Position numbers and translations under genes: made by a program
In this document: positions 1-64,000 of the stretch, one piece after another
Layout of the letters: the number at the start of each line of letters is the position of its first letter
Numbering within the stretch: the stretch's first letter is position 1
IMG/VR virus record: IMGVR_UViG_2724679538_000004
Location: 45,799 to 109,798 of that record
Length of the DNA: 64,000 bases
Direction: 5' to 3' (one strand)
Source of the DNA: a virus
Taxonomy: Duplodnaviria; Heunggongvirae; Uroviricota; Caudoviricetes
Notes under the pieces: model-generated
The model's database searches: none
Told to the model about the DNA's origin: nothing
The model's input: the letters and a program-made list of their open reading frames with translations, nothing else

Positions 1-1596
1 ATCATCCGCGGTGAAGACGGTGACATGACCAAAGGCAAGGACACGCTGACGCAGGAGTTCGTTGAACGTCTGATTGGTGCATCGAAAGAGGTGTTCATGG
101 CGTCTATCTACGCCAGTCAGGAAGCAATGCCAGATCTACCTGGGATGTCCGACAAAAACCTCAAAACCATCGTAGAAGAGGCCGCTGGTGTAGACAGACT
201 AACACGCGCTTACGCCATCGCTCGTGAACGTGCTAATGCAGCTGCCGCACGAATGGATGTTGTCAAAACCAAAATAGAGTCGGCCATTTCCACTATTGAG
301 TCCACACAGTCCGAAATTGATTCCGCAAAAGCCTCTTCTGAGTCATGGGAAAAAGAACGTTCTAAGCGCTATGACGATGCCCTGGCTGGGTTGGCCAGTG
401 CCGAGGTCGAATTAACGGAAGTCGAGCTTGAGATCCGCACTCTTCCCGAGCAAATCCGTGATACCGAGAAGGCAATCGAAAGTGAGCGCAATAAATTGGC
501 ATCAAAAGAAGAGCATGATGCTAAGTTGCTCAAAGTTCGAGGTGCGATAACTGACATTCGGTCCAGCATCAAAGCTACAGAAAGAAGCCAAAATGACGCG
601 ATGAATCGTGCCCGTAGTTTCAAAAACAAAGCGGAAGAGGTCAACACTAAAGTTGGCGCTCCATGCCCAACGTGTGGCAAAGCTTACTGCGAGGAAGATT
701 TGTCAACCGTGAAGGAAAGCTTCATCGAACAAGCGCGGCAGGAGATTGGGCAGGCGAAAACGCTGGCTGAGACTATGGCTAAGCACAAATCGCATCTTGA
801 GAAAGCATTAGGCATCGAAGCTGCTCTCGTCAAAGCCACACCTGATGTGAGCGCCATCATTACCAGAATCGAAGAGCTTACGAAGCAACTTTCTTCTCTA
901 CGCCATCGGGAGAAAGAGGTTGCTGCTATTGAGTCGCTTGTTGCTCGTGCTCGTGCTGATGTTGAGCGGATCACCAAAGAGATTAACCCGTTTATTGCTC
1001 TTATCGCGAGACACGAGGAAAGCCTTGCGACACGCAAATCAGCGTACAAGTCATTGAAAGACGAATTGAAGGCCATTCAGGAGCAATCATTGCTGTTAGA
1101 GAAAGCTCGTCAGGTTTATTCGCCAGCAGGGGTACGCTCTCACATTTTGACGTCAGTTACGCCCTTCCTTAATGCACGTACCGCTGAGTATCTCAATACG
1201 TTGTCTGACGGGAATATTACTGCTGAGTGGTCGACGATGGATGTCACTAAAAAAGGTGAGTATCGCGACAAATTCAACATTAGTGTGCAGAAGAAAGGTT
1301 CAAGTAAGTCGTTCCAGACCCTCTCTGGTGGTGAGAAGCGGAAGGTTCGCATTGCGTGTTCTTTGGCATTGCAAGATCTGGTCAGTAACCGGGCGAGTAA
1401 AAACATCGATTTGTTTATCGGCGACGAAATTGACGATGCACTCGATACAGCCGGTCTTGAGCGCCTCATGGGTATTCTGGAGTCCAAAGCTCGCGAGCGG
1501 GGTACTGTGCTGATTATCTCCCATAAAGAGATGAAGTCATGGTTCCGGGAAACGATCACTGTCGAAGTTAAAGAGGGGCGCAGCTATGTCGTTTAA
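1..1596 (+). CDS. sbcC: SbcC/Rad50-like recombination ATPase, 3' portion (5' end lies outside window)
   Basis: Frame is open to the window edge; CxxC zinc-hook (CPTC) within a long coiled-coil region; C-terminal ABC signature LSGGE, Walker B/D-loop GDEIDDALD, H-loop ISHK. Confidence 0.75.
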   Translation: MIRGEDGDMTKGKDTLTQEFVERLIGASKEVFMASIYASQEAMPDLPGMSDKNLKTIVEEAAGVDRLTRAYAIARERANAAAARMDVVKTKIESAISTIESTQSEIDSAKASSESWEKERSKRYDDALAGLASAEVELTEVELEIRTLPEQIRDTEKAIESERNKLASKEEHDAKLLKVRGAITDIRSSIKATERSQNDAMNRARSFKNKAEEVNTKVGAPCPTCGKAYCEEDLSTVKESFIEQARQEIGQAKTLAETMAKHKSHLEKALGIEAALVKATPDVSAIITRIEELTKQLSSLRHREKEVAAIESLVARARADVERITKEINPFIALIARHEESLATRKSAYKSLKDELKAIQEQSLLLEKARQVYSPAGVRSHILTSVTPFLNARTAEYLNTLSDGNITAEWSTMDVTKKGEYRDKFNISVQKKGSSKSFQTLSGGEKRKVRIACSLALQDLVSNRASKNIDLFIGDEIDDALDTAGLERLMGILESKARERGTVLIISHKEMKSWFRETITVEVKEGRSYVV

Positions 1597-2314
1597 ATTA
1601 AGCCGCTCGCAGTTTTTGCAGGTGTTTGCGGTGATGCAGTCAATAAAACTGATCAATGAACATACCTACAATGGTGCGGCACCAGGCATTATGTGGGGCA
1701 GCAATAATATCGACAAAGCGCAATTTGCTCAGTTGATTGGCCTAATATCCGAGACACCATTGATGCAAAGTTTGAAATCCCTGCCGTCTGGATGTACTGC
1801 CCCGATCTTGATCAATCCTTTTGTTGAAGGTGGATATATTCCCGACACCGGACCTGGGTTTATTGCAACCCATGAAAATGAAGGTCTTAACATTAAAAGC
1901 GACGCGTACTTTGGGGCAATGGATGCACATATCTGTATGGCTTTCACGAACCTTATTCGATTTGCCAATAAGCGAGCGGATAGTTTGGCATCGCCAGGTG
2001 ATGGTTTTACCGGTTTCCTTATCGAAAGAAGGGATAAAAAGTACAGTGCGGACAAACTACAGTTCATTGGGAAGTATGGAGAAAATGCAGAAATCGAACT
2101 ACAGCTACCTCATGTTTTAGCAAACAATAGCGCAGACAGTAGGCTGTTGATGGATATCATGCGTCATTTCATTCTGGAAAGCGTTAAACATGTCGACGAT
2201 AAGGCCGTCGCGCACAATACCGAATCTTTTGACTTCGCAACATTGCAAACGGCAACAGTGGTCAAATCGTTAGAGACGAGATTATTGGAAAACCCTGTAT
2301 GGGGAACATGGTAA
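1586..2314 (+). CDS. hypothetical protein
   Basis: 242-aa ORF with purine-rich RBS, overlaps the SbcC-like stop; no phosphoesterase (SbcD) motifs seen. Confidence 0.45.
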   Translation: MSFKLSRSQFLQVFAVMQSIKLINEHTYNGAAPGIMWGSNNIDKAQFAQLIGLISETPLMQSLKSLPSGCTAPILINPFVEGGYIPDTGPGFIATHENEGLNIKSDAYFGAMDAHICMAFTNLIRFANKRADSLASPGDGFTGFLIERRDKKYSADKLQFIGKYGENAEIELQLPHVLANNSADSRLLMDIMRHFILESVKHVDDKAVAHNTESFDFATLQTATVVKSLETRLLENPVWGTW

Positions 2315-2323
2315 GGAGGCCAT

Positions 2324-2893
2324 ATGAGTAAAAAAATCAGCGTAGTTGGTGTAGACCCTTCAATGAGCAACTTTGGGCTTGCTGTGGGCACTTTAGACCT
2401 TGAAACGGACGAACTTGAGATTCAAGGCCTTACTCTTGTGGAAACTAAAGCGGGAAGCAACAAAAAGACGGTCCGCGTAAACAGCGACGATCTGCGCCGC
2501 GCGAACGAAATCTGGCGTGCAGCCAAGCCCATAATCGAGAAGGCTCAGATGGTGTTTTGCGAATTGCCGGTTGGTAGCCAGTCCAGTCGTGCGCAAACTT
2601 CATACGGCATCTGCATTGGCGTACTAGCGTGTGTGGACAAGCCATTGATACAGGTCACACCAAACGAAATCAAACATTTTGTCGGTAACAAACTTACTAC
2701 GTCGAAAGAAGAAATTATCCAGTGGGCTACGAAAAAACACCCTAAAGCACCGTGGTTGCGTCGTAAGCAATCTGGACAGGATGTGCTCGTGAATAAAAAC
2801 GAACATTTGGCTGATGCTGTGGCAGCCATCCATACCGGTATGCAAACAGATCAGTTCCGTCAGGTACGTGAAATGCTCAAGTCACTTATATAA
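2324..2893 (+). CDS. RuvC-like Holliday-junction resolvase (putative)
   Basis: N-terminal VGVDPS and C-terminal EHLADAVAAIH resemble RuvC acidic catalytic motifs; AGGAGG RBS. Confidence 0.5.
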   Translation: MSKKISVVGVDPSMSNFGLAVGTLDLETDELEIQGLTLVETKAGSNKKTVRVNSDDLRRANEIWRAAKPIIEKAQMVFCELPVGSQSSRAQTSYGICIGVLACVDKPLIQVTPNEIKHFVGNKLTTSKEEIIQWATKKHPKAPWLRRKQSGQDVLVNKNEHLADAVAAIHTGMQTDQFRQVREMLKSLI

Positions 2894-2902
2894 ACCAGAT
2901 TG

Positions 2903-2922
2903 ATAGGTAAGTACTTATCTAT
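2903..2922. promoter_or_regulatory. copy of recurrent palindrome ATAGGTAAGTACTTAYCTAT
   Basis: Near-perfect inverted repeat directly after a stop codon; same motif recurs about 13 times in the window. Confidence 0.4.
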
Positions 2923-2928
2923 TAACAT

Positions 2929-2958
2929 GGGCCACTACATTTAGTGGCCCTTTTTATT
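2929..2958 (+). terminator. intrinsic terminator-like hairpin
   Basis: GGGCCACTACATTTAGTGGCCC stem-loop followed by a T-run. Confidence 0.55.
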
Positions 2959-2967
2959 TGGTGATAC

Positions 2968-5283
2968 ATGATAAGCATCGTAAAACGTAACGGCCAAACA
3001 GAGCCGTTATCCGAAGAAAAATACAACCGCGTCGTAATGTATGGCGTAGAAGGTATTCGTGGCGTAAGCGCATCAGCTGTAGCAATGGGAGCTGCGGCCA
3101 GTATTTTTGATGGGATGACCACCAGCCAGTTGCATGAGGCTTTGGTTAAATCTGCTGCGGACCTAATCTCTCCAGAGACACCAAACTACTCACAAGTAGC
3201 CGCACGTCTGAACATTTTCAAAATCCGCAAGCATGCATTCGGTCAATACGACTATCCGAATTTCTATCAACACATTGTTAAAAATGTCAACAAAGGCGTT
3301 TATGACGCAGATCTACTGAAATACTACTCGGTCGAAGAAATAGAGGAGCTTGGCATATACATTAAGCCTAAGCGTGATGAGCTTTTTGGTTATGCAGCTA
3401 CTGTTCAGCTACATAGCAAATACCTTGTCCAGAATCGTGTGACTGGAGAAATCTACGAGGGGCCACAACATATTTATATGCTGGTGGGCATGTGTCTGTT
3501 CCAGAATTGGGAAGACGACTGCGCTGGCAAAACTCGTATGGAGATGGTCAAAGGCTTCTATGACATCACCAGTACGTTCAAATTGTCCTTGCCGACCCCA
3601 ATCATGGCAGGCGTTCGTACTCCTACTCGCCAGTTCTCCAGTTGTGTGCTGATTGAGTCTGGGGATAGTCTGAAAGGGATTAGTGCAGCTTCAGCCGCAA
3701 TTATCGACTACGTTTCACGTCGTGCTGGAATTGGTATTGGTTTTGGCCGCATACGTGCGCTGGGAAGTGAGATCCGCAATGGTGAAGCCACCCATACCGG
3801 AGTTCTTCCATTCCTGAAGCATTTCCAGACTGCTGTTAAATCTTGCTCGCAAGGTGGTGTTCGTGGTGGAGCAGCAACAGCGTTTTACCCGATCTGGCAT
3901 CTTGAAGTTGAAAGTCTGCTGGTGGTGAAAAACAACCGAGGTATCGAGGAAAACCGTGTTCGCCATCTTGATTACGGAGTAATGATCAATCGCCTCATGT
4001 ATCGCCGACTTGTTCGAGGCGAGAACATTACTCTGTTCAGTCCGCATGATGTGCCTGATATGTACGAAGCCTTCTTTACAGATCAGGATCTGTTTGAAAA
4101 GCTGTACCATAAATACGAAGCCGATGATTCAATCCGCAAGAAGTCAGTACCTGCCGTTGAGCTGTTTTCATCTCTGATGCAGGAACGAGCGTCCACTGGC
4201 CGCATTTATATTGCGAACGTCGACCATATTAATGAGCATGGTGCTTTTATTCCTGCTCTTGCACCTGTTCGTCAGTCAAACCTGTGCATGGAGATCACCC
4301 TACCCACTCGTCCACTGACATTTACCGACGATCCGAACGGTGAGATCGCGCTGTGCACTTTATCAGCTTTTAACCTAGGAGCCATCCGTTCACTGGAGTC
4401 TCTTAAAGAGGTTGCGTTCTATGCCGTGGCTGCACTGGATTCGCTACTGGATTATCAAGACTATCCGATGGATGCAGCGAAAGTGCCTGCCAAAGCTCGT
4501 CGTAGCCTGGGGATTGGTGTAACCAACTTTGCTTATTACCTGGCAAAGAATGGCGTTCGTTATTCTGATACCGCTGGCAATAAACTGGTGCATGAAACGT
4601 TTGAAGCTATCCAGTATTACCTTCTTGATGCCAGTTGCCGACTTGCGGAAGCAAAAGGTGAATGTGACTGGTTTGAGCAGACCAGGTACGCAATTGGCCA
4701 GTTGCCGATCGACCACTACCGTTCTTCATTAGACGAAAGTGACGAAACTAACTTTGAATTAAAGATGCCGTGGGAAGAACTGCGTGAACGAATTGCAAAA
4801 CACGGCCTTCGCAATTCCACGCTGACGGCACAAATGCCATGTGAGACTTCCAGCCAGATCACTAACTCCACCAACGGCATTGAACCGCCTCGTGGCCCGG
4901 TGTCAGTGAAATCTTCTAAGGACGGCATCGTCAAGATGGTCGTGCCTGAGTTTGAAAAATTGAAGGAACAGTATGAATACCTGTGGGATATGCCGGACAA
5001 CCGCGGCTATCTGACAAAGGTGGCGATCATCCAGAAGTTCTTCGACCAGGCTATTTCAGCCAATACCAACTATGACCCTTCTCGCTTTGAAGGCGATAAA
5101 GTTCCAATGATGACGCTACTGTCAGATTTGCTTCTTGCCTACAAGATGGGAGTTAAAACGCTTTACTACCACAACACCAGAGATGGTGCAGGAAAGCGTG
5201 ATGACGACGAACCGCAGAATCCACTGGCGCAAGCTGTAGCCGTCGAGCCAGAAGATGAGTGCGACGGAGCCTGCAAAATCTGA
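2968..5283 (+). CDS. nrdA: ribonucleoside-diphosphate reductase alpha subunit (class Ia)
   Basis: 771 aa; N-terminal ATP-cone-like region; catalytic SNLCMEI motif; overall resemblance to E. coli NrdA. Confidence 0.9.
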   Translation: MISIVKRNGQTEPLSEEKYNRVVMYGVEGIRGVSASAVAMGAAASIFDGMTTSQLHEALVKSAADLISPETPNYSQVAARLNIFKIRKHAFGQYDYPNFYQHIVKNVNKGVYDADLLKYYSVEEIEELGIYIKPKRDELFGYAATVQLHSKYLVQNRVTGEIYEGPQHIYMLVGMCLFQNWEDDCAGKTRMEMVKGFYDITSTFKLSLPTPIMAGVRTPTRQFSSCVLIESGDSLKGISAASAAIIDYVSRRAGIGIGFGRIRALGSEIRNGEATHTGVLPFLKHFQTAVKSCSQGGVRGGAATAFYPIWHLEVESLLVVKNNRGIEENRVRHLDYGVMINRLMYRRLVRGENITLFSPHDVPDMYEAFFTDQDLFEKLYHKYEADDSIRKKSVPAVELFSSLMQERASTGRIYIANVDHINEHGAFIPALAPVRQSNLCMEITLPTRPLTFTDDPNGEIALCTLSAFNLGAIRSLESLKEVAFYAVAALDSLLDYQDYPMDAAKVPAKARRSLGIGVTNFAYYLAKNGVRYSDTAGNKLVHETFEAIQYYLLDASCRLAEAKGECDWFEQTRYAIGQLPIDHYRSSLDESDETNFELKMPWEELRERIAKHGLRNSTLTAQMPCETSSQITNSTNGIEPPRGPVSVKSSKDGIVKMVVPEFEKLKEQYEYLWDMPDNRGYLTKVAIIQKFFDQAISANTNYDPSRFEGDKVPMMTLLSDLLLAYKMGVKTLYYHNTRDGAGKRDDDEPQNPLAQAVAVEPEDECDGACKI

Positions 5284-5287
5284 CATA

Positions 5288-5320
5288 TGGTGGGGGATAT
5301 CCCCACCTTCTCTTTGATTT
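5288..5320 (+). terminator. terminator-like hairpin
   Basis: GGTGGGGGATATCCCCACC hairpin followed by a T-rich stretch. Confidence 0.45.
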
Positions 5321-5344
5321 GTAAGCCTTGTTTAAACACATAAG

Positions 5345-5364
5345 ATAACAACTTGTTTAAACAC
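5345..5364 (+). promoter_or_regulatory. promoter/operator family motif (AACAACTTGTTTAA)
   Basis: Near-palindrome AAACAA-N-TTGTTT about 25 nt upstream of the nrdB start. Confidence 0.4.
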
Positions 5365-5388
5365 ACCAAAAAGCAAAAGGAAAAACAC

Positions 5389-6531
5389 ATGTCATATTCA
5401 ACGTTCCGTTTGGGTGCTAATGATGCAACCAAAGAGCCTATGTTCCTCGGACAATCTGTCAACGTGGCACGTTACGATCAGCAAAAGTACCGTGATTTTG
5501 AAAAGTTGATTGAACGTCAATTGTCTTTCTTCTGGCGGCCAGAAGAAGTTGATATTTCAAGCGATCGCATCGACTTCAATACGAAGCTGCGGGACCACGA
5601 ACGTCACATTTTCCTGAGTAATCTCCGTTATCAAACGTTACTCGATTCAGTTCAGGGACGTAGCCCAAATGCAACGCTGCTGCCGCTTATCTCTATCCCT
5701 GAACTGGAAACGTGGATTGAAACGTGGTCTTTCTCTGAGACTATCCATAGCCGCAGCTACACCCACATTATTCGTGGCATGGTGGATGACCCTAGCATTG
5801 TTTTTGACGGTATTGTTACGGATGAAGAAATCATCAACCGAGCGATCAGTATCTCTGCTGAATATGACAGGCTTTATGGGATGACCTGCGATCGCCAGTC
5901 GTTAGGTGAGAAGGAATTTGAGCGTCTGTACGTAAATGAATATGGCTGGGAGCCATACCCTTTGCAACGTCAGCTTTTCCGCACGTTGGTGTCTATTAAT
6001 GCGCTTGAGGCGATCCGTTTCTACGTAAGTTTTGCATGTACGTTTGCCTTTGGCGAACGGAAGTTGCTTGAGGGTAACACCAAAATTATGCGCTTTATTG
6101 CCCGTGATGAAGCTCTGCATTGCGAGGGAACAGAACGTATGATCCGCTTCATGCGTACAGGTCGCGAAGGTTTATTGTGGAAAGAGATTGCTGCTGATGA
6201 AGAAAATGTCATTTACGACACCATGAAATCAGTCGCCGAACAAGAAATGAACTGGGCAGACTATCTCTTCAAAGATGGCTCAATGATTGGTTTAAACGCA
6301 GAGATTCTCAAAAGCTACGTAAAGTACCGCACCAATCTGGCTATGAATCGTCTTGGCCTTAAGGCGTTATTCCCAGAAGTTACCAGTGATCCGCTGGTCT
6401 GGATGAATAAGTGGCTATTGACCGACACACTGCAAATCGCACCACAAGAGGCAGAGCAAAGCACATATCTGGTAGGTCAGATCGATTCTACCGTAGACAA
6501 AGCCTCACTGAGTCAGTTCGCGGACCTGTAA
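5389..6531 (+). CDS. nrdB: ribonucleoside-diphosphate reductase beta subunit
   Basis: Strong resemblance to E. coli NrdB over the whole length; ATG at 5389 with AAGGA RBS preferred over the upstream TTG at 5353. Confidence 0.9.
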
Positions 6532-6609
6532 GCCTATAAATTGCGTTATGTGGCCTGGTAACGCTGGGCCACAATGGAGCACAAGTTCTAATAAAGGAAA
6601 GAAAACGAT

Positions 6610-7485
6610 ATGAATTTTACCAAACTGAAAGACCACCTAAAGATTGCCACGGATCGTCTCGTTGGTTTCAAGGCTGAACCATATGAAATCAATGAAGGTC
6701 ACGTTATGGCGACGGAAGCTATTTACCAAATGGTCGATCAGTTTCATGAACTCTTTCAACACCCGCGTCGTGTGGTGCCAACACCGGAATTACTTCGTCT
6801 CCGTGCCAGATTGATTCATGAGGAAGCTGTAATAGAAGGCATCCCAGCCGCACAAAAAGGAGACATTGAGCAGCTGCTGGATGCAATGGCTGATTTTCTC
6901 TATGTAGGTGTAGGCACAATGGTCGCAGTTAAAGGTGGTATTTCTACAGGTATGACTTACTACACGCAGGAACAAAGCATTGATCGCTTTATTGAGACAT
7001 TCTTTGTGCCTCAGAATACTGTGTTCGATGACATGGCTATTCCATTCAAAGAAGCTCAGCAGGCGGCTGTGATGCTTGAAGAGTTGGCTGACAAACTTGA
7101 AAAGAAAACCATGAGAGATCCTGAACTGATTCAGGAGCTACGCCGTGTAATGAATAAAATTTACGTCGCGTGCATGATGACATATCGACTCGCTGATTTC
7201 TTGGGTGTCGATGTTGTTGAGCTGGTACGTGAGATTCATCGTTCCAACATGACTAAATTATGGCCTGCGGATATGGAAGAGCGCCAAAAGGCTGTAGAGA
7301 ACTGCAAATACGACAAACACGATCTAAGTTTTCGCCATGCGGACGGGACAGACATGATGATAGGCTTTCGTGTTTCAGATGGAAAAATACTCAAATCGCC
7401 AACATACAGTGACGTTGATCTTACTGCGTTTGTAGCGCAGGCGAAGTCTTCTGCAATATATGATGAAGTTAAAAAATTATTGTAG
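6610..7485 (+). CDS. all-alpha NTP pyrophosphohydrolase-like protein (MazG/HisE/dimeric-dUTPase superfamily), putative
   Basis: EExxE...D...D pattern (IHEEAVIEG...LLDAMADFLY) typical of the superfamily; sits in the nucleotide-metabolism cluster. Confidence 0.4.
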   Translation: MNFTKLKDHLKIATDRLVGFKAEPYEINEGHVMATEAIYQMVDQFHELFQHPRRVVPTPELLRLRARLIHEEAVIEGIPAAQKGDIEQLLDAMADFLYVGVGTMVAVKGGISTGMTYYTQEQSIDRFIETFFVPQNTVFDDMAIPFKEAQQAAVMLEELADKLEKKTMRDPELIQELRRVMNKIYVACMMTYRLADFLGVDVVELVREIHRSNMTKLWPADMEERQKAVENCKYDKHDLSFRHADGTDMMIGFRVSDGKILKSPTYSDVDLTAFVAQAKSSAIYDEVKKLL

Positions 7486-7629
7486 GTAGTTACTTATGTG
7501 TGTATATTAATTTTGTGTACTAACTACACCTGGTAAGAGAATCTTCGTATATTTTGGTGGCCATGTGCCACCATTTTTTTTGTCATCTGGTCTTGCCTGG
7601 TTTTCGCGTGTAAACTCTCACTTATGAAT

Positions 7630-7650
7630 AATAGGTATGTACTTATCTAT
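7630..7650. promoter_or_regulatory. copy of recurrent palindrome (AATAGGTATGTACTTATCTAT)
   Basis: Inverted repeat 18 nt upstream of the thyA-like start. Confidence 0.4.
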
Positions 7651-7667
7651 CTTTTTGTGGGGTTTAT

Positions 7668-8771
7668 GTGTCTCTTCTATTGAATGGTGAGCATACGAAT
7701 GGCCAGGTGGCTAATACATCGTATGCAAAAGTAATTGAAACGGTACTTAAATCAGGCGTGAAAGCAGGAGATCGGACTGGTACTGGCACTACGAGTGTTT
7801 CTTACGTTCCATCCTACTACTTACTGACTGGCGGCTCTGTTCCGTTGATTTCAGGGAAGGCTGTGAATTTAAAACCGCTTCTGGTTGAGCTGGAGTGGTA
7901 TCTCAAAGGAACAGGCAACATCCAGTTCCTGAAAGACAATGGCGTCAAAATTTGGGATGCCTGGGCTGATGAAAATGGCGATTTAGGACCGGTTTATGGC
8001 AAGCAATGGCGTCGGTGGGAAGACACCCGCATCGTTAGCAATAGTGAGTATTTAAAAAAAATCGACACGTTGCGTGAGCGCGGATACAAGGTCGAGGGGT
8101 ATCTGGGCATAAGTGAAGATCGCGTTGTGTTGTCCCGTGAAATCGACCAGCTACAGCGTATCGTCGACACACTGCGTACCAATCCTACCGATCGTCGTAT
8201 TCTGCTTAATGCGTGGAATGTTGGCGAGTTGGAAGATATGAAGTTGCCACCTTGTCACTTTGTCTTTTCTCTGTGGAGTCGTGAGCTGGACTTTAAGACC
8301 CGGCTGACGATGGCCACCGACATAGGCATCCAACACAATCGCTACGGCCACGAATCCATTTACACCCAGATGCTGTGTCTTCTGGAACGTGATGGAGGTA
8401 TTACAGAGAACATGCTGGACGAGCTGGGCATCCCGAAACGTATTCTGAACTCCTGTCTTGTGCAGCGTAGCGTCGATACTTTCGTTGGTATGCCTTTCAA
8501 TATCGCTGGTTATGGCATTCTCACTCACTTCCTCGCAAAGATCACCGGCCATATGGCTGGCGCATTCGTACATTTTGGTTTTGACGTTCATTTATACGAC
8601 AACCATATGGAAGGCGTTGAGGAACTGCTGAATCGCGAACCGCCAAAAGAGTCCGACCCTGTTGTCATCTTCCCGCATGAGTGGGCTGAGTTAGATGACT
8701 TCAAGTGGGAAGGTGTTCAGATTCTTGGCTATTCACCACTTCCGTGGATCAAGGTTCCAGTGGCGGTGTGA
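7668..8771 (+). CDS. thyA: thymidylate synthase family protein (ThyA homolog with two in-frame insertions)
   Basis: DRTGTGT, WADENGDLGPVYGKQWR, catalytic PCH, QRSxD and PFNIA motifs align with E. coli ThyA; GTG start assumed. Confidence 0.8.
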   Translation: MSLLLNGEHTNGQVANTSYAKVIETVLKSGVKAGDRTGTGTTSVSYVPSYYLLTGGSVPLISGKAVNLKPLLVELEWYLKGTGNIQFLKDNGVKIWDAWADENGDLGPVYGKQWRRWEDTRIVSNSEYLKKIDTLRERGYKVEGYLGISEDRVVLSREIDQLQRIVDTLRTNPTDRRILLNAWNVGELEDMKLPPCHFVFSLWSRELDFKTRLTMATDIGIQHNRYGHESIYTQMLCLLERDGGITENMLDELGIPKRILNSCLVQRSVDTFVGMPFNIAGYGILTHFLAKITGHMAGAFVHFGFDVHLYDNHMEGVEELLNREPPKESDPVVIFPHEWAELDDFKWEGVQILGYSPLPWIKVPVAV

Positions 8772-8772
8772 T

Positions 8773-9186
8773 ATGGCCAGAGGGATGTATGTACTGTGTG
8801 AAATCGATGATGTGCTGGCGAACGTCAGCCATCGTAAGTCGGTGCCTGAATCTGATGCAGGGGCTTTTATTGCAGGTGATGAACTCATCTTTCCAACCAG
8901 CCGCATGTTGCGTGGTTTTGCTCGCTCTGGTGCTGAGATCGTGCTTATCAGCCGTCGCTCCGAGTCTCTTGAAGGCCAGACAAAACGCTGGTTGAAAGAC
9001 TTTGGTGTTGATTACGACTGGCTTCACCTTGTTCCTGATGGTGTCAGTTTTGAAAAGCACATCAAACGCACGCTTGCTGAGCACAAGGGTGAGTTGCTGA
9101 TAGCTGCGCTGATCCACGATCCGCGATTGCGATCGACTTTAGCCAATTATCACCAACGCCCCATTATTTATGAGGTAAGCCAATGA
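8773..9186 (+). CDS. HAD-family 5'(3')-deoxyribonucleotidase-like protein (putative)
   Basis: N-terminal MYVLCEIDDVLA resembles the D-x-D-x-V/L HAD motif of NT5C-type nucleotidases; ATG at 8773 chosen because the upstream part of the tracked ORF overlaps thyA. Confidence 0.4.
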   Translation: MARGMYVLCEIDDVLANVSHRKSVPESDAGAFIAGDELIFPTSRMLRGFARSGAEIVLISRRSESLEGQTKRWLKDFGVDYDWLHLVPDGVSFEKHIKRTLAEHKGELLIAALIHDPRLRSTLANYHQRPIIYEVSQ

Positions 9187-9659
9187 GGATGATTGCAGCT
9201 GTAGGACGCAACTATGAAATTGGCATAGGAAACGTACTCCCCTGGCGTTGCCCAACAGACATGAAATTGTTCAAGCGGCTAACTCAAAACGCAAGTGTAG
9301 TGATGGGGCGTAAGACGATGGAAAGTCTGAAACGCCCACTGCCTGAGCGCCACAACCTTGTATTAACGCGCTCACAAGGTCATATGCCGAATGGGTTTTA
9401 CTCTGCTTGCGTGGAAGACGTGCTAAAGCTTCCAGAGCCTATCTGGGTAATTGGAGGCGGGCAGATTTATTCAACTCTTATGCCTTACGTAGAAGAAATA
9501 TGGCTTTCACATATAGGTGTTGATGTGCCAAACGCAGATGCATTCTTCCCTGTAGAGCTGATGCGCACATTGGGATTTGCTCCAGTGGAGACGGCATATA
9601 CGCAACGACAGAGTGAGGAAGAACCTGGATTTTTGCAGATTGTATACAGAAGGGCGTAA
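9183..9659 (+). CDS. folA: dihydrofolate reductase
   Basis: MRMIAAVGRNYEIG...LPW...VMGRKTMESL...LVLTR matches the DHFR N-terminal signature; ATGA overlap with upstream gene. Confidence 0.8.
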   Translation: MRMIAAVGRNYEIGIGNVLPWRCPTDMKLFKRLTQNASVVMGRKTMESLKRPLPERHNLVLTRSQGHMPNGFYSACVEDVLKLPEPIWVIGGGQIYSTLMPYVEEIWLSHIGVDVPNADAFFPVELMRTLGFAPVETAYTQRQSEEEPGFLQIVYRRA

Positions 9660-10303
9660 TGGATTACCGAATTGGGATCACTGGTGTACAGGGCAGTGGT
9701 AAAACAACCCTGGCAAAATACATCGACAAACACTTTGGCATTCCGTATGTGGATGCCGGGGTTGGCAGACTTATGAGTAGCTTAGGTGTGAAGGTTGGCG
9801 CAAAAATGCCGCTTTACGAGCGTCTTCAAATTCAGATGGAGATTGCAAAGCACATCGAAGTGATTACCCGTGGGGTTGAAGGCTTTGTGATTGATCGAAC
9901 TCCTGCTGATGTTATGGCTTACACGCTAGATCTTGTTGGGCAAACCAATGAAGAGAGGTGTATCGAGTTAGCAATCGACATTGAAAGGTTTTGCCACGAT
10001 ACGGCAATTTCAAATTTCAATGCCATAGCTGGTTTACGCCCGGGAGTCACATTGACCGACGACGACTTCAAACGTGAACAGAGAGGTTCTCTTGATCGTC
10101 TCTATGTTGCTCGTATAGACGCTCTTATGTGTGGGGAATTAACCAAAATCCACCTGCATCCGCAGAGGGGAGATCTGCAAACATTTATTATTTCAGAGCG
10201 GTATCGAACAGTCGAAGCAAGAGCCAGATCCGTGTTCAGGATGATTGATAACGCCGTTGAAAAAATTGAAAAAAGATTCAGTGGCCGCGTGACCGTTCAT
10301 TGA
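9659..10303 (+). CDS. P-loop nucleotide kinase-like protein (possible dNMP kinase)
   Basis: Walker A GVQGSGKTT near the N-terminus; TAATG coupling to DHFR; context among nucleotide-metabolism genes. Confidence 0.45.
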   Translation: MDYRIGITGVQGSGKTTLAKYIDKHFGIPYVDAGVGRLMSSLGVKVGAKMPLYERLQIQMEIAKHIEVITRGVEGFVIDRTPADVMAYTLDLVGQTNEERCIELAIDIERFCHDTAISNFNAIAGLRPGVTLTDDDFKREQRGSLDRLYVARIDALMCGELTKIHLHPQRGDLQTFIISERYRTVEARARSVFRMIDNAVEKIEKRFSGRVTVH

Positions 10304-10364
10304 AAATTGTTCGCCTCTCCAATATTGCAACAATAGAACTCTCAAAATGGATTAAGGATAAAAA

Positions 10365-10784
10365 ATGTTTACTGAAACGCTGCTGGAAGATGAGCTTGAT
10401 CGGAAAACGACAGAGGCTCTTATTCGCGTGGCAGACGAACATTCCAGGTCGCTTCTAAGTGATCGAGAGGCTCGTTTGGTAATTCGCGCCATATTTGAAA
10501 CGGTGCAAGGACTTGTTGGAGCGCAAGTTGGTGAAGCCGTTAATTTTGCAATGAATCAATTCAGTGGCGAAGCCAAGAAGCCACTGTTCCCTATGCATCT
10601 GAAGCTCGCGAATGGAACGGTGTTGTATGTTTCTGTTTGTCTTGATAATAACCAAATAAACGTACTCAATGTGACATCTGGCGAATGGCGCGATCCGGTT
10701 GTTTGCGAAAGTGGTGAAGAAGCATTGAAGAAAGCAGCTCAGTTTGTGCGTAGCGCATTGCTGAAAGGCGCGAAGAAGTTGTAA
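10365..10784 (+). CDS. hypothetical protein
   Basis: 139-aa ORF with RBS. Confidence 0.4.
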   Translation: MFTETLLEDELDRKTTEALIRVADEHSRSLLSDREARLVIRAIFETVQGLVGAQVGEAVNFAMNQFSGEAKKPLFPMHLKLANGTVLYVSVCLDNNQINVLNVTSGEWRDPVVCESGEEALKKAAQFVRSALLKGAKKL

Positions 10785-10793
10785 GGAGTATTA

Positions 10794-11351
10794 ATGGCTA
10801 CGTTAGTCGCTGGTATCGATATTGAGTCTACAGGGCTGGATTTCAGATCTGGTCATAAAATCATTGAAATTGCCATTACTCGTTATGAACTGGAGTCGCA
10901 ATCACACATCGATAACCTTGTAATGCGTTTTAATCCGCGTCGCAGCATTGATCCAAAAGCCCAGGCGGTTCATGGCATTTCTCTCGAAGATCTGGCAACC
11001 GAACCGTTGCTGTCTGACCATGCAAAAAAGATTGCCGATTACATGGGTACATGTAGTGCATGGGTTGCGCATAACGGCGAAGCGTTTGACATTCCATTCA
11101 TTCGTCACGAGTTTTCAGGGTATGGGATTGTATTATCGGACATACCACTAATAGACACTATGCTATCAGGTTTATGGGCTACCGAAGATGGCAAGCGTCC
11201 TCGTCTGGAAGAATTGGCGTTTTCACTTGGTTTTATTTATGACCATAAAAAGGCACACAGTGCATTGTATGACACTGATCTGATGATGAAGTGTTTCTTT
11301 AAGGCAAGAGATAAATACGGTTTTTTCAAACTGCCTTTTGAATCAGTATAA
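10794..11351 (+). CDS. DnaQ-like 3'-5' exonuclease (DEDDh family)
   Basis: Exo I GIDIESTGL, Exo II HNGEAFDIPF, Exo III HSALYDTD; AAGGAG RBS. Confidence 0.75.
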   Translation: MATLVAGIDIESTGLDFRSGHKIIEIAITRYELESQSHIDNLVMRFNPRRSIDPKAQAVHGISLEDLATEPLLSDHAKKIADYMGTCSAWVAHNGEAFDIPFIRHEFSGYGIVLSDIPLIDTMLSGLWATEDGKRPRLEELAFSLGFIYDHKKAHSALYDTDLMMKCFFKARDKYGFFKLPFESV

Positions 11352-11359
11352 CTTTAAAC

Positions 11360-11390
11360 AAAGCCTACTTTTTACGGAGTAGGCTTTGTC
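11360..11390 (+). terminator. terminator-like hairpin
   Basis: AAAGCCTACT...AGTAGGCTTT inverted repeat directly after the exonuclease stop. Confidence 0.45.
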
Positions 11391-11663
11391 AATACTAAAA
11401 GTATGCAACAAACAGCCTGGCGTATTCTACAACTGCAACAACACATTTAATTATAAAACTGCCTATGTTACCTTTTTGCGACGGGATTCCAAAAATACAG
11501 TTCTTGTGGGCCTGATGGTATATTTACAAGCCAAAAATTGCGAACAGGACCAACAATGCGCCTTCTATTTATTTCCTGCCTGTAATTAACACTTTTCCGC
11601 CTGATAGGTTTCATCAAAATATACACAGTGACGAAACAACTTAACAACTGACAGGAGCACGAA

Positions 11664-12455
11664 ATGAGTGTCGTTGAAAATGCAGTATTGAAAGATGACC
11701 TTGATGAACTGACAGCAATGCTTCAAGCGCTTGATGAACCAGTGCAAAAGGCGTCGCGGGTAGAAAATACAGATGAAATTGACAACTTACTTGAAGGACT
11801 GGATTCAGGTATTGCAGTAAGTTCCGATGACATTGTAGGGGAAGTGATAGACGCTGAGGTCTCTGGTGATTTTAGCTTTGCGTTAAATGAGTTAGAAATT
11901 GAACATGAGTCATTAAATGTAAACGATAAAGAAGAAGAGGAAAAAATTGAGTCTGATATATCTCAAAATAAAATAATTTCTGTTTCAGAGGAACAAATTA
12001 GCAGGTCAGATAAAGGAAAAAATAACAACAAAAAAATCCGTTCCACAAGAGGTCCACGCTTTACACTGGACGACAAAGAACAGTCATTTTTTGAAAATGC
12101 AGGCCTCGATAAAGAATCATTCCTTGCAGCTTATGAAAAAGCACCAGTTAAGGCAAAGGATAAGGTTTTGAATTTATTAAACTGGTTTAGTGGTGGTCCA
12201 GATATTAGTGTTTATACAGTAATATCATTGCGTCACATTATTGAGGCTAATGTGGCTACAAGTAACAGTATTAAAATTGCTTTGATGAGCAATCCTGAAA
12301 AACCTTATCCACTCAACACAGCATCAACGCAGGCCGGTCAGATGATGGCTGTTTTTCCTGCTACTGGAGTCGCTTTACGAGAAGGTGGAAATCTTACACT
12401 GAATGTGGAGTCGCCGATCATTAAGAAGTTTAAAGCGGAGTACACTATTGGATGA
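11664..12455 (+). CDS. hypothetical protein with strongly acidic N-terminal half
   Basis: 263-aa ORF with GGAG RBS; D/E-rich first ~100 residues. Confidence 0.5.
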   Translation: MSVVENAVLKDDLDELTAMLQALDEPVQKASRVENTDEIDNLLEGLDSGIAVSSDDIVGEVIDAEVSGDFSFALNELEIEHESLNVNDKEEEEKIESDISQNKIISVSEEQISRSDKGKNNNKKIRSTRGPRFTLDDKEQSFFENAGLDKESFLAAYEKAPVKAKDKVLNLLNWFSGGPDISVYTVISLRHIIEANVATSNSIKIALMSNPEKPYPLNTASTQAGQMMAVFPATGVALREGGNLTLNVESPIIKKFKAEYTIG

Positions 12456-12529
12456 AGTTCCCCTACTCAAAATAAAGCCCATAGAGAGCATTTTGTTGCT
12501 GGGTAAGCCAATCGCATACCCAGCACTAA

Positions 12530-12577
12530 AAAAACGCGTCAGAAAGCTTCTCGTGCACGTTCTGACGCGTTTTTTAT
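12530..12577. terminator. intrinsic terminator (A-run, hairpin, T-run)
   Basis: AAAAAACGCGTCAGAA...TTCTGACGCGTTTTTT. Confidence 0.6.
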
Positions 12578-12606
12578 TGGTTGATATGCATTTGAGGAAA
12601 TGAAAA

Positions 12607-12628
12607 AATAGGTAAGTAGTTACCTATA
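12607..12628. promoter_or_regulatory. copy of recurrent palindrome (AATAGGTAAGTAGTTACCTATA)
   Basis: Inverted repeat 13 nt upstream of the Dam-like start. Confidence 0.4.
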
Positions 12629-12640
12629 CGGAGTGATTCA

Positions 12641-13234
12641 ATGATAGCGGCTGAGAAAATTAAAAAACGAGAGCGTGACCCTTCTCTTAGAGATCTATGG
12701 CGCACACCTCAATGGTTGTTTAACGCTATCCAGAAATACTTAGGTGTTCAATTCGATGTGGACGTTGCCTGCAACAAAGACAACGCTCTTCTTGCAAATT
12801 ACATAGGCGTGGAGCGTGATGCTTTGAAAAGCAACTGGGGAGAACCGGGCACTATAGCATTCCTAAACCCGCCCTACTCGAAAATTTCCCCGTGGATCGA
12901 GGCCGCAATACGCGAACAAGCACGAGGTGTCACTACAGTTATGCTTATACCACAATCCCTTGATACAAAATGGTATGAGCGGGCCACTGAGCACGCAAAC
13001 GAAACGGTTATTCTGTCTGGAGGTCGTGTGGCTTTCGTGGAACCAGACGTTAATTTGGGATTTGTGGAGGTAAACATTAACCCTGGTGGAAGTATGCTTC
13101 TGATTTTTAGAGGCTTTTGTCAGGGAGCTGGACACACGATTAGAAAAATTCCTCTGGCGGTGTTGAAACAGCTGGGGGGTTATGATCCTGCCAATGTTTC
13201 CAGAAAGAAAAGAACATACAAGAAGGCAGCTTAA
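12641..13234 (+). CDS. phage Dam-family DNA N6-adenine methyltransferase
   Basis: DLWRTPQWLF and NPPYS motifs typical of phage Dam-type methyltransferases. Confidence 0.7.
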   Translation: MIAAEKIKKRERDPSLRDLWRTPQWLFNAIQKYLGVQFDVDVACNKDNALLANYIGVERDALKSNWGEPGTIAFLNPPYSKISPWIEAAIREQARGVTTVMLIPQSLDTKWYERATEHANETVILSGGRVAFVEPDVNLGFVEVNINPGGSMLLIFRGFCQGAGHTIRKIPLAVLKQLGGYDPANVSRKKRTYKKAA

Positions 13235-13236
13235 GT

Positions 13237-13335
13237 TCTGTCTGGGAGTGTTCTTGGACCTGCTTCTGTATAAATAAATACATACTAATATATTAATATA
13301 CAGATGCAGGTTTTTTGTAGCAAACGTGCCAGACC
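13237..13335. repeat. nested-hairpin element (outer GTCTGGG/CCAGAC, inner AT-rich CCTGCTTCTGTATA/TATACAGATGCAGG, T-run)
   Basis: Read directly; a paralogous element lies at 42805-42903. Confidence 0.5.
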
Positions 13336-13416
13336 TTGACAACATCCCAGAACCCACTAGAAACCCTCCCCAGACGCTCTAGAATCAATTTTGAGTAGCA
13401 AAGTAAGGAAACACAC

Positions 13417-13647
13417 ATGGTCTATCAAACAAACGTTGTAGCGCTCGTTGAGAGCGATTTTCTAGCCCAGGCGCGTGAAATGCTTAAAGATCGCGAGCGG
13501 GCGTTTAATTTGTATGAATGGGCACTCAAATGCCTACATCTTGGCGAGCATAAAGAACTTGTTGAACAGCTGTTAGGTGAGTTGATTAATGAGGTGTTTG
13601 CCTTAAACGTCCAGCTACATGGGCGAGAAAGTAACCAACCCCAATAA
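13417..13647 (+). CDS. hypothetical small protein
   Basis: 76-aa ORF with AAGGAA RBS. Confidence 0.35.
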   Translation: MVYQTNVVALVESDFLAQAREMLKDRERAFNLYEWALKCLHLGEHKELVEQLLGELINEVFALNVQLHGRESNQPQ

Positions 13648-14183
13648 TAGATAAGTACCTACTATTCATATTATTTATCTTAAGTGATAGGATACTATAG
13701 TTTTCAGTCCATGTACTGGAGACTCGACCTGATGGGTGGAGGGTAGCGTCACTGGCGTCAGGTTTAAAAAAAAGCTCACTACCAGCGTAGAACCGGTGCC
13801 GTTTAGGCGCTGGGGAAGGGGGAACCAGAGTGAGCAGAGACAAGGGTCACTTTATGATTGTCGAGTCTGGGAAGTTCGAGAGGTTGAATCCAGTACTCCC
13901 CTTCATAAAGTGTGGGAAGATCTCGGTTCTGGGATGCTGTCATCCATAACTTCCCAAGCTTAAGCTGGCAGTAGACTTAAGCCATAACTTTTCAGGTTAT
14001 GAAACGACCAGGTTGGTGAGGAACTTTTGTACTCACCTCCCTGGGAGGATATTACCTGAAAAGACAACCTCTCACTTCGTTCGAGGTGAACTTCACTCAC
14101 TTCGTTCGTTCAGTTCAGATTAATTAAAAACCTCTTCTGGGAAGTAAGGTTTTAAAAAATAAATTTATTATTAATAAGTTATA

Positions 14184-14208
14184 ACACGCACGCGTGTGCG
14201 CACGCGCG
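14184..14208. other. 25-nt perfectly alternating purine/pyrimidine GC-rich tract (ACACGCACGCGTGTGCGCACGCGCG)
   Basis: Read directly; about 40 nt upstream of the RNase HI start. Confidence 0.5.
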
Positions 14209-14246
14209 AGGAAAAAATCGGCGCGGCGCTTGATTCAGGAGTTTAT

Positions 14247-14843
14247 ATGACGACGAAGACACCAGCCCGATCGCAAGCAAAAACTCTCAAAAAAGCCAAA
14301 AACAAAAATTCTCCCCGCACCAATCACACAACGCCTGTCGTAGAGTTCAATCCCCAGCTTAAAACCGTGAAAATCTTTAGTGATGGCTCTTGCCTTAAAA
14401 ATCCGGGTGGTCCTGGCGGTTACGGTATCGTTCTCCAGTATCGTGGTGAGGAACGCGAGTTCTCAGATGGTTTTCATAGCACCACTAATAACCGCATGGA
14501 GATGATGGGCGCACTCATCGGGCTGGAGCGTTTGAAATATCCATGCAACGTTATTTTGTACTCTGATAGCCAGTATCTGAAAAACGGCATGACACAGTGG
14601 ATGAAATGGTGGAAACGAAATGGATGGATGACTTCTGATAAAAAACCGGTAAAGAATGTTGATCTGTGGAAGCGTCTGGATGAGGCCGCAAGTCGACATA
14701 ATGTTCGCTGGAAGTGGGTTAAAGGCCATGCGGGACATCGTGAAAACGAGATCTGTGATCGTCTTGCTAAGATTGCAGCATTCACTGCCGCTGATACTCC
14801 ATTTAAAAAAGATTTAGGTTTTTTGAATCAAAATAGTAAGTAA
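14247..14843 (+). CDS. rnhA: ribonuclease HI with basic N-terminal extension
   Basis: [45 protein letters not shown] align with E. coli RNase HI; ATG 14247 preceded by CAGGAG. Confidence 0.85.
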
Positions 14844-14985
14844 GTATTTACCTATTATTTAGATTAAGGTATTCTGATCACCGTCAGGATGACAATGTGT
14901 CGGTGAGACACAGTTCCAGGATGGAACGGGAAAGGCGGCTGGTTAATGCCAGCCGCAACTCTTTCTGACACTGGATGGAGTCCTA

Positions 14986-15483
14986 ATGGCACGTCAAACC
15001 TATTTCACTTCTGCAACTAAAAGCAAACGCCCACGCTCTTTACGTCAAATTTTGGCCGAGCTATTTAGCGGTCGCGCTTTGTCACGCCTTGATGAACTGG
15101 AGTCTACCGTTCAGTTGCTGACGAAACGTTTAGATGATCAAGCATCAGTCGTTGCGAATATGGGGGCGATTGTTACCTCTCGTTCTTCACGCGAGGCGAA
15201 AAAAGTACGTCCTTTAGTGAAGGAGAAAAATAACAAGGACAGTTCGAATGGAAAATTTTCAAAGAAAGAGGCTGAAACCAATGGCCTACGCTCTCATTTT
15301 GCTTTCACTGGCGACGGTAGCCGTCCCAGCAGGCCAGAGCCTTTTGATGCAGGATTCTTCCACCACACGTCAGCCGACGACAATTTCCACCGCTCCAGTG
15401 GAGCGTCCTGTCTCTCTGGATGGGATGTCGGTGGATGCGATACCTCAAGTTCATCCAGTTACTCTGGATCATGCTGCGATTAA
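14986..15483 (+). CDS. hypothetical protein (Ser-rich C-terminus)
   Basis: 165-aa ORF with GGAG RBS. Confidence 0.4.
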   Translation: MARQTYFTSATKSKRPRSLRQILAELFSGRALSRLDELESTVQLLTKRLDDQASVVANMGAIVTSRSSREAKKVRPLVKEKNNKDSSNGKFSKKEAETNGLRSHFAFTGDGSRPSRPEPFDAGFFHHTSADDNFHRSSGASCLSGWDVGGCDTSSSSSYSGSCCD

Positions 15484-15492
15484 GGCTGTTGC

Positions 15493-15681
15493 ATGAACTG
15501 GCTTTCAAATCACTTTGGAAAAATTTGGCTGGTTATTGTGGCTCTCATGGCCGCAGGTTGGGTGTCAAACATTGTAAAACTCGTTTGCTCTGGGGATCTC
15601 CAGTTTCAGGCTGGAATGACTCTGGCTCGTGTAGTTGGGATTTTTATGTTTCCAGTCGGTTCGGTGCTTGGCTATTTCTAA
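15493..15681 (+). CDS. small hydrophobic (membrane) protein
   Basis: 62-aa ORF with two hydrophobic segments. Confidence 0.4.
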   Translation: MNWLSNHFGKIWLVIVALMAAGWVSNIVKLVCSGDLQFQAGMTLARVVGIFMFPVGSVLGYF

Positions 15682-15740
15682 TGCGTGTCGGAGTTGAGGC
15701 TTTAGAAGCCATAGTTCATGTAATTCTGTTTACTTCACTT

Positions 15741-15760
15741 AGAAAACAACTTGTTTTGAC
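15741..15760 (+). promoter_or_regulatory. promoter/operator family motif (AGAAAACAACTTGTTTTGAC)
   Basis: Near-palindrome upstream of the TerB-like gene. Confidence 0.4.
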
Positions 15761-15782
15761 AAATAACATATAGGAAAAACAC

Positions 15783-16208
15783 ATGTTAGGTTTCTTTAAA
15801 AAGAAAACTCGTAAAGCTGTTATCGAAGTCAAAAAAATGGAGAACCGTGATGCGGTTGAAGCCACTGTGTGGGGCGCGTATATGATCTCCTATTCCGATG
15901 GCACATGCGATGCAAAAGAAATTTCCATTCTTGAGAAAACAATTGCAGCTCTGCCTGCGTTTTCTCCGTTTGCTGCTGAGATAGCCCAGATGAGTGCCAA
16001 TATCCGCGCTCAATACGAAGCCTCACCACGCCGAGCTAATGCTCAAGCTTTACGTGAACTGGCTGATGTGGCCGGGACTAATGATGCAGTAGATGTTCTG
16101 TGTCTGTGTATTGATATTGCCGATCAGGACGGTATTGGCGAGGAGGAAGAGTTGGTGTTGAAAAAAATCGCTCAGGCGCTCCAGCTTTCACTGGATGCTT
16201 ATCTCTAA
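15783..16208 (+). CDS. TerB-like domain protein
   Basis: Two repeated segments (ISYSDGTCDAKE... and IDIADQDGIGEEEE...IAQALQL) resembling the TerB tellurite-resistance fold. Confidence 0.55.
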   Translation: MLGFFKKKTRKAVIEVKKMENRDAVEATVWGAYMISYSDGTCDAKEISILEKTIAALPAFSPFAAEIAQMSANIRAQYEASPRRANAQALRELADVAGTNDAVDVLCLCIDIADQDGIGEEEELVLKKIAQALQLSLDAYL

Positions 16209-16366
16209 TGCTTGAGAGATTCCGGCTTGTGATCGTCATTGCTCTTTTGGTGATGGCGGTGCTGGTGGATTTTACGGGAAAGATCATGTCTGTCATTTCT
16301 GATGGCGTTCTTGTTGGTCTGGCGATCTACTTCGCTCGCCCTCTAATCCGTAATGCAAAGTGTTAA
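16208..16366 (+). CDS. small hydrophobic protein (52 aa)
   Basis: TAATG-coupled to the TerB-like gene; mostly hydrophobic; below the ORF-track size cutoff. Confidence 0.35.
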   Translation: MLERFRLVIVIALLVMAVLVDFTGKIMSVISDGVLVGLAIYFARPLIRNAKC

Positions 16367-16371
16367 TAACA

Positions 16372-16397
16372 AGGGCCGACTATGGCCCTTTTGTTTC
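16372..16397 (+). terminator. intrinsic terminator
   Basis: AGGGCCGACTATGGCCCT hairpin plus T-run. Confidence 0.5.
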
Positions 16398-16408
16398 ATG
16401 GAGCGCGT

Positions 16409-17224
16409 ATGTTTGAGATTTCAACACTCACTTCTACTACCAAAGGTTTTCACGATAAGCCTTCAATGACCAGTCAGGAGATTGCCGAGTTGGTTGGCAG
16501 TCGTCACGACAGCGTTAAACGCACCATAGAACGGCTGGTAAAAACTGGCGTCATTACTTTTCCACCAATGGTGGAAAAGCCCACCGCAGGTCGCCCTTCG
16601 ACGATGTACCTGTTTGAAGGCGATCAGGGCAAACGAGACAGCATTGTCGTAGTTGCGCAGCTGTCGCCGGAATTTACGGCACGTTTAGTTGATCGCTGGA
16701 GAGAGTTGGAGTCCATATATGGCGCAGCTGTGACTCCAGCGATACCTCGTACCTACAAAGAAGCTCTTGTTCATTTGCTTCATCAGGTTGAAGAAAACGA
16801 GCGCCTTGAAAAGAAAAATGAGGCTTTGGAAGTAGCGCTGTCAAATGCAAAGCCAAAAGCCATTCTGATGGATACGATTTGCGGAACCGCAAATGAACTT
16901 TACGGGCTTAATGAAGCTGGGCGCATTCTCGGTACATCTGGTGTTGTTATGGGGGAATTTCTGGATTCTCTTGGCGACGTTTATGTAAAGCGCAAATACA
17001 CAACTATCAATCGTCAGTTCTTGAAGGCTTTCATTGACCGTGGCTATGGGAAAAATGTCGTGATCGGAACTGGACGTAACCAGGCAAAATTCACCTTTAA
17101 GGGGCTTTGCTTTGCGGCTGTGAAGCTGATTGCCGCAGGAAAAATAACCGTCAACTCCATCGAATATGAACCGTGCCGGGAACATGTTGAGCGTGAATTG
17201 AAGGGCGCAAAAAGTCTTCATTGA
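16409..17224 (+). CDS. Rha-family phage regulatory protein (antirepressor-like)
   Basis: MTSQEIAELVGSRHDSVKRTIERLV matches the Rha N-terminal signature; ATG 16409 with GGAG RBS. Confidence 0.55.
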   Translation: MFEISTLTSTTKGFHDKPSMTSQEIAELVGSRHDSVKRTIERLVKTGVITFPPMVEKPTAGRPSTMYLFEGDQGKRDSIVVVAQLSPEFTARLVDRWRELESIYGAAVTPAIPRTYKEALVHLLHQVEENERLEKKNEALEVALSNAKPKAILMDTICGTANELYGLNEAGRILGTSGVVMGEFLDSLGDVYVKRKYTTINRQFLKAFIDRGYGKNVVIGTGRNQAKFTFKGLCFAAVKLIAAGKITVNSIEYEPCREHVERELKGAKSLH

Positions 17225-17295
17225 TTTTCAACGTGGACACTCACCTTTTCATTGCGATTGTTCCCCTCTCCTAATCAGACACAATAAAGCCAATA

Positions 17296-17316
17296 AGAAA
17301 ACAACTTGTTTAATCA
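17296..17316 (+). promoter_or_regulatory. promoter/operator family motif (AAGAAAACAACTTGTTTAATC)
   Basis: Directly upstream of the RBS of the 17331 gene. Confidence 0.4.
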
Positions 17317-17330
17317 TCAAGGAAAAACAC

Positions 17331-17900
17331 ATGTGCGAGAAATGCAAAGCGATAGCTGATGAACAAAATGCCCTATTTGAAGAAATGGGTGCTAATGAGC
17401 TGGTAAAAATGTTAGCCATTCTTCGGGGAATAGAAGACGTTTCCATATTTGAGAGAGTGCTAACAGCACATAGTTTTAAGTCTACCTTTGAAGAGCCAAT
17501 TCAGGTTGTCGCTTTGGCGCACCATTTTGGTGTTCATTATCTTGCTGAAAAAGAGCGAGCTAAAAAGTTGCAGGCGACTTTGGATATGGTGAGCGAGCCT
17601 CAACGAACTCATGACGATAACAAGAGTGAGACGATTATTGCTGACAAAGATCGTGAAATTGCCGGACTCAAATCCTCTCTAACAATGTTGATGTCCGCAA
17701 TGAACCTGGTGTCATCTCAGGCTGGCTTAAAAATGCCATCACTAAATAGCTATGATCCGATGGCAGTGCGCCAGCTGCTTGGTGCAATGGCTGATCAGCT
17801 TGACGACACGAAAAATCGTATTGAAGATATGATGCGGGAACTTAGTCATCGTCATAATCTGACAACTCAGCCACATAAAGCTTTTCAAGTATCACATTAA
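17331..17900 (+). CDS. hypothetical protein
   Basis: 189-aa ORF with AAGGAAA RBS. Confidence 0.45.
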   Translation: MCEKCKAIADEQNALFEEMGANELVKMLAILRGIEDVSIFERVLTAHSFKSTFEEPIQVVALAHHFGVHYLAEKERAKKLQATLDMVSEPQRTHDDNKSETIIADKDREIAGLKSSLTMLMSAMNLVSSQAGLKMPSLNSYDPMAVRQLLGAMADQLDDTKNRIEDMMRELSHRHNLTTQPHKAFQVSH

Positions 17901-17902
17901 TA

Positions 17903-17927
17903 AAAGGGGATTCGTCCCCTTTTTCCT
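17903..17927 (+). terminator. intrinsic terminator
   Basis: AAGGGGATTCGTCCCCTT hairpin plus T-run. Confidence 0.6.
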
Positions 17928-17970
17928 TACCTAAGTGAAATTTTAAAAATATTATTCTTTTTATATTATT

Positions 17971-18414
17971 TTAAATACCAGGATTAGATAAATTGTCTAT
18001 GAATGTGCGGGTGGTATTGACAAATCCAGACCCAGAAAAGCGCATAATGAAGCCGTTTTCATCAAAAGTTACGCTCTTTTTATTCATAAATTCATTAAAA
18101 ATATGATTTGTGCCTGCTCTTGTTGAGGGATACCAATATATTCCCATATCACTGTCGCAGTCCTGATGCATGCGAACCTTTACACCGTTTATTTGCATGG
18201 GGACTGACTCGCCTGTTGTAGTGCATTTTTGTGATCTGTATGGTGTTAAGTATAAACCAGGTTCATTACCCTTTGATCTGGCAATAAAAATATACCAATT
18301 GCCGTCATCTGACAGTACTGCCGGAAGACTGTTCTTGGCTATATACCATCCTTCGGCGTTTGCCACAGATATTGAGCCGAATGTCAGAAGCATTGCGGCG
18401 ATAAATTTATGCAT
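17971..18414 (-). CDS. secreted protein of unknown function (moron-like, opposite strand)
   Basis: N-terminal signal peptide MHKFIAAMLLTFGSISVANA; flanked by AT-rich DNA. Confidence 0.55.
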   Translation of the reverse strand: MHKFIAAMLLTFGSISVANAEGWYIAKNSLPAVLSDDGNWYIFIARSKGNEPGLYLTPYRSQKCTTTGESVPMQINGVKVRMHQDCDSDMGIYWYPSTRAGTNHIFNEFMNKKSVTFDENGFIMRFSGSGFVNTTRTFIDNLSNPGI

Positions 18415-18635
18415 CGTTTTACCTCTTTAAAGAAAGGCTATTAATTTAATGGTTAAGGTGCAGTCACAGGCATTCAATTGAAGTGTAGAAAAAATTGAAG
18501 GCGCTAAGCGATAAGCGCTAATCAATGTAGCATAATACGTTGTTGTTGTAACAATAAAACAACATGTAATTTTGACGTCCATCGCCTTAATAACATCTTT
18601 ATCCCCTTTTTAACTTATTCATAATTAAACCAATT

Positions 18636-18654
18636 AGAAAATAATTTGTTTACT
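18636..18654 (+). promoter_or_regulatory. promoter/operator family motif (AGAAAATAATTTGTTTACT)
   Basis: Upstream of the methyltransferase-fusion gene. Confidence 0.35.
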
Positions 18655-18663
18655 GGTTTGATT

Positions 18664-20349
18664 ATGACAACTGCCCTTTCAATCACTGACACCTTCAAAA
18701 CAAGTTCAGAAGTTGACTATCGAAAAGAGCTTAACCTCATCCATAAAATCGTTGCAGAGTGCGAACGCGAGATCGCTTTCATGCGCCAGGTACATGATTA
18801 CGTATATGGCGATGAACGCCATAAGATGATTAATCGTTTGTTACGACTTAACTACCGTCCAGATGATGAGAACGCTCGTTTTAATAACATTGTACTGGAC
18901 AAGGCTGATCTCGAATGGGTGAAGCAGAACATCTGGGCTGAATACTGGAAAAAGGTCACTGATATGACTAACGTTCTGCTGATCATGCCAGCTTCCCGTC
19001 GCGAGGAGTGGCGTGAGCAATTTATCGAGGGCAAGCAGGAAATCACCAAAACTGACAGAACTGGCTACCAGATGAAGGTTAAGGAGTTCGTTGGAGTACC
19101 CGAGTTCAAGGTAGAAACTGTCATACCAACGATGATTAGCCTTCTAAATGACAGACATAAATATCTTTCTGAGCGCGTGTACGGTTTGTTTAAGGTGCTG
19201 AGTCCTGCACATAAGACCAACAAAACGAACGGCTTTAGCGAACGTTTGATCATTGCCAATTGCATTACTGATTTTTGGCGGGATAGCGTAAGTGTTAATT
19301 ATAAGCTTGAGGACTACATTGACGATCTGCGGGTATTGCTGCATTTCTTCGCGCACAAAGAGTTCATTACTATTAATCGCAGTTCGCAGATGCTATCCCT
19401 GGCATACAGAGCTAATGGCTGCAACACCGGTGAGTGGGTGAGCGTCGACGGCAATTTAATGCGTGTGAAGATGTTCAAGAACGGTAACGTTCACTTCGAA
19501 ATCCACCCTGACGTGGCCTGGAAGTTGAATGAAGTTCTGGCGCACAGTATGCCATCAGCCATACCTGCACCATGTCGTACCGCGCCAAAAACGCGAGCGC
19601 CAAAAGAGTTTGGCACTATTCATAAGATTATTTCAGACCCTGTACGAATCGCTTTGCGAGACGGACGACGTACCCGTAATCAAGAAGCCTGGTACTTTTC
19701 TGATTCATGTTTGCAGAAAAATCAGGTGGAAGAGTTGGAGCGTACATTAAGTTTTATTGGAGGAGTACGGGAGAACAGTCAGTGGACGTTCCCCTATGAT
19801 GCGACACAAACAATAAACAGTATCGTTGATACGGGGCTAGTTCCAGAAGCGAAATCACACCAGTTCTATCCAACACCGCATGTAATCGCTGAGTATGTGG
19901 CGAGAGCGATCGATCATAAGCCTGGAGAAACTCTTTTGGAACCGGAAGCCGGGCGTGGTGATTTGTTGTCCTGTATTGACGCTAACCGGGAAGATATTAC
20001 CTGCATAGAATTAGCTCCCCTTTTTGCGGATATCCTCCGTTCAAAGGGGTACGCGAATACGATTTGTTGCGACTTCTTGAAATGGTCAGAGAGTAATGCA
20101 GGCTATCAATTCGACAAAATCGTTATGAATCCCCCCTACTCTTTTAATCGCTATAAAGAGCACACGCTATCTGCTCTTGGGCATCTGAAAGTTGGAGGCA
20201 GGCTGGTGGCCGTGTTGCCGGGAAACTCGCCTTCGCTTAATTGGATGACTTTGGATAATTACGTTTATGCAAAGGGGAAATCTTTCACTGGTGAGTTCGC
20301 TGATACGGGGGTTACTGTCAGCGTGTATGTCTTCAAACGCGTAAAATAA
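18664..20349 (+). CDS. DNA methyltransferase with a ~400-aa N-terminal domain of unknown function
   Basis: C-terminal ~160 aa carries FYPTP, LEPEAGRGDL (SAM-binding) and NPPY motifs; ATG 18664. Confidence 0.65.
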   Translation: MTTALSITDTFKTSSEVDYRKELNLIHKIVAECEREIAFMRQVHDYVYGDERHKMINRLLRLNYRPDDENARFNNIVLDKADLEWVKQNIWAEYWKKVTDMTNVLLIMPASRREEWREQFIEGKQEITKTDRTGYQMKVKEFVGVPEFKVETVIPTMISLLNDRHKYLSERVYGLFKVLSPAHKTNKTNGFSERLIIANCITDFWRDSVSVNYKLEDYIDDLRVLLHFFAHKEFITINRSSQMLSLAYRANGCNTGEWVSVDGNLMRVKMFKNGNVHFEIHPDVAWKLNEVLAHSMPSAIPAPCRTAPKTRAPKEFGTIHKIISDPVRIALRDGRRTRNQEAWYFSDSCLQKNQVEELERTLSFIGGVRENSQWTFPYDATQTINSIVDTGLVPEAKSHQFYPTPHVIAEYVARAIDHKPGETLLEPEAGRGDLLSCIDANREDITCIELAPLFADILRSKGYANTICCDFLKWSESNAGYQFDKIVMNPPYSFNRYKEHTLSALGHLKVGGRLVAVLPGNSPSLNWMTLDNYVYAKGKSFTGEFADTGVTVSVYVFKRVK

Positions 20350-20369
20350 TAGGTAAATACTTACTTAAA
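20346..20369. promoter_or_regulatory. copy of recurrent palindrome (AATAATAGGTAAATACTTACTTAA)
   Basis: Overlaps the stop codon of the methyltransferase gene. Confidence 0.35.
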
Positions 20370-20410
20370 ATATGTAAGAATGTAGTTAGTTGAAGACGAG
20401 AGAAAAGCAC

Positions 20411-21106
20411 ATGACAAATTACAGATTTACGGCATGGGATGATTCACGGCCCCCCTTCAAATTCTGTATGAGAGGAGAACTTGATCAGCCTGCTGGAGCA
20501 ATCATCATCGATAAAGATGTTGTTAAGTTTGAGGGTGACTTTGATACATCAGCAAAGCTTTTCGTTGAACATGTTGCCAAACGCTGGAGTAAGCAGTGGA
20601 AAAGCCTTGAAAAACGCGCTCTTGGATTTGATGTATTTATGGCTGGCATTGATACAGCAAAAAAGGCTCTGGCTGCCGGAAATCCATTAGATCTTGAATC
20701 ACTTTTCAAAGGTGAAATGGCCTCAGCCATGTTCGCCACTATGTTCGCGGGTGAGTTCGTCCGTAGCGGTGCCAGAAACTATCTGGAGCTGTTGTACAAC
20801 GTTCCTGAAATGGGTGATTTTACCGTCACTATTCAACGCAAAGAAGGTAAGACTCCAGGCGAACGTATCGCTGAACTTGAGGCTGTGGTGGACCAGCGTA
20901 ACGGAGAATGTGATCGTTTGGTCAACGAACTTAATGCTCTCCGGGAAGAAAAAATTGGAACGGGTAGCAATACACGCAATGCTGCGGATATCTACTTCCA
21001 GTTAGTCGAGGAATGCCAGATTCCACCAGGCGGATCTCTTGTCGATTACGTCAGACATTTAATGGAGCAAGTGGATTCCAAAGATAAAGATAGTGAGGGA
21101 CGCTAA
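20411..21106 (+). CDS. hypothetical protein
   Basis: ATG 20411 with GAGAG RBS; the tracked ORF begins at an upstream TTG. Confidence 0.45.
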   Translation: MTNYRFTAWDDSRPPFKFCMRGELDQPAGAIIIDKDVVKFEGDFDTSAKLFVEHVAKRWSKQWKSLEKRALGFDVFMAGIDTAKKALAAGNPLDLESLFKGEMASAMFATMFAGEFVRSGARNYLELLYNVPEMGDFTVTIQRKEGKTPGERIAELEAVVDQRNGECDRLVNELNALREEKIGTGSNTRNAADIYFQLVEECQIPPGGSLVDYVRHLMEQVDSKDKDSEGR

Positions 21107-21384
21107 TGTTTGGCGTTGATGCAGGTCGTATTGCTGCTTTTGTACAAAAGCCACTTGAAAACCCACTGTCTCGCAGTGAGCAAATGGAACTTGCAAGGCT
21201 GTTTCTGCATATCAAGGAACAGATGGATTCCTTCAACAGTCTTCCAGAACGGCCTATTTCTGACGTTCATGTTCAGATGGTCATTGATAGCCACGAAAAG
21301 GGTTGGGCGACGATTGTTCCCTGCAAAATCACTTATGAACTTGCAAAAGAAGTAAAGGAATTACGAGGTAGTAAAAATGACTGA
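21106..21384 (+). CDS. hypothetical protein
   Basis: 92-aa ORF overlapping the upstream stop. Confidence 0.4.
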   Translation: MFGVDAGRIAAFVQKPLENPLSRSEQMELARLFLHIKEQMDSFNSLPERPISDVHVQMVIDSHEKGWATIVPCKITYELAKEVKELRGSKND

Positions 21385-21697
21385 TCGAAAACGATTTGAG
21401 GCATGGTGTTGTAAGAATTTAAGGAAGTGCAATCTTTTAAAAATTGGCGGATCAAATGGTGAGTACATTTCGCCAACAATGCAGGCTCGTTGGGAGATTT
21501 GGAAGGCAGCCTCGCAGGAAATGCGTCGAGTAGCCTCCGCATTCAAAACAGGTGAAGCTGTGTCCGCTAAAGCTGCAATAGATACGCTTGATCGCATGGG
21601 GTTTACGTGGGAAGGGGGTGTCTACTGGAAGCCTCCGGTTGGATTAATTCCCTCATATCTCATCCAGCAGCTTAATGCCGAGCACAACCCATCGTAA
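21377..21697 (+). CDS. hypothetical protein
   Basis: 106-aa ORF overlapping the upstream gene by 8 nt. Confidence 0.4.
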   Translation: MTDRKRFEAWCCKNLRKCNLLKIGGSNGEYISPTMQARWEIWKAASQEMRRVASAFKTGEAVSAKAAIDTLDRMGFTWEGGVYWKPPVGLIPSYLIQQLNAEHNPS

Positions 21698-21704
21698 ATA
21701 AATA

Positions 21705-21725
21705 AAGGCCATAAGTTATGGCCTT
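21705..21725. terminator. hairpin (AAGGCCATAAGTTATGGCCTT)
   Basis: Inverted repeat after the stop codon; no clean T-run. Confidence 0.4.
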
Positions 21726-21726
21726 A

Positions 21727-21785
21727 AATAAATTGTTTTCTACCTTTTCTTATTTGTGAAAATAACCACAACTAGAAAACAATGG
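21727..21785 (+). promoter_or_regulatory. sigma70-like promoter (TTGTTTTC ... TGTGAAAAT) plus operator half-site
   Basis: Nearly identical to the promoter at 27652-27718. Confidence 0.45.
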
Positions 21786-21793
21786 AGTTAAGA

Positions 21794-22435
21794 ATGTCTC
21801 GCATTTCCGAAGCACACATGTTCGCCGCTGGCGCTCATGGTGGCGTTGGCCAGAAAAGAAAATATACCGGTGAAGATTATATCAATCACCCGGTTGCTGT
21901 CCGAGAGATTGTTGCATTGCATGACGGAACCGTGGAGATGCAGATCGCGGCGCTTCTGCATGATGTGGTCGAAGACACCAATGTAACCACAGAGATGGTA
22001 CGTGATCACTTCGGTGAGCGCGTAGCTGAAATGGTTCAGGCTCTGACCAATATTGCAAGGCCAGAAGACGGCAATCGAATACAGCGTTTCATCATCAATG
22101 TCCGGGAGCTGGAGCAAAATCTCGACATGCAGACGCGCATGATCAAGCTGGCTGACCTGCTCGACAATACCTCTTCTATCGTGAGTCGCGATCCTGAGTT
22201 TTCAGCTATCTACCTTGCAGAGAAAGAGCTGATGCTGGACGTACTTTTTAACGGGAAGGAGATTGGTACCAACGCTGATGTTGTCGAGTACATGGAGAGG
22301 ATAGGTATAGAACACCCGTTGCTATTAAGCGCAATGGCGAAAGTCACTGAAGGTATTGCGCTTCTGAAACCGGTACTCATCAAACGTTATGAAAAACACA
22401 AATCGCTGATCTGGAGCGCGTGGGAGGCTGCATGA
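21794..22435 (+). CDS. HD-domain small alarmone hydrolase, (p)ppGpp-hydrolase-like (SpoT/Mesh1 family)
   Basis: HGGVGQKRKYTGEDYINHPVAV and AALLHDVVEDT match the RelA/SpoT HD hydrolase signature; GGAG RBS before ATG 21794. Confidence 0.75.
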   Translation: MSRISEAHMFAAGAHGGVGQKRKYTGEDYINHPVAVREIVALHDGTVEMQIAALLHDVVEDTNVTTEMVRDHFGERVAEMVQALTNIARPEDGNRIQRFIINVRELEQNLDMQTRMIKLADLLDNTSSIVSRDPEFSAIYLAEKELMLDVLFNGKEIGTNADVVEYMERIGIEHPLLLSAMAKVTEGIALLKPVLIKRYEKHKSLIWSAWEAA

Positions 22436-22974
22436 AGGTCGAAAAAATAGATGTTCTTTCCTTTGTGTTGACAGATCTGGAACGTCTCGATCCGGTTCGA
22501 GTGATGATTGAAAACTACGAATCTGGTAAGGGAAGAATCACCATCACCTGCTACGGAAAAGCGTGGACTGCGGCTTGGTTTGCTATGGGCGGTGATGATG
22601 TGCAGACGTTCATCAAGCGAGTCAGCAACGACTATCTAATCGACAATTTCGACCCTCAACTGCCAAGAACGGTCGACGATGACAACGATGCAAATCTGCT
22701 TTTCGTGAAGTCAGAAATAATAAAGTTACGAAGAGAGAGAGAAATCGACGCCGTACTGGCTCGTGAAATGTGGGACGAGGCGGAAAACGCCGATGACGTA
22801 AAAGAAAGCTGCTGTTGTTTCGGCGTCGGTAACAAACTGCTGAATCTCTTTGGCGATGATCCGTGGTATGCCTCCTGGCCAACGATACCAAACCCGAAAT
22901 ACCAGTATCTTGAACGCATTGTGAACGCGGTACGTGAAGGGTTGAAAGAGTTAGACAAGTTAGAGGCATCGTAA
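22432..22974 (+). CDS. hypothetical protein
   Basis: ATG 22432 with GGGAGG RBS. Confidence 0.45.
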   Translation: MKVEKIDVLSFVLTDLERLDPVRVMIENYESGKGRITITCYGKAWTAAWFAMGGDDVQTFIKRVSNDYLIDNFDPQLPRTVDDDNDANLLFVKSEIIKLRREREIDAVLAREMWDEAENADDVKESCCCFGVGNKLLNLFGDDPWYASWPTIPNPKYQYLERIVNAVREGLKELDKLEAS

Positions 22975-23468
22975 TGAGAGAGAAAATCAAGAACCCGGTC
23001 GTCGTATTGTATAAACGGGAAAACAGCGATTCTTATGCGGTATCCATCACTGATGGAAGCCAGAACATGCACGATGGCCTGCTAATGGCCTCAGTGTCTC
23101 CTGATGAGTCGGACTATCCCTTCGCCACCTTCGCTATGGTTGGTTACTACATGGCTGCCGAAATTGAGAAGTTACGGGCGCAGAGAGACGCATTGGCGGC
23201 GGAGAATGTGGCATTGAGGTCTAAGGCTGAGGAACTGGCAAATGAAGCGTCAAAAATTTACTCGGCATACAACGCCACTATCACAGAGCCTGACGGGGAT
23301 TTTATAGACATGCAGACACTGCATGAAATGCAGTGCATAGAAACTCCAGCTACCGACGCTTTCCTAGTTGAAGTACGAGCGCAGGGCGTAGAGGTGTTTG
23401 CTGAGTGCGCATACACACTTGAACATCATGATCACGCAGTGGCCTTCGCATCAAAGGAGAGTGAGTGA
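22974..23468 (+). CDS. hypothetical protein
   Basis: 164-aa ORF, TAATG coupling. Confidence 0.45.
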   Translation: MREKIKNPVVVLYKRENSDSYAVSITDGSQNMHDGLLMASVSPDESDYPFATFAMVGYYMAAEIEKLRAQRDALAAENVALRSKAEELANEASKIYSAYNATITEPDGDFIDMQTLHEMQCIETPATDAFLVEVRAQGVEVFAECAYTLEHHDHAVAFASKESE

Positions 23469-23469
23469 T

Positions 23470-23667
23470 ATGGATAAAAATACCCCTGCTTACTGGAGTC
23501 TATCACTTGATACCGAATGCCCGAAATGCGGTATCAATTTCGATCTACTTTGTGATGCTGATTTCTGGGAGTTTTCTGGAGCAAAACAGGCATGTGAAGA
23601 AATAACAGGTTACGAAACATGCTGTCCAGAATGCAACCATGAATTTAAAACAGATTTTGTGTATTGA
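23470..23667 (+). CDS. small zinc-ribbon protein
   Basis: CPKCG ... CCPECNH cysteine pairs. Confidence 0.4.
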   Translation: MDKNTPAYWSLSLDTECPKCGINFDLLCDADFWEFSGAKQACEEITGYETCCPECNHEFKTDFVY

Positions 23668-23677
23668 AGCATAGCAA

Positions 23678-24307
23678 ATGACCACCTTTACTAAAGAACA
23701 ACTAATTGATCATATTAATGATCGCAAAGATGTCCGTCAGAGAATGTTGGAAACTGCGACGATTTCTTCTGGATTCAGAGAATATCTTGAAAGAGAGCTT
23801 GCCACCGATCGGATTGCCCTGGCGTCGCTGGAAGCAAAACCAATAGGTGCATTCCACATTGCAGAACAGCAAGTTGAAGGCACAAGTGACTATCTCAAGG
23901 ATGGAGAATGGCCTATTGATAATGGAATTATTGAGGTCTACGCCGCTCCACCCGTTCCAGTAGTACCGGAAGAAAAACCAATGCCTAATCCTCTTAGCAT
24001 GTACGCGGTTGATGCTGTTGCCGCTATTGCAGAGGTGAGAGGATGGAACGCCTGCCGCGCAGCCATACTTCAGAGTCAAGATAGGGGCATTAAGGATGCA
24101 TGGATAAGCTGTAGTGAGCGAATGCCAGATGATGGTCAGCACGTAATTATTTTATGTGATGGCGCATTTGTTCTTTATGCGCAATATCGAGACGGTGAGT
24201 TTTTTGATGTCGTCCGTGATGGTGATGAATTTTTCGAAACGCAGAGCCGCAACGTCACACACTGGATGCAGCTACCAGAACCGCCGCAGGAGTCGAAGAG
24301 TGAATAA
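23678..24307 (+). CDS. DUF551-like domain protein
   Basis: C-terminal WISCSERMPDDGQHVIILCDG ... VTHWMQLPEPP resembles the DUF551 signature seen in enterobacterial prophages. Confidence 0.5.
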   Translation: MTTFTKEQLIDHINDRKDVRQRMLETATISSGFREYLERELATDRIALASLEAKPIGAFHIAEQQVEGTSDYLKDGEWPIDNGIIEVYAAPPVPVVPEEKPMPNPLSMYAVDAVAAIAEVRGWNACRAAILQSQDRGIKDAWISCSERMPDDGQHVIILCDGAFVLYAQYRDGEFFDVVRDGDEFFETQSRNVTHWMQLPEPPQESKSE

Positions 24308-24521
24308 AGCAGAGTTATTTCAGAAAATATCGGCTCTCGCGGCTGAATGCCACGCTATAGCATCTGAGCTTGATGTTGGCGACGAACGAACCGAGATGTT
24401 CGAAATATACAGTGTACTGCGCAATCTCTCTCGGCGTGGCTACGCCATTCAGGTAGGGCGAGTGACTAATCCACTACTCACATCATGTGATGAGGATGAC
24501 CCGGATGAGGATGACGAATGA
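24300..24521 (+). CDS. hypothetical small protein with acidic C-terminal tail
   Basis: GTG start preceded by AGGAG. Confidence 0.35.
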   Translation: MNKAELFQKISALAAECHAIASELDVGDERTEMFEIYSVLRNLSRRGYAIQVGRVTNPLLTSCDEDDPDEDDE

Positions 24522-24901
24522 TGAATAAATCAGTAGCCGGTGAGTTTCAGAAGGAAGTCGATAATACCACTGTTCTATTGGACGATATTTTAAGCATTCT
24601 CGCGCTGCTTGAGGCTGGAGAATGGTCAGAACATTGCACCAAAACAGAGCTAGGCGGTCGGCTTGAAAGAGAGATTACACGGCTGATTAGCGATGCCCAA
24701 AATTATTTGTCACCTGAGAACCTCCCTTGCGATGTAGTCCTTGTGCCAGGGATGAGGATACACGAAGGTGTCAGAACGAAAACATTATTGACCGCATTAC
24801 AGAGAAGAGCCGAATTAAAGTCGCGGGTTAAGTTGATGCCATCGAAAATGCTTGATGCCATCAAATTTACGCAATCGCAACATACTGAGAGAGATAAATG
24901 A
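24518..24901 (+). CDS. hypothetical protein
   Basis: 127-aa ORF, ATGA coupling. Confidence 0.4.
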   Translation: MMNKSVAGEFQKEVDNTTVLLDDILSILALLEAGEWSEHCTKTELGGRLEREITRLISDAQNYLSPENLPCDVVLVPGMRIHEGVRTKTLLTALQRRAELKSRVKLMPSKMLDAIKFTQSQHTERDK

Positions 24902-25527
24902 GCACGGTAGCGAAAGATCTCACAGAAGATATTCTCAATGAAATTATTGCTGGCGCGAATACCTCGCTTGAACAATATCTTGCGTTGGCGCTAAGAGCCG
25001 AACGTCGAGACAGAAAGCATTTTTATGAGCGATTACCAGGGAAGCGACCAGATAGATCAGATGAAGAAGGTAGCGATATAGACTACATGGAACCTTTAGA
25101 TGTTTATCAACTTGGTAAAGATGATGGCTGGAACGCTTATCACGATGCTGTGTTGAAGTTGGATGAAAAAGTGAAACCTCTTTCGCGACCAGTAGATCAC
25201 GGTTTTCGCGATAACTGCGAGTGCTCTAGTTGTCAGATCACGGCTCGTATTTGTTCCGAATTAACAGATAAGTCCACCCTAATCTACGAAGTTAATGTAG
25301 GCGGTAATACATGGGTCGAATGCACAAGAGCTGCATACGTAAGAGCAAAAGACAACGGCGAATTGACCAGAGTTGTTACCCATCACCCAAATAATGTGCT
25401 TAAAGATCACCAGATTCGAGAACTAGTGAATGAATTGCGGGATATTGCGGTTACGTATCACGGAACGCAGCAATTGCGGGAGAAGATTGCCAGAGCAGTG
25501 AACAACTCAATCCGTCCAGAAAAATAA
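24898..25527 (+). CDS. hypothetical protein
   Basis: 209-aa ORF, ATGA coupling. Confidence 0.45.
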   Translation: MSTVAKDLTEDILNEIIAGANTSLEQYLALALRAERRDRKHFYERLPGKRPDRSDEEGSDIDYMEPLDVYQLGKDDGWNAYHDAVLKLDEKVKPLSRPVDHGFRDNCECSSCQITARICSELTDKSTLIYEVNVGGNTWVECTRAAYVRAKDNGELTRVVTHHPNNVLKDHQIRELVNELRDIAVTYHGTQQLREKIARAVNNSIRPEK

Positions 25528-25544
25528 GTAATAGTACGATAAAG

Positions 25545-25569
25545 AGGCCCCATGCTCTTGATGGGGCCT
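25545..25569 (+). terminator. hairpin after gene end
   Basis: AGGCCCCATGCTCTTGATGGGGCCT. Confidence 0.4.
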
Positions 25570-25736
25570 GTAGCAACAAGCGTTATGGACGTTGGTTTAC
25601 GTACTCAATGATCGCTTTGATAATCGCGAACATCGGCGGCACGATTTTGAAAAGTAAGTTAAGCATAACAGGCCTCACTTAGTTTTATCGCGCCTAGCTG
25701 CAAATACCTTTGAGCTTGCCTTTGCAGTTGCAATAT

Positions 25737-25933
25737 CTGTAGTCGCCAGATACTTACGGCACGATTTCGAGTTAAGGTAAGGTTTGAGAGTCACCAAAAA
25801 CCTGGACTTAAATCTTCTTTGAGAACAATGATGTTTAGTAAATGGTCATTGTTACTAGGTATGACCACTCTACGTTTCTTGATGAATCCAGTACATTCGG
25901 TTAATCTTAACTCAGTCGCCAGATACTTATGGC
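25737..25933. repeat. two direct repeats AGTCGCCAGATACTTA(C/T)GGC about 174 bp apart in an 800-bp noncoding gap
   Basis: Read directly. Confidence 0.5.
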
Positions 25934-25970
25934 TCAGGAACAGAGACGCAAACTCCGTTTCCTTTTAAAA

Positions 25971-25998
25971 AGCCCGGTCTAGTCAACTGGGCTTTTTA
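25971..25998 (+). terminator. terminator-like hairpin
   Basis: AGCCCGGTCTAGTCAACTGGGCT plus T-run. Confidence 0.45.
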
Positions 25999-26292
25999 AT
26001 GTCTGCTTTTTAACCAAACATACCCTCAATACTGCAACATCAGTGTCTTGCGAATCAAGATAGTGTGTATAGATTTTTCATGCAAGTGCATAAGTCTGTG
26101 GATAACTCAGGAAGGAAAAAGTGACTTCCGCGCACTTTAGGCCGGACAAGGCCTTCGAAAAAGTCAATGGGAAGAAAAAATTTGTTAAAAATAACGTTTG
26201 TTTGAATTGTATATTTTATACCTGTCAATAGTTAGCATCTTATTAACATCTTTTTTAAGAGACAGAGTTTAAAAACATGTCGCTCCAACATA

Positions 26293-26312
26293 TACTGTAT
26301 GTACATACAGTA
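26293..26312. promoter_or_regulatory. LexA (SOS) box
   Basis: Perfect 20-bp palindrome TACTGTATGTACATACAGTA (CTGT-N8-ACAG) about 15 nt upstream of the UmuD'-like start. Confidence 0.8.
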
Positions 26313-26328
26313 TTAAGAGGCGAGTATT

Positions 26329-26718
26329 ATGGGATTCCCATCTCCTGCAGCGGATTATGTTGAAAGCCGTATTTCTCTTGATCGGCAGATAATTAGACAT
26401 CCTTCAGCGACCTACTTCCTGCGAGCGGCTGATAGCCATCACCGCGAAGGAATATTGCAGGGGGCGCTGCTGGTGGTCGATTCTTCACTAACTCCGGTTG
26501 ATGGTTCACTGCTTGTATGTGCTATTGATGGGGAATTTCGTGTAAAAAAATACCGTAAGTATCCGCGTCAGTACCTGGAGGATTTAAGAACTGGCAAGAA
26601 GGAAGCATTGCCAAAGGATGACGATGGATGCACTGGCAGTACTGCCGTGTTTGGTGTCATCACTCACATTATCAACGACGCAAGAAGTGGCGAATTTGAT
26701 GATTGTCCTGTGATGTAG
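26329..26718 (+). CDS. umuD: UmuD'-like protein (pre-processed form, HumD-like)
   Basis: Begins MGFPSPAADYVE, i.e. at the position of the UmuD Cys24/Gly25 self-cleavage site as I recall it; Ser/Lys dyad positions and GEFxVKK, VFGV(I/V)xH(I/V) conserved; AAGAGG RBS. Confidence 0.8.
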   Translation: MGFPSPAADYVESRISLDRQIIRHPSATYFLRAADSHHREGILQGALLVVDSSLTPVDGSLLVCAIDGEFRVKKYRKYPRQYLEDLRTGKKEALPKDDDGCTGSTAVFGVITHIINDARSGEFDDCPVM

Positions 26719-26723
26719 ATAGA

Positions 26724-26747
26724 AAGCCCTCGTTTGTATGAGGGCTT
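26724..26747. terminator. bidirectional terminator between convergent genes
   Basis: AAGCCCTCGTTTGTATGAGGGCTT. Confidence 0.5.
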
Positions 26748-26762
26748 CTAGGTAAACACAAA

Positions 26763-27506
26763 TCACTGCATGTTGCCGAATTTTTTGTTAAGGCTTTTTC
26801 GTATTGTCTCTATGGTTTTCTCCCTATCTGAATATAGTTCGCTAACTACATAGTCCATAATCTCAAAAGCACCTTCGATATCTTTGATCCGAACTTCATC
26901 AAACGTATGACTGCCTGCATTCCCCAAGAACTTTATCGCCAAAAGATTTTGAGCAAGTTTGCTGCCCTCTTCCGGGATTTTTTCGATACGATGGTGCAAT
27001 CGGATTGTCTTACCTTTATCATTTTGCGTAGGTATCCCCATAGAGGTAAGGATATTTTCTACAGCGATTCTGATTAGGTTTGCTGCGGCACCTTGCTGCA
27101 TTAAAAAAATGGAAAAAGCAGCTTTCAGGGGGCCACTTACTTCATCCGGGCAGTTCTCTGGAATTTGAAAAACATTCAAGGAAGGAACAAAGCAAAGAGG
27201 TTTGTACCATTGATAATATTCGTCTGCCATTTCCTCTGGTTGGTAATCTCTATCCCATCCTGCCTTTCCTACGCAGGCAACCGCTTCGCCACATTTTGCT
27301 CGTGAACATTTGGCCATACAGCTGAAATAGGACTCAGACATATCGTAATCAAACCAATCTTCATTTTGTGCTTTCCTGGTACCTAAAGACTCCTCTTCAA
27401 CAAAACTATCTTGCATGATTTCCAGAGTCTTTTGTCCGCAGACCGGACAAGGCCAGTCCACATGTTTATCGCTGTAAAATCGATGGGAAATTTTATGAAT
27501 AGCCAT
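26763..27506 (-). CDS. zinc-ribbon protein; C-terminal region resembles DUF4145-type module (tentative)
   Basis: N-terminal CPVCG ... C..C; C-terminal LAIKFLGNAGSHTFDE; opposite strand to all neighbours. Confidence 0.5.
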   Translation of the reverse strand: MAIHKISHRFYSDKHVDWPCPVCGQKTLEIMQDSFVEEESLGTRKAQNEDWFDYDMSESYFSCMAKCSRAKCGEAVACVGKAGWDRDYQPEEMADEYYQWYKPLCFVPSLNVFQIPENCPDEVSGPLKAAFSIFLMQQGAAANLIRIAVENILTSMGIPTQNDKGKTIRLHHRIEKIPEEGSKLAQNLLAIKFLGNAGSHTFDEVRIKDIEGAFEIMDYVVSELYSDREKTIETIRKSLNKKFGNMQ

Positions 27507-27651
27507 TTATTTCGCTCCATGCATATTGGCCGAAATGAGTTCAAACGATACCAATATGAATAATAGATGCGTTACTTTAAGACACTGTGGATTAAATACA
27601 AAGCATGGCTACCAACAGAAGGAACAAAAGATACTGGTTACAAATACCCGT

Positions 27652-27718
27652 AAATAAATTGTTTTCTACCTTTTCTTAATTGTGATAATAAACCACACAA
27701 GAAAACAAATTGTTTAGG
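27652..27718 (+). promoter_or_regulatory. sigma70-like promoter (TTGTTTTC, extended -10 TGTGATAAT) followed by operator CAAGAAAACAAATTGTTTAGG
   Basis: Read directly; same architecture at 21727-21785. Confidence 0.5.
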
Positions 27719-27728
27719 AGTGGCAAAA

Positions 27729-28028
27729 ATGCTGAACATTACCCAAGCCTACCAGGTGGCATTGATTAGTGCATCTCATACATCAGAGGAAGATGCTCGC
27801 CGATTCATGATCGCAAGCAATGAGCTGGATTGGGTTTCACAAATTGACGGCGGTTGTATTGTCCACGCCTGGTTACAGGATGATGTCTGGAAAGACAACT
27901 TGCGTCGATATGGTATATCCGAAGGCGCAATTGCTAACATTCAGAAAGTACTTGATGTAGGCTTTGACTCTGTACATTTCGATTGTGGCGCACCGGTCGT
28001 TGAAGGGCTTGAGTGCTGGAACTGGTAA
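27729..28028 (+). CDS. hypothetical protein
   Basis: ATG 27729 with AGGAG RBS. Confidence 0.45.
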   Translation: MLNITQAYQVALISASHTSEEDARRFMIASNELDWVSQIDGGCIVHAWLQDDVWKDNLRRYGISEGAIANIQKVLDVGFDSVHFDCGAPVVEGLECWNW

Positions 28029-28064
28029 TCCGGCAAACGTTCCATACTATGTAACGGAGAATTT

Positions 28065-28250
28065 ATGCTTAAAGAGGACTCATATCTACTAAAGGCGCTT
28101 GAAATGCGTGGCGTTGAACCTACAGTGAAAAACGCTCACGATATCTACCTTCAGTTTTCACCGGAGCTGAAACGGCTCATAAATCAATACGGGGTTAATG
28201 ACTCAAGTGTTAAAGCAATGATAGATGATGAATTAGACCATCTCATCTAA
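28065..28250 (+). CDS. hypothetical small protein
   Basis: 61-aa ORF with GGAG RBS. Confidence 0.35.
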   Translation: MLKEDSYLLKALEMRGVEPTVKNAHDIYLQFSPELKRLINQYGVNDSSVKAMIDDELDHLI

Positions 28251-28402
28251 TCGTTTCCTATGATAATGGTTTTCACTTTGAGATTGTTATTTTTCATAGC
28301 CAAAGCTGATGTTTGTGGAAGGTGGATTGATAAACGGATGCGTATTTAGGTTATACAAGTGAGAAAATTGATAATATATAAACGCGATTTTTATGTGATG
28401 GA

Positions 28403-28972
28403 ATGGATGTAATGGAAACCCAGAACCAACAAACAAAACCTCTGAATAACATTTATGCGTGGATTCTAGCGTTCATGCCTTTCTTCTTTGCAGTATCGCC
28501 GGAAGAGTATACCAATTACGCTATTATAATTGGGGGTGTAACTACCATCGGTTTGTTAGTAGCTGACAGAATGGCTCTATCGGAGTCTGGCTGTGAACCA
28601 CCTTCAATTCTATGGGGGGTATTCCTCCTGCCTGTCTATCTCTGGAAGCGCGCGACTATTACAAAAGGCAGCAGAGTGCCATTTATCATAATCGTTGCGT
28701 CGCTGGCTTGGGTTATCTTCATCGGCATCCCACACAAGGACGAGGTTGCTCTTGAAGAAGCAGCCTGCCCTCTCGTGACAACTATTCTGAAAGAGAATAA
28801 CGGTTCGACTGCACCAAAATGTATGAAGGTGACAATAGAGGACAAGGTGACGGATAAGTTCTATAGAGCAACGGCTACACTAGACAATGGTAATGACATT
28901 AACATTACTCTGGAACTTACCGGCGACAGGAACTTCTACGTCCGTGTTCCAAATGTTTATCTGAACAACTAA
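28403..28972 (+). CDS. membrane protein (multiple hydrophobic segments)
   Basis: Several predicted transmembrane stretches. Confidence 0.45.
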   Translation: MDVMETQNQQTKPLNNIYAWILAFMPFFFAVSPEEYTNYAIIIGGVTTIGLLVADRMALSESGCEPPSILWGVFLLPVYLWKRATITKGSRVPFIIIVASLAWVIFIGIPHKDEVALEEAACPLVTTILKENNGSTAPKCMKVTIEDKVTDKFYRATATLDNGNDINITLELTGDRNFYVRVPNVYLNN

Positions 28973-29100
28973 CGGTTGCAACTTATTGATAATGGCGGTC
29001 ACAATTTGATTCTTTTCTATAAGAATCCGTTGATCGCCACTACTCCCCTTCCATACCTGCAACCACATCCTTAAATATCAATTAGTTATAGTTGTTTATA

Positions 29101-29124
29101 CCAATAAGAAAACAACTAAATAAC
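29101..29124 (+). promoter_or_regulatory. promoter/operator family motif (variant)
   Basis: CCAATAAGAAAACAACTAAATAAC; no convincing gene downstream. Confidence 0.3.
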
Positions 29125-29313
29125 AGATCAACGAAATGTCAATGCTTTCGCCCGATTTGGTCTATAAAATTGACGTTTTCACACATCACTTCTTATACCC
29201 GCAATCCTACGCAGCAGACAGCGCCACAGCGTCCAATTTTCACCACAGATGACCCAACAACTACCAATAAAAACACACGCTCAAAATCGCTCCCGTTGCG
29301 TTACACAACCATA

Positions 29314-29356
29314 TAAACAACTTGTTTTCAGGCATAACAAAACAACTAAATAACAC
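29314..29356 (+). promoter_or_regulatory. promoter/operator family motifs (TAAACAACTTGTTTTCAGG and CATAACAAAACAACTAAATAACAC)
   Basis: Immediately upstream of the A/C-rich noncoding tract. Confidence 0.35.
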
Positions 29357-29900
29357 ATATGCCATTCCCCAAAACAACCAACCTCTTTATGGCAGGCTAC
29401 CGAAAAGACCCACCTCTTCTTCCCAGGCTACCGGACAACCAACCTAACTTTCACAGGCAATTCGAAACCTCCATACGCGCGATACCCACGACACGCCATT
29501 CCCCAAATAGCGAAGAACCACCGAAACCCCAACGAAGCTTGTAACCGCAAGGATTTCCTCAATCCCAAAAGACACGAAACAGAACATTCGAGGGAAACGC
29601 CATTACCCAATACACGAATAACTACAAAAGCCTTTCACGCACTCCATACAAGCAACTCAAACACAATAACGAAAGGAATCGCCCACCTGCCATTACTCCA
29701 TACACGGAGAAGAACAATCACCAAAACGTCGAGAACAACCCAGAGAAGAACCACCGCAAAACGAACGAAACCATATAAACCGACAGAGAGAACTACACAC
29801 CCAATTCACCAACAGAAATAGTCGCCGTATAGAACGTTCAGGGAGGAGTGAGTATTAACGCCTATAGAGAGCTTGAGACAGATAAAACACGAAGAAAACA
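29357..29900 (+). other. A/C-rich, G-poor noncoding tract with dispersed GCCATT(A/C)C(C/T)C...ACACG repeats (candidate untranslated transcript)
   Basis: No credible ORF on either strand; composition skew visible by eye; bounded by promoter-like motifs upstream and a hairpin/T-run downstream. Confidence 0.35.
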
Positions 29901-29946
29901 CAACATGTATAACGGAGAAGCCAGGTATGTATAAGTGGGGAGTGGA

Positions 29947-29968
29947 GGAGGGGTGTCGCCTCCTTTTT
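29947..29968 (+). terminator. terminator-like hairpin plus T-run
   Basis: GGAGG-GGTGTCG-CCTCC then TTTTT. Confidence 0.45.
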
Positions 29969-30032
29969 CGTATTTATTCAACTCCTGATTTTATCCCCCC
30001 GTAAAACCCCTACGGTCAGCCTTCGGTCCATA

Positions 30033-30173
30033 CAGGGAAAAGGTTGCATCCCGCTACAGAAACGGCTGGGTTGCCTTCGGGGAACGGCTGGAGGTTTTCA
30101 GGGAAACGGTCGAGTTGCCTGTGTGGGTTTCGGGAAAAGGCTCGATGCCGGTTCAGGAACGGTGGCGTACCGG
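30033..30173. repeat. about six tandem imperfect ~22-bp repeats of (C)AGGGAAA(A/C)GG type (iteron-like)
   Basis: CAGGGAAAAGG, CGGGGAACGG, CAGGGAAACGG, CGGGAAAAGG, CAGGAACGG read in series. Confidence 0.55.
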
Positions 30174-30475
30174 TATAGCGAGAGGGAGAGTTGCGGCTAC
30201 CCACCTGTAATGTGCGGGAAGAAGGGAGACTCTCACGTATAGGCGAACCTACTTCCCGCTGGATTCCCTCTGAATGCCCAGCTACAGCGTAATTGTGCCA
30301 GACAGTCCGCGGGTCACAATCGATTTCAGTAGGTTTTCGGGGAGAGGATTATTCTGCCCACCAGCTCCCTGCGGCCAGTAAATCAGAATAATGTAAAAAG
30401 TGCCCACGGTACTGAACCTGAAAAGTCACTACTAAAACTGCATTTACCGGAATAAAACTCTTTTTCACCTATGTG

Positions 30476-30518
30476 TTATTGCGATAATAACACCAACGAG
30501 AAAACAAGTTGTTTACGG
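30476..30518 (+). promoter_or_regulatory. promoter (-10-like GCGATAAT) plus operator CGAGAAAACAAGTTGTTTACGG
   Basis: Read directly. Confidence 0.45.
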
Positions 30519-30525
30519 AGTGGTA

Positions 30526-30837
30526 ATGAATACCTCATTGGTTCTTGGTCTTGCAGAAGGTCAGGACAGAAAAGAAAAGCCAACTTTGATGGGACACCTC
30601 ACATTGTTGGATATCGTAGCGAACGGAACTTCTATTCGACTGTTTCGTGAAAAAGCTATTACCTTCGACAAAGTGAATTTAACGCGCTATGTGATGGTTG
30701 TTCGTCGCCAGCGAGGAAGAGGGTGGATGTCAGTTCAGAAAATGTGGCCAGAGGACCAGCTTGAACTGGCACTGATGGAAGTGAACCGCGTAGCCCAGCA
30801 AGAAATCCAACGAGCTTCTGTTCAGGCAGTGGCTTAA
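30526..30837 (+). CDS. hypothetical protein
   Basis: ATG 30526 with ACGGAG RBS. Confidence 0.45.
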   Translation: MNTSLVLGLAEGQDRKEKPTLMGHLTLLDIVANGTSIRLFREKAITFDKVNLTRYVMVVRRQRGRGWMSVQKMWPEDQLELALMEVNRVAQQEIQRASVQAVA

Positions 30838-30871
30838 GCATGTGCAAGCAGTAGTTAGTCGAGTGTACGAC

Positions 30872-30900
30872 AGCCCTGATTCCTTACAGGGCTTTTTTGT
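30872..30900 (+). terminator. intrinsic terminator
   Basis: AGCCCTGATTCCTTACAGGGCT plus TTTTTT. Confidence 0.6.
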
Positions 30901-30924
30901 ATTGTAAGTAACTACTTACAATAA
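30901..30924. promoter_or_regulatory. copy of recurrent palindrome (ATTGTAAGTAACTACTTACAATAA)
   Basis: Inverted repeat about 40 nt upstream of the next start. Confidence 0.35.
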
Positions 30925-30963
30925 TAGAATTACCTCGTTCGTTAACTTACATACAGGGAGAGT

Positions 30964-31362
30964 ATGATGAGCGTAAAACGCGAAAACCTGACAATCGATA
31001 TGTACTATGCCTCTGAAAAAGCAGAAGACGAAGCGGTTGCAAAAATTACCGTGATGATTCGTGACAATGAATCTGGTGCAGAGGTACAAACAAGCACTCT
31101 TGTACGCACAGGAACAGGCGAAGAGGCGACTTATGCCGTCGGCTATCAGAATATCAACGATGCCACGGACCCGCTGTTACTTAAACTGGAAAACCACTTC
31201 CGCAGTGTCGATAAGGTGCTTTTTGAGAAGCTGATGGAAGCCGTGGATGAGGTGTATACCTCAAACCTCAACAGCAATACTACCTGGATGGGACAGTATG
31301 GCCTGCGAATTACCACCGGCGCTCAAGTAGAAACCGTCATCCCCGAAAGCGTATTCGCTTAA
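30964..31362 (+). CDS. hypothetical protein
   Basis: 132-aa ORF with GGGAGAG RBS. Confidence 0.45.
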   Translation: MMSVKRENLTIDMYYASEKAEDEAVAKITVMIRDNESGAEVQTSTLVRTGTGEEATYAVGYQNINDATDPLLLKLENHFRSVDKVLFEKLMEAVDEVYTSNLNSNTTWMGQYGLRITTGAQVETVIPESVFA

Positions 31363-31372
31363 TCCTCTTTGA

Positions 31373-31399
31373 ATGGCGCGTAAACCGCGCCATTTTCTT
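31373..31399 (+). terminator. intrinsic terminator
   Basis: ATGGCGCGTAAACCGCGCCAT plus T-rich run. Confidence 0.55.
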
Positions 31400-31405
31400 A
31401 TGCCC

Positions 31406-31424
31406 GATAACAATTTGTTTTCTG
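31406..31424 (+). promoter_or_regulatory. promoter/operator family motif (GATAACAATTTGTTTTCTG)
   Basis: Read directly. Confidence 0.4.
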
Positions 31425-31443
31425 CCTTATCTGATTTGTGAAA

Positions 31444-31854
31444 ATGATTTCACTGAAGCAACTTAATAAGGAAACCATCATGGAACTTGATATCTATATC
31501 GAGACGCAGCCTAAAAACGATCTGAATAACGAGGAATCCAGAAGACAGGTTGCTTACTTCCGCAAGTTCAATGCGCTCGTTGGGTGGATGGAGCGCAACG
31601 TAGGTGAAGTCGAAAATTGTGAGCTTTTAGAATTAACGATGAATGACATTTGTTTTCTGAAAGCTCATTTGATGCACATAAACGAAAGTAATTGCGAAGA
31701 GTACTTACCTACACAGGAAGGGTTTTTCTTCGGCAGTCAGGAGTACGATGAAGGTTACTGGCATGACGTGGATAAGCTGAAAAAACTGGTGGAAGACCTG
31801 ATTAGGAACCACGACTTCCACAATAACAGACTGACATTTTGCGCCTGGTGGTAA
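31444..31854 (+). CDS. hypothetical protein (start uncertain; an ATG at 31480 has the better RBS)
   Basis: ORF in the expected cassette position. Confidence 0.4.
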   Translation: MISLKQLNKETIMELDIYIETQPKNDLNNEESRRQVAYFRKFNALVGWMERNVGEVENCELLELTMNDICFLKAHLMHINESNCEEYLPTQEGFFFGSQEYDEGYWHDVDKLKKLVEDLIRNHDFHNNRLTFCAWW

Positions 31855-32136
31855 ATATGGGGGATTTTAGAAAGCGTCTTAAGGAAAGAACTGAGCAGGC
31901 CAGGAGGCAAAACGCGTTTTCTGTTATCCGGTACGCGAAACAATTCAGTCGGAACAACAAGTCAGTTGAGGAAAAGATCCTCAGCGTAATAGGACGATAA
32001 TTATTGAGGCTACCAGCATGGATAGCCTCACTGACTTTTCTTATAACCGAAGGTTAGTTTTGAAACCTGGCTAATGACTTCCAGTACCTGTCTTGATAAT
32101 TCAGCCTGCATTAACTTCTTTTCTGCCTTATCTACA

Positions 32137-32175
32137 CTGCGATAATTACACCAACAAGAAAACAACATGTTTACG
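32137..32175 (+). promoter_or_regulatory. promoter (-10-like TGCGATAAT) plus operator CAAGAAAACAACATGTTTACGC
   Basis: Read directly. Confidence 0.45.
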
Positions 32176-32185
32176 CAGTGAGGAT

Positions 32186-32473
32186 ATGCACATGACTGAT
32201 TTCACCATTACTACCAAAGCACAAAATGTATTCCTTGAATCATGGCTGGACTTGCCGGAAACAGAACAGCAAGAAATGGATCATGTGGAATATGACGAGC
32301 AGGTAAGCACGCGATTCTTCCACTTTGAGGGCTGCGTTTACGATATTGCCGACTTCATGCGAGATGACCGCTTCCCTGAATGGCACGCAAGCTATCCACT
32401 TAACGCCTTCGCCATGCTGATGATCCGTGTGGATGACTCAGGGGATACCATCGATGTCGGTTTGCTCCACTAA
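32186..32473 (+). CDS. hypothetical protein
   Basis: ATG 32186 with GAGGAT RBS. Confidence 0.4.
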   Translation: MHMTDFTITTKAQNVFLESWLDLPETEQQEMDHVEYDEQVSTRFFHFEGCVYDIADFMRDDRFPEWHASYPLNAFAMLMIRVDDSGDTIDVGLLH

Positions 32474-32503
32474 ATAATAAGGGACCACCAGCATTGGTGG
32501 CTC

Positions 32504-32776
32504 TTATATCATTTTTGCGAGCTTATTCATTTTGGTGAAGTCAATTGGCAATTCGGCCAAAGGTATCAAATAGTCTTTTTGTGCCCAGAAGTTTGGAGAT
32601 CTGCCCACTACATACGAAAGCCGATAAGCGTCTTCATCGGTAATCGGCTTTCTTTGTTCTAGTATAGCTTCAGCATAGTCGATACTAACCGCCATGCTGC
32701 GAGCCAATAATTCAACCCCAATACCGTAATCGTCATAAATGGCATCAAGAAATTTTTTCACATCAAGTTGGGACAT
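32504..32776 (-). CDS. XRE-type helix-turn-helix DNA-binding protein (putative regulator)
   Basis: LARSMAVSIDYAEAILEQRKP resembles an HTH motif; lone minus-strand gene among plus-strand cassettes. Confidence 0.45.
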   Translation of the reverse strand: MSQLDVKKFLDAIYDDYGIGVELLARSMAVSIDYAEAILEQRKPITDEDAYRLSYVVGRSPNFWAQKDYLIPLAELPIDFTKMNKLAKMI

Positions 32777-32861
32777 ATGATTATCTCCTCAAATAAGCCA
32801 AGTTTTTATTATATAACGATATTTTTCGATTGTGGGTAATATGATTACACCCGCAGGCTAA

Positions 32862-32945
32862 AAACACCAACCTCTTACCTCCAGGCTACCGATTAACCCA
32901 CCTGTTCCCGTCCGGCTACCGCAACTTTCCACTTTGACGCCTTAT
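32862..32945. repeat. paralog of the 29375-29465 element (contains two CAGGCTACCG-type direct repeats)
   Basis: Aligns by eye with 29375-29465. Confidence 0.5.
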
Positions 32946-32953
32946 TCGTACAA

Positions 32954-32992
32954 CGATAATTAACACCAACAAGAAAACAATTTGTTATTTAC
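32954..32992 (+). promoter_or_regulatory. promoter (-10-like CGATAAT) plus operator CAAGAAAACAATTTGTTATTTACG
   Basis: Read directly. Confidence 0.45.
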
Positions 32993-33007
32993 GATAAGGA
33001 ATTAATC

Positions 33008-33490
33008 ATGAATTTTATCGTTACTGTAAACGCACCCGCACATGGCAATATCGCTGTAACGTTCTCTGACATTGAAAAACGAGTACTTGGTGCATGGCGC
33101 GACAATGAGACGGTAGAACTGTCAGCACAAGAAAAATGCATTATTGCACGCGACATCATTGGTAATCGTCGTTACTCGCGGGTATTTGAGAAAGCGTATG
33201 TGGTAAATTCTGGATTCGGAACGTTCGTCTTTCCGGTGCGCTCCGGGCGATTCTGCCAGTCCAAGCTGATTGAGTTCGCTACGCAGATTTCTGTCTGGAT
33301 TAAAACTCAATCGTCGTTCAAATTTTCCGACGATGAAGCAGTATCGCAGGGGATGCGGATCGCCAACAATGCGATAAAATGCAAAAACATTACGTATGCC
33401 GCTGGCGTTGACACATGGAAACTGTTTTGCGCTAACTTTATGCTGAATGTATACGCAAGCAACCGCATCCACATCCTTGATGGCGTGTAA
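33008..33490 (+). CDS. hypothetical protein
   Basis: 160-aa ORF with AAGGAA RBS. Confidence 0.45.
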   Translation: MNFIVTVNAPAHGNIAVTFSDIEKRVLGAWRDNETVELSAQEKCIIARDIIGNRRYSRVFEKAYVVNSGFGTFVFPVRSGRFCQSKLIEFATQISVWIKTQSSFKFSDDEAVSQGMRIANNAIKCKNITYAAGVDTWKLFCANFMLNVYASNRIHILDGV

Positions 33491-33539
33491 CTGAGAAGAG
33501 GGCCAGAAACGGCCCTTTCTCTATAGCCACCAGCTGCCG

Positions 33540-33657
33540 CAGGGAAATTTTCAGAAACGGCGAGGAACGCATTCATGAACCGACGGGAAACGGCCAAGAT
33601 TTTTTCGGGAAACGGCTGCATTCGCCTTTATGTAGAAAAACATCGGGAAGCTGGTGG
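33540..33657. repeat. second array of GGGAAACGG-type repeats, flanked by CCACCAGCT / AGCTGGTGG inverted repeat
   Basis: CAGGGAAA, CGACGGGAAACGGCC, CGGGAAACGGCTG, CGGGAAGCTGG read in series. Confidence 0.5.
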
Positions 33658-34082
33658 AATCCAACCAGCGGTTGTCGGACAGGTGAGCGCGGAAAATAAT
33701 GATGACTTTCGTCGCCTGAGACATACAGATTTCTTTCATAGCGTAATCACATACGTGATTAAGTAGTGTGATTATGTGAAAAATCACGCGCACATAATAC
33801 GCGAGCGGATAAAGAACAACACAAAATGCCGATCCGCGCCGACAAATAAACGCGGATCACATAGCAAGACTAATAACCAATGATTAGCCATACATTATAA
33901 CGCAATATAACGCGATTTAAGCGCGTTAATGTGTTAAGTAATGGGTATGTACTGGTAAGGATGTAAAAGCGCGTCTATGGTGTTATTTTGGCGCTTATTT
34001 TTATGTTGTTGGAGTGAGTCAAAGACAATAAAAAAACGCGCCATTGATGGCGCGTTATTGTGGAAGTATTGGAAACGAAAAA

Positions 34083-34101
34083 AGCGCCCATAGTGGGCGC
34101 T
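34083..34101 (-). terminator. terminator for minus-strand gene
   Basis: Hairpin AGCGCCCATAGTGGGCGCT preceded on the plus strand by an A-run; an identical hairpin lies at 34354-34370. Confidence 0.5.
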
Positions 34102-34105
34102 CGAT

Positions 34106-34336
34106 TTATTTATGTAAACTGATTTCAAATCCCATTTCTACAAACGCTTTCAGCATTAAAAATATATCAGCGTCGTTCACCTCAGCTTTTTTGCGCTCCT
34201 GGTCGCTCAATAAGTCAATTTTGCGCGTCGTTTCATCTATAAGCTCGACTGCGCGCCCAGCGTAACCAGCGATCCCAGCGATCCGATTTACATAATATTC
34301 ATTGTGGACGTTAACGCCAGCGATAAGAATAAACAT
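34106..34336 (-). CDS. hypothetical small protein
   Basis: 76-aa ORF flanked by the duplicated hairpins. Confidence 0.4.
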   Translation of the reverse strand: MFILIAGVNVHNEYYVNRIAGIAGYAGRAVELIDETTRKIDLLSDQERKKAEVNDADIFLMLKAFVEMGFEISLHK

Positions 34337-34353
34337 GATTAAGCTCCTTAAAA

Positions 34354-34370
34354 GCGCCCATAGTGGGCGC
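34354..34370 (-). terminator. terminator for minus-strand gene (duplicate hairpin)
   Basis: GCGCCCATAGTGGGCGC. Confidence 0.45.
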
Positions 34371-34383
34371 CAGATTCCATTAA

Positions 34384-35034
34384 TTACGCTTTGAAAGCAT
34401 CAGCCAGATAGTTATAGAAATCATTTTTAATAAAGCGATATTGCTGCGTACCAGCTTTTGCGCTTCCCATTCCTTTGACTTTCTCAACAAGTCCAAGACG
34501 TTCACAAAGATTAATTAGCTGATTAGCTTGAGTATAGCCAGCGTCAAGTTTAATCTCACACGCTTTTTTAGCTTCATTCATTAAATCGAAAACAGCGCCA
34601 TTTGTGAACGTCTCGATCTCGTCGTTAATCATATCGATTAAAGCGAATACACGAGATCCTGACATATCAGCGACGGAATATACACATGTTCCAGCTTTAA
34701 TAGATTTAACAAGATAAACCAGCTTTTCCAGTGAATAACTATTAGTCATAGCGTCACGGAAAAATACTTCTGGGGCTTGTTTACTTGCTTTAATCGCATA
34801 GTAGAAAACAGAACATAATTTATCGTCTTCTACTGCGTTAACCACGTTGTTGATGAAGTAAGCAAGCTTAGTGGTCGCAGCTTGCATATTTGCTTTGTCT
34901 GCTTTAGTGTGCGTACCATTTTTATAATGTTCGTTATATGTTTGAGTTGCCAGATCTGCTTTTTCGCGCAGCTCATCGGATACAATGGAAGCAGCTTCAA
35001 TGATGGATTTTTTAGAAATGATAATGTTAGCCAT
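34384..35034 (-). CDS. hypothetical protein
   Basis: 216-aa ORF. Confidence 0.5.
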   Translation of the reverse strand: MANIIISKKSIIEAASIVSDELREKADLATQTYNEHYKNGTHTKADKANMQAATTKLAYFINNVVNAVEDDKLCSVFYYAIKASKQAPEVFFRDAMTNSYSLEKLVYLVKSIKAGTCVYSVADMSGSRVFALIDMINDEIETFTNGAVFDLMNEAKKACEIKLDAGYTQANQLINLCERLGLVEKVKGMGSAKAGTQQYRFIKNDFYNYLADAFKA

Positions 35035-35317
35035 GATAATTTTCCTTATGTAAATTTAAAATTTATTGTCGTTAGCGTCTTCGCTTTCGACGAGTTCAAT
35101 TATCGATACGCGAAAAAAGATTTCAAGTGTTTTTTTAAATTTTTTTGCAGGGACGAAAGTCCTAGAAATAAAAGCGAGATCGTCGAAGGTGTTCCCTAAA
35201 TAAATAATCGATTCCGGCTTTTGACCTTATATATATTTAGGTTATTTAATTTATAGAATATAAAGAAGTGACATGAAAAATAATAACCGGACTTAGCCGG
35301 TTATTAACCTTATAGAT

Positions 35318-35626
35318 TTATTGGACAGACTCTACAGCCTTACGATTGGTGTCAAATAGCGCATCAACGAACTGTGCCGATGACTCGCTAGATTCGCAAT
35401 CCAACATTGCCCGTTCTTCATTTGCCACTTTCTTACACAGTTCCACATTCTCACCTATCGCTTTTCCTGCTTTTACGGCTGCCGAAAATTGATACATGCA
35501 AACTGATACATTCTGAGACGTTGAGCACACGTCATTCATCAGCGACTGAATGACAGGCTTATAGTCCATTGCATTTGCCGCAACTGAGCAAAGTAAAAAT
35601 AATGGTGGTAACAATATCGATTTCAT
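35318..35626 (-). CDS. small exported (periplasmic) protein
   Basis: Signal peptide MKSILLPPLFLLCSVAANA. Confidence 0.5.
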   Translation of the reverse strand: MKSILLPPLFLLCSVAANAMDYKPVIQSLMNDVCSTSQNVSVCMYQFSAAVKAGKAIGENVELCKKVANEERAMLDCESSESSAQFVDALFDTNRKAVESVQ

Positions 35627-35629
35627 AAC

Positions 35630-36226
35630 TCAAAAAGGCAAAATTCGTTCAACCCAATCGAACAAAACAACTATTTTTCTACCGTTCTCGACACGTAGTG
35701 TAACCTGACAAGCATCTGCGCCTGCTGACACCCCCTCAATTTCACGGCCATCCGCCATGTACACCCTTATAGATTTGTTTGCTTTATGGGCCTGGTTGCA
35801 AATTGCAAAAAAATCACGGCGTGATGGCCGATTGTCAACATAATCAGGGTGAACTGTTAATCGACCTTTGAAATCGTGAGCGATACCGTCAACCACACCT
35901 GATTCAATTGTACTAATGCGTTCAAGTGGAAGCCTTATACGATTTTCTTTGTCAAAAGGGGCTGGGCAAAGATCAACTTTGTTACGAGATGGCATGAGAC
36001 CATAAACGTACATGCAAAACGCCTGGCCATCTTCGAGAGTGGCCCTTACAGGAATTTGTTCTCTGCGCCAGAACATCAGGAGGTTTTCAATATTCTTATA
36101 ATCTCGCGGCCAGACCTCCGCTGGCACGCCGTAGGTGATGTCTTTAGTCGTCATGTCATTATAAAGTTGTTGGCAATATATCCATTGTACCATCCCAGGT
36201 TGTGAAGACCCGATATGTTTTAGCAT
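35630..36226 (-). CDS. hypothetical protein (start uncertain because it overlaps the upstream gene)
   Basis: 198-aa ORF. Confidence 0.45.
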   Translation of the reverse strand: MLKHIGSSQPGMVQWIYCQQLYNDMTTKDITYGVPAEVWPRDYKNIENLLMFWRREQIPVRATLEDGQAFCMYVYGLMPSRNKVDLCPAPFDKENRIRLPLERISTIESGVVDGIAHDFKGRLTVHPDYVDNRPSRRDFFAICNQAHKANKSIRVYMADGREIEGVSAGADACQVTLRVENGRKIVVLFDWVERILPF

Positions 36227-36578
36227 CGTTTTGTTTTAGCCTTATTTCTCGCTCCATCCGAGAAGGGTTAAATGCGCAAAGCCCTGAGCTTTCAATTGAT
36301 GTGCCAACTATCCACTCACCTTCATTAAGAAAGAAGGTGACTTTTTCTCCTGGTTTCAACTTGGCGGATGTCTCACCATTGATAAAAATGGAGGCATAAC
36401 AGCCTGAGCCTACAAGACCTTTGTCTCGAACAATCGTTAATGTTGATACATTTGGCGTCTGGTATTTGAAGATTCTTTCTTGAGGCGCAACTTTCGCTTT
36501 TGAAACTGAGATAGAGGAGGATGAACACCCAATTAGAGAGGCCCCAAACATTAAAATAATGAATTTTGTAGCTTTCAT
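36159..36578 (-). CDS. lipoprotein (putative)
   Basis: MKATKFIILMFGASLIGCSSS signal with L-I-G-C lipobox. Confidence 0.55.
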   Translation of the reverse strand: MKATKFIILMFGASLIGCSSSSISVSKAKVAPQERIFKYQTPNVSTLTIVRDKGLVGSGCYASIFINGETSAKLKPGEKVTFFLNEGEWIVGTSIESSGLCAFNPSRMEREIRLKQNDAKTYRVFTTWDGTMDILPTTL

Positions 36579-36602
36579 AGTACCTAACATATTAATTCAT
36601 CG

Positions 36603-37145
36603 TTATTTATTGATTAGTGTTCTCTTGTAAATATCTACCAGAAGATCGTCTCTTTTAATATCGGTGCAGATATCATCGAATGTCAATGTTTTCGATAATA
36701 TGCTTGCATTGTACTTTTCTATGAAACATTTTAGCGCCAGGTGGTCCTTGAAAATGAATGAAAAACCATATGATGAATCGCTATCATCTATGTATCTTTT
36801 GGCTTTAGGATAACCGTATAAATTTGAATGTAATTCTAATTTACCAGGCGACACACCATCACATGAATTCATAATCGAGAACAAACACGATAAATTGTAT
36901 GGGTAAAATACAATACCGCAATTGGTTTTTACCCCCTCAATATCTTTAACATATATATAGTGTTCATAATCGTCTTTATATGAAGCCTTAAGCTTATATC
37001 TGATTAGTTTATGTTCGCCATTTTGTATTGGAGATAGATATGCCTGTTTTGCTAAACAAGATTTTTTTGACTTATAATATGTATGAATGCATTCTTTAAT
37101 CTGCCTTGCACTCAAATAGTTATTGTCAATATTTAGCTTTCCCAT
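36603..37145 (-). CDS. hypothetical protein in an AT-rich segment
   Basis: 180-aa ORF; local base composition visibly more AT-rich than surrounding genes. Confidence 0.45.
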   Translation of the reverse strand: MGKLNIDNNYLSARQIKECIHTYYKSKKSCLAKQAYLSPIQNGEHKLIRYKLKASYKDDYEHYIYVKDIEGVKTNCGIVFYPYNLSCLFSIMNSCDGVSPGKLELHSNLYGYPKAKRYIDDSDSSYGFSFIFKDHLALKCFIEKYNASILSKTLTFDDICTDIKRDDLLVDIYKRTLINK

Positions 37146-37464
37146 ATAGCTCTATAAACTGAAACCAAAACGCTTGTTAATAGCCTACAAACCTCGTTCA
37201 GCCAATCAAGTTTTTTTCTCAGCCGGAGGCTTGCGCTTATAAAAATGTGATCAATATCACGCATTGTCGCTCACTACATACACGTGAACTCTCACAATCT
37301 TCTAGTTACGCCTGATTGATTTATAGCCTTTTTGGTGAAAACAAGAGCAAATTGTGAATTTTATTTAATATCAGAGGATAATTACTTCAACAACATCATT
37401 GATGTGCCTCTTTTGACAAGTAAGCACATCATAATCTTAGTAATTAGAGGAAGAAGATAGAACG

Positions 37465-37761
37465 TTACGGTAGCCTGCTAAGGATTTCGTCCAGATCTTC
37501 CTTAGTCAAATTTGAGTTTTCATAAATCTGCATAATCCTTTCGCGAGCTTTAGCAGAAGCTTTTGCAGTTGCGCCCAAAGAAGAAGCAATTTTGTCAAAC
37601 TCGGCCATCGGCATCTTTTCAAGTACAACATTGATGATTTCAGACTTTGACAGTTTTAGGTTTTTGTCTTTCAGTTTGGCTTTAAATTTTGTTAGTTTGT
37701 TGTTCGCCTGTTCAGTTAATGCGACCTGACAATACGTTGTTTTTTTCTCGCTCATAGTCAA
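37465..37761 (-). CDS. small DNA-binding-like protein (possible ribbon-helix-helix)
   Basis: N-terminal strand-then-helix pattern (TTYCQVALTEQANNKL); ATGA-coupled to the helicase gene. Confidence 0.35.
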   Translation of the reverse strand: MTMSEKKTTYCQVALTEQANNKLTKFKAKLKDKNLKLSKSEIINVVLEKMPMAEFDKIASSLGATAKASAKARERIMQIYENSNLTKEDLDEILSRLP

Positions 37762-39317
37762 TCTCGTTTCAAAATCCCAAAATCAAAAGTACCACCTACT
37801 GGCAAAACGCCTTCCGCAAAACCTGGTGTTGTATCGATAATATGCTTCCGTTCGTAAGAATGAGACAGTAAGTATTTATTACTAACGTCAATAAAATCAC
37901 TGATAAAGCACACATTGGCTTGATTTTTCTTGGCTCGAAGGCCGCGACCAACACGTTGCCTCATCTCAACTTCGGCCTTTCCACCACCAGCCAGAATCAC
38001 TGCCCCAACACTCGGTACATCAACACCAACATCCAGAATAGTCGACCCTATTAAAACATCTATTTCGCCGGACGCTAAACTATTCAATTTTGCTTGCCTT
38101 GTCGATTGGTTGGACTCGCCATAAATGAAGTCAACTTTCAGACCGGACTCCTTCATCATTTCCATTAAGATCTGCCCGTGGCGCTTAAGGCGAACTAGAG
38201 TCATACAGTTCAGAGAATGCTTTTTATACATTAACGCTTCTCGAACTATGGCCTCGTTACGACTTAGATTATATACGATCCCCAACTGATAAGCCTTTTG
38301 GTAGGCGGTACTCATGCCAACCCTAAAATTTAGATGCTTATTAGCGAGTTCAGCCTTGATTCGTGCCTCGTCTGGAATGTAGGCAATTTTATGATAGAGG
38401 AAGTATGGTTTGGCCAAAATACCTTTATCAATTAGATATTTTTCTGTGACCTTGATTTCTATGCGACCAGCCACGGCCATCAGGCGCATGTTGGCTTCGG
38501 TAGAGTCCTTCATGAAAGGGGTTGCAGTCAGCGCAAGACGATAATCTGCGTTCACACAAAGACGGGCGATATCATAGAAGTTGGAGCCGGAAGACTCATG
38601 GGCTTCTTCAAGAATGAGAAGAGAAACGCTAGAAAGAAAGCGCTTTACCAAATCTCGGCGTTTTAGATGGTAGTTTTTCTTATCTGCCGATGCGTCTCGT
38701 GGCGGCTCTTCAAGGAAGCTTGCCAATGTCTGTACCGTGGCGACGTTGATATGACGTGAAACCTGAAACTCACCAGATCCAATTACTCCAACTTTCTGAC
38801 CTTTTAGCCATGATTCGCCATTTTCTGCACGGTAATCGATAGATTTCTGAAAGTTTTCTGCCATTTGATACATCAGAACAGAACGAGTGGTTAAAAATAG
38901 CGTCATGCGGCCAATTCTTGCAGCTGCTTTACATGCAACGTTAGATTTCCCGCCACCAGTTGCGATCTGCGCAATCATCATCCCTTCTCGTACTAGAGTT
39001 TCTACCGTCTGATCCTGATATGCATAATCTGGGTTATATGGGAAAGGGTTAACAACTGGGTTTGGTTTCCCAAGTGCAGGGGCTTTGTCCTTTCGAATAT
39101 GTAAGCATTTGATGCCTGCTTTATTCAGATTCGAGGCTACAGGCTTCGCGAATCCAGCGGGGAACGAGTTTTTGCTCCAGTTGAACATGGTGCTTGTGCC
39201 TTTCCAATCACCAGCTTCAACTTCATAGCTCAGCATCTCTTGCACGAGTCGTTTTACATTGTCATCAGCGCCAGAAATCAGTGCGTTTACAGCATTAGAT
39301 ACAATCCGAACTGTCAT
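37758..39317 (-). CDS. superfamily-2 DEAD/DEAH-type helicase
   Basis: Motif I ATGGGKS, motif II LEEAHE, motif III TATP, motif VI QRVGRGLR. Confidence 0.8.
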   Translation of the reverse strand: MTVRIVSNAVNALISGADDNVKRLVQEMLSYEVEAGDWKGTSTMFNWSKNSFPAGFAKPVASNLNKAGIKCLHIRKDKAPALGKPNPVVNPFPYNPDYAYQDQTVETLVREGMMIAQIATGGGKSNVACKAAARIGRMTLFLTTRSVLMYQMAENFQKSIDYRAENGESWLKGQKVGVIGSGEFQVSRHINVATVQTLASFLEEPPRDASADKKNYHLKRRDLVKRFLSSVSLLILEEAHESSGSNFYDIARLCVNADYRLALTATPFMKDSTEANMRLMAVAGRIEIKVTEKYLIDKGILAKPYFLYHKIAYIPDEARIKAELANKHLNFRVGMSTAYQKAYQLGIVYNLSRNEAIVREALMYKKHSLNCMTLVRLKRHGQILMEMMKESGLKVDFIYGESNQSTRQAKLNSLASGEIDVLIGSTILDVGVDVPSVGAVILAGGGKAEVEMRQRVGRGLRAKKNQANVCFISDFIDVSNKYLLSHSYERKHIIDTTPGFAEGVLPVGGTFDFGILKRD

Positions 39318-39361
39318 AAATCTCTTTCCTTCGTGCCTTTTGTGTGTTATTTGGCTATCAT

Positions 39362-39385
39362 AATAAGTAAGTGCTTATCTAATGG
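39362..39385. promoter_or_regulatory. copy of recurrent palindrome in a divergent intergenic region (AATAAGTAAGTGCTTATCTAATGG)
   Basis: Lies between the minus-strand helicase and the plus-strand ParB-like gene. Confidence 0.35.
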
Positions 39386-40080
39386 ATTGTATCAGCAAAA
39401 TGGATGTGAAAATCACGATTTTGCAGGTTGAAGTGGCCAACCTGCGTCCAAATTCATGGAACACCAACTCAGTAGGTGCTCAAAACTTCGAAAAACTGAA
39501 AGGATCTATCGAAAAATTGGGCTTTTTTAAGCCTATTTTGGCGCGTGAGCTTAATGACGGCATTTATGAAATCCTCGGCGGCGAACATCGCTGGCGTGCG
39601 GCCATTGAACAAGGAATTTCAACGGTTCCAGTGCTATCGGTTGGCAAAATTAGCGACTTAGTAGCGAAACAGATGTCACTCGTGGACAACGAACGCTACG
39701 GCGAAGACGATCAGATTGCTTTGCAGCGCTTTATTGAAGAAATTCAGTCTGAACTCGATTACCAGTTGTCAGAAATTGCCCCTTATGACGATGAAATTTC
39801 TATGGTTCTTGCAAAAGAGGCTGCAATTGACCTCGAAGCTCTTGAGGCACTGTCGCGTGGGGAGGATGAGCCTGTAGATACTGACAAGCGTGAAAAAATC
39901 GAACGCGCCGGAACAGATCATCAGACCATGCGTTTCAAAGTTACCTTTGATGCGTCAGATCGTGTTGCCGACACAATAAAAAACATCATCAAAGAACAAG
40001 CAATTAACACTGGCAATGAAATGGAGAACGCTGGTGAGGCTTTGGTGTGGCTGGTCGACTACTACAAGGAGCGTATGTAA
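39382..40080 (+). CDS. ParB-like nuclease-domain protein 1
   Basis: ILGGEHRWRAA matches the ParB/Srx box (GxxRxxA). Confidence 0.65.
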   Translation: MDCISKMDVKITILQVEVANLRPNSWNTNSVGAQNFEKLKGSIEKLGFFKPILARELNDGIYEILGGEHRWRAAIEQGISTVPVLSVGKISDLVAKQMSLVDNERYGEDDQIALQRFIEEIQSELDYQLSEIAPYDDEISMVLAKEAAIDLEALEALSRGEDEPVDTDKREKIERAGTDHQTMRFKVTFDASDRVADTIKNIIKEQAINTGNEMENAGEALVWLVDYYKERM

Positions 40081-40748
40081 TGACCAAAAAGTTTGAAATC
40101 GTATATCGCAATCCGGCAGATCTCATTCCTTACGAGATGAATGCCAAAAAGCATGATGAACAGCAGATCCGAGATCTGGCCGCAGCCATTAAAAAGCGCG
40201 GATTTGACCAGCCAATTACGGTCGATAAGAACGACGTAATTATTACTGGCCACGGCCGCCGTGAGGCTGCAATTTTTGCTGGGCTTGAGCGCGTACCAGT
40301 TATTGTTCGCGATGATCTGAGTGATGACGAGGTTCGTGCGAAGCGCCTTGAAGATAACCGACTCGCCAGCATTGATTACGATGCAATTAAGCTACAGAAA
40401 GAGCTTGAGTCGCTTGTTCTGGACGATATCGAGGTTTTCGGCTTTGAAGAGCGAGAGTTGAATGTTCTCGTTGGCAGCATGACTGAGGAAATGGATACCG
40501 ACTCGTTAGTTATCGATCTGGGCGAAGAAACCAAACGACAGAAGGATGAGCACACCGAAATCAGTCGTGAAGTTGCAGCGGAAGAAGTGCGCGTTGTCGA
40601 CGTATTGGGCTTTAAAACGCTCCCTGCTGGCTCTGCCATTGTTGTTGGTGATTTGCTTGCCCACATGGAAGAAATGACTGGAGAAAGCGGGGTAGACGCA
40701 TTTGTGGCATATGCGGAGAAGATCTCTTCCGGGGAGATGACTGCATGA
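40080..40748 (+). CDS. ParB-like nuclease-domain protein 2
   Basis: ITGHGRREAAIFAG ParB box; TAATG coupling with AAGGAG RBS. Confidence 0.65.
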   Translation: MTKKFEIVYRNPADLIPYEMNAKKHDEQQIRDLAAAIKKRGFDQPITVDKNDVIITGHGRREAAIFAGLERVPVIVRDDLSDDEVRAKRLEDNRLASIDYDAIKLQKELESLVLDDIEVFGFEERELNVLVGSMTEEMDTDSLVIDLGEETKRQKDEHTEISREVAAEEVRVVDVLGFKTLPAGSAIVVGDLLAHMEEMTGESGVDAFVAYAEKISSGEMTA

Positions 40749-41383
40749 GCAAATACATCATCAACGTATCGTTTCAGACTCGCGTAAATAAAACCACGCG
40801 CACGTTGGAAATCGCCGAGTCGTTCGGGCTTGGCCTTGACGAAAAAGAGTGGACGCTTTACGACAATCTGGAGCTGGAAGTTAAGCAGGGCGATGTAGTG
40901 TACATCACCGGCCAATCCGGTTCAGGCAAATCAGTTGTGCTGCGCGAACTGCAACGCCAGATGAAAGATGAAGGGCTTTCTGTGGCCTCCATCGATGATT
41001 TTACATTCGACAATGATGTTAACGTCATCGACCAGCTAGGGAAAACAACCAGCGAAGCGCTGGGGCTGCTGTCTATGGCCGGATTGAATGACGCCTATCT
41101 CTTTGTGCGCAAACCTTCCGAAATGTCTGACGGTCAGAAATATCGTCTCAAGATCGCCAAGCTAATTGAGTCAGGCGCAAAAGTGTGGGCTGCGGACGAG
41201 TTCGGTGCTGTTCTTGATCGTGTAACGGCGCAGGTCGTGGCGTCCAATCTACAGCGTGCAGCCCGTAAAGTTGGGGCGACGGTGATGGTTGCGACAACTC
41301 ATGAGGACCTTAAAAACGCTCTTCGTCCTGATATGCAGATCACTAAGCACTATAAAGAGCGAGTGAAGGTGGAATATGCCTGA
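40745..41383 (+). CDS. small ABC-type ATPase
   Basis: Walker A GQSGSGKS, signature-like SDGQKYR, Walker B AADEFG, H-loop TTHE; ATGA coupling. Confidence 0.6.
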   Translation: MSKYIINVSFQTRVNKTTRTLEIAESFGLGLDEKEWTLYDNLELEVKQGDVVYITGQSGSGKSVVLRELQRQMKDEGLSVASIDDFTFDNDVNVIDQLGKTTSEALGLLSMAGLNDAYLFVRKPSEMSDGQKYRLKIAKLIESGAKVWAADEFGAVLDRVTAQVVASNLQRAARKVGATVMVATTHEDLKNALRPDMQITKHYKERVKVEYA

Positions 41384-41630
41384 TTTGAAGATTGTAGAGC
41401 TGAAGCCATCGAAAGAGGATGACAATAACAATGTTGAGGTCATCCGCTTGCTGGAAGAAGCACTCCAGTACGCCAGAGAAGGCAAATCCCAGAGTCTGGC
41501 GCTGCTGATGATCAATAACGACGGCAGTGTCATGGATTGCTGGCATAACGGTGGGCGTCCTTACGTCATGGTTGGGGCGATGGAATCGCTTCGCCTGGAC
41601 TTCATCAATGCCAATATAGAGCGCAGGTGA
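41376..41630 (+). CDS. hypothetical small protein
   Basis: 84-aa ORF overlapping the ATPase gene. Confidence 0.4.
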   Translation: MPDLKIVELKPSKEDDNNNVEVIRLLEEALQYAREGKSQSLALLMINNDGSVMDCWHNGGRPYVMVGAMESLRLDFINANIERR

Positions 41631-41635
41631 TCGAC

Positions 41636-42526
41636 ATGACAGACATCATCATCAAACGCTACCGCCTTGAAGAGTTTCCGCGTCATCTGGACTTTCTGGA
41701 GCGAATGACTGTCACAAAGGGGACTGTAGAGGACTGGCACGCTCTTAAGTCGCTTCACTACAAAACTGACGGCAAACCTTTCGCACCAACTTATTATCGC
41801 TGCGAACTGGATGGCCGTCTGGTGGGCGTCGTGGTAATGGCTTACCCGAAACTTTTGCTGGCACCTCGCCATCGCATGTTTCCTAAGTTGAAACCAACCA
41901 CTAACACCACCGTGGCGAACCAGTACTGGGGGCGATACGTGAATAACAACTTTGCGGTGATCAGTCGCTCAGTTGTGGATACTCAGTACCGTGGCGTTGG
42001 CGTCTCTTATCGAATGATTAACCTGGTTAGCAGGATGCATGATCGGCCAATAATTGAGATCCAGTCCTCAATGAGCAAATACAATCCCTTCGCCATGAAA
42101 GCAGGGTTCAAGTTCATCCGCCCTGAGCGACCGAAGAGCTATGAAAGTGCACTGCGTGTGTTCCAGCGCCATTTCCGCTCCGACCCGGGAGATAACGAGG
42201 CGATCGTCAAAGAGTTGTTCGCAATGAGCGAGTCCCGTCGTCGCCGTGCACTGCGTGATCTGGTGGCGGACTACCACAAGAACAGTTCCCTGGCAAAAGC
42301 TGGGCGGAATCGTGGCACGACGATTCAGGACATTGCCGACAGTCTCGTGGACGAGGCCAGCATAGTGAAGCTGCTCAAGGACATTCACAACCTGAGCTTT
42401 ACGTCTCCGTTGTATGGTGTGTACCGAAACCCTGACTTTGGCCGTCGACTGCCTGATTCGCTGCCACTGCTGGCATTCGACAAACAACCTTTGGATAAAC
42501 CGTTAGAAATTGCTTTACCGGCATAA
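41636..42526 (+). CDS. GNAT-like acyltransferase-fold protein (putative)
   Basis: VVDTQYRGVGVSYRMINLV resembles GNAT motif A (Q/R-x-x-G-x-G/A). Confidence 0.45.
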   Translation: MTDIIIKRYRLEEFPRHLDFLERMTVTKGTVEDWHALKSLHYKTDGKPFAPTYYRCELDGRLVGVVVMAYPKLLLAPRHRMFPKLKPTTNTTVANQYWGRYVNNNFAVISRSVVDTQYRGVGVSYRMINLVSRMHDRPIIEIQSSMSKYNPFAMKAGFKFIRPERPKSYESALRVFQRHFRSDPGDNEAIVKELFAMSESRRRRALRDLVADYHKNSSLAKAGRNRGTTIQDIADSLVDEASIVKLLKDIHNLSFTSPLYGVYRNPDFGRRLPDSLPLLAFDKQPLDKPLEIALPA

Positions 42527-42535
42527 GGATTTGCC

Positions 42536-42802
42536 ATGACGTTAACCGATAAACAAAAGGACATTATCAAAACGCTCAATCTCGGTTATGAACGAGGACA
42601 TCTACTTGATCTGGACGAATTGCTTGAAGTTTTGCCCTACAAAACATCTAAGCAAAGTATCCAGTTCTCTATTCGCGCACTGATCAAAAAAGGGCTGGTG
42701 GAGAAAGGAAACACTCGCCAGCGCAGTGATACTCGATATCACCGTCGTACTCTTGGGTTAACTACTTTAGGTCGAGCACGAGCCAAATTACTGGTGATGT
42801 AA
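42536..42802 (+). CDS. small basic protein, possible winged-helix DNA-binding
   Basis: 88-aa basic ORF. Confidence 0.35.
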   Translation: MTLTDKQKDIIKTLNLGYERGHLLDLDELLEVLPYKTSKQSIQFSIRALIKKGLVEKGNTRQRSDTRYHRRTLGLTTLGRARAKLLVM

Positions 42803-42804
42803 TA

Positions 42805-42903
42805 GGTCTGGGGTGCTTATTTAAAGCCTGCGTCTGTATATATAAATAATAAATAACTTATTAAATATATACGGAAGCAGGTTCAATAAGACACGCCCAG
42901 ACC
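42805..42903. repeat. nested-hairpin element paralogous to 13237-13335
   Basis: Outer GGTCTGGGG/CCCAGACC, inner CCTGCGTCTGTATATATA/TATATACGGAAGCAGG. Confidence 0.5.
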
Positions 42904-42917
42904 TAATTTGACACCCC

Positions 42918-42964
42918 AGAAAACAAGTTGGTTAGTGAATGCAATAAACAAGTTGTTTTAGAGC
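42918..42964 (+). promoter_or_regulatory. two copies of the promoter/operator family motif
   Basis: CAGAAAACAAGTTGGTTAG and AATAAACAAGTTGTTTTAGAG. Confidence 0.4.
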
Positions 42965-42998
42965 GCATGGACGCGCTCTGTGTGTTTTAGAGGGATCT

Positions 42999-43631
42999 AT
43001 GACTGTCGAAAAAGACGAGGGAAAAACTCGCCTGACACCAGCGGAGTGGGCCGAAGCAGAAGCCAAATGGACGTCAGGCGAATATACACTCTCAAAGCTG
43101 GAGGAAGAGTACGGCATTCGCCGTGAAACACTCTCCAGACATTTCAAAAAGCGAGGATTGGAGAAAGGCGCAGACTCTGTTGGGAAGATGGTTCGCGAGT
43201 CTCTCAAATCTGACGCAGAGCTTCGTGCTAAAGCCCGTGCAGAAAAGATAGAAGAACGTCGTACACGTTATGACGGCTGGGCATATGCCTTGGGGCAGAT
43301 GGTGATGGTCGAAGTCACTACTGCTAAACGTGAGGGAAAACCTTTAGGGGGGATTGAGGATTCTCTTAAGAGCTTACAGAGAGCAAGTAATACCCTTGCA
43401 AAATGCTTTGAAATTTCGTCCAAAGCGTTGGGCATGGATCATGCGGAAAATGACGAGGAAGAAATTCCTAACCTGGTATTTGGCGAACTTACGCCTTCTC
43501 AGGTGGCGAAATTACGTCAGGAAGACGATGAGCCTGAAATCATCGATGACGAATTGCTTGAGGCACTAGAGGAAGAAGCTCTTAGCGAACTGGACGCCAG
43601 TGAGGAGGAGAGCGAAGGGGGAGATAAGTAA
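42999..43631 (+). CDS. terminase small subunit (putative)
   Basis: Immediately upstream of and coupled to the large terminase; acidic C-terminus. Confidence 0.5.
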   Translation: MTVEKDEGKTRLTPAEWAEAEAKWTSGEYTLSKLEEEYGIRRETLSRHFKKRGLEKGADSVGKMVRESLKSDAELRAKARAEKIEERRTRYDGWAYALGQMVMVEVTTAKREGKPLGGIEDSLKSLQRASNTLAKCFEISSKALGMDHAENDEEEIPNLVFGELTPSQVAKLRQEDDEPEIIDDELLEALEEEALSELDASEEESEGGDK

Positions 43632-44887
43632 TGTCGATCCCGTCTTCTCTGAGTCTTGTGCAGCTGCATTCTGGGCAGATGAAGGTGTTCCAGTCGCCAC
43701 ATCGATTTAAGGTGGTATGCGCAGGTCGTCGCTGGGGTAAGTCCAGGTTGTCGATCTCAACCATAATTCGTGCGGCAGCAAAGAGCAAAAAGCAAAGAGT
43801 CTGGTACGTAGCGCCGACCTATCAAATGGCACGCCAGATTCTGTGGGATGACCTACAGGAAGTTCTGCCTCGCAAGTGGGTTCGTAAAAAGAACGACACC
43901 ACGATGACAATCGTGTTGAAGAACGGTTCTGAGATCGCCCTCAAAGGTGCTGATAAACCTGACACTCTGCGCGGCGTAGCGTTGCATTTTGTAGTGCTTG
44001 ATGAATTTCAGGATATGAAGGCTGATACCTGGTACAAGGTATTACGACCTACTCTTTCATCGACACGAGGCGGTGCACTGATCATTGGTACGCCAAAAGG
44101 ATTCTCGGAATTTCACAAACTGTGGACCATCGGCCAGAACATTGAGCTGCAAAGAAAAGGACAGTGGAAGAGTTGGCAGTTTGTTACCGCTGATTCTCCG
44201 TTTGTGCCTACTGCCGAAATCGAAGCGGCAAAGAACGATATGGACCCGAAGTCCTTTGCGCAGGAATACCTGGCCAGCTTCGAAAACATGTCAGGTCGTG
44301 TTTATTACCCGTTTGATCGTAACGTGCATGTGAAGCCACTCCAGTTCAATCCGAAACTACCTATTTGGGTTGGGCAGGATTTCAACATAGACCCGATGTC
44401 TTCTGTAATTTTGCAACCACAGCCAAACGGTGAACTATGGGCAGTTGATGAGTTGGTACTCTTCTCATCAAACACGGCAGAAGTGTGTGACGAACTGGAA
44501 CGACGCTATTGGCGATGGAAATCGCAGGTGACGATTTTTCCTGACCCCGCTGGGGCATATCGTCAGCACGCGCGAGGTGAATCAGATGTCGATATCTTTA
44601 AAGAAAAGGGATTCTTACGTGTTGACTATTCGAAGAAGCACCCGCCGATTGCAGATCGTGTGAATGCTGTAAACCGTATGCTGATGAGCGCATCAGGTGA
44701 AGTTCGTCTCTATGTCGATCCTAAGTGCAAGCACCTCATAGATTCTCTTGAAAAGGTTATCTACAAGCCCGGATCTCGTGACATGGATAAGTCAGGTGGG
44801 GTTGAGCACAGCGCAGACGCATTGGGCTACCCAGTTCATCGTAGGTATCCGGTGAAAAATCGTGTTATTCTTGGTGGATCTAGATAG
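43631..44887 (+). CDS. terminase large subunit
   Basis: Walker A VVCAGRRWGKSRL, Walker B FVVLDEFQD; followed by the portal gene. Confidence 0.75.
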   Translation: MSIPSSLSLVQLHSGQMKVFQSPHRFKVVCAGRRWGKSRLSISTIIRAAAKSKKQRVWYVAPTYQMARQILWDDLQEVLPRKWVRKKNDTTMTIVLKNGSEIALKGADKPDTLRGVALHFVVLDEFQDMKADTWYKVLRPTLSSTRGGALIIGTPKGFSEFHKLWTIGQNIELQRKGQWKSWQFVTADSPFVPTAEIEAAKNDMDPKSFAQEYLASFENMSGRVYYPFDRNVHVKPLQFNPKLPIWVGQDFNIDPMSSVILQPQPNGELWAVDELVLFSSNTAEVCDELERRYWRWKSQVTIFPDPAGAYRQHARGESDVDIFKEKGFLRVDYSKKHPPIADRVNAVNRMLMSASGEVRLYVDPKCKHLIDSLEKVIYKPGSRDMDKSGGVEHSADALGYPVHRRYPVKNRVILGGSR

Positions 44888-44903
44888 GTAAGTACTTACC
44901 TAT
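44884..44903. promoter_or_regulatory. copy of recurrent palindrome (ATAGGTAAGTACTTACCTAT)
   Basis: Perfect copy overlapping the TerL stop codon, 19 nt before the portal start. Confidence 0.4.
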
Positions 44904-44921
44904 GAATATGGAGAAATTCAA

Positions 44922-46496
44922 ATGGAATTGGATGACAAACAAATTAAAGATTTAGTGGCAAGACGCCACCCTGAATACGAAAAGAAAAAGACACATTGGG
45001 ACTTCCTCGCCAGCACTTACGCTGGTGGGCGTGGTTGGTTCGCTGACAACATCTTTCGTTATTTCAAAGAAGGCGATCAGGAGTTTAAGGAACGTCTTGA
45101 GCGTGCTTACCGCTTCAATCACACCCGTGAAGTAGTAAACCTCATTAATAAATACCTGTTTAAAGAAGATATCCATCGAAACACAGAGGAAGCGCCTGAG
45201 CAGATCCGTAACTTCTGGAAAAGAGCGACACGCCAGAATGCATCTATCGACTCATTTATGGCTGCTATCGATTTGCAATCGTCAATCTATGGCCGTATTT
45301 GGGTTGTTGTAGATAGCACAATGAATGGTGATGTGGAGTCAGTCGCTGATGAGAAGAGGAAGAATGCACGTGCCTATGCCTACTGGATTTCCCCTCAACA
45401 AATGCTGGATGTGGCATGGGATGATGACGGCAATATGTTATGGGCGTTAATTGTGGAAGTTGCTCGTGATGATGCAGATCCATTTACTTCAACCGGTCAG
45501 GAATACCAACGTTATCGTCTGTGGACACAAAACGAGTGGTATCTGTTCCGTGAAGAAGTTAAGAAGAGCGCTGGCGGAGCCGGTCGCCGTCAGGCAAAAG
45601 TTATTTTAGAGGATAGCGGTGAACATAATCTCGGCGTAGTTCCCGTGTTTCCTGTTGATTGTATTGGAGAAAGCGAATCACCGTATTTCAGTCCATCGTT
45701 AATCGATGACATCGCATATCTTGATCGTGCTGTAGCCAACTATTTGTCTAACCTTGATGCCATTATTCAGGATCAAACTTTCAGTCAGTTGGCTATCCCC
45801 GTGCAGTCGATGATGCCTGGTGATGAAAGCCATAGCAAGGTGCTGGAAATGGGCACAAAACGAGTTTTCACCTACGATTCTGAAGGTGGAAACCAGCCGT
45901 TTTATCTTTCTCCAGATCCAAAACAAGCTCAGATGATCATCACTACGATTAAGACGGTGATTAATGAAATCTACCATTCAGTTGGTGTTGCTGGCGAACG
46001 AACGAAGCAGGATAACGCACAGGGAATCGATAACTCTTCTGGTGCCGCTAAGATGTATGACTTCCAGCGAGTTAACAGTCTGCTGGTCACAAAAGCAGAG
46101 CGTCTTGAAAGGGCAGAGCGACAAATTATGCAACTTGTCGCTAAATGGATGGGAGTCGAGCTGGATGAAGACCATTCTCTAATTGCTTACCCTGAGAGTT
46201 TTGATATTCGCGGTCTTACTGACGAATTTGCTGTTGCTGAGAAGCTGTCAATGCTTCAAGCGCCTGATTCTGTACGTCGTCGTCAGATGGAAATGCTCAT
46301 CGAGAAGATTTTCCCGAATATCACTGAGGCGATGAAAAAGGAATTTGATAAAGATCTCTTGAATTTTCCGCCAAAAAATGATCTAAATACCCTTGAAAAT
46401 AAGTCAGTACTTACTTATCATCGAGATACAGCTCAAGAAACCGAGCAAGATCAACCCCGAGGGAGTGGGGACTCATCTACTCAAGAAACCGAGTGA
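44922..46496 (+). CDS. portal protein (putative)
   Basis: 524 aa; position between terminase and scaffold. Confidence 0.6.
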   Translation: MELDDKQIKDLVARRHPEYEKKKTHWDFLASTYAGGRGWFADNIFRYFKEGDQEFKERLERAYRFNHTREVVNLINKYLFKEDIHRNTEEAPEQIRNFWKRATRQNASIDSFMAAIDLQSSIYGRIWVVVDSTMNGDVESVADEKRKNARAYAYWISPQQMLDVAWDDDGNMLWALIVEVARDDADPFTSTGQEYQRYRLWTQNEWYLFREEVKKSAGGAGRRQAKVILEDSGEHNLGVVPVFPVDCIGESESPYFSPSLIDDIAYLDRAVANYLSNLDAIIQDQTFSQLAIPVQSMMPGDESHSKVLEMGTKRVFTYDSEGGNQPFYLSPDPKQAQMIITTIKTVINEIYHSVGVAGERTKQDNAQGIDNSSGAAKMYDFQRVNSLLVTKAERLERAERQIMQLVAKWMGVELDEDHSLIAYPESFDIRGLTDEFAVAEKLSMLQAPDSVRRRQMEMLIEKIFPNITEAMKKEFDKDLLNFPPKNDLNTLENKSVLTYHRDTAQETEQDQPRGSGDSSTQETE

Positions 46497-46518
46497 TAAG
46501 TAACTGAAAGGAATTTTT

Positions 46519-47406
46519 ATGTATCTGTGGCAAATGCTTATGGCCCAACGTGGGCTTATGAATGTGGCCGAAGCGCATGAGCGTGGAGGTGCAGGCGTTG
46601 CTCCTGCTGAGAATGATCAGGGTGCACAAGTCCTTGACAATCAGAATGAGCAAAAAGAGCAGCCGAAGGGCGATGACGAGTTTGCTGGCATGACTCAGGA
46701 AGAGTTGGTGGCCGAGCTTCGTAAGTCCAAAAAAGCTGGTGCTGAACTACTGAAAGAGAACATGAAGCGCAAAGAGAAAGAGCGCACATTGGCCGATCAG
46801 CTTGCTCAGTACGGCGATATTGATCCGGCGCGTGCTCGTCAGCTTTTAGAAGCTGAACAGGCCGCAGAAAACGCACGTCGTGAGGCGGAGCAGGCTGAGC
46901 TTGAGCGTCGTGGTGAGTTCGATGCTGTTAAGAAGCAGATGATCGAAGCACATCAGGCAGAGCTGGCACAACGTGACGAACGCTATGCCGCACTGGAGAG
47001 TGAGAACACCGCACTGAAATCTCAATTAGTTGAGATGACAATAGGCGCTTCTTTCAGCAACTCAACATTCCTACGTGACAAAGTTCTGATGACTCCGGCA
47101 AAAGCTCGCGTTGTCTACGGTTCTCATTTCGAAGTTGGTGAAGACGGTAGTGTTGTGGGCTATGACAAACCGGCAGGTCATAAGGAACGAACTGTTCTGG
47201 TTGACGGTGAAGGTAAACCGTTGCCGTTTGAATCCGCGATTGAACGCATTGTGCGGGCAGATCCGGAAGCTGACGCATTGATGCGCAGCGAAGCCAAGCA
47301 GGGTGCTGGTTCTAATACTAAACCAACCCATAAAGTTACCCAGCCGAAGAATAAGTCAACTATGGATAAGTTGGCGTCAGGTCTGGGGAAAATCGGACTT
47401 AAGTAA
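46519..47406 (+). CDS. scaffolding protein (putative)
   Basis: Charged A/E/R/Q-rich coiled-coil-like sequence directly upstream of the capsid gene. Confidence 0.55.
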   Translation: MYLWQMLMAQRGLMNVAEAHERGGAGVAPAENDQGAQVLDNQNEQKEQPKGDDEFAGMTQEELVAELRKSKKAGAELLKENMKRKEKERTLADQLAQYGDIDPARARQLLEAEQAAENARREAEQAELERRGEFDAVKKQMIEAHQAELAQRDERYAALESENTALKSQLVEMTIGASFSNSTFLRDKVLMTPAKARVVYGSHFEVGEDGSVVGYDKPAGHKERTVLVDGEGKPLPFESAIERIVRADPEADALMRSEAKQGAGSNTKPTHKVTQPKNKSTMDKLASGLGKIGLK

Positions 47407-47431
47407 CATCTTAATCAAAGGGAATTGATAG

Positions 47432-48313
47432 ATGCCATTACTGCGTGAAGAAGCTGAAAAGCTGTCTAATAACGAACTTGAACAGGGCGTGATTGAAACC
47501 ATCATCGATCGCGATGACTTGTTCGCAATCCTGCCGTTCATGAAGATTAATTCCAAGGCGTACCTGTACAATCGTGAGGCTACCCTGAGCGAAGCAGAGT
47601 TCATCGACGTGAACGACACCATCACCGAAGGTGCAGCAACCTTCACTGAACATGTAGCGAAGCTGCGTATTCTGGCGGGTGATGTAGACGTCGACAAATT
47701 CCTGGCAACCACGATGGCAGATACCAACAACCAGCTGGCTATCCAGGTTCGTCAGAAAGTAAAAGGTCTGGCTCGCGCATTCCGTCGTAATCTGATTCTG
47801 GGGGACTCCAGTTCCAACAATAAGGCGTTTGATGGCATTCCTCGCCTGATGCACGCCGATCAGAAGATCGATATCGCAAAAGCCGCTATGACCTTCTCAA
47901 TGTTCGACGAACTGGTCGATGCGGTTAAAGATCTTGGTGCTGACTGCATCATGATGCGCTCAGAACATCTGCGTGCATATCGTGCACTGCTGCGTACCGT
48001 TAACGTTGGTCCGTCTGAAATTATGATGGAGAATTTCGGTCGTCCGATGCTGTGCCATAACGGTGTGCCGTTCATCGTAAACGACTTTATTCCGCTGACC
48101 ACCGAGAAGGATGCAGCAGACATCTACTGCCTGCACCTGTCGGAAGAAAATGGTGTAACTGGTCTGTATGGCGGCGACAACGCAGGTATTGTCGTAGAGA
48201 ATATTGGTACTGTTCAGAACAAAGACGCTACGCGTACTCGTGTGAAATGGTACTGCTCTCTGGCGAACAAGCACGACAAGGCTATCGCTGCGCTGACCAA
48301 TGTAAAAATTTAA
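47432..48313 (+). CDS. major capsid protein (putative)
   Basis: 293 aa; strong RBS; followed by palindrome and a strong terminator; assigned by position. Confidence 0.55.
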   Translation: MPLLREEAEKLSNNELEQGVIETIIDRDDLFAILPFMKINSKAYLYNREATLSEAEFIDVNDTITEGAATFTEHVAKLRILAGDVDVDKFLATTMADTNNQLAIQVRQKVKGLARAFRRNLILGDSSSNNKAFDGIPRLMHADQKIDIAKAAMTFSMFDELVDAVKDLGADCIMMRSEHLRAYRALLRTVNVGPSEIMMENFGRPMLCHNGVPFIVNDFIPLTTEKDAADIYCLHLSEENGVTGLYGGDNAGIVVENIGTVQNKDATRTRVKWYCSLANKHDKAIAALTNVKI

Positions 48314-48320
48314 CCTAAAT

Positions 48321-48342
48321 AATAGGTAAGCACTTACCTATG
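48321..48342. promoter_or_regulatory. copy of recurrent palindrome (AATAGGTAAGCACTTACCTATG)
   Basis: Directly after the capsid gene. Confidence 0.4.
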
Positions 48343-48350
48343 CTTTCAAG

Positions 48351-48377
48351 GGGTGGGCTTTGCGCCCACCTTTTTTC
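48351..48377 (+). terminator. intrinsic terminator
   Basis: GGTGGGCTTTGCGCCCACC plus TTTTTT. Confidence 0.65.
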
Positions 48378-48402
48378 AAGGTGGAAACGGAGAGAGCGAA
48401 CG

Positions 48403-48834
48403 ATGAAACCAGCGAAAATACGCCTAATTGAACCATCCTTCATCGGCTATACAGGTGTCTTATGTGGAGTGCAGTTCAAAGACGGTATTTCTGTAAAAGA
48501 TCTGCCTTTTATTGATCAGCAACGAATTTGCGCTTCAATGCGTGCCATGACCCTTGAAGGTGAGAACGCATCTCCCTCTGCTGCTTATGGTGCTCGTCAC
48601 ACATTATCTGCCGATAAAGTCGTTGAAAAAGAAGCCCCAGAAATTGTGCCGTTGAAGCGCGGTAAGTCAGAGGAAGAAAAGAAAGTTCAGCATTTTTCTC
48701 GTGAAGAATTGGAGTCAATTGCTGACAGTGAAGGAATTGCAGGTCTTCGTATCATTGGCAATCAGTTTGGCGTGAAAGCGAAAGGTATTGTTGAAATGAT
48801 CGAAGGAATCCTGAAAGCGCAAGGCGGTGAGTAA
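48403..48834 (+). CDS. hypothetical head-associated protein
   Basis: ATG 48403 with GGAGAG RBS. Confidence 0.4.
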   Translation: MKPAKIRLIEPSFIGYTGVLCGVQFKDGISVKDLPFIDQQRICASMRAMTLEGENASPSAAYGARHTLSADKVVEKEAPEIVPLKRGKSEEEKKVQHFSREELESIADSEGIAGLRIIGNQFGVKAKGIVEMIEGILKAQGGE

Positions 48835-49667
48835 TGGCGCAGATCGACACCTACCGAGGCGGGGAGACGGTTTCCCTGTCATTTGCATTTAATGTGCTGG
48901 ATATCCAGTCGGCCACATATACAGTTCGAGATGGAGCCGGGACTGCACTCGTTGAAGACGAGCCGATTGATATTACAGAAGGTCAGATGGCAATTCCGGT
49001 CGTCGTGTCGGCTGAACATAACCAACTTGCGGATAAAGAGCGCGATCTGCGTTACGTCATCGTCAAAGCGGTGGCATCAGGACTCACGCATGAAGAGCGT
49101 AGAATGTATGTTCTGCTAAACAGCTTTGAGCTGGCAATACCAGAACAATCATTTGCAACCATCGCTGATGCACAGATGCAGGCCATTGATATGTTGAATG
49201 GTGACACTTTGCTGGCAGATGGTGAAGGTTTGATGCGTAAACGTCTCATAGAAGCCACCAGACGAATAAAAACATTGCCATTCTCAGTTCGTAAAATTCT
49301 TCGAATCGACTTCGACAGATATGACCGTCCTCAGAACATGTTAAACGTGTACGACATCCCGTGGGGTGCTGATGGGGCATATCGACATGATTTGGTCGAT
49401 TGGGAGCAAATGACGCATGAGAAGTTTGAAGAATTTCCTGAATACTTCAAAGAAGCGTTAATGCTGGCCGTTATCAACGAAGCGTGCGAAATCGCTAATG
49501 GTAATGATGTAGCAGCAGCTCGCGAAGACGGTATTTTGTCTGAATCAATTGGTGAAACAACCAACATGTACCGAACAGGTAAAGCGGCAAATACCCATGT
49601 TGCTCGTAGCACCTGGAGGCTGCTAGTTAGTTATATCAACAATCGGATGATTATCCGTCGTGCGTAA
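48834..49667 (+). CDS. hypothetical structural protein
   Basis: 277-aa ORF in the head-tail joining region. Confidence 0.4.
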   Translation: MAQIDTYRGGETVSLSFAFNVLDIQSATYTVRDGAGTALVEDEPIDITEGQMAIPVVVSAEHNQLADKERDLRYVIVKAVASGLTHEERRMYVLLNSFELAIPEQSFATIADAQMQAIDMLNGDTLLADGEGLMRKRLIEATRRIKTLPFSVRKILRIDFDRYDRPQNMLNVYDIPWGADGAYRHDLVDWEQMTHEKFEEFPEYFKEALMLAVINEACEIANGNDVAAAREDGILSESIGETTNMYRTGKAANTHVARSTWRLLVSYINNRMIIRRA

Positions 49668-49764
49668 CTCTCGTCGCACCATTTACTTCTGGTCGAATGG
49701 CTTAAGACGTGAACACGCGCCTTCGCCTGGTAATGCGTGCGGCGATCTTCACGAGGGAGAGTGG

Positions 49765-50109
49765 ATGAACGTTTCATGGCAAACAGAAATTTCAATATAC
49801 CGTTTTGGCGTAAAAAACGTTTACGGTGAGGCTCAGCTGCAATTTGTCAGGAAGACAAATGTTGGTGTTGTTAAGTTCGAGCAGAGCAATGAAAAGTCTT
49901 CTGTTCGTGCAGATAGCTCTGGTAGCCGTGGTAAAGCCAATCTGGAGTTGTTTGACGCGGTATTAGTAATACCACTTGAAGCGGCGGTGCAGCTCGACGA
50001 TGTACTGATACTTGAAGGGCAGAAATTAAAAGTCTCAAGTGTGCATCGTAGATGGGGATTGCGTGGTCGACCTGGGCATCTTGAGGTTGGTGCAAATATA
50101 TGGGTCTGA
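49765..50109 (+). CDS. head-tail connector/adaptor-like protein (putative)
   Basis: ATG 49765 with GAGGGAGAG RBS; position. Confidence 0.35.
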   Translation: MNVSWQTEISIYRFGVKNVYGEAQLQFVRKTNVGVVKFEQSNEKSSVRADSSGSRGKANLELFDAVLVIPLEAAVQLDDVLILEGQKLKVSSVHRRWGLRGRPGHLEVGANIWV

Positions 50110-50573
50110 AATATGATGCGCACCAATTCAAACGTGCAGGAGAGAGACTTAACAACAGTCAGAAAGCCTTTAAGCGCTATCTCATCAGAGATATGGAAAG
50201 ACTGGCTCGTTTGGTTGAACGGCTAAGTCGAGCAATGGCCCCGCTGGAAACAGGCTCTCTGGAGACAGCCATCTTTGCCAGAGTGATTAAAGAAGGGTAT
50301 TCAGGGCTGCGCATTGAGCTTTCTGTGTCTGGCGCAAAACCACGTCAGGGGCATCCGGGTGTAGAAGTCGGTGACTATGCCAGGTATATGGAACTGGGTA
50401 AATATCGACTCGGTTATCTTTCTCGAATGAAGAACGTGACAAACCCACCAATTGCCGGTGTTAAACCTCGTGTTGGACCACACTTTCTGGAAAGAGCGGT
50501 GCAGATTAGCGAGAAGCAGTTCTCCGAATCGATTCTTGAGGCTGCCAGGAAAGCCGGATTTACGAGAGGTTAA
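50100..50573 (+). CDS. tail/neck component (putative)
   Basis: 157-aa ORF; position. Confidence 0.35.
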   Translation: MGLKYDAHQFKRAGERLNNSQKAFKRYLIRDMERLARLVERLSRAMAPLETGSLETAIFARVIKEGYSGLRIELSVSGAKPRQGHPGVEVGDYARYMELGKYRLGYLSRMKNVTNPPIAGVKPRVGPHFLERAVQISEKQFSESILEAARKAGFTRG

Positions 50574-50574
50574 C

Positions 50575-50958
50575 GTGTTTATTGAAGCATTTGCCAACTT
50601 AATGCAGAAGGCAAAGATTGGTACTGTAGGTACAGATATTTTCTGCCATTACATGCCAGCCGATGTTAAATCTGGCGTACTACTGATCAATCCGAATACC
50701 GGTATCAGTATTGATCACGAGTTACAGGGCTTTTATCACGAGTCGTTTACTATCATTGTCCGTGGCGCAACGATTACCAAAACAATCGAAAAGGCAAACA
50801 AGATAATTGATATGTTTCCTATTCAGGAAACAGAATCCAATGGCGTCTTTTTTCGTCTTGTGCGTCCTCTGTCAATGCCGATCACTTATCCAAAAAACGA
50901 CGGTGCATTAATTGAAGCAGGTATACCAATTGAATTTGCTGGCTATTTATTGAATTAA
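50575..50958 (+). CDS. tail completion-like protein (putative)
   Basis: GTG 50575 with GAGAGG RBS; position. Confidence 0.35.
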   Translation: MFIEAFANLMQKAKIGTVGTDIFCHYMPADVKSGVLLINPNTGISIDHELQGFYHESFTIIVRGATITKTIEKANKIIDMFPIQETESNGVFFRLVRPLSMPITYPKNDGALIEAGIPIEFAGYLLN

Positions 50959-50961
50959 ATT

Positions 50962-50985
50962 AATAGGTAAGTATATACTTACTAC
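50962..50985. promoter_or_regulatory. copy of recurrent palindrome (AATAGGTAAGTATATACTTACTAC)
   Basis: Upstream of the major tail gene. Confidence 0.35.
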
Positions 50986-51032
50986 ACGCGCAATGATTGT
51001 GCCGATTTAACGGAAAAAGGAGTTTTCCATCA

Positions 51033-51779
51033 ATGTCTAATACCCATGTAAAAAACATCAAACTCGGTGCCTGCAGGGTGTCATTTGGTGGTGTGGATCT
51101 GGGGTACACCAAAGGTGGTGTTCAGGTTGAAGTGGCAACTGAAACGCTGAAAGTCACCGTCGACCAGCACGGCCAGACAGTTATGTCCGAGCTGGTGCAG
51201 GGTCGTAACATTACCATTACTGCGCCGCTGGCCGAGTCTGTATTGAAGAATATGGTCGATCTGATGCCGGGGTCTACTCTGAACGAAGACGACAACGCTG
51301 TGACCATCACTTCCGCACAGGGTGTCAACCTGATCGACGTAGCCAAAGAGCTGGTTCTGACTCCGCAGGACACTACCGACTACGTTCTGACCATCCCGAA
51401 AGCTGCGACCGCTGGTAACTTCACCATGACCTACCAGTCTGATGATGTTCGTGTGTTCTCTGTTCAGTTCAGTGCGTACCCTGATGACGAAGGCGTTCTG
51501 GGTAGAATGAGCGGTCCTAAACCGGTAAAAACCGTGTCGATCTCACCGGATTCCCCCATTGTAAAGGTTGGAGAGACTGTGCAACTGACAGCTGAAATCA
51601 CGCCAGCTGACGCCGCAGACAAAACCGGTGTTTGGGAATCCGAAGATCTTGAAAAGGCCACGGTAGACCAAACAGGTCTTGTGCGTGGCGCGGGGCAGGG
51701 TTCCACAAACATCTCCTTCACCAGCAATAGCGGTGGTAAGAAGGCTACTAAATCAGTAACGATTAATCCCGCAGATTAA
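51033..51779 (+). CDS. major tail protein with C-terminal Ig-like (Big_2-type) domain
   Basis: C-terminal VSISPDSPIVKVGETVQLTAEITPADAADKTGVWESED...ATVD resembles Big_2 Ig-like domains as in lambda gpV; AAAAAGGAG RBS. Confidence 0.65.
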   Translation: MSNTHVKNIKLGACRVSFGGVDLGYTKGGVQVEVATETLKVTVDQHGQTVMSELVQGRNITITAPLAESVLKNMVDLMPGSTLNEDDNAVTITSAQGVNLIDVAKELVLTPQDTTDYVLTIPKAATAGNFTMTYQSDDVRVFSVQFSAYPDDEGVLGRMSGPKPVKTVSISPDSPIVKVGETVQLTAEITPADAADKTGVWESEDLEKATVDQTGLVRGAGQGSTNISFTSNSGGKKATKSVTINPAD

Positions 51780-51833
51780 TCAGTGACTAAGCAGAGGCTC
51801 AGGATGGGCCTCTCTTTTAAAAGGATTTAACCA

Positions 51834-52151
51834 ATGACCAAATTACTCGACCTCGATTCCATTCTGCCTCCGAAGAAAAGCATCAAATTTGGCGGTCAGG
51901 AATATCCCATCGTTGAAATGACGGTAGGTCTGTTCGTTTCCATCAAGCAGATGGAAGGTAAAGATCTCATGAACATGTCTCCTGTTGAGCAAGTGACAGC
52001 TTATGCAGATCTGGTTCGTAAGGTTATCCCTTCAGTGCCTGACGAAGTTCTTGAAAAACTGACTGTTCCGCAACTCCAGCAGATCTTCACCTTCGCTATG
52101 GAAGTGATTGATGAAGAAAACGAAAAAGCGGCTGGCGAAGGGGCAAAGTAA
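51834..52151 (+). CDS. tail assembly chaperone (gpG-like)
   Basis: Small acidic ORF between the major tail and tape-measure genes. Confidence 0.55.
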   Translation: MTKLLDLDSILPPKKSIKFGGQEYPIVEMTVGLFVSIKQMEGKDLMNMSPVEQVTAYADLVRKVIPSVPDEVLEKLTVPQLQQIFTFAMEVIDEENEKAAGEGAK

Positions 52152-52501
52152 TTTCCCGTGATGAATCCGGGATAAGGACCGTCTCAATAGATCTCGGATT
52201 CTATTTCAGTCGTGTAGTTGCTCACTACGCCGTGTCGCCATTAGAGCTACTGAACGTTCCTCTCACGATGTTCTGGATGCTCAGTCGCAATATAGACCGT
52301 CTGCGTGCGGAAGAGGATGTCCGCAACTTACAAGTCGCTCGTGCGTCCCAGGCGGATGGCGAGGCTGTGAAGGCGTTCATGGAGGGTTTGCAACTCAGGA
52401 TTGGAAGACCAGTCGTAACAGATAAAGTCTACGATCCAAGCCAGGATAAGGCAGACCCTGACGCCAAAGAGCAACTGATGCAAATATTTGGCAGAGGATG
52501 A
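52115..52501 (+). CDS. tail assembly chaperone frameshift extension (gpGT-like, -1 frame)
   Basis: The -1 frame is open from 52115, overlapping the last codons of the G-like ORF, with an A5 run at 52123-52127. Confidence 0.45.
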   Translation, partial: RKRKSGWRRGKVISRDESGIRTVSIDLGFYFSRVVAHYAVSPLELLNVPLTMFWMLSRNIDRLRAEEDVRNLQVARASQADGEAVKAFMEGLQLRIGRPVVTDKVYDPSQDKADPDAKEQLMQIFGRG

Positions 52502-52508
52502 CAAGGGA

Positions 52509-55500
52509 ATGTCACAAAACGTAGAGTTTATCCTGTCGCTGGAAGACAAACAGTTTACAGCGTCAATCGATCGTGCGGGGAAACTGCTTACTCGATTTGG
52601 TGAGCAGGTAACAAAGCCTGCTCAAAAAATCCAAACCTTTGAACGCTCTTTGGGTTCGGTCGCCCGTATCATTGGCGTTCTGGAAAGCAAGCTCGATTCT
52701 ACGGCAGATAAACTACAGGATGTAGCTGCTGGTTTTGAGCTTGCTTCAGATGCTACGCGTAAAATGCGTGGCAACATCACAAGCCTCAATTCTGGTCTTA
52801 AAGCCCTGATTGAGCGCGTCGATACGACAACTTCTTCAGTAGATAAACTCACCGCTTCATTACGTAAAGTGCAATTAGAGCTGAATGACTTCTCTGATTG
52901 GGCGACGTATGCGAGCAAAAGCGCAAGCCGTTTTGGTACGGAGGTCAAAGAAGCCTCTGCATCAGTCAGCGGAATGAACACGCGTCTAAATAGCACTGCA
53001 AAACGACTTAGCAATTGGGGGGTGACAACAAGCCAGGCTGCCGAGGGACTGAAAAAGGTTCGTGAGCAGATGGACGAAGTTATCGGACGTCAGCAACTGA
53101 TTAGCAAGCCGGTACGTGTTCGTACATCTGGAAGTGGCGATGGTGGTAGCGGGCGGCGTAGCGGCGCTTCTGGTCACAGCGGTAAAAATAACGAAGGAAG
53201 TATGTTCTCTGGTCTTCGTGGCAACATTTTCCTGCTTGGCGAGATCGGAGATGCAGCCAGAACGGTTACTGACATCATGTTTGGGTGGCAGAAGCCTATT
53301 GTTGAAGCTGCGGCCGAAATGGAACGTATGCGGGTGATGCTTCGTGGGTTGAATAAGGAGAAGTCAAACCCTGGCCAGGCTGCCGCCGATGATATGAAGT
53401 ACATCGTAGACATGGCTCAAAATGCGCCGTTTGCGATGCAGGCGTTAACAGATTCCTTCGTGAAGTTTCGTTCTGCTGGCTTAGATCCAACCGATGGTTC
53501 TCTAAAGGCGCTGGTGGACTCCGTTGCTCGTTTTGGTGGTGATAGTGAGCTGTTGAAACGTGCGGCTGTGGCCGTTCAGCAGATGTCAGGTAAGGGCGTA
53601 GTGTCTATGGAAGAGCTACGTCAGCAATTAGGCGAAGCAGTTCCTAACGCGATGCAGGCAATGGCAGACGCAGCTGGCATCACTATGGGTGAACTGACTA
53701 AAGCTGTTGCCAGTGGTACGGTTGAAGCAAAACAGGCGTTGTCTCTGATGTTTGTTGGTCTGCGTGCAGAAAATGAAAATGCCGCGAAGGACATGATGCA
53801 GACGTATACCGGTGCGCTGGCGCAGCTGCAAACCTCCTTCACGTTATTTGCTGATCGCGTTGGCCAGGCTGGATATCTGGACTCTCTGTCAAAGGGGATG
53901 AAAGAACTGGCTTCAATCATGAATAGCGCCGAAGGGATTTCGTTTGCCAATTCTTTAGGTTCGGGATTAACGACGGCAATCGATGGGTTGCGTCAGCTTG
54001 CTCAGTGGTTGGCAAAGAATCAGGAATTGGTAATTAATCTCGGTAAGGTCGTGGCCGCGATGGTTGCGTTCAAACTGATGCGCGCGGGGATCATGGGGGT
54101 AGTTGGTGCTGGCAGCCAGATGGTTAGCACCTTTACTACAATGGCTACCGCTATCCAGACGCCATTTAACCTGGGCGCTACAGCAGTAACTCGATTCAAT
54201 CGTGCAGCACGTATGGGGTTGGCTCCGATCCCCTCTCTTATTTTCGCCATCCGTGGGGCGATTACGGGGCTTAAAGGCGCTTTTGCTGGATTAACGGCGT
54301 TCATTGCGGCAAACCCTATAGGGGCAGCATTTACAGTTGCTACTGTAGCTGTTTCTGGCCTAATCACGTACATGACCATGCTTCGTAGCGAAACGTCAAA
54401 GGTCGTTGACGAGATTAGGAAAATCCCAGAGGCGATGACTGCGGCGAAACGAGCGCAGATGGCCGATCGAGCAGAAAAACTCGAAAAGCAGATTATTGCT
54501 GATCAACGAGCGTTAAAAACTGGTGAGGGTGTTAATTACGTATCCAACTCTGCTGGTGTTATTACTCATAAAGAGTCGAAGGCTGATATCGAAGCACGCC
54601 TGAAAAAAAATCAGGAAGAGTATCAAAAGATAACCGGCACGATAGCTCTTGGTGATGGCGCTGTAGCAAAGCGTTTGGCTAAAGAGGCTGCCGAATCTCA
54701 GATTGAGAAAATTCGAGCTGACAATCAGATTTTCGCTGCAACCTTCGTTAAAGCCCGTCAGGAGGCTCTGGAGAAGATCCAGAAAATCAATGATGACGGT
54801 TCGCTTTCAGATGACGAAAAGAACAAGCTATTGGCGCCGTTACGTGAAACGGTAAACAAAAGCTATCTGGAGCCAGCGCAAAAACTGGTTGATTCACTTT
54901 CTTCTCGTAAGAATGCGACTGAGAAGCAAATAGCGACTCTTAATGATCAGCTTGAAAAAGCCAAAAAAGATGGAAATACCGAGCAGATCCAGAAACTGCA
55001 AGGCAGTATTCGTGGTTATCAGGAGCATTTGGAAGCCGTTGCTCAGGAACTGACTCAGGCAGAGTTCGAGAGAGATAACGCGGCCAAAACTGGTAAGGGC
55101 GTAATGTCAAACCAGGGGACTGTTCTTGGGTTAGGTACAACTGATAAAGCGGCTAAGAAGGCGCTGGCGCAATATATGCGAAACCAGATGGATTCTGCGA
55201 CTTATCAGCGTACTTTGCCTGACGGCACTCCGATGATGGACTTCGAAGGTAAGCCGATTATTGGGCCTAAACAACTCAAGACGCAGCTTAATTTGCAGAA
55301 AGCATCCAGTGCCAGCTCTCTGGAGAAAATGAGCGATGAAGAGCGTGCCGCAGCCATTGCCGCACTGACTAAAGCTCGTGAACAGGATGCCGCAGCCGCC
55401 GAGAAAGCAGCCCAACGATCAGCTAATGCCTCACAGCGTGCGGCCAAGAAAGAACAGGCAGCGCAACAAAAACTGGCGGCCGGATACCAGAAGGCTCTGG

Positions 55501-57050
55501 ATAAAGCCGATCAGCTGATGGGGCAAATGGGTGAAAGCTCTAAGGCTACGGTATCGTTTGATCAGTCTCTACGCGATACAACGAAATCGCTGACAGATTT
55601 GGCTAATGCAGTTCCTACCGAGTTCATCACTCAAGAGATGATCGACAAGGCGAAAAAACGTCTTGAGGACCTCAAAAATGCGACACCTGAATATCGCGAG
55701 ATGTTCAATCGCCGCAATGTTGAGCAGATGATCTCCACTTGGGCACCGGATTCGGACTCCATTATCAGTGCTGGTTATACGCCGTCTCGTGAAGAGAAAG
55801 TTGCTGATTTTGAAGATACCTATAACCGCAATCTTAAGGCGTTGATAGAACTTCGTGATAAGGCGTCAGATCCTAAAGTCGTGGCGCTTTATACAAAGAA
55901 AATCAATCAGCTTATTGCCGCTGGCAATACCGCTCTCATTAAAGAGACGGGGACTGCAACGCAGAAGTTAGCATTGGAATACGAAAATCTGGCCGAGCAG
56001 ATCGAAAGCACCTGGACTGATTTATTTGGCGGCTTGACTGATGTGCTAACAGATTTCGTTATTAACGGGAAGATGAGCTTCTCCAGCCTGTCTCAGTCTA
56101 TTTTGAAAGATATCACCAATATGGTCGTGAAGTCGCAGATCACGCTGCCTCTAATGAACATGTTGGGGATGGGGACCACCGCAGTTGGTAGTTCACAGAG
56201 TGGTAATTTGCTCACCGGGGTCGCTTCCGCCGTTGCCAATCAAGGTGTGCGAATGGGCAACACTGTCAATGGCGACAAGTCAGTAGGCGAAGCGACGAAG
56301 GAGGCATCCAGCTCGGTAACAGGATTGGGGCAAACTACACAGCAGACCACCAGCGCAATTGGCACAGCAACAAATGCGATAGGTAGCTGGGTATCTGGGC
56401 TATTTGATAGCACCGAAGCCAAAGATGCCGAGACAAAAGCCGTGAAGGACTCCATCTTCTCGATGCAGAACCTCAGCTCTGTTACCGGTGCTTTGTCTGC
56501 TGCTTTTGCGATGCTTGGGGCGAATGCTTCTGGCTCGGGTAATAAGTGGTTGAGTTTCGGCGCAACAGTGGCATCTGGTTTGGTGTCTGCATGGGCTGGC
56601 GGTGCGTTCGACAGCACAAACACAGCTTCGGCTGGTGGGGTTGCTGATGGCACTAAAGGTATCCCTGATATTCCAAAGTTTGCTAATGGAGGGATTTTTG
56701 GGAAGGACGGTGTAATTCCACTTCGTGCGTATCAGAAAGGTGGAATTGCTAATTCGCCACAGTTGGCTCTGTTTGGTGAAGGCTCAATGAACGAGGCGTA
56801 TGTTCCCTTGCCTGATGGTCGAACTATCCCTGTTACATTGAATACCGATGGTGTCAGCGGAGGCGGGAATGTCGTTTCGCCTGTGTCTATTGAAATCAAT
56901 GTGCATAGTGATGGCAGCACTAAGGAGTCGGGTAACACAGAAAGTATCTGGAGTAATGCGGCTCAACGCATGAAGGCTATAGCTCTGGAGACCATCGCTC
57001 AGGAAAAACGGCCTGGCGGGTCACTCAACCCTAACACTAAACGCAACTAA
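52509..57050 (+). CDS. tail tape measure protein
   Basis: About 1510 aa; coiled-coil-rich N-terminal part, Ala/Gly-rich hydrophobic middle; position. Confidence 0.8.
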   Translation: MSQNVEFILSLEDKQFTASIDRAGKLLTRFGEQVTKPAQKIQTFERSLGSVARIIGVLESKLDSTADKLQDVAAGFELASDATRKMRGNITSLNSGLKALIERVDTTTSSVDKLTASLRKVQLELNDFSDWATYASKSASRFGTEVKEASASVSGMNTRLNSTAKRLSNWGVTTSQAAEGLKKVREQMDEVIGRQQLISKPVRVRTSGSGDGGSGRRSGASGHSGKNNEGSMFSGLRGNIFLLGEIGDAARTVTDIMFGWQKPIVEAAAEMERMRVMLRGLNKEKSNPGQAAADDMKYIVDMAQNAPFAMQALTDSFVKFRSAGLDPTDGSLKALVDSVARFGGDSELLKRAAVAVQQMSGKGVVSMEELRQQLGEAVPNAMQAMADAAGITMGELTKAVASGTVEAKQALSLMFVGLRAENENAAKDMMQTYTGALAQLQTSFTLFADRVGQAGYLDSLSKGMKELASIMNSAEGISFANSLGSGLTTAIDGLRQLAQWLAKNQELVINLGKVVAAMVAFKLMRAGIMGVVGAGSQMVSTFTTMATAIQTPFNLGATAVTRFNRAARMGLAPIPSLIFAIRGAITGLKGAFAGLTAFIAANPIGAAFTVATVAVSGLITYMTMLRSETSKVVDEIRKIPEAMTAAKRAQMADRAEKLEKQIIADQRALKTGEGVNYVSNSAGVITHKESKADIEARLKKNQEEYQKITGTIALGDGAVAKRLAKEAAESQIEKIRADNQIFAATFVKARQEALEKIQKINDDGSLSDDEKNKLLAPLRETVNKSYLEPAQKLVDSLSSRKNATEKQIATLNDQLEKAKKDGNTEQIQKLQGSIRGYQEHLEAVAQELTQAEFERDNAAKTGKGVMSNQGTVLGLGTTDKAAKKALAQYMRNQMDSATYQRTLPDGTPMMDFEGKPIIGPKQLKTQLNLQKASSASSLEKMSDEERAAAIAALTKAREQDAAAAEKAAQRSANASQRAAKKEQAAQQKLAAGYQKALDKADQLMGQMGESSKATVSFDQSLRDTTKSLTDLANAVPTEFITQEMIDKAKKRLEDLKNATPEYREMFNRRNVEQMISTWAPDSDSIISAGYTPSREEKVADFEDTYNRNLKALIELRDKASDPKVVALYTKKINQLIAAGNTALIKETGTATQKLALEYENLAEQIESTWTDLFGGLTDVLTDFVINGKMSFSSLSQSILKDITNMVVKSQITLPLMNMLGMGTTAVGSSQSGNLLTGVASAVANQGVRMGNTVNGDKSVGEATKEASSSVTGLGQTTQQTTSAIGTATNAIGSWVSGLFDSTEAKDAETKAVKDSIFSMQNLSSVTGALSAAFAMLGANASGSGNKWLSFGATVASGLVSAWAGGAFDSTNTASAGGVADGTKGIPDIPKFANGGIFGKDGVIPLRAYQKGGIANSPQLALFGEGSMNEAYVPLPDGRTIPVTLNTDGVSGGGNVVSPVSIEINVHSDGSTKESGNTESIWSNAAQRMKAIALETIAQEKRPGGSLNPNTKRN

Positions 57051-57092
57051 CAAACGGCTGCCCAGCATTGGGCAGTCTCACAAGGATGTGAA

Positions 57093-57428
57093 ATGGAAAG
57101 GAAAACATTTAACTGGTATCCAGATTACGAGTCTGAAAAGACGGTTAAACCTAATGTTACCGTTCTGAATTTTGGTGACGATTATGAGCAGCGTCAGTCT
57201 AATGGACTAAATCGCATCAAAGAAGAATGGTCACTGACCTTTACTCGAACGTGCGCTGAGATCAACGCTATTGATGACTTTTTGACTGAGCGTGCAGGTG
57301 TAGAGTCATTTTATTGGACGAATCCAAGAGGCAAGCAGATAGTCGTTGTGTGTGACACTCATACAGTGAAACGTTACAGAGGCTATTTCCTTCTGACCGC
57401 AACATTCCGACAAGTTTTTGAAGTTTAA
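57093..57428 (+). CDS. minor tail protein (lambda gpM-like position and size)
   Basis: 111-aa ORF directly after the tape-measure gene. Confidence 0.5.
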   Translation: MERKTFNWYPDYESEKTVKPNVTVLNFGDDYEQRQSNGLNRIKEEWSLTFTRTCAEINAIDDFLTERAGVESFYWTNPRGKQIVVVCDTHTVKRYRGYFLLTATFRQVFEV

Positions 57429-57438
57429 TCTACCCACT

Positions 57439-57464
57439 GGATAAGTAAGTACTTATTTACTATT
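57439..57464. promoter_or_regulatory. copy of recurrent palindrome (GGATAAGTAAGTACTTATTTACTATT)
   Basis: Read directly. Confidence 0.35.
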
Positions 57465-57470
57465 ATTAAC

Positions 57471-57503
57471 GGCGCTGACAGGAAGTTAGCGCCGTTTGTT
57501 TTT
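57471..57503 (+). terminator. intrinsic terminator
   Basis: GGCGCTGACAGGAAGTTAGCGCC plus T-run. Confidence 0.55.
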
Positions 57504-57516
57504 CAAGGATGAAATA

Positions 57517-58215
57517 ATGGGTATTAAAGCTGATATTCAAAGCTTATCACCCTCTGCGCTCATTGAATTGTTCGTACTTGATATGTCGAACACAAACTCT
57601 GGGGGTAAGCTGTATTTTCACGCTGGCACAAACGAACTGATGGAACCAGTCGTTTGGCAGGGTATTACTTACGAACCGTGGCCTATCAAGGCATCAGGCT
57701 TTGATAAGACTGGTCAGGGGACTTTGCCTCGTCCAAAAATTCAGGTTTCAAACTTTGCTGGAACGGTCTCTGCGGAATTGCAGGCGAACGACGATCTGGT
57801 TGGTTGCCGAATTATTCGCAAAATGACTCTGGCTCGTTTTCTTGATGCCGCAAACTTCAAAGACGGTAACCCAACAGCAGATCCAAACCAACATTTCCCT
57901 GATGAGATGTGGTTTATCGAACAGAAGACTCTCGAAACGCACGAAGTCGTCGAGTTTGAACTGTCGAGTGTGTTCGACTTAATGGGTGTGCAACTGCCGT
58001 ATCGCCAGATCATTAAAAACACTTGCCCCTGGAAATATCGTAGTCCTGAGTGTGGATACACAGGTCCATATTTCGACAAAAACAACCAGCAAACGACAAT
58101 ATCAGGAGCGGATTACTGCACGAAACGCTATGACGCCTGCAATGCCCGTCGTAATTACTTTGCTAATGGGGTTATCCACTTTGGCGGTTTCATCGGGGCA
58201 ACGCGCTATGGGTAA
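57517..58215 (+). CDS. minor tail protein (lambda gpL-like)
   Basis: C-terminal cysteine cluster CPWKYRSPECGY...YCTKRYDAC; AAGGATG RBS. Confidence 0.55.
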   Translation: MGIKADIQSLSPSALIELFVLDMSNTNSGGKLYFHAGTNELMEPVVWQGITYEPWPIKASGFDKTGQGTLPRPKIQVSNFAGTVSAELQANDDLVGCRIIRKMTLARFLDAANFKDGNPTADPNQHFPDEMWFIEQKTLETHEVVEFELSSVFDLMGVQLPYRQIIKNTCPWKYRSPECGYTGPYFDKNNQQTTISGADYCTKRYDACNARRNYFANGVIHFGGFIGATRYG

Positions 58216-59005
58216 TACAGTTATCCCTGAGCTTGGCTCGGACGTTATGCAGCAAATCTATCTTTGCGCAATCAATCGTTACCCTAACGAAGCATGTGGC
58301 TTTCTCGTGCGAACGAATGGCGACAAATATCGCTTTATGGAAGCGCGGAACGTATCGGAAAACCCGCAAAACACCTTCGTGATGCATGTGGACGACATTA
58401 TAGCAGCGGAGGACGAGGGGGAAGTCGTAGCCATATGGCATTCGCACACTGACGAGTCCGCAGAAGCCTCAGATGCTGATCGAGCTGGGTGTGAGGCGAC
58501 AGAAGTACCGTGGATGATTCTGGCAGTTCGTAAGAATGTGGAGGGAGAAGCGCCTTTTCATTTCAGCGAGATGAATGTGATCACTCCAAACGGCTTCGAA
58601 ATGCCATACCTGGGGCGACCATATGTGTTTGGCGTTTTCGACTGCTGGATGCTGTGCCGTGACTACTTAAAGCGCGAGTTTAACGTCGAACTAAACCCGA
58701 ATGCACATCTGCACATCCCATCATGGTACACGGGTGACAACGACATCCTCGATCAGAACTACCGCAACGAGGGATTGGTGCGTCTTGCTCCTGGGACGGA
58801 ACCCAAGCGTGGCGACATTTTCTTTATCCAGTACGGAAAAATGCCTGATCACTGTGCTGTGTATATCGGCGACGGAATGATTCTGCATCACCAGATCGAC
58901 CGGCTTAGTTGTCGTGCTTATTACGGCGGGATGTATCAGAAACATACGACGCATCACTTGCGTCACAGAGACTTACTCAAGGGAGATGAGACGTGTCTGA
59001 GTTAG
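58208..59005 (+). CDS. tail assembly protein (lambda gpK-like; JAB/MPN plus NlpC/P60-like)
   Basis: EACGFLV...IWHSHTDESAEASDAD (JAMM-like) then Cys/His pair (DCWMLC ... HCAVYIGDG). Confidence 0.6.
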   Translation: MGNTVIPELGSDVMQQIYLCAINRYPNEACGFLVRTNGDKYRFMEARNVSENPQNTFVMHVDDIIAAEDEGEVVAIWHSHTDESAEASDADRAGCEATEVPWMILAVRKNVEGEAPFHFSEMNVITPNGFEMPYLGRPYVFGVFDCWMLCRDYLKREFNVELNPNAHLHIPSWYTGDNDILDQNYRNEGLVRLAPGTEPKRGDIFFIQYGKMPDHCAVYIGDGMILHHQIDRLSCRAYYGGMYQKHTTHHLRHRDLLKGDETCLS

Positions 59006-59583
59006 TTCATGTTCAGCTTGGCGGCCCAATGGCTAAACATTTTGGTCGCCACTGGCATCTTAAGGTGCGCAATACAAAGCAGGCGATTGATTTAATCGAA
59101 GCGAATCGCCCCGGCCTCAAAGCATGGATGAAGCGCAACATCAAAACCTATGACAGCTACCACATCCAGATAACCAACAAGCAGGGCCACAAATGGTCAG
59201 TTGACGAGGGTGAGTATCAGATGATGGGGCAGTCGGACAACATCGCGAAGATTCGCATTACGCCTGTTCCTCGCGGTAGTGGCGGCTCTGCTTTTGGTTG
59301 GTTTCAGACTGTCGTTGGGGCGGCACTGTTGGTTGCATCCGCATGGATGCCAGCACTGGCCCCACTTGGCCTGACATTAATGATGGGTGGGATTTCGCAG
59401 ATTATTTCACCACAGGCAACCAATGAAAGTGTGAGACAGGCTGATAACTCAAATTCGTTTTACTTCGATGGGCCTCAAAACACCACAAACCAGGGTAACC
59501 CTGTACAGCTCATCTATGGAGAGGAAATTTTGGTTGGCTCACAGGTAGTGAGTTCTTCAATCACGATTGACCAGCTGATGTAA
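58993..59583 (+). CDS. tail assembly protein (lambda gpI-like)
   Basis: GTG start overlapping the K-like gene; C-terminal hydrophobic segment. Confidence 0.5.
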   Translation: MSELVHVQLGGPMAKHFGRHWHLKVRNTKQAIDLIEANRPGLKAWMKRNIKTYDSYHIQITNKQGHKWSVDEGEYQMMGQSDNIAKIRITPVPRGSGGSAFGWFQTVVGAALLVASAWMPALAPLGLTLMMGGISQIISPQATNESVRQADNSNSFYFDGPQNTTNQGNPVQLIYGEEILVGSQVVSSSITIDQLM

Positions 59584-59600
59584 ACAAGGATTTTTTGGAC

Positions 59601-62600
59601 ATGGAACAGTTCAAGAAAAAAAAACTCCCACTTTTTATTGCTGGTGCAGGGGGTAAGAAAAGTAGCTCCAGCCGCACGCCAGTTGAAGCTGATGATACCG
59701 TTAATTCTCGTGCGATGGCCTCTATCCTCGATCTGCTTGGGGAAGGGGTAATTGGCGGGTTGGTGGACGGTGCAAAGTCAATTTTCATCGACGATCTGCC
59801 GATTCTGAATGAAGACAACTCTTCAAATTTTAGCGGCATTACCTGGGATTTTCGTGATGGCTCGCAAGACCAGACTCCAATGGCTGGTTTTGATTTTGTA
59901 GAAACGCCTAAGTCAGTAAACATTCAATTGAAACGGTCTCACGATGTTACCGTTTCAATTGACAACGACGAGGCCGATCGAGTCCGCGTCATCATGAAGT
60001 TCCCGTCGCTGCGTAGTGTCGATAAAAAATCAGGCGATACAAACGGCACGACTGTTAAATACAAGTTCCAGATCGCAAATGGAGATAACTCATTTGTTGA
60101 TGTTATTGCTGAGGGTGAGAAGAGCGAAGAGATCACGCTTACAGCGAAAAAGACGGGGGTGTATTACCGCAGCTATGAACTCAAGCTGCCTAAGCCGGGT
60201 CGTGCCTATAAAGTACGAGTAATCCGTATTACCGAAGATAGTAATACGCAGTACATCTATAACGACACATGGGTGGATTCAATCGGCGAAATTGTTGATA
60301 CGCCTATGAACTACCCGAACTCCGTACTGGTGGGGTTGAAGGTTAATTCAGAACAGTTCGGCAGCACAATGCCTTCGCGATCTTATTTGGTTCGCGGTCT
60401 GAAAATACGAGTACCTTCTAACTACGAAGAAACTTCAAATACTTACGCTGGGGTCTGGGATGGCACTTTTAAACTTCTCTCATCTTCAAACCCTGCTTGG
60501 ATTTTATTCGATTTGCTGACAAACAAGCGATATGGCCTTGGGCAGTACGTCTCAGAGTCCATGATTGACCTTGGCCAGTTGTATCAAATCGGACGGTATT
60601 GCGACGAAGAAGTTGATGATGGTTTCGGCGGTAAAGAGAAGCGATTTGCAATTAATACCCAGATAACAAGTCGTCAGGATGCCTATCGTCTGGTTCAGGA
60701 TATCGCTGGTGCATTTCGCGGCATGGTTTTCTGGGCCGGTGGCATGGTAAACGTGATGCAGGACAGTCCGTCTGATCCGGTAATGATGTTTACCAATTCA
60801 AACGTCAAGGATGGTCTTTTTAGCCGAAAAGGTTCCGCACGTAAAGACCGTCCGTCTGTTGCGCTTGTGACCTACAACAACAAGGAAGACGGCTATAAGC
60901 AAAACATCGAGTACGTTGAAGATCAGGAGGCAATGCGTCGCTATGGTGAGCGTAAAACAGAAGTAGTTGCGTTTGGTTGCACCAGTCGCGGACAGGCTCA
61001 TCGTGTTGGTCTATGGCTACTGTATACCGCTCGTATGGAGTCTGACGTAATCACCTTTACAGCAGGCTTGGACGCCTCGTTTCTGATGCCTGGTGAGACC
61101 GTTCTTATTCAGGACAAATATCGAGCAGGTAAACGAAACTCTGGTCGTATTGTTGCTTTTACCAAAAATAGCATCACGCTTGATGCGCCTGTGTCATTGG
61201 CCAAGGGCGGCAGCTTTATTCGTGTGCTCAATCAGGAAGGTAAGATTGTCGAGCGCGACATTCTGGAGACTGGAGAAGGTATTACCAAAGTCACATTTTC
61301 AACATCACTGAGATCTGATGAATACCCGGTTTTGAATGGTGTCTGGTCAATTACGGAGCCAGATCTTGAGCCAATGCGCGTTCGCATTGTTGGAATAGCT
61401 CAGGGCGATACAGCGGGAAGTTTCAATATTACTGCGGTTGAGAACAACCCAACCAAGTATGAAGCTATTGATAACGGGGCAACGCTTATACCGCAGAATA
61501 CGACGGTATTGGACCCGACGTACTCTAAGCCATCGAATCTGCAAATTACTGAGGGAACATACATCTCTAGTCCTGGCAACCTGTCTGTGAAACTAACCGC
61601 CACATGGGAAGGTAAGTCTCCAGAGTACTGGATTAGCTGGCGGCGCTCTGACGAAAATAACGTATCGAACTGGCAATCGGCGCGTGTTACCGAAGAGCAG
61701 TTTGAAATCGTTAATGTTGCAGAGAATGGGCGATATGACTTTCAGCTTTATGCTGTCTCGTTTAGTGGGAAGAAAACAGAGATCGTAAGCACCGTGTATC
61801 AGGTTCAGGGAACAATGACTCCACCTGATGCACCTACTGCTTTAACGGCTGTTGGCGACTATCGCAACGTTATTCTGAATTGGGTAAACCCTGATTCAAT
61901 CGATCTCGACCACATTAATGTGTACGCCTCTCAGACCAACAATTTAGATACAGCGAAACTCATTGCCGAGTCTGCGAGCACCACTTTCACCCATGCGGGT
62001 CTTGGAGATAGCGAGACGTGGTTCTATTGGGTACGTGCGGCAAACAAACGCGGAATGTTGAGCCAACCTAACTCCAATTTAGGCACTGAGGCGATAACAC
62101 GCGATGTTTTATCGTTCCTGACGGGAAAGATTACCTCGTCAGAACTTGGGCAGGAGCTGCTTGAAGAAATTAACGATAAAGTCTCTCAGGAGGCTGTCGA
62201 AGAAATTTATAAACAAATGGATGACAGTCTGCAAAGTCTTGATGAAAGACTTACTGAGGCAGATAAGCGTCTGGAGGAAGCACAAAGTGACCTGCAGAAT
62301 GAAGTTTCAGGAACTGTAGACAAGGTTAACGATGCACTTAAGCAGGTTGCAGACTCTAACGCAGCTTTTGTGGAGTTGGAAAAGACCGTTTCTGAACAGG
62401 GTAAAGCGGTTGCCAGTGCTGTAGACGCGGCAAATGCTGCTCTTGATAACGCCTCTGCGTTGATTGCAGAAGAACGTGAAGCAAGAGTTGAAGGCGATCT
62501 TGCAAACGCCAAACAGATTGAAGCGATGAAGTCTTCTGTCGACGATAGCGTTGCCGCTGTTGAAGAAATGAAGAAAACAGTTGCTGAGGTTGAGCGTGCA

Positions 62601-64000
62601 AGCGCAGAGGTTTCGACAAATATCGAGGCGTTGGCAAAAACCAACATCGACCTCGCATTGAGGCAAGATGAAGACCAGCACAAACAGTTAGTTAACAATG
62701 CAAAGATTGCCACTACCCAAAAGACCTTTGCTGATGATATGTCAGCAATGGCGACAAAAGTGGAGGAGATCCGGGCTGAAATAGGGGAAAACATTAAAGC
62801 ATCAATCACCGCTGAAACTACAGCTCGTGTTGAGGCAGACAAAGCAATCGCTACTCAAATTACAGAGTTACAGGCAAAGGTTGAAGGTGATATCTCTGCG
62901 TCGATTATTGCCGAGCAGGAAGCAAGGGCAACCGCCGACGAGTCATTGTCACGTCAAATTCTAAGCCTGAAAGCTCAGACTGGTGAAGATATTAAGGCTG
63001 CTGTCGCTGAGGAAACAAAAGCACGTACAGATCAAGATAGTGCATTGGCTTCCCAGATAAGCACGCTGAAAGCTCAAACAGCGGAGGATATTAAGTCGGC
63101 AATAGCTACCGAGTCCAAAGCGCGAACCGATCAGGATGCGGCTTTGGCTACTCAGATTACTAATCTGACAGCGCAAACCAGTAAAGATATTGCCGCAGCT
63201 GTATCAACAGAAACATCGGCAAGAACAGAAGCTGATAAAGCATTGAGTGGGCGAATTGATACGCTTAAAGCGTCAGTAGACGGAAATACAGCAACAATTC
63301 AACAACAGGCCACAGCTATTGCTGATACCAACAAAAAAGTCTCAACCGCGTGGACCTTGAAAATGGAGACTTCAACAAGCGGGGGGCAGAAGTATGTTGC
63401 CGGTATTGCGCTTGGTATCGACACCACTGGTCTTTCTCAGTTTTTGGTGCAAGCAGATCGCTTTGGTCTGGTGAACTCGGTCAATGGGAAAATCACTACT
63501 CCCTTTGTTATTGAAAATAGTATTGCCTATATGAACGGTGCTTATATCAAAAACGGCACGATAGATAACACCAAAATCGGCAATTACATCCAGTCCAATA
63601 ACTTTGTGAGCGGCTCAAACGGTTGGCGTATCGATAAGGCAGGTAATGCAGAGTTTCACAATGCAACCTTCCGAGGCGTTATATACGGCACTGATGGCTA
63701 CTTTAATGGCACCGTTAAGGCTAACAAGATCCTCGGTGATATCGTCAAAGCGGTGGGAAAGGCTTTTCCACATGATCCGCGCGAATCAGAATTTAAACCG
63801 TGGCCGTCAGGGACAATTACAGTGGTGATAGATGACGATCAGCAATTCGATAGACAAGTCATGATTCCAGCTATTGCGTTTCGTGGGGCGAAGCACCGGC
63901 AGGCATCCACAAACAGTGAATATTATTCATCCTGTCGTCTTGTTGTAAAAAAGAATGGTTCTGTAATTTATGACAAATCGACCAACGATGTTACAGCCAT
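59601..64000 (+). CDS. central tail fibre / host specificity protein (lambda gpJ-like), 3' end outside window
   Basis: ORF stays open from ATG 59601 to the window end; long beta-rich protein with FN3-like segments and a tandem coiled-coil repeat region. Confidence 0.7.
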   Translation, partial: MEQFKKKKLPLFIAGAGGKKSSSSRTPVEADDTVNSRAMASILDLLGEGVIGGLVDGAKSIFIDDLPILNEDNSSNFSGITWDFRDGSQDQTPMAGFDFVETPKSVNIQLKRSHDVTVSIDNDEADRVRVIMKFPSLRSVDKKSGDTNGTTVKYKFQIANGDNSFVDVIAEGEKSEEITLTAKKTGVYYRSYELKLPKPGRAYKVRVIRITEDSNTQYIYNDTWVDSIGEIVDTPMNYPNSVLVGLKVNSEQFGSTMPSRSYLVRGLKIRVPSNYEETSNTYAGVWDGTFKLLSSSNPAWILFDLLTNKRYGLGQYVSESMIDLGQLYQIGRYCDEEVDDGFGGKEKRFAINTQITSRQDAYRLVQDIAGAFRGMVFWAGGMVNVMQDSPSDPVMMFTNSNVKDGLFSRKGSARKDRPSVALVTYNNKEDGYKQNIEYVEDQEAMRRYGERKTEVVAFGCTSRGQAHRVGLWLLYTARMESDVITFTAGLDASFLMPGETVLIQDKYRAGKRNSGRIVAFTKNSITLDAPVSLAKGGSFIRVLNQEGKIVERDILETGEGITKVTFSTSLRSDEYPVLNGVWSITEPDLEPMRVRIVGIAQGDTAGSFNITAVENNPTKYEAIDNGATLIPQNTTVLDPTYSKPSNLQITEGTYISSPGNLSVKLTATWEGKSPEYWISWRRSDENNVSNWQSARVTEEQFEIVNVAENGRYDFQLYAVSFSGKKTEIVSTVYQVQGTMTPPDAPTALTAVGDYRNVILNWVNPDSIDLDHINVYASQTNNLDTAKLIAESASTTFTHAGLGDSETWFYWVRAANKRGMLSQPNSNLGTEAITRDVLSFLTGKITSSELGQELLEEINDKVSQEAVEEIYKQMDDSLQSLDERLTEADKRLEEAQSDLQNEVSGTVDKVNDALKQVADSNAAFVELEKTVSEQGKAVASAVDAANAALDNASALIAEEREARVEGDLANAKQIEAMKSSVDDSVAAVEEMKKTVAEVERASAEVSTNIEALAKTNIDLALRQDEDQHKQLVNNAKIATTQKTFADDMSAMATKVEEIRAEIGENIKASITAETTARVEADKAIATQITELQAKVEGDISASIIAEQEARATADESLSRQILSLKAQTGEDIKAAVAEETKARTDQDSALASQISTLKAQTAEDIKSAIATESKARTDQDAALATQITNLTAQTSKDIAAAVSTETSARTEADKALSGRIDTLKASVDGNTATIQQQATAIADTNKKVSTAWTLKMETSTSGGQKYVAGIALGIDTTGLSQFLVQADRFGLVNSVNGKITTPFVIENSIAYMNGAYIKNGTIDNTKIGNYIQSNNFVSGSNGWRIDKAGNAEFHNATFRGVIYGTDGYFNGTVKANKILGDIVKAVGKAFPHDPRESEFKPWPSGTITVVIDDDQQFDRQVMIPAIAFRGAKHRQASTNSEYYSSCRLVVKKNGSVIYDKSTNDVTA

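Follow-up and report, generated by a model that had tools for sequence, protein, structure and literature searches.

The 64-kb stretch of phage DNA analysed here (the window) belongs to an SSU5-like phage-plasmid, and it raises the question of what a 20-bp palindrome that recurs at its gene boundaries is for. Our reading, held at a probability of roughly 60% and built on comparison of DNA sequences, is that the palindrome is the operator of one phage HTH repressor, placed over the sigma-70 promoters of lytic genes so as to keep the prophage silent. A near-identical record that would supply the rest of the replicon was sought, and the best match was ~90% identical.

The consensus palindrome, ATARGTAAGTACTTACYTAT, was found at 14 places in the window, where 0 are expected. 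With up to three mismatches there were 8 matches in the window and 0 in 100 dinucleotide shuffles, with up to four mismatches 11 and 0, respectively, and a symmetrised weight matrix returned 13 window sites with a score of at least 12, against 0.0 in shuffles. This comparison with shuffled sequence, which the initial annotation had proposed, places the motif far above chance, and conservation in related phages, another of its proposed checks, was borne out: SSU5, PhiR41_1 and pJN2-26 each carry 23-28 copies of the motif in their genomes, where fewer than 0.3 are expected. All 13 copies listed in that annotation are present, displaced by a few bases at most, but its total of about 13 overlooked a copy in the portal gene (46399-46418), so that the real number is 14. 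The copy that it gave as 7481-7498 is real and conserved in relatives, but it matches the consensus weakly and fits best at 7478-7497.

Four of the 14 copies depart from the consensus in steps of 4 bp. The centre is widened by 4 bp at 30901-30924 and 50963-50986, and one arm carries an additional 4-bp unit at 14832-14856 and 57439-57464. Each 10-bp arm is built of two tandem 4-bp units, A-TAAG-TAAG-T. The copies and the promoters predicted around them are as follows.

2903..2922: candidate operator ATAGGTAAGTACTTATCTAT, upstream of nrdA, in the spacer of a predicted promoter; conserved in five lineages
2900..2928, plus strand: predicted sigma-70 promoter TTGATA-17-TAACAT surrounding the preceding copy, on which a consensus scan and our own model agree; hexamers conserved across lineages, with TACTAT instead in pJN2-26
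2929..2950, plus strand: intrinsic terminator stem, then a T-run
7478..7497: weak candidate operator variant TATTGTAGGTAGTTACTTAT, where the upstream gene ends; orthologous variants in SSU5 (72357) and pJN2-26 (9622)
7480-7485 and 7503-7508: predicted promoter at the 7478 copy, -35 TTGTAG, 17-bp spacer, -10 TATATT; hexamers identified by eye in the window, SSU5 and pJN2-26, and returned by no scan
7631..7650: candidate operator 18 nt 5' of thyA
12581..12609, plus strand: predicted extended -10 promoter TTGATA-17-(TG)n-AAAAAT of the methylase gene, from the independent scan, with TG flagged; -35 and TG conserved in five lineages, spacer variable
12608..12627: candidate operator spanning about -8 to +12 of the methylase promoter, beginning at its last two bases and with the predicted start site at the palindrome centre; followed by SD and ATG (12641)
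13647..13666: degenerate candidate operator ATAGATAAGTACCTACTATT after a small gene; orthologues in SSU5 (78709), PhiR41_1 (13826) and pJN2-26 (15673)
14832..14856: candidate operator lengthened by a single TAAG unit and running over the RNase HI stop codon; the TTTACC of the right half (14847-14852) is usable as a -35 for TATTCT (14870-14875)
20349..20368: candidate operator abutting the upstream gene's stop codon and covering about -39 to -20; a conserved extended -10, TGTAAGAAT, lies downstream at 20373-20381
30901..30924: wide-centre variant directly 3' of a terminator T-run; its left half TTGTAA (30902-30907) would serve as -35, with a 17-bp spacer and -10 TAGAAT (30925-30930), retained as TAnnAT in four lineages
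39363..39382: candidate operator in the 64-bp divergent region between a helicase operon (minus strand) and a ParB-like/terminase operon (plus strand)
44884..44903: perfect copy overlapping the TerL stop codon; poor promoter prediction; decayed in PhiR41_1
46393..46421, plus strand: predicted promoter TTGAAA-17-TATCAT at the end of the portal gene, its spacer formed by the candidate operator 46399-46418
48322..48341: candidate operator flanked by the major capsid gene and a strong terminator (48348-48375); the one promoter element present is a weak -10, TATGCT
50950..50986, plus strand: wide-centre candidate operator (50963-50986) and predicted promoter upstream of the major tail gene; -35 TTGAAT (50950-50955), 18-bp spacer, -10 TATACT (50974-50979) within the palindrome
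57438..57466, plus strand: predicted promoter TGGATA-17-TATTAT whose spacer is the candidate operator 57441-57460, lengthened by a unit in its right arm

Although the window is ~86% coding, 12 of the 14 sites are wholly or largely clear of called ORFs. Of the two exceptions, 46399 is truly coding (portal gene 3' end), and 13647 overlaps a minus-strand ORF that is probably spurious. The stop-codon overlaps reported at 14836, 20349 and 44884 are correct, as is the remark that some copies precede an intrinsic terminator, with terminators directly downstream of 2903, 48322 and 57441. These terminators are distinct elements that adjoin some copies: the palindrome itself has an A+T-rich stem and no T-run, where an intrinsic terminator needs a stem rich in G+C and a T-run after it. 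The predicted start of the 2900..2928 promoter (~2934-2936) falls inside the 5' arm of the terminator at 2929..2950, and transcripts from it should thus escape that terminator; likewise, a terminator stem begins at 57468, and the predicted start of the 57438..57466 promoter is within its 5' arm. Promoter and preceding terminator overlap at 2900-2950 and 57438-57497 in a compact design.

An RNA processing hairpin was among the functions proposed at the outset, and more generally the palindrome might work in RNA as a cleaved hairpin, a 3'-end stabiliser or the target of a translational repressor, e.g. one like FljA. An 8-10-bp stem can be drawn from the sequence, and certain copies lie just 5' of an SD or just before a terminator. 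However, when 62 distinct sites were compared, 85.5% of cells were paired, as against 85.6% in shuffles, and the covariation score was 0.132 as against 0.135, a value reached by 298 of 500 shuffles. Over 71 sites G·T and A·C combinations were equally numerous (58 each), giving no sense-strand preference for G·U, and palindrome positions 4 and 17 varied independently. Because the arms vary independently and covariation is at the shuffled level, the palindrome looks like a double-stranded DNA site for a dimeric protein and not like an RNA hairpin. Several copies (30901 and its orthologues) directly follow a terminator T-run, which together with the lack of covariation and the G·U/A·C symmetry led us to reject the processing hairpin. 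The stem is also too short for RNase III, and Rfam returned no family at gathering score for the palindrome.

The window does encode a strong FljA family member (35630-36226; PF03614, E = 2.5e-83), and Salmonella members of this family act on fliC mRNA (PMC2652032). This protein is attractive as the binder, being window-encoded, but is an unlikely one: the Acinetobacter relative has the motif system without a FljA-like gene, no palindrome lies near the gene, the E. coli fliC leader has no such palindrome, and the protein is not among the lysogen-expressed genes in the excerpt of PMC9928086 used here. Altogether, we regard a role in RNA as highly improbable.

Conserved sigma-70-type -35/-10 hexamers overlap the palindrome at seven window loci (eight operator copies), and the hexamers are retained from lineage to lineage amid varying surroundings. 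Two of the predicted promoters (2900..2928 and 12581..12609) were recovered by an independent consensus scan as well; as a class, promoter-like matches in the window are not enriched over shuffles, so that any single promoter call is weak. Over the 71 sites, a full promoter score of at least 8 was obtained at 31 on the gene strand and at 7 on the opposite strand, and the Acinetobacter lineage gave the same pattern. At 44884 and 48322, two of the best copies, there is no convincing promoter. Several sites lie immediately 3' of a terminator T-run, which leaves no space for a promoter upstream of them.

The position of the palindrome relative to the promoter depends on the locus: it occupies the spacer, or lies over the -35, or over the start site, and our promoter model placed the -10 at motif position -3, 12, 18, 21 or 35. 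We also considered a single fixed register, with the -10 read from the TAT end of the motif. This was rejected, as a -10-like hexamer at the palindrome end is equally frequent in the two orientations (55% and 59%), which makes the hexamer part of the symmetric site; in addition, the methylase start codon is at motif position 32-34 in four lineages. Such a variable register is the behaviour of a repressor's operator and not that of an activator site or a phage-specific promoter. The suggestion of a phage-specific promoter therefore holds in so far as the sites are on promoters, but these promoters are ordinary sigma-70-like ones, and the palindrome has no constant position on them.

The same observations bear on the possibility that the palindrome is the recognition element of activator-dependent promoters, as are the late promoters of P1 with Lpa. 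In the P1 late promoters, RNA polymerase together with Lpa recognises a -10 hexamer and, at -22, a 9-bp inverted repeat. In the annotated P1 record they have the form AAGTTACTT-N4-TAnnAT, which resembles the core AAGTACTT with TATnAT 3 bp later; the P1 palindrome, AAGTnACTT, similarly lies between the -35 position and the -10. P1 is likewise an enterobacterial phage-plasmid, and a good -35 is missing at many of our sites. Nevertheless, the P1 arrangement has a fixed register (centre at about -22), a single orientation, late genes only and Lpa, and none of these holds here: the -10-like hexamer is as common in one orientation as in the other, the register differs between sites and places the palindrome over the start site at the methylase and XRE promoters, and the motif is found on both early and late genes. 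Near-consensus -35/-10 elements (TTGAAA-17-TATCAT) are already present at several sites. A search for a P1 Lpa homologue in four genomes by tblastn and phmmer returned nothing better than E = 0.2, which leaves room for a remote homologue. We therefore consider an activator-dependent promoter decidedly unlikely.

A modifying, nicking or restriction-type enzyme might instead recognise the palindrome, or it might be a mobile palindromic repeat. The centre, GTAC/AGTACT, is typical of a restriction-type palindrome, and the phage encodes two DNA methyltransferases. Against this, in the K. pneumoniae CP125183 lineage the arms are kept but the GTAC centre is found in 0 of 24 sites, the sites are at orthologous positions and do not move about, and such an origin leaves their intergenic confinement and promoter overlap unexplained. 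We give it hardly any credence. To our knowledge, the consensus of no host factor among CRP, Fur, LexA, TrpR, PdhR, the LacI family and the GntR family matches the motif.

An operator for a dimeric phage regulator is thus the favoured one of the four functions first proposed, the site being symmetric DNA in variable overlap with sigma-70 promoters: its inverted repeat falls within 14-20 bp, both arms follow one consensus without compensatory change, and core elements of predicted promoters are overlapped at the seven loci. In the model that we infer, a dimer of a phage-encoded HTH regulator would bind the two 10-bp arms. The operators would lie over core elements of host-type (sigma-70) promoters of replication, nucleotide-metabolism, packaging, head and tail genes, and RNA polymerase would be kept off a promoter whose operator is occupied. 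One protein would gate ~14 promoters in the window and ~25-30 in a whole genome. Four-bp-wider centres are hard to reconcile with a rigid dimer.

The likely binder, judged from gene neighbourhood and comparison among relatives, is an XRE-family HTH protein (~128 aa) whose gene is beside the integrase in related phage-plasmids. The gene is absent from the 64-kb window, and we assume that this replicon carries it because its relatives do, including the closest one, CMS-2020a. Homologues were found in 865 plasmid records, and among the 37 enterobacterial matches listed, every fully annotated one has the gene next to a site-specific integrase. The core GGTAAGTnCTTACC is located 27-31 nt upstream of the XRE start codon in four lineages (Cyrano, PhiR41_1, pJN2-26 and an Enterobacter plasmid), and there are two such sites at the gene in the K. 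pneumoniae CP125183 lineage and three in Acinetobacter. At the XRE promoter the palindrome is over the start site, and the protein would also occupy its own promoter.

SSU5, which was isolated as a free phage, has no XRE gene; alignment with a 99.4%-identical plasmid shows a 5.9-kb gap in SSU5 that spans the integrase and the XRE gene. In Cyrano, the XRE copy is among the lysogen-expressed genes and is named as putative master repressor (PMC9928086), and the 17-kb accessory region with lysogen-expressed genes contains 0 sites. The motif changes with lineage: in the Acinetobacter relative the XRE protein is 48% identical with an altered recognition helix, and a symmetrically changed palindrome, AGTCAGTACTGACT, is present in 27 copies, against 0.2 expected, at equivalent gene junctions. 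In pJN2-26 the XRE protein is only 56% identical and the motif is unchanged, which can be explained by a conserved recognition helix, yet weakens the argument from co-variation. Since the ParB-like proteins diverged in these same lineages too, co-variation points no more to XRE than to them, and the K. pneumoniae CP125183 lineage, which we considered as a discriminator between the two, has both proteins diverged.

The palindrome could accordingly be a loading or binding site of one of the two phage ParB-family proteins, encoded at 39382-40080 and 40047-40748, in the style of KorB on OB or Noc on NBS, with a CTP-dependent clamp or global regulator on ~30 dispersed palindromes. ParB-family proteins bind 14-16-bp palindromes. 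The first of the two proteins matches Pfam ParB_N and aligns with Spo0J (1vz0) over residues 23-172, a stretch that presumably runs on from the N-terminal domain to include HTH sequence; every motif-bearing genome, including SSU5 and the Acinetobacter plasmid, has ParB genes; and a site is on the promoter of the ParB genes themselves (39363; Acinetobacter 69366). However, the motif resembles no parS, OB or NBS sequence known to us. The ParB genes come first in the late packaging operon, itself preceded by an operator, and so cannot keep the prophage silent, and neither strict overlap with -35, -10 and start-site elements nor the clustering of sites at the XRE gene is expected of clamp-loading sites. 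ParB binding as the function of the motif thus appears unlikely. It is less likely still, and would have to be called a long shot, that the palindromes are both XRE operators and loading sites of a ParB-family CTPase clamp, a KorA/KorB-like pair that jointly silences or times ~30 promoters of a tailed phage; if true, this two-protein, clamp-based form of global control would be without a described precedent among viruses.

An XRE repressor acting at these operators would have its nearest likeness to several known systems in different respects. As with P1 C1, one repressor would serve many operators over a ~100-kb plasmid-prophage, in variable position on sigma-70 promoters and with several of them at the repressor's own gene; in the annotated P1 record, operators are marked at ssb, c4, repL/kilA, lpa and c1. 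P1 has 17-bp asymmetric operators to which a 283-aa C1 monomer binds, whereas here there are a 20-bp palindrome and a candidate 128-aa XRE-type HTH protein, and P1 late genes are under separate Lpa control, whereas the head and tail promoters here share the operator. With lambdoid CI/Cro, which are XRE-family proteins, the candidate system would have in common a dimeric HTH protein and a 14-20-bp palindrome over -35, -10 or start; operators at the repressor gene fit autoregulation, and repressor loss gives a lytic phage. Lambdoid phages have few operators, one immunity region and antitermination into the late genes, whereas operators are found here across the lytic gene set. In RK2/RP4 (IncP), short palindromic operators (7 OA and 12 OB sites in RK2) also recur at or near promoters, with one or two proteins, KorA/KorB, controlling most operons. 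The proteins, sequences and kind of element (a conjugative plasmid there, a phage here) differ, as does the number of sites, ~25-30 here. The structure of the KorA operator has been described (PMC2665229).

SSU5-like phage-plasmids are common. The 865 plasmid records with homologues of the candidate repressor come from Klebsiella, Escherichia, Enterobacter, Yersinia pestis, Salmonella and Acinetobacter, and the group is reported as a carrier of resistance genes (PMC9600943). Our literature search returned no account of lysis-lysogeny control in the SSU5-like group, and nothing on the motif or its core sequence. If the repressor-operator reading is true, the family as a whole would gain a known operator sequence, a repressor and a map of its promoters. 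The lytic behaviour of SSU5 would be explained by the absent 5.9-kb segment with integrase and repressor, and expression of the XRE gene is predicted to confer immunity to SSU5. The system would also give a simple means of inducing these plasmids or curing cells of them, or of constructing virulent derivatives for therapeutic use.

Scanning the window with a consensus and with weight matrices recovered all 13 palindromes listed in the initial annotation and added a copy at 46399-46418, within the end of the portal gene; the weak copy reported at 7481-7498 is real but lies at 7478-7497. The consensus had 8 matches with at most 3 mismatches and 11 with at most 4, against 0 in shuffles each time, and a symmetrised weight matrix gave 13 window sites at a score of at least 12, against 0.0 in shuffles. 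Twelve of the 14 window sites are essentially non-coding, in a window whose coding share is ~86%. The window begins with recombination and nucleotide-metabolism genes (nrdA, thyA, DNA methylase, RNase HI), passes through an accessory/regulatory region coding on both strands (~25-39 kb), and ends with the packaging, head and tail genes. In the accessory region, a UmuD-like S24 peptidase gene (26329-26718) is preceded at 17 nt by a LexA box close to the consensus (TACTGTATGTACATACAGTA, 26293-26312, 18/20 matches), which marks it as a predicted SOS-controlled gene.

The Escherichia phage-plasmids CMS-2020a and PhiR41_1 are ~90% identical to the 64-kb window, and Salmonella phage SSU5 ~83%. Complete SSU5, PhiR41_1 and Klebsiella phage pJN2-26 each carry 23-28 separate sites (25-38 matrix positions at score 10, merged), with <0.3 expected. 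When viral contigs were scanned for exact matches, the 20-mer appeared on 25 stretches from contigs of 13-112 kb (mostly 46-112 kb), several of which were used as orthologous rows in the promoter-region alignments. The palindrome is a real, functional element, whose forms are as follows.

Consensus and variant forms of the palindrome in the window
Consensus: ATARGTAAGTACTTACYTAT, with weak symmetric flanks (a-w-r left, y-w-t right)
14832-14856: extra unit in one arm
57439-57464: extra unit in one arm
30901-30924: centre 4 bp wider
50963-50986: centre 4 bp wider

Each arm is built of two tandem 4-bp units, TAAG-TAAG; in keeping with this, no spacings other than -2, +2 and +6 are seen between the half-sites TAAGTA and TACTTA. 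Deviant copies depart from the consensus by whole 4-bp units, and the extra-unit and wide-centre variants are kept in orthologues. The operator at the TerL/portal junction (44884), perfect in the window, is decayed and partly deleted in PhiR41_1 (GATAGGTGTGTGGTTATTTA, ~47640-47670), so individual sites are dispensable.

A processing hairpin in RNA had been among the functions proposed for the palindrome. Across mirrored positions of 71 sites from four genomes we counted 531 Watson-Crick, 58 G·T, 58 A·C and 134 other combinations, and the variable pair 4/17 (GC 19, AT 15, AC 19, GT 12) was distributed as expected under independent variation. For the 62 distinct sites the paired share was 85.5% (shuffles 85.6%) and the covariation score 0.132 (shuffles 0.135), a value equalled or exceeded in 298 of 500 shuffles; the arms thus each match one consensus, without mutual compensation. 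On the sense strand G·U was no better tolerated than A·C, several copies (30901 and its orthologues) begin just where the T-run of a terminator ends, and an Rfam search of the window gave no match. Together these observations argue for a double-stranded site for a symmetric dimer, not an RNA or single-strand hairpin, and action of the palindrome in RNA is essentially excluded.

The TAT end of the motif with its three flanking bases is often -10-like, but equally so on both strands (55% and 59%), so that it belongs to the symmetric site and carries no directional information. When a full -35/spacer/-10 model was applied (score >=8), the gene strand gave 31/71 sites vs 7/71 for the other strand. 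Alignments of orthologous regions showed conserved promoter hexamers in variable surroundings, and the position of the best-scoring promoter relative to the palindrome varied between sites.

Predicted promoters and associated elements at individual sites
Methylase: TTGnnA-17-TGnAAAAAT, ending at motif position 2; SD and ATG next
nrdA: TTGATA-17-TAACAT (TACTAT in pJN2-26), palindrome as spacer
Portal-internal site: TTGAAA-17-TATCAT
Site 20349: conserved TGTAAGAAT downstream
Sites 30901 and 7478: left arm TTGTAA serves as -35
Site 50963: TTGAAT-18-TATACT, -10 within the palindrome
Site 57441: TGGATA-17-TATTAT

The methylase -10 puts the predicted start site in the palindrome centre. Both this promoter and that of nrdA were also recovered by an independent consensus scan, in which promoter-like matches overall were not enriched, so that single promoter calls carry little weight; the strong copies 44884 and 48322 had no convincing promoter. 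Repressor operators typically show such a spread of positions (here -39 to +12), whereas activator sites and phage-factor promoters typically do not. The earlier proposal of a phage-specific promoter is supported in part: the sites overlap promoter hexamers, but these appear to be of the ordinary sigma-70 type. Its companion proposal, an operator for a dimeric phage regulator, is the best-supported reading, given the symmetric dimer-type site and its variable overlap with promoter hexamers, and we put at about 60% the probability that the palindromes serve as the operators through which one phage repressor controls early and late promoters.

A further possibility is a promoter element for an activator like Lpa of phage P1, whose late promoters (AAGTTACTT-N4-TAnnAT) resemble the motif core; the P1 -22 box AAGTTACTT (LPlyz, LPdar, LPs, LPsit) is very like the palindrome centre AAGTACTT, although the phage-plasmid families are unrelated, and the likeness may reflect chance or convergence. 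However, the palindromes lack the fixed register, single orientation and restriction to late genes of the Lpa class, and no Lpa homologue was found in the four genomes searched. This explanation is unlikely, though with a ParB/KorB-like binder it is one of the two main alternatives.

Position 2928 is the last of the nrdA -10 and 2929 the first of a terminator stem; for site 57441 the corresponding positions are 57466 and 57468. A start ~7 nt past the -10 would fall within the 5' arm of each stem, and these terminators would block upstream read-through while sparing transcripts from their own promoter. The overlapping arrangement holds poorly at site 48322. The long hairpin of a second repeat family has feet rich in G+C (CCTGCTTCTGTATA ... 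TATACAGAAGCAGG) and a top that is rich in A+T and weakly operator-like.

Copies of the second hairpin family
Window 13258-13311: followed by a T-run, terminator-like
Window 42826-42881: just upstream of the small terminase gene
SSU5 ~33455-33525 and ~78305-78375: followed by a T-run, terminator-like

A short stem-loop (GCGCAATGATTGTGC, 50988-51002) is present in the leader predicted for the major tail gene, and an invariant TTTAACGGAAAAAGGAG follows it. The matching sequence differs by lineage (GCACCGTGAAGGTGC in SSU5, GTGTCGGAATGACAC in pJN2-26) and the stem, judged by eye, is apparently kept, which suggests a conserved RNA structure.

Candidate binders encoded in the window
35630-36226, minus strand: FljA-family protein (PF03614 "repressor of phase-1 flagellin", E = 2.5e-83; PHROG "transcriptional repressor")
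39382-40748: two ParB-family proteins

The FljA-family gene was present in every SSU5-like enterobacterial genome examined and absent from the Acinetobacter relative; Salmonella FljA acts post-transcriptionally on fliC mRNA (PMC2652032). The two ParB-family genes are paralogues; they and, after them, two ABC-ATPase-like genes (39382-42526) head an operon running into the terminase genes. The Spo0J alignment of the first ParB-like protein extends past the N-terminal domain.

The candidate binder outside the window is a 128-aa XRE-type HTH protein (CYRAN_45 in Cyrano) that relatives encode beside the integrase; its gene occurs in 9/12 SSU5-like phage records and 865 plasmid records. An E. coli LF82 study places this gene among those expressed in the lysogen, as a putative master repressor (PMC9928086). 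In Cyrano, PhiR41_1, pJN2-26 and an Enterobacter plasmid, the XRE start codon is preceded, at a distance of 27-31 nt, by the core GGTAAGTnCTTACC; a -10-like TAATAT has the same placement as in the methylase promoter.

Distant lineages were also compared. Gene order is conserved in an Acinetobacter baumannii plasmid, whose XRE protein is 48% identical and differs in the recognition helix (GFKRPNVLSMIKSG vs GYKNANNLSLIKSG). The plasmid contains 27 copies of AGTCAGTACTGACT (0.2 expected). In this version TCAG replaces TAAG in both tandem units of both arms. The copies are found at the TerL/portal junction, between the capsid gene and a terminator, at the RNR genes and in the helicase/ParB divergent region, with three more in the XRE region; promoter geometry is likewise heterogeneous. 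In the K. pneumoniae CP125183 lineage, the XRE recognition helix is almost unchanged and the C-terminal part different; the arms are kept (ATAAGTAA-N4-TTACTTAT, 24 sites) and the GTAC centre occurs in 0/24, and two sites are located just upstream of the XRE gene. Both patterns are compatible with the palindrome being read by the XRE protein. The ParB-like proteins diverged in the same lineages, so co-variation alone does not separate the two. Binding by a ParB/KorB-like protein is unlikely but is the foremost alternative.

The XRE gene is absent from SSU5. Compared with an Enterobacter ludwigii plasmid (NZ_CP134668), to which it is 99.4% identical on one side of a gap at SSU5 ~42640-42676 and 93-98% on the other, SSU5 is without a 5.9-kb segment holding phoH, glutaredoxin and YafO toxin genes, the integrase gene and, together with its operator, the XRE gene. 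Operators retained in SSU5 thus do not count against the XRE protein. Loss of the segment fits the lytic behaviour of SSU5, which, from this comparison, appears to be recently derived from a plasmid prophage and to lack its repressor.

A literature search yielded no paper describing the motif or containing its core sequence. Among known systems, the nearest in function is P1 with its C1 repressor, for which the annotated P1 record shows operators at many scattered promoters; the KorA/KorB regulon of RK2 is a further parallel. The palindrome set is probably a new example of a well-known repressor-operator kind, carried by a widespread family.

Follow-up and report, generated by a model that had tools for sequence, protein, structure and literature searches.

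A probable conventional thymidylate synthase with two large insertions, encoded by an SSU5-like phage-plasmid

We report that the stretch of DNA analysed here (64,000 nucleotides, hereafter the window) carries a gene that very probably encodes a conventional folate-dependent thymidylate synthase (TS; ThyA, EC 2.1.1.45) of an SSU5-like phage-plasmid, as judged from its sequence. The enzyme is lengthened by two large in-frame insertions. The first of these is already present in a solved bacterial structure, and the second has so far been found in phage enzymes only. Nothing suggests that the enzyme produces a modified base.

The window, which covers 64 kb of a ~105-kb element, is an SSU5-like phage-plasmid: over positions 6500-10500, nucleotide identity is 78-82% to SSU5, Cyrano, PhiR41_1 and 690 plasmid records, with identical gene order, and all 690 of these related plasmid records annotate thyA as thymidylate synthase. 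In the literature, we found no assay of the SSU5/pHCM2 ThyA and no earlier description of its insertions.

Identification of the thyA gene

The gene and the elements discussed below are as follows.

7668..8771, + strand: thyA, classical (ThyA-type) thymidylate synthase, 367 aa (ORF list, PF00303, TIGR03284, 93.2% amino acid identity to SSU5 gp081)
8022..8132, + strand: insertion 1, residues 119-155, with three beta-strands and two short helices in the model
8253..8258, + strand: codons of catalytic Cys196 and His197 (E. coli C146/H147; invariant alignment columns, key-residue table)
8280..8447, + strand: insertion 2, residues 205-260, in place of the beta-hairpin turn of E. coli 154-159, a three-helix mini-domain in the model
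8499..8501, + strand: codon of Asn278 (E. coli N177), the dUMP-specificity determinant (alignment, key-residue table)
8757..8768, + strand: C-terminal PVAV tail (E. coli PVAI; alignments), found in neither SPO1 gp29 nor T4 gp42

The open reading frame begins with GTG and ends with a TGA stop at 8769-8771. Its product matches the PF00303 profile far beyond chance (E=4e-79, 266 bits, threshold 24.3) and passes the TIGR03284 TS equivalog (222.6 bits, cut-off 108.35), and a PHROG search returned nothing but thymidylate-synthase PHROGs down to E<=10. It does not reach the NF002497 (266.3 vs 327) and NF002499 (239.5 vs 405) equivalogs of the short, 264-aa gammaproteobacterial-type ThyA, nor NF010393 of the Burkholderia-type, 323-aa architecture (140.8 bits vs 576). 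The insertions split the ThyA match into pieces. The E. coli ThyA match is divided in three (HMMER), with residues 18-118, 156-204 and 261-367 corresponding to E. coli 3-102, 106-153 and 160-264.

Every core motif named in an earlier reading of the sequence alone (the sequence-only reading) was recovered, namely DRTGTGT (35-41), GKQWR (111-115), PCH (195-197), QRSVD (266-270) and PFNIA (276-280), and the Asn on which that reading based dUMP specificity is present as Asn278. The nucleophile and dUMP-binding set is complete (R36, R176, R177, C196, H197, R267, S268, D270, N278, H308, Y310), and the folate and hydride-transfer set is likewise present (E74, W96, W99, Y110, L193, F277, with the C-terminus KVPVAV). 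The C-terminal tail of TS acts as a lid over folate, closing the active site.

A nucleotide-metabolism module around thyA

The neighbouring features are the following.

2968-5283, + strand: nrdA, class Ia ribonucleotide reductase (translations, annotation of relatives)
about 5389-6531, + strand: nrdB, class Ia ribonucleotide reductase (translations, annotation of relatives)
6610..7485, + strand: MazG/PRA-PH-like NTP pyrophosphohydrolase (PF01503, E=6e-9; phrog_671)
7555..7583, + strand: terminator-like hairpin with T-run, between the MazG-like gene and thyA (consensus match only)
8773..9186, + strand: HAD/PNKP-phosphatase-like gene, 137 aa (PF25109 weak, E=0.0016, below cut-off; phrog_5387)
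9183..9659, + strand: dihydrofolate reductase (DHFR; PF00186, E=3e-35), start overlapping the upstream stop (ATGA)
9659..10303, + strand: P-loop NMP-kinase-like protein, 214 aa (AAA_28/AAA_17; phrog_2107 'thymidylate kinase', E=4.6e-12), start overlapping the DHFR stop

The nrdA and nrdB genes lie upstream of thyA in the same nucleotide-metabolism module, which is syntenic from Enterobacterales to Photobacterium. Given the terminator-like hairpin, thyA probably opens a new transcription unit. The stop and start codons of the thyA, HAD-like, DHFR and P-loop genes abut or overlap, the HAD-like start falling 1 nt past the thyA stop (junction TGAtATG), and thyA is predicted to be translationally coupled with DHFR in one operon. 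The window DHFR is 81.6% identical to SSU5 AFL47010.1 (dfrA51), which confers trimethoprim resistance when cloned (PMC12217456), and co-occurrence of TS and DHFR has been described across phages (PMC7824862).

PDB matches of the P-loop protein are limited to the P-loop itself, and its homologues adjoin TS/DHFR in Rhizobium phage RHEph10 and Pseudomonas phage ZY21; we propose that it may be a dTMP/dNMP kinase. Its candidacy as a 5-hmdU DNA kinase was rejected, given these homologues beside TS/DHFR and the lack of a tblastn match (E<=1e-3) in the hypermodified-thymidine phages ViI, M6, PhiW-14 and SP10.

As every catalytic residue is conserved, we infer that Cys196 would attack C6 of dUMP and that transfer of a methylene group and a hydride from 5,10-methylene-tetrahydrofolate would give dTMP and dihydrofolate. 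Recycling of the dihydrofolate would fall to the DHFR, encoded two genes further on from thyA, whose function has been shown for the SSU5 orthologue, while dTMP would probably be phosphorylated by the adjacent NMP-kinase-like protein. Together with NrdAB, the thyA, DHFR and kinase-like genes could raise the supply of dTTP in lytic replication.

Thymidylate synthase or hydroxymethylase

The sequence-only reading had considered that the protein might instead be a dUMP hydroxymethylase serving thymidine hypermodification, and had proposed alignment around the folate site as a means of deciding. In that alignment the hydroxymethylase pattern is absent. All 26 checked positions (catalytic, dUMP-binding, folate-binding and C-terminal) are of the TS type, with agreement to E. 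coli TS at R21, K48, E58, W80, D81, W83, Y94, R126, R127, L143, C146, H147, Q165, R166, S167, D169, F176, N177, H207, Y209 and the V-A-V C-terminus. Two validated hydroxymethylases, the dUMP enzyme SPO1 gp29 and the dCMP enzyme T4 gp42 (PDB 1B5E/6L18), have the ThyA superfamily fold in common with the window ThyA, as well as the catalytic Cys, E58, Y94, R166, S167, D169, H207 and Y209, but both deviate at W83, L143, H147, Q165 and F176 and both lack the PVAV tail. Core identity of the window ThyA is 44% to E. coli TS vs 23% to either hydroxymethylase. An enzyme of the T4 gp42 type would be expected to have Asp at the N177 position, as T4 gp42 itself does; the window ThyA has Asn278 there and is not of the dCMP hydroxymethylase type. 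Nor does it resemble the SPO1 gp29 type, being nearer to TS and retaining the folate-site residues and the tail.

A dUMP hydroxymethylase making 5-hmdUMP, the first step to hmU or hypermodified thymidine, with help from the MazG-like, HAD-like and kinase genes, would account for the ThyA fold and for the Asn that determines specificity, and those three neighbours correspond broadly in kind to known helpers of the hmU pathway (dTTPase, dTMPase and dNMP kinase/5-HMUDK; PMC8989533). We nevertheless regard this as highly improbable, since the folate and hydride-transfer residues and the tail that are altered or lost in the two hydroxymethylases are all kept, the identities favour TS, the TIGR03284 cut-off is passed and DHFR lies in the same coupled operon. 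To our knowledge, TS is the sole folate enzyme that oxidises its cofactor to dihydrofolate, and folate is not oxidised by hydroxymethylases. The neighbours themselves also speak against hydroxymethylation: the P-loop protein gave no tblastn match at E<=1e-3 in the four hypermodified-thymidine phages, and the HAD-like protein is without a conserved nucleophile motif, its motif-I Asp residues not being kept relative to SSU5. Moreover, hypermodification is accompanied by a 5-hmdU DNA kinase and by aGPT-Pplase, PLP, radical-SAM or other tailoring enzymes (PMC8989533), and a Pfam scan of 13 ORFs lying between 25 and 21106 detected no gene for aGPT-Pplase, a PLP enzyme, a radical-SAM enzyme or a glycosyltransferase.

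Clinical Enterobacterales very commonly carry SSU5-like phage-plasmids. If the gene is a conventional TS, as we think very probable, the long ThyA of these elements should be interpreted as a dTMP-making enzyme that works alongside DHFR and not as a marker of hypermodified DNA.

The two insertions

Insertion 1 stands in place of 3 E. coli residues (net +34) and insertion 2 in place of 6 (net +50 to +51), in line with the two insertions of roughly 35 and 45 residues in the sequence-only reading. By MAFFT, the window ThyA has 44 residues vs 10 at site 1 and 61 vs 10 at site 2. Both insertions are confidently modelled (pLDDT 94). When each was searched alone against PDB and, as a separate fragment, against Pfam, only TS flanks or sub-threshold noise were returned.

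Insertion 1 lies at E. coli positions 102-106, within the stretch 100-110 that has been named the 'interface loop' (PMC4661567). This loop is expanded elsewhere too, by 8 residues in human TS and by a homologous insertion of ~36 residues in Burkholderia TS; the solved TS of Burkholderia thailandensis (PDB 3V8H) contains a homologue of insertion 1. Burkholderia-type bacterial TS has this element in common with the window ThyA. The earlier placement of insertion 1 at a known variable position of the small domain was right as to the variable site and wrong as to the small domain, the insertion of which in L. casei lies at E. coli 83-91. That reading had also named the sharing of the insertions with ordinary TS enzymes as evidence against itself, and such sharing was found for insertion 1 (3V8H).

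Insertion 2 was rightly thought unusual: every solved TS structure is without a counterpart, and no structural or Pfam relative was found for it. Insertion 2 is predicted to fold autonomously as a three-helix mini-domain, and two of its residues, Arg212 and Pro256, are invariant. At least 92 protein clusters contain it, and the contexts examined are all phage or SSU5-like (SSU5-like elements, Seoulvirus SPFM2, jumbo-phage-like contigs and 201phi2-1). The TS cores that bear it are 44% to 78% identical to E. coli ThyA, and insertion-bearing forms are scattered on a core-only tree. A dependence of insertion 2 on insertion 1, hinted at by the first 120 homologues, was discarded when a representative search gave insertion 2 together with a small-domain insertion and without insertion 1. 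Insertion 2 sits on the beta-hairpin after the residue equivalent to human Tyr202 (W203 in the window ThyA); in human TS, Y202 is at the perimeter of the dimer interface, facing the K47-T55 loop of the partner (PMC9831607).

Possible roles of the insertions

Purifying selection acts on both insertions: relative to SSU5, the core has a dN/dS of 0.036, as against 0.205 in insertion 1 and 0.067 in insertion 2; relative to Cyrano, the values are 0.03 (core) and 0.033 (insertion 1). Across sequences just 15-30% identical, anchor motifs and invariant residues are kept. In the model, both insertions appear as folded surface mini-domains clear of the catalytic residues. The two elements that carry them border the dimer interface. 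We tentatively suggest, as their most likely role, that they may brace or decorate the obligate homodimer. This proposal draws on a monomer model and on the human TS literature; how the insertions sit with respect to the second subunit is deduced from published work.

Instead of acting as dimer braces, the insertions of a normal TS might serve as docking surfaces that tether DHFR, NrdAB and the kinase-like protein in a dNTP-synthesising complex. We consider this unlikely, though several observations are consistent with it: insertion 2 is phage-associated in every context examined, is predicted to fold on its own around an invariant Arg and an invariant Pro, and is under purifying selection, while the genes of the candidate partners appear translationally coupled within a module of conserved synteny. 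Surface inserts of T4 TS have likewise been proposed as mediators of contacts in the T4 dNTP synthetase complex. However, the gene neighbourhoods of insertion 2 are very different from one another, with no adjacent DHFR at loci L003, L004 and L005, and insertion 1 is also present in the TS of free-living Burkholderia. Phage thyA genes are known targets of inteins, introns and homing endonucleases, and the insertions could alternatively be functionless scars left by such mobile elements. Among relatives bearing insertion 2, thyA is often split right after ...LYQR, and in one an intein-like junction, ...VNHN|CH, falls on the catalytic Cys; the scattering of insertion-bearing forms on the core-only tree would also fit. 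The insertion sites are nevertheless not the same as the split point of these relatives, and lengths of 37 and 56 residues are far below that of any intein. Both insertions are predicted to adopt compact folds with high confidence, their anchor motifs and invariant residues persist in highly diverged sequences, dN/dS is 0.03-0.2 and insertion 1 is ordered in the 3V8H crystal structure. The probability that they are scars is very small, and an origin as intein or intron relics was rejected on size, fold confidence and dN/dS.

We also considered, as a speculation that we hold to be rather improbable, that insertion 2 might be a phage-borne, exchangeable mini-domain cassette. Its predicted independent folding around an invariant Arg and an invariant Pro, its want of structural relatives, its occurrence so far in phage contexts only and its presence on diverse TS cores speak for this. 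On that reading, the cassette would lie at the edge of the dimer interface, beside the phosphate-binding loop of the partner. It could then give phage TS a property absent from host TS, such as the ability to join a phage dNTP factory, a change in how the subunits communicate or evasion of a host control. More generally, if insertion 2 alters the behaviour of the dimer or mediates contacts between enzymes, it would offer a small, clean model of how phages customise a highly conserved housekeeping enzyme, and its effect might explain why SSU5-like elements carry a TS-DHFR pair of their own.

Comparison with known enzymes

Large surface insertions in active TS have precedents in L. casei TS, with a 50-residue insertion in the small domain, and in human TS, with two eukaryotic insertions. 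Like insertion 1, the second human insertion (+8) falls in the 'interface loop'. At the L. casei site, in contrast, the window ThyA is unexpanded (7 vs 7 residues), and neither L. casei nor human TS has anything at site 2. E. coli ThyA (264 aa; PDB 2TSC, 1AOB and others) has the same fold and matching catalytic, dUMP, folate and C-terminal residues, and has neither the 15 extra N-terminal residues of the window ThyA nor its insertions 1 (+34) and 2 (~+50). Burkholderia thailandensis ThyA (3V8H, NF010393 class, 323 aa) has the homologue of insertion 1, lacks insertion 2 and carries further insertions of its own, both in the small domain and close to the C-terminus, with a core 32% identical to that of the window ThyA, which shares insertion 1 with this type yet is not a member of NF010393.

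The closest likeness is to Salmonella phage SSU5 gp081 (AFL47008.1), which also has 367 aa and both insertions. SSU5 and the SSU5-like orthologues of Enterobacterales share the order nrdA-nrdB-MazG-thyA-HAD-DHFR-P-loop, and sequence divergence is the only difference between these elements and the window (nucleotide identity ~82% to SSU5 and ~78% to E. coli elements). Both insertions are also found, at the same sites, in the long ThyA of jumbo phages (SPFM2/Seoulvirus, Cronobacter CR5, Erwinia pEa_SNUABM_42 and Pseudomonas 201phi2-1), which have the anchor motifs S/T-R-E-L-x4-R ... L-D-x3-I-P-R/K-R-x-L in common with the window ThyA and superpose on it with BFVD TM-scores of 0.84-0.86 at an overall identity of 38-41%. 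With E. coli ThyA, the SPFM2 core shares 74% identity and that of the window ThyA 44%. In the jumbo-phage enzymes, the middle of insertion 2 is variable in both length and sequence, and some of them carry extra insertions that bring them to 457-471 aa.

Two insertions in a ThyA-type core

The thyA product matches PF00303 (Thymidylat_synt; Pfam, E=4e-79) and contains every ThyA motif listed in an earlier sequence-only reading, which had also described two large in-frame insertions. Both are borne out by alignment with E. coli ThyA (PDB), which yields three collinear stretches (query residues 18-118, 156-204 and 261-367 against E. coli 3-102, 106-153 and 160-264), and by a MAFFT alignment of 120 homologues, in which site 1 spans 44 residues against 10, and site 2 spans 61 against 10.

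Features of the thyA gene
7668-8771, + strand: thyA ORF, GTG start, 367 aa
8022-8132, + strand: insertion 1, residues 119-155, in place of 3 E. coli residues (net +34)
8280-8447, + strand: insertion 2, residues 205-260, in place of 6 E. coli residues (net about +50)

Insertion 1 had been assigned to the known variable site of the small domain. This placement fails, as the 50-residue insertion of L. casei TS corresponds to E. coli 83-91, a stretch that is unexpanded in the query. BLASTP against Burkholderia thailandensis TS crosses insertion 1 with single-residue gaps only, and NCBIfam NF010393, which models that TS class, spans query residues 18-204 uninterrupted; given this unbroken coverage, insertion 1 is already a known element of an ordinary bacterial TS, with structural precedent in PDB 3V8H. 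Human TS has 8 additional residues at the same site (PMC4661567).

A phage-associated mini-domain at site 2

Insertion 2 replaces the beta-hairpin turn at E. coli 154-159 and is an undescribed yet widespread mini-domain, so far found only in phage contexts. An AF2 model places helices at residues 209-225, 231-242 and 247-253, and the isolated 64-residue segment is also predicted to fold (pLDDT 95). Homologous segments occupy site 2 in many ThyA proteins of 315-378 aa and are not private to SSU5-like elements; they share the anchors S/T-R-E-L-x4-R ... L-D-x3-I-P-R/K-R-x-L as well as an invariant Arg212 and Pro256. In a search of 1.84 billion proteins, 92 cluster representatives matched the insertion-2 profile at E<=1e-3. 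Of these, 66 are at least 300 aa long, and each has 32 to 72 extra residues at site 2; almost all of the 66 retain E58, Y94 and C146. Asn177 is retained except in products ending before that position and in two proteins, P0162 and P0191, which have Asp together with insertion 2 and may use dCMP rather than dUMP.

The contexts examined were all phage or SSU5-like elements, including Seoulvirus SPFM2, two jumbo-phage-like metagenome contigs, a Photobacterium ganghwense SSU5-like module, and 201phi2-1 and relatives (BFVD, TM 0.84-0.86). Insertion 2 pairs freely with other insertions, and representatives with other insertion combinations rule out a dependence on insertion 1.

About 21 of the 92 representatives stop directly after ...LSCQLYQR, often followed by K-x-x-C-A-F/L (e.g. 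P0123-P0137 and P0163-P0167), which suggests that an intron or intein splits these genes just ahead of the Ser167 codon. P0130 (700 aa) has an intein-like C-terminus abutting the catalytic Cys (...SNIVNHN followed by CHTLFQFY).

Placement and evolution of the insertions

Insertion 2 starts two residues past W203, the equivalent of human Y202. This human residue sits at the periphery of the interface between the two monomers, stacking on F59' and facing the partner K47-T55 loop near R175 (PMC9831607); in E. coli the equivalent is the R21 loop. Site 1 corresponds to E. coli 100-110, termed the 'interface loop' (PMC4661567). Taken together, these placements suggest that both insertions would project from the rim of the interface in the obligate dimer. 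Our leading guess, a tentative one drawn from the human TS literature, is that they might brace or decorate this rim; the main rival explanation, that they dock partner enzymes, we consider unlikely.

Both insertions are under constraint. Between the window and SSU5, dN/dS was 0.036 for the core, 0.205 for insertion 1 and 0.067 for insertion 2; against Cyrano it was 0.03 for the core and 0.033 for insertion 1, with dS saturated in insertion 2. A crude NJ tree of the core sequences scattered the insertion-bearing forms among insertion-less ones, making them polyphyletic, and two long phage ThyA proteins with both insertions, that of Salmonella phage SPFM2 (4025-5062 of its locus) and P0043, share 74-78% core identity with E. 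coli ThyA (query, 44%). Cassettes may thus have been exchanged, or host thyA may have converted the phage genes, the tree being no proof of either.

Host element and neighbouring genes

Over positions 6500-10500 the window shares 78-82% DNA identity with Salmonella phage SSU5 and the Escherichia phages Cyrano and PhiR41_1. Matches to this region further include 690 plasmid records (Klebsiella, Escherichia, Enterobacter, Salmonella and Citrobacter), almost all of them non-mobilisable. Gene order is the same in the window and its relatives (nrdA, nrdB, MazG-like, thyA, HAD-like, DHFR, P-loop protein, RNase T-like exonuclease). By these matches and this shared order, the window is an SSU5-like phage-plasmid, a well-known and very common kind. 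Elsewhere it has large ORFs whose order would fit phage structural genes.

The query is orthologous to SSU5 gp081 (93.2% amino-acid identity); across 7668-10303, ThyA (93% amino-acid identity to SSU5) is far better conserved than its operon partners, the HAD-like, DHFR and P-loop proteins (81-83%). The Cyrano orthologue (21148-22251 of its locus; OV696614.1, CYRAN_72) is labelled 'ThyX Thymidylate synthase' in the public record, a mis-annotation given that it is ThyA-type (PF00303). In P. ganghwense (CP071326.1, 802763-819824), a long ThyA with both insertions (8001-9062 of that locus) lies in a module ordered as in the window: SbcD/SbcC, NrdA, NrdB, MazG-like, ThyA, HAD-like, DHFR, AAA_28, RNase T, N6 methyltransferase and RNase H. 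The module is apparently embedded in a large replicon (2 Mb, Vibrionaceae), extending the SSU5-like module past Enterobacterales.

Features around thyA
7555-7573, + strand: terminator-like hairpin, then T8, preceding thyA
8773-9186: HAD/PNKP-phosphatase-like protein
9183-9659: DHFR
9659-10303: P-loop protein
12641-13234: Dam-family adenine methyltransferase
18646-20349: DUF4942/N6-methylase-like protein, 567 aa

The stop and start codons of the thyA, HAD-like, DHFR and P-loop genes abut or overlap (TGAtATG, ATGA, TAATG), so these genes probably form one co-expressed unit. The HAD-like protein reads CEIDDV at the nucleophile-motif position (CEIEGV in SSU5); as the usual DxDxT motif is not kept, a nucleotidase function is doubtful. 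Homologues of the P-loop protein adjoin TS or DHFR in Rhizobium phage RHEph10 and Pseudomonas phage ZY21, where they are annotated as putative thymidylate kinase, and tblastn at E<=1e-3 found none in ViI, M6, PhiW-14 or SP10. The recurrence of this NMP-kinase-like gene beside TS/DHFR in unrelated phages points to a conserved TS-kinase pairing.

To our knowledge, TS alone among folate enzymes yields dihydrofolate, and a hydroxymethylase has no need of DHFR; the coupled DHFR therefore fits TS. TS and DHFR co-occur in phages (PMC7824862). The window DHFR is 81.6% identical to that of SSU5 (AFL47010.1, dfrA51), a cloned copy of which confers trimethoprim resistance (PMC12217456), and through this likeness the element may carry an unlisted trimethoprim-resistance determinant.

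Thymidylate synthase or hydroxymethylase

The sequence-only reading had allowed either a conventional TS or a dUMP hydroxymethylase. Pathways to hmU and hypermodified DNA require a dUMP hydroxymethylase, 5-hmdU DNA kinase, aGPT-Pplase and tailoring enzymes (PMC8989533). No such companion genes came up when 13 ORFs between 25 and 21106 were scanned with Pfam, the scans returning only Dam-type/N6 adenine methyltransferases, RNase H and SbcC-like proteins; adenine methylation is the sole DNA-modification function in the scanned part.

We aligned the query with TS from E. coli (partly confirmed by PDB alignments), human, L. casei (checked against 1LCA) and B. thailandensis (read from database output), and with T4 dCMP hydroxymethylase (checked against database output) and SPO1 gp29 (29100-30251 of its locus, annotated dUMP hydroxymethylase). 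Of the 27 positions compared, which serve catalysis, bind dUMP or folate, or belong to the C-terminus, 26 are TS-type in the query, the exception being variable position 51. It lies above the curated TIGR03284 TS equivalog cut-off and below those of narrower TS equivalog models, whose alignment the insertions interrupt, and its PHROG matches are to TS families only.

The query is thus very probably a conventional TS. The residue comparison, core identities, TIGR03284 score and lack of companion genes among the 13 scanned ORFs leave the hydroxymethylase half of the earlier proposal unsupported. Over the core, the query shares 44% identity with E. coli TS and 23% with either hydroxymethylase. 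SPO1 gp29 and T4 gp42 deviate at W83, L143, H147, Q165 and F176, neither of them has the ...PVAV tail, and at position 177 T4 gp42 has Asp whereas the query has Asn.

Follow-up and report, generated by a model that had tools for sequence, protein, structure and literature searches.

SSU5/pHCM2-type phage-plasmids carry a family of AT-centred palindromes, designated A, B, and C, at three positions: after dam (A), before terS (B), and before the helicase-primase operon (C). The copies have a common polarity, nearly invariant arms with a few compensatory changes, a U-tract that depends on the class of the element, and promoter- and operator-like motifs nearby. Elements A and B were located in the window, which is the complete stretch of 64,000 nucleotides of viral DNA that was analyzed. 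In the best-supported reading of these sequence features, A and C would act as intrinsic terminators or insulators and B as a read-through leader hairpin. The family is previously undescribed, being absent from Rfam and from the searchable literature. Specifically, Rfam held no family for the elements and gave 0 matches at the gathering threshold across the whole window. The elements were not described in the literature searched on SSU5, pHCM2, and pMT1 (termini, palindromes, promoters, and sRNAs), which was the scope of this comparison.

Positions, distribution, and conservation of the palindromes

BLAST searches with the dam and terminase regions returned SSU5-type matches only, placing the window in an SSU5/pHCM2-type phage-plasmid. 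The relatives were Salmonella phage SSU5, Escherichia phages PhiR41_1, CMS-2020a, and Cyrano, and Klebsiella phage-plasmids. Nucleotide identity to the best relatives was approximately 76% in the dam region and 91% in the terminase region, indicating that the element is a mosaic.

The initial annotation had described two paralogous nested hairpins with a shared outer stem and an AT-rich inner hairpin, one after a Dam gene and one immediately upstream of the terminase genes. Both were found at these places: the gene upstream of A is a PF05869 methyltransferase gene, and Pfam and PHROG terminase calls lie downstream of B (Table 1). Pairwise alignment bore out their relatedness, with 82% identity between the inner palindromes and 76% between the whole elements (75 identical positions, vs 72 for the best of 2000 random segments of the window). 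The two share a 52-55 nt AT-centred palindrome, CCTGCnTCYGTATA...TATACRGAnGCAGG, for which the window contains no further site. A search with the half-site CCTGCNTCNGTATA allowing ≤1 mismatch gave four matches, the four arms of A and B, a count that was reached in 0 of 100 shuffles. Similarly, the family profile at maximum sensitivity identified A and B as the sole sites in the window (E < 1e-6); in nhmmer, the inner palindrome of A scored 43.9 bits on the + strand and 29.6 bits on the - strand. The outer stem (GGTCTGGGAG/CTCCCAGACC) is present in A and B. In A, its arms are GTCTGGG (13240-13246) and CCAGAC (13329-13334), giving a 6-bp stem; in B, they are GGTCTGGGG and CCCAGACC. Element A begins 5 nt past the dam stop codon, and B starts right after the stop codon of an 88-aa ORF and lies 93 nt 5' of the terS-like start codon.

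Table 1. Features of the window in and around elements A and B.
Feature	Position	Strand	Evidence
Dam-type N6-adenine methyltransferase gene, last before A	12641-13234	+	Pfam PF05869, E = 9e-38
Element A, complete nested hairpin	13240-13334	+	Sequence; RNA fold
A inner AT-centred palindrome, family core CCTGCTTCTGTATA...TATACAGATGCAGG	13259-13310	+	Half-site search, profile
TTTTTT, U-tract of putative intrinsic terminator	13311-13316	+	Sequence; U-tract in 24/26 relatives
Region downstream of A: CCAGAC/CCAGAA/CCAGAC boxes at 13329, 13347, 13370	13329-13385	+	
76-aa ORF (phrog_5343), first gene past A	13417-13647	+	PHROG
rnhA, next after 76-aa ORF	14196-14843		
88-aa winged-helix protein gene (phrog_900), last before B	42536-42802	+	Weak LexA_DNA_bind and Lrs14/Sta1 matches
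Element B, hairpin of ~100 nt	42803-42906	+	Sequence; inverted repeat I1; RNA fold
B inner palindrome CCTGCGTCTGTATA...TATACGGAAGCAGG	42827-42881	+	Half-site search, profile 60.3 bits
Region 3' of B: TTGACA at 42908-42913, CCCCAGAAAAC box at 42914-42924	42908-42958	+	
Two copies of dispersed palindrome AAACAANTTGTTT past B	42921-42933, 42946-42958	+	
Second hairpin, GAGCGC-ATGGAC-GCGCTC, then TGTGTGTTTTAG	42961-42990	+	Terminator scan
terS-like DNA-binding protein gene, 210 aa, phrog_867	42999-43631	+	
Terminase large subunit gene	43631-44887	+	Pfam Terminase_6N, Terminase_3, Terminase_6C; PHROG terminase families

The constant part of the core is CCTGC-N-TC-Y-GTATA(TA)n ... TATAC-R-GA-N-GCAGG. 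Scanning with this strict pattern against IMG/VR gave more than 118 loci. In all, there were 127 matches, mostly from IMG/VR, whose flanks were mapped onto the complete pHCM2 genome to assign their positions. All 127 matches sit at A, B, or C, such that the strict core provides a simple diagnostic for SSU5-like elements. Three core copies each were found in pHCM2 and in many IMG/VR contigs. Copy C occupies 70346-70450 of pHCM2, 5' of an operon for a phrog_2500 protein, a DnaB-type helicase, and a DnaG-type primase; in most relatives, it lies directly 3' of a ParA-type partition operon. The window stops within the tail genes and C is approximately 30 kb beyond B, so C falls outside the window. 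The pair that had been annotated is real, but the count was short by this third copy in complete relatives.

Both elements are conserved in relatives: orthologous A and B elements were found across SSU5-type plasmids. The B region matched 797 PLSDB plasmids, among them plasmids of Klebsiella, Escherichia, Enterobacter, Citrobacter, and Cronobacter, Salmonella pHCM2, and Yersinia pestis pMT1. Among 5426 complete E. coli genomes, the family was present in 260 and plasmid-borne in all, with 0 chromosomal copies among 526 places, unlike an ERIC/REP-like chromosomal repeat. A relaxed core pattern scanned across species-representative genomes gave 14 stretches: nine, on eight contigs, were true copies with SSU5-like flanks, and five were chance palindromes. 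The true copies came from Kluyvera, Buttiauxella, and Y. pestis contigs and from one mislabelled MAG, and the flanks in the three named taxa matched those of A, B, or C. Across the genomes searched, the palindrome family is private to SSU5/pHCM2-type phage-plasmids. A protelomerase target (telRL) was also considered and rejected, because the related plasmids are circular and the pHCM2 annotation lists no protelomerase gene.

An orthologue of A follows dam in all relatives examined except pMT1. This plasmid retains B; in the stretch of it that was examined, the dam region and A were missing and an IS1541 transposase gene stands beside nrdB. The annotation of pMT1 is that of a plasmid only; much of its phage backbone is gone, but B is still there.

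The arms are conserved more strictly than their surroundings. Four genomes were picked independently of the pattern: the window, pHCM2, and one plasmid each from Klebsiella and Enterobacter. Their arms vary at positions 6, 8, and 9 alone, and the arms of a Cronobacter plasmid have a few further changes. Flanking genes are just 63-82% identical across lineages with near-identical arms. Owing to (TA)n slippage, inner palindromes are 49-57 nt long. The centre is AT-rich and symmetric: exact TAAGTNACTTA occurs in 21/26 distinct B sequences and 17/23 distinct C sequences, and the B centre of the window (42850-42860), TAAATAACTTA, is one mismatch from it. The centre of A is TAAGTACTAA in 10 of 26 distinct sequences, and in C of pHCM2 the palindrome is perfect (24+1+24). 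The outer stem is absent in Cronobacter, and C often lacks it on the left side, which borders a variable accessory region.

Hairpin folding, polarity, and a proposed role at operon boundaries

Both elements folded far below shuffled controls. As RNA, B formed a near-perfect hairpin (-53.1 kcal/mol, z = -10.2) with approximately 44 paired positions; A folded more weakly (-32.3 kcal/mol, z = -3.7) with an inner stem of approximately 20 bp containing mismatches. Single-stranded DNA folds agreed with those of RNA (-28.9 kcal/mol, z = -9.2 for B). The stems of A and B have a CCUGC/GCAGG base. Variation at several pairs preserves pairing. In 36 sequences, the pair at position 9 is C-G in 13, U.G in 12, and U-A in 7; the position 8 pair changes from C-G to U-A in Klebsiella A; and the pair next to the arms is AU in some sequences and GC in others. 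In two IMG/VR lineages, L027 and L061, the outer stem of B changes from GC to AU on both sides, and the next CCCAGAA box is unchanged. On the + strand of B, we counted 18 G.U vs 3 A.C cells, in related sequences. Covariation support was thin (covariation term -0.13) because 11 of the 13 consensus inner pairs never or almost never vary.

The elements are directional. The family profile scored higher on the + strand at every imperfect copy, so the orientation is fixed. Using ≥5 T in the 9 nt past the inner stem as the criterion for a U-tract, we found one on the + strand in 24/26 A, 23/23 C, and 0/26 B distinct sequences; on the - strand, the corresponding figures were 0/26, 6/23, and 11/26. In the window, TTTTTT abuts the GCAGG of the A inner stem directly. 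The 3' T-run that had been noted in both elements thus stands for A and fails for B, in which TAATTT alone follows the outer stem. The suggestion of a complex terminator divides in the same way: the GC-based stem and U6 of A, 5 nt after the dam stop codon, speak for it, and the U-tract-free B sequences against it. Ordinary short bidirectional terminators occur elsewhere in the window, at 12529-12575 and 25965-25999.

Based on these data, our leading, though tentative, explanation is that A, B, and C are operon-boundary hairpins acting mainly on the + strand transcript. The three copies would mark the upstream edges of three lytic transcription units: A would head the block of the 76-aa ORF, rnhA, and antirepressor; B, the genes for terS, terL, and virion proteins; and C, the helicase-primase operon. 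In A and C, the CCUGC/GCAGG base, AU-rich upper stem, and U-tract would constitute an intrinsic terminator, by which A may terminate the dam unit and C the par operon and accessory genes. Both would shield a weak regulated promoter 45-85 nt downstream from read-through in the plasmid state. B would be the same hairpin, grown to approximately 45 bp; with its U-tract lost, RNA polymerase would read through into the terS leader. This predicted leader contains two operator-like palindromes and then a true terminator-like hairpin ahead of terS. B itself may serve as a 3'-stabilizing or RNase III-type processing hairpin, with late expression gated further downstream. Termination, read-through, processing, and insulation are thus activities that we infer from sequence.

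Several observations support such boundary hairpins: the directional U-tract of A and C, the stop codons 0-5 nt before B and A, the common polarity, the tolerance of length, the compensatory and wobble pairs, the fold energies, and the promoter-like elements 3' of A and C. A GC-rich stem base was found in A and B, and a co-directional gene lies upstream of both. B is consistently free of a U-tract and is followed by the conserved T-run hairpin at 42961-42990. The stem of B also has at least the two or so helical turns of double-stranded RNA expected of an RNase III hairpin, provided that the region is transcribed as predicted. The variable arm spacing is easier to reconcile with a hairpin than with a protein dimer bound rigidly to duplex DNA.

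Other observations argue against operon-boundary hairpins. Terminators need no particular sequence, but the arms are invariant, and the conserved palindromic centre resembles a DNA operator. Long AU-rich stems are atypical of efficient terminators. The contexts of C are mixed: 9 of 16 distinct contexts have a co-directional ORF ending 5-53 nt before C, and in the other 7, pHCM2 included, the upstream gene is divergent, so that these offer nothing co-directional to terminate. Cronobacter reverses the U-tract pattern, with CTTTT at B and none at A. Finally, one class A lineage (8 distinct sequences) has a C.A mismatch on the + strand, against the + strand wobble preference. The near-invariant primary sequence and conserved centre imply recognition, and a phage-encoded or host factor probably recognizes the elements as well.

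Small stable RNA genes, which had also been suggested, would account for the stable conserved hairpins and the terminator-like 3' end of A. We regard this explanation as scarcely credible. The promoter scan gave no fitting sigma-70 promoter before either hairpin, Rfam gave no match, and the pMT1 sRNAs from Y. pestis RNA-seq, sR082 and sR083, lie close to ymt and to a DUF4145 gene rather than at B. With both hairpins 0-5 nt from the upstream stop codon, they are better placed as 3' UTR parts of mRNAs.

Flanking motifs and DNA-level alternatives

Two palindromes are dispersed in the window. The first, AAACAANTTGTTT, has 14 copies vs 0.6 expected and is promoter-proximal. The second, TAAGTACTTA (ATAGGTAAGTACTTACCTAT), has 13 copies vs 1.7 expected, always just past a -10-like hexamer in the window. 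The centre of the elements resembles the latter, a 10-bp operator-like palindrome with 13-17 copies, and the A centre of pHCM2 itself is a match to it. Downstream of A, the promoter scan detected -35-like TAGAAA (13358-13363) and -10-like TAGAAT (13380-13385) separated by a 16-nt spacer, and CCAGACGCT-N-TA-N-AAT is conserved there in relatives. Indeed, CCAG(A/T)CGCT-N-TA-N-AAT closes the series of CCAGA(C/A) boxes 3' of both A and C in relatives.

These motifs bear on a different explanation, in which a phage-plasmid protein would use the palindromes, as duplex or cruciform DNA, as high-affinity binding or nucleation sites and would silence or activate the promoters downstream. Candidate binders are the factor acting at the dispersed TAAGTACTTA, the 88-aa winged-helix protein, and two ParB_N proteins encoded just before the 88-aa gene. 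The arrangement would be a dispersed master switch of three lytic operons, comparable to P1 C1, KorB OB, and the N15 centromere repeats. Arm invariance amid divergent flanking genes fits such sites, as do palindromy that reaches the exact centre in C of pHCM2, the relation of the centre to the multi-copy operator-like motif, and the CCAGAC boxes and -10-like hexamers 3' of each copy. Copies within a genome also resemble each other: B and C of one IMG/VR contig are identical across 55 nt, and A and B of Cronobacter share the derived centre ACTGGTTA. This likeness suggests concerted evolution or co-evolution with a factor. Moreover, C stays with its downstream operon whatever its upstream neighbour, and a winged-helix gene adjoins B.

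We nevertheless consider DNA sites of this kind possible but on the doubtful side, and less probable than operon-boundary hairpins. They give the directional U-tract of A and C no role, the arm-to-arm spacing varies by 8 bp rather than having a fixed half-site geometry, and approximately 125 bp separate the palindrome centre from the putative start site, a distance too great for occlusion of the simple kind. As a genome-wide binding motif, the CCAGAC boxes were rejected: the CCCAGAC heptamer occurs approximately 22 times in pHCM2, vs approximately 13 by estimated chance, mostly outside the elements, and the outer arms of L027 and L061 co-vary as a stem next to a fixed box. The binding protein remains putative. 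The AF2 model of the 88-aa protein (pLDDT ~84, residues 1-55) gave the LexA N-terminal domain, HrcA, and DtxR-type wHTH as best folds, a structure comparison that returned the generic winged-helix fold alone and no tie to the palindrome; similarly, neither this protein nor the two ParB_N proteins could be tied to it computationally. A DNA-level or factor-dependent role is a serious alternative to boundary hairpins or an additional layer upon them.

In a broader and fairly unlikely version of this idea, the three palindromes would nucleate a phage-plasmid factor on DNA or on nascent hairpin RNA, coupling the plasmid and lytic states. In the plasmid state, the factor would keep the helicase-primase, rnhA/antirepressor, and virion operons closed; upon induction, all three would be released at once. 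The elements would join the AAACAANTTGTTT and TAAGTACTTA palindrome families in a layered cis-code. Such a circuit, if real, would be the first lysis-lysogeny control to be described for SSU5/pHCM2/pMT1-type elements.

The leader between B and terS is relevant to a further proposal, that B is a packaging initiation site (pac, less likely cos) cut by the terminase and that A and C are functionally unrelated or pseudo-sites. Directly 5' of terS/terL, B alone has the classical pac location. In addition, it is the only copy followed by two AAACAAGTTG repeats, 25 bp apart, which are candidate TerS sites, and the linear SSU5 GenBank record starts at the border of the loop and right arm of its B. On the other hand, the AAACAANTTGTTT repeats are a 14-copy promoter-proximal motif rather than specific to B, and an assembly would be expected to break at an inverted repeat present three times, an artefact that could explain the start of the SSU5 record. 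The start of the Cyrano record was rejected as independent end mapping, as it was matched to SSU5 and the corresponding paper is a re-annotation with no termini analysis. The three core copies per genome, of which B and C can be identical, rule out a palindrome-defined cos site; they weaken a pac site at B less decisively, as headful packaging could tolerate extra copies. The TerL protein is of the Terminase_6N/Terminase_3 type, with P74-26 TerL and T4 gp17 as PDB relatives; its nearest phages, at approximately 26% identity, are T5-like and Jersey/Dhillon-like, and none belongs to a lambda-type cos lineage, which speaks indirectly against cos. B is also kept in pMT1 despite the large loss of phage backbone. 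Overall, a packaging site at B is very improbable.

The second hairpin of the leader adjoins the terS ribosome-binding site and is terminator- or attenuator-like. It is kept in relatives, and in Cronobacter its arms are CGGCGC/GCGCCG, representing two compensatory pairs. No sigma-70 promoter between B and terS is claimed, because CCTAAT, which aligns with the -10 of the TGnGATAAT class, is replaced by CCGGTT in SSU5 and pHCM2.

It is also very unlikely that the palindromes act in lytic replication, whether as origins, as SbcCD-like nuclease targets seeding recombination-dependent replication, or as recombination hot spots at module borders. Consistent with such roles are the AT-rich centre between GC-rich arms, the strong ssDNA folds, the location of C directly before the helicase-primase operon and of A before rnhA, the SbcCD-like, exonuclease, and recombinase genes of the phage-plasmid, and the junction with the variable accessory region on the left of C. 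However, along pHCM2 the cumulative GC skew climbs monotonically to its single turn near repA, passing all three copies without inflection; neither iterons nor an initiator gene were identified next to the copies; and replication leaves the polarity and U-tracts unexplained. With the copy number and the non-lambda TerL, the skew speaks against packaging or replication as the shared function that the initial annotation had entertained.

SSU5/pHCM2-type phage-plasmids, some of which carry resistance genes, are common among clinical Enterobacterales; members include S. Typhi pHCM2 and the backbone of Y. pestis pMT1. In the part of the literature that could be searched, we found nothing on the control of lytic genes in SSU5-type elements. 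The three palindromes and two dispersed operator-like motifs provide a putative cis-regulatory map of terminators or insulators, candidate promoters, operators, and a terS leader attenuator. If the elements are simply terminators, this map would be of use as annotation; should a dedicated factor recognize them, they would offer a way into the lysis-lysogeny switch of the family.

Comparison with known systems

Compared with intrinsic terminators such as lambda tR' and T7 T-phi, A and C have a GC-rich stem base followed by a U-tract and are strictly polar, and A is located just after a co-directional gene. The elements differ from these terminators in that the stem is 20-25 bp and mostly AU, the B hairpin has no U-tract, and the sequence, beyond the structure, is conserved over three paralogues and several genera. 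The RNase III hairpins of T7 early and late mRNAs and lambda sib are likewise paralogous long hairpins between phage genes, and B would form a near-continuous duplex of approximately 45 bp. T7 RNase III sites have characteristic internal loops and no U-tract after them. Unlike the T7 hairpins, A, B, and C sit at operon borders near promoter-like motifs, and their cleavage is putative.

With lambda cos and the pac sites of P1, P22, and SPP1, B shares a position upstream of terS/terL, an AT-rich symmetric core, and flanking repeats; it differs in that the core occurs three times per genome and the TerL is non-lambda. The oriS and oriL of Herpes simplex are similar in having an AT-centred palindrome, conserved inverted arms, and three copies. 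In contrast to these origins, the elements have no skew signal or identified origin-binding protein, and their polarity is tied to transcription.

The N15 sopC-like repeats, RK2 KorB OB, P1 C1 operators, L5 stoperators, and cluster-K SAS/ESAS are small, dispersed, palindromic protein sites. As in these systems, a few palindromes stand at operon heads, C lies beside a ParA-type operon in most relatives, and a multi-copy motif resembling an operator has kinship with the centre. The present elements differ from such dispersed plasmid and phage sites in their length of 50-100 bp, variable spacing, U-tracts, and putative binder.

Palindrome families at putative promoters and gene boundaries

Two palindromes were more frequent in the window than expected: AAACAANTTGTTT, mostly in the form AGAAAACAANTTGTTTA, occurred 14 times (0.6 expected), and TAAGTACTTA, the full form of which is ATAGGTAAGTACTTACCTAT, occurred 13 times (1.7 expected). 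The related pHCM2 of S. Typhi contains 20 and 17 copies, respectively. In its typical setting, AAACAANTTGTTT lay 10 nt 3' of an extended -10 sequence (TGnGATAAT) and was followed by a Shine-Dalgarno sequence and then a start codon. Based on this order, AAACAANTTGTTT looks like a set of operators at many small-gene promoters between 15 and 33 kb. Two of its copies sit between element B, the hairpin preceding terS and terL, and terS.

Copies of TAAGTACTTA were placed at or close to gene boundaries, including those between late genes, such as the terL/portal gap. Immediately 5' of the palindrome was a -10-like hexamer (AATAAT, CATAAT or AAAAAT), and a start codon usually followed within 1-50 nt. 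Variants of TAAGTACTTA form the centres of element B, of element A (the nested hairpin after dam), and of element C, a third member of this hairpin family found before the helicase-primase operon in relatives.

Features in the window and in the SSU5 record
Feature	Position	Location
AAACAANTTGTTT copies	5346, 15744, 17299, 18639, 21726, 27652, 27703, 29315, 30502, 31408, 32160, 32975, 42921, 42946	
TAAGTACTTA copies	2908, 7636, 12613, 13652, 14841, 20354, 30909, 37869, 39368, 44889, 46404, 48327, 57446	
Perfect 16-bp bidirectional terminator	12529-12575	Upstream of dam
Promoter-like TTGATA-17-AAAAAT with TG motif	12581-12609	3' of bidirectional terminator
TAAGTA-type palindrome	12611-12624	Predicted dam start site
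Conserved operon	39382-42802	Just 5' of B and terminase genes
SSU5 record ends	JQ965645, 1 and 103299	In B; equivalent to window 42864

Signals flanking dam and terS

Judging from the signals upstream, dam is a separate unit, set off by the preceding bidirectional terminator and a promoter-like sequence of its own; its ATG, at 12641, lies 3' of the TAAGTA-type palindrome. The operon before element B encodes two ParB_N-domain proteins, an ABC-type ATPase, an 84-aa protein, a 299-aa ATPase-like protein (phrog_886), and an 88-aa winged-helix protein. Directly 5' of the terS ribosome-binding site is a conserved GC hairpin (42961-42990) followed by TGTGTGTTTTAG. This placement, together with two compensatory pairs in Cronobacter, suggests that the hairpin is an attenuator or antitermination checkpoint of the late operon.

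Comparison with related phages and plasmids

The first base of the linear GenBank record of SSU5 (JQ965645) falls precisely where the loop of the SSU5 B palindrome meets the right arm. Either the DNA physically ends here, or the assembly broke at this repeated palindrome. An isolated half-site, TATACAGAAGCAGG, occurs in pHCM2 within a cobT-like 'porphyrin biosynthesis' gene (NZ_CP029901, 88151-88168); it probably matches by chance or represents a relic.

Across the dam region (12600-13700), identity to PhiR41_1 and CMS-2020a, the closest known relatives, was only ~76%, versus ~91% across the terminase region (42500-43700). By this contrast in sequence identity to the same phages, the phage-plasmid is evidently a mosaic. 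In the stretch examined of the Y. pestis plasmid pMT1 (pG8786/pMT1, 12945-14596), the entire dam/element A region is missing, and at the corresponding position an IS1541 transposase gene adjoins nrdB. With a relaxed pattern, element B alone was detectable in Y. pestis.

Follow-up and report, generated by a model that had tools for sequence, protein, structure and literature searches.

Bacteriophages P1 and P7, which are classified in one species, Punavirus P1, carry a short module in which a gene for a TerB-type protein is followed, across an overlapping stop and start codon, by a gene for a small protein of the DUF3927 family (P1 tciA-tciB(-tciC), P1_gp074-076; P7 terB-upf69.4-upf69.6). Repression of P1 tciA, tciB and tciC by CRISPRi showed them to be non-essential and dispensable for plaque formation (PMC10695390), suggesting an accessory or conditional role. 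TerB is also a component of the terZABCDE(F) operon, which makes cells resistant to tellurite and to pore-forming colicins and inhibits phages (PMC11003894, PMC12054061) and for which a TerC-TerB membrane complex and an amphitropic TerB have been reported (PMC11003894, PMC12054061, PMC7823757). TerB-type domains with membrane-embedded partners are found in the anti-phage systems Shango (SngA), Bunzi (BnzA) and Dionysus (DinB, with the pore-forming DinC), where a membrane-surveillance role has been proposed for them. In the host proteins DjlA (N-terminal domain) and YebE/DUF533, a TerB-like domain is held at the inner membrane.

The locus described here belongs to a viral DNA stretch of 64,000 nucleotides (IMGVR_UViG_2724679538_000004:45799-109798), which is referred to as the window. 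The original prediction placed a 141-aa TerB-like protein between a 62-aa and a 52-aa hydrophobic protein, the latter coupled through a TAATG overlap, and we find the three ORFs and the overlap as described (Table 1). Purifying selection is evident on all of them, with dN/dS of 0.03-0.11 for the 141-aa ORF, 0.2-0.5 for the 52-aa ORF and 0.1-0.23 for the 62-aa gene, so none of the three is a chance ORF.

Table 1. Features of the tciA-tciB locus and repeated motifs of the window; (-) marks motif A sites on the minus strand.
Feature	Position	Strand	Remarks
62-aa gene	15493-15681	+	two-segment hydrophobic protein; phrog_6006 at 3.3e-24
Motif A, perfect copy AGAAAACAACTTGTTT	15741-15756	+	left edge of the tciAB insertion when compared with SSU5
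Shine-Dalgarno AGGA	15772-15775	+	7 nt before the tciA ATG
tciA	15783-16208	+	141-aa TerB-fold protein
tciA stop / tciB start overlap	16204-16210	+	TAATG
tciB	16208-16366	+	52-aa DUF3927 protein with two hydrophobic segments
Terminator-like hairpin AAGGGCC-gacta-GGCCCTT with T-run	16371-16397	+	terminator scan; SSU5/Cyrano alignment
Motif A sites	5343, 15741, 17296, 18636, 21726(-), 27652(-), 27700, 29315(-), 30499, 31408(-), 32157, 32972, 42918/42946		
Motif B sites	2904, 7632, 12609, 14837, 20350, 39364, 44885, 46400, 48323, 50964, 57442		

Sequence comparison identifies the 141-aa and 52-aa ORFs, almost certainly, as the tciA-tciB pair first annotated in phage P1. TciA of the window has the same length as P1 TciA and is 84.4% identical to it over the full 141 aa. 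The 52-aa protein is a member of Pfam DUF3927 (46.4 bits, cutoff 25) and matches phrog_1470, annotated as 'TciB-like', at 2.5e-22, though it is only 42-44% identical to P1 TciB. The nearest relatives of the window are the SSU5-like phage-plasmids of E. coli PhiR41_1, CMS-2020a and Cyrano (86-88% nucleotide identity), and in Cyrano the two genes are already labelled 'P1 TciA-like' and 'P1 TciB-like'. The same three genes are present in 179 plasmids of PLSDB, where they are labelled 'TerB family tellurite resistance protein | hypothetical protein | DUF3927 family protein'; 170 of these plasmids are from Escherichia, 176 are non-mobilizable, and sizes are 106-114 kb among the matches listed. Given the identity with P1 TciA, the family match of TciB and the labels in Cyrano and PLSDB, the module is already known and annotated, also in close relatives, and its function has been assigned by inference only. 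The description of the locus as an unexplained small module therefore stands for its function and falls for its identity, and as the outcome of a genome scan the finding is ordinary. The pair is widespread, occurring in P1 and P7, lambdoid phages, SSU5-like phage-plasmids (the 179 PLSDB records), and N4-like and jumbo phages.

The likeness to P1, whose annotation was taken from GenBank, has limits. A blastp search turned up no TciC-like counterpart of the third P1 ORF, either in the window or among the non-P1 loci; a 34-aa ORF behind tciB in phage LMessi was considered and rejected, being neither hydrophobic nor TciC-like. The P1 copy has the C1-controlled ban promoters upstream of it and is surrounded by tRNA genes and a dicF-like region, whereas the copy in the window lies behind a repeated motif (motif A, discussed below) in an SSU5-type region of early and DNA-metabolism genes. 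A general association of the pair with tRNA genes was also rejected: it holds for P1, P7, JLK-2012, ChrisDB and Nican01, but for only 7 of 45 further loci, and the window has no tRNA gene.

The two-repeat TerB-like pattern recognized in the 141-aa protein was borne out by profile searches. TciA matched Pfam TerB (PF05099) with an E-value of 1.3e-7 over profile positions 9-109 of 118; the score of 32.3 bits exceeds the gathering cutoff of 24.4. A profile built from family alignment A2 matched the structure of Klebsiella TerB (PDB 2JXU) with an E-value of 2.2e-11, residues 14-136 aligning with residues 20-145. A profile was required for this match, as a single-sequence phmmer search of TciA against the PDB found no TerB; a caltractin EF-hand in the same search stayed below threshold (E 0.23) and was not retained as a relative. 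Searches of NCBIfam gave sub-threshold matches only, and an identity of TciA as DjlA was discarded on a match far below threshold (E 0.076). TciA shows the all-helical, TerB-like three-dimensional fold and resembles TerB of the ter operon in its full-length profile homology, similar size, basic N-terminus with FF and conserved acidic loops. The operons differ in that no TerZ, TerA, TerC, TerD or TerE gene is adjacent to tciAB, and that the partner here is a 52-aa hairpin protein rather than the multi-pass TerC.

The two motifs on which the pattern was based, ISYSDGTCDAKE and IDIADQDGIGEEEE, are both present and correspond to the two conserved D-G...E loops of the family. In alignments A2 and A3, residues D39, G40, E46, D116, G117 and E122 of TciA are either invariant or conserved to at least 90%. 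These loops are the predicted divalent-cation sites of TerB domains, and cation binding by TciA is putative. The six-helix core is acidic, with a net charge of -12 (residues 20-141), and is preceded by a polybasic N-terminal tail, MLGFFKKKTRKAVIEVKKM, with a net charge of +6, which is conserved and aromatic. TciA has a pN of 0.06-0.10 with synonymous sites saturated. This constraint is far stronger than that on TciB and fits the presence of a conserved host ligand or partner. Unusually conserved as the protein is, its name rests solely on homology, inherited from the 2004 annotation of P1.

The hydrophobic character claimed for the small ORFs holds for both, each having two hydrophobic segments by Kyte-Doolittle hydropathy, with best 19-residue windows of 2.06 in the 62-aa protein and 2.51 in TciB. 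Both ends of TciB carry basic residues, and two conserved Asp residues lie close to the turn; the residues of TciB conserved in alignment A1 are R6, D21, F22, S28, D32 and P45. TciB is probably a hydrophobic hairpin of two segments, and the basic residues at both of its ends suggest an N-in/C-in topology. Natural fusions of TerB and DUF3927 are found in databases, one per subfamily (P0072, 196 aa; P0155, 171 aa). These could be real proteins, or they could be artefacts of single-base frameshifts at the overlapping stop and start codons. An AlphaFold2 model of P0072 has the TciB part as one long helix with a pLDDT of 63-83 and carries no information on a hairpin or an interface.

Comparison with relatives suggests that tciAB was inserted as a cassette into an SSU5-like backbone. 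The gene order in SSU5 is RNase H, a 165-aa ORF, the 62-aa ORF, motif A, a terminator, Ant and a 189-aa ORF, without tciAB; the 62-aa gene is followed there by the palindromic motif and, about 25 nt further on, by the terminator hairpin. In the alignment of the window with SSU5 and Cyrano, the ribosome-binding site, tciA and tciB lie between motif A and this hairpin (16371-16390). The hairpin is backbone sequence, follows tciB within 5 nt and bounds the insertion on the right. At the nucleotide level, the window resembles the P1 and lambdoid copies only over about 15772-16213, which is essentially the tciA coding sequence. The absence of tciAB from SSU5, the absence of Ant from Cyrano and the restriction of P1/lambdoid homology to the tciA region are all consistent with a cassette of about 0.6 kb (ribosome-binding site, tciA and tciB) in the backbone of an SSU5-like E. 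coli phage-plasmid.

The Rha/Ant-like anti-repressor gene downstream (16382-17224; Phage_pRha, phrog_63) is present in the window and in SSU5 and is absent from this place in Cyrano, which has tciAB. The window has both. This pattern points to two independently variable cassettes within a short stretch.

The 62-aa gene is best read as a backbone neighbour of the insertion site that lies outside the cassette. It stands beside tciAB in every SSU5-like locus and in none of 32 loci of the P1/lambdoid type, and it is coupled through ATGA to the ORF upstream and not to tciA. It is probably co-transcribed with tciAB. The idea that both small hydrophobic proteins are membrane partners of the TerB-like protein thus gains support for TciB downstream and loses it for the 62-aa protein, whose gene belongs to the SSU5 backbone.

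The proposal that tciA has its own promoter motif did not survive inspection of the region upstream. A TTGACA at 15756-15761 overlaps the 3' end of motif A and lacks a -10 hexamer 16-18 nt downstream; the expected position is occupied by ACACAT, over the tciA start codon, and a transcript that starts there would be without the AGGA ribosome-binding site. This hexamer was ruled out as a promoter on spacing. A consensus scan found no sigma-70-like promoter on the plus strand between 14700 and 17400. The best alternative is TTGAGG at 15694 with TGTAAT at 15717 (15694-15722), a weak candidate whose 19-nt spacer is outside the spacing limits of the scan. Transcription of tciAB could come from read-through from the 62-aa gene or from this weak TTGAGG/TGTAAT start.

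Motif A, AGAAAACAAnTTGTTT, with the palindromic core AAACAAnTTGTTT, occurs at about 16 distinct sites in the window, with 26 matches where 1.36 would be expected. The best copies are located exactly 10 nt downstream of a -10-like hexamer, (TG)nGATAAT, CATAAT or CACAAT, and 12-27 nt upstream of an ATG. Genes behind motif A include the small subunit of RNR, a DNA methyltransferase and several genes without known function. Motif A looks like a phage-wide promoter combined with an operator or leader, or like a cassette-junction element. The tciA copy keeps the motif and not the -10-like part, and the tciA leader (15767-15787) is almost the same as the one in front of the 189-aa gene (17315-17335; repeat families D3/D19). 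This suggests that tciAB has been plugged into a regulatory or recombination element used throughout the phage and has no private promoter.

To see how stable the pair is, we compared 82 loci (80 viral contigs, P1 and Cyrano), and a TciB-like ORF was found immediately 3' of tciA in all 82. Two more sets were added, 80 loci of the P7 type, in which TerB is about 33% identical to TciA of the window, and 54 loci from bacterial genomes. Where the flanking sequence was long enough, the TerB stop codon lies only a few nt from the start of a small ORF with a transmembrane segment (mostly at offset 0 or -3); this holds for 79/79, 80/80 and 50/51 loci of the three sets, 209 of 210 in total. The coupled ORF is DUF3927-like in 79/79, 80/80 and 24/51 loci, respectively. 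The loci without DUF3927 are nearly all chromosomal loci of Pseudomonas, in which its place is taken by an unrelated coupled protein of about 67 aa and a single transmembrane segment. In the reverse direction, a single-sequence search with TciB led to 63 loci, and TerB was directly upstream in every one. The rule that emerges from these comparisons is that a phage TerB is predicted to come always with a translationally coupled small membrane protein, whose family can change. For TciA and TciB, the overlap of the tciB start with the tciA stop suggests that the two proteins are probably made together by translational coupling.

Several partners in this collection deserve mention in their own right. 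The Pseudomonas protein of about 67 aa is coupled to the TerB gene through ATGA (loci L195-L223, for example L195:2941-3144) and has one N-terminal transmembrane helix, a tail of the form C.WYGYQT[DE]R.T[RK][YF]A..VGCMVK...PR.E.R..Q and no Pfam family; a CsrA-like ORF comes next in several of these loci. Vibrio phage vB_VpaP-MS02 has a TerC-family gene (PF03741, 3.6e-41) directly upstream of TerB (L088:375-1920). In Pseudomonas phage Nican01, an unannotated TciB-like ORF of 60 aa lies right after the TerB gene (L087:1935-2117).

Sequence divergence within the pairs is uneven. P1 and P7 have TciB proteins that are 83% identical and TerB partners that are only 31% identical, which points to a recombination breakpoint at or near the tciA/tciB junction. 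The window likewise combines a P1-like TciA (84%) with a TciB that is 42-44% identical to that of P1. These two mismatches show no tight co-variation of TciA and TciB, which suggests that any contact is limited to conserved sites, that is, R6, D21, F22, S28, D32 and P45 of TciB and the basic tail and acidic loops of TciA. Alternatively, the two proteins share a target without binding each other.

The genomic contexts give some indication of when the pair acts. It is found in temperate phages and also in strictly virulent ones, namely the N4-like Salmonella phage FSL SP-076 and Erwinia jumbo phages. In the lambdoid phages LMessi and JLK-2012 it lies between the Q antiterminator gene and the holin-endolysin-spanin genes, in P1 and P7 it is downstream of the C1 operator that controls ban, and in the window it is placed among early and DNA-metabolism genes behind motif A. 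Together, the virulent carriers, the Q-holin and C1/ban placements and the early-gene context point to a role in lytic growth and not in lysogenic conversion.

From these observations we propose that TciA could be a soluble TerB-fold protein that attaches by its polybasic tail, and together with TciB, to the cytoplasmic membrane from the inside. During lytic development, both proteins would act jointly on the cytoplasmic side of the inner membrane, in the manner of a TerB-TerC unit scaled down to phage size. We consider such joint action at the membrane somewhat probable. The pair would protect or monitor the integrity and energisation of the inner membrane of the infected cell, and possible effects are exclusion of superinfecting phage DNA, blocking of pore-forming colicins and avoidance of premature holin triggering. 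A specific role in membrane guarding or exclusion is doubtful by comparison. Against the proposal, the Phi and colicin phenotypes known from the ter operon belong to terZ, terC and terD, not to terB. As a whole, the best explanation, the P1 pair present as a cassette and acting at the membrane in the proposed way, has a probability of roughly 0.4 in our estimate.

The proposed arrangement has parallels in host proteins and defence systems. DjlA and YebE have their TerB-like domain at the inner membrane, as proposed for TciA, whereas in tciAB the anchor and the TerB domain are separate polypeptides and a J-domain is missing; relatives of the P7 type also match DUF533 (PF04391), and one of them bears the name DjlA in its source. 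Shango, Bunzi and Dionysus combine TerB-type domains with membrane partners as well, but they reside in host defence islands, whereas tciAB is carried by phages, virulent ones included, and has no helicase/ATPase, MAEBL or pore-forming-toxin partner. None of the defence models of PADLOC v2.0.0 matched any of the three proteins (E up to 0.1); this version predates Dionysus, which was compared by gene content only. It is unlikely, though conceivable, that TciA-TciB represents a minimal membrane-surveillance device of phages, with a TerB sensor and a tiny hairpin, as the viral counterpart of TerB-based defences. Such a device, if real, would exclude competing phages or colicins, or blind TerB-dependent immunity of the host, and the interchangeable partners (DUF3927, the one-TM Pseudomonas protein and TerC) would provide it with different outputs or anchors. 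With the comparative rules derived above, the function of this widespread and highly conserved phage TerB module is easy to test.

Other functions would account for parts of the same evidence. The pair could be a host-takeover factor that blocks cell division (filamentation, the 'i' of tci). Y. pestis and E. coli form filaments when terZAB is expressed and not when terCDE is (PMC4633105), P1 tciABC lies downstream of the dicF-like region and the C1-controlled ban promoters, and a P1vir transcriptome preprint places tciA/B/C with icd and kilA as cell-division genes, by annotation only. However, filamentation and lethality were mapped mainly to terZ and terA, not to terB alone (PMC4633105), and TciA of the window has no TerZ or TerA partner, which makes this reading quite unlikely. 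Very unlikely in our view is a counter-defence decoy, a TerB mimic tethered by TciB that would jam TerB-based systems of the host (the ter operon, Shango, Bunzi or Dionysus). The very strong conservation of TciA would be expected for a protein that has to fit a conserved host partner, TerB domains are part of several validated defence systems, terC contributes to phage resistance, and virulent carriers gain nothing from lysogenic conversion. Yet PADLOC found no similarity to TerB proteins of defence systems, and E. coli K-12, the usual host of P1, is without a ter operon (stated for DH5alpha, PMC4633105). Equally improbable is a helper in metal homeostasis, in which TciA-TciB would bind divalent cations at the membrane, or would modulate TerC-family transporters of the host, and tune Mn, Zn or Ca. 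The conserved acidic DG...E loops of TciA, the conserved Asp of TciB in or near the membrane, the TerC gene directly upstream of TerB in the Vibrio phage and the effect of terC on Zn and Mn tolerance are in line with it; on the other hand, a 52-aa TciB is too small to be a lone transporter unless it is oligomeric, and nearly all phage loci examined are without TerC.

A single membrane module built from TciA and both small hydrophobic proteins, in keeping with the original prediction of a three-gene unit, has become highly improbable. In its favour, the three genes follow one another on one strand without a strong terminator in between, and they always occur together in the SSU5-like lineage of E. 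coli and Klebsiella. Against this stand SSU5 itself, which has the 62-aa gene without tciAB, the P1, P7, lambdoid, N4-like and jumbo phages, which have tciAB without the 62-aa gene, and the coupling of the 62-aa gene to its upstream ORF. We give hardly any credence to a genuine tellurite- or colicin-resistance determinant that acts by lysogenic conversion, which is what most database names say. These names derive from TerB homology, whereas tellurite resistance needs terCDE and is fully kept upon deletion of terZAB (PMC4633105). Moreover, terC, terD and terE are absent from the genes that flank the pair (RNase H, the 165-aa ORF, the 62-aa ORF, the Rha/Ant-like gene and the 189-aa ORF), and the pair is found in virulent phages. 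The 'tellurite resistance' label in databases is probably misleading.

Two further features of the window were observed in the course of this analysis. Upstream of the 62-aa gene, the stretch 14986-15496 holds overlapping ORFs in different frames that both belong to PHROG families, a 165-aa ORF (14986-15483; phrog_10411, 7.8e-67) and an 82-aa ORF (15248-15496; phrog_15659, 1.9e-34). A hydrophobic segment resembling a signal peptide lies near the N-terminus of the 82-aa ORF, which is the one coupled through ATGA to the 62-aa gene. Both frames can be aligned in relatives at about 68-72% nucleotide identity, with 51-58% (165-aa frame) and 59-65% (82-aa frame) amino acid identity in most of them, and the overlap may represent dual coding or a frameshift site. 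A search of Rfam found no RNA family in the window. The second feature is motif B, TAGGTAAGTAnTTACCTA, an 18-bp palindrome with 11 sites in the window against 0.04 expected, and it may serve the phage-plasmid as an operator or as another kind of protein-binding site. One of its copies (14837-14854) is located at the stop codon of the RNase H gene.
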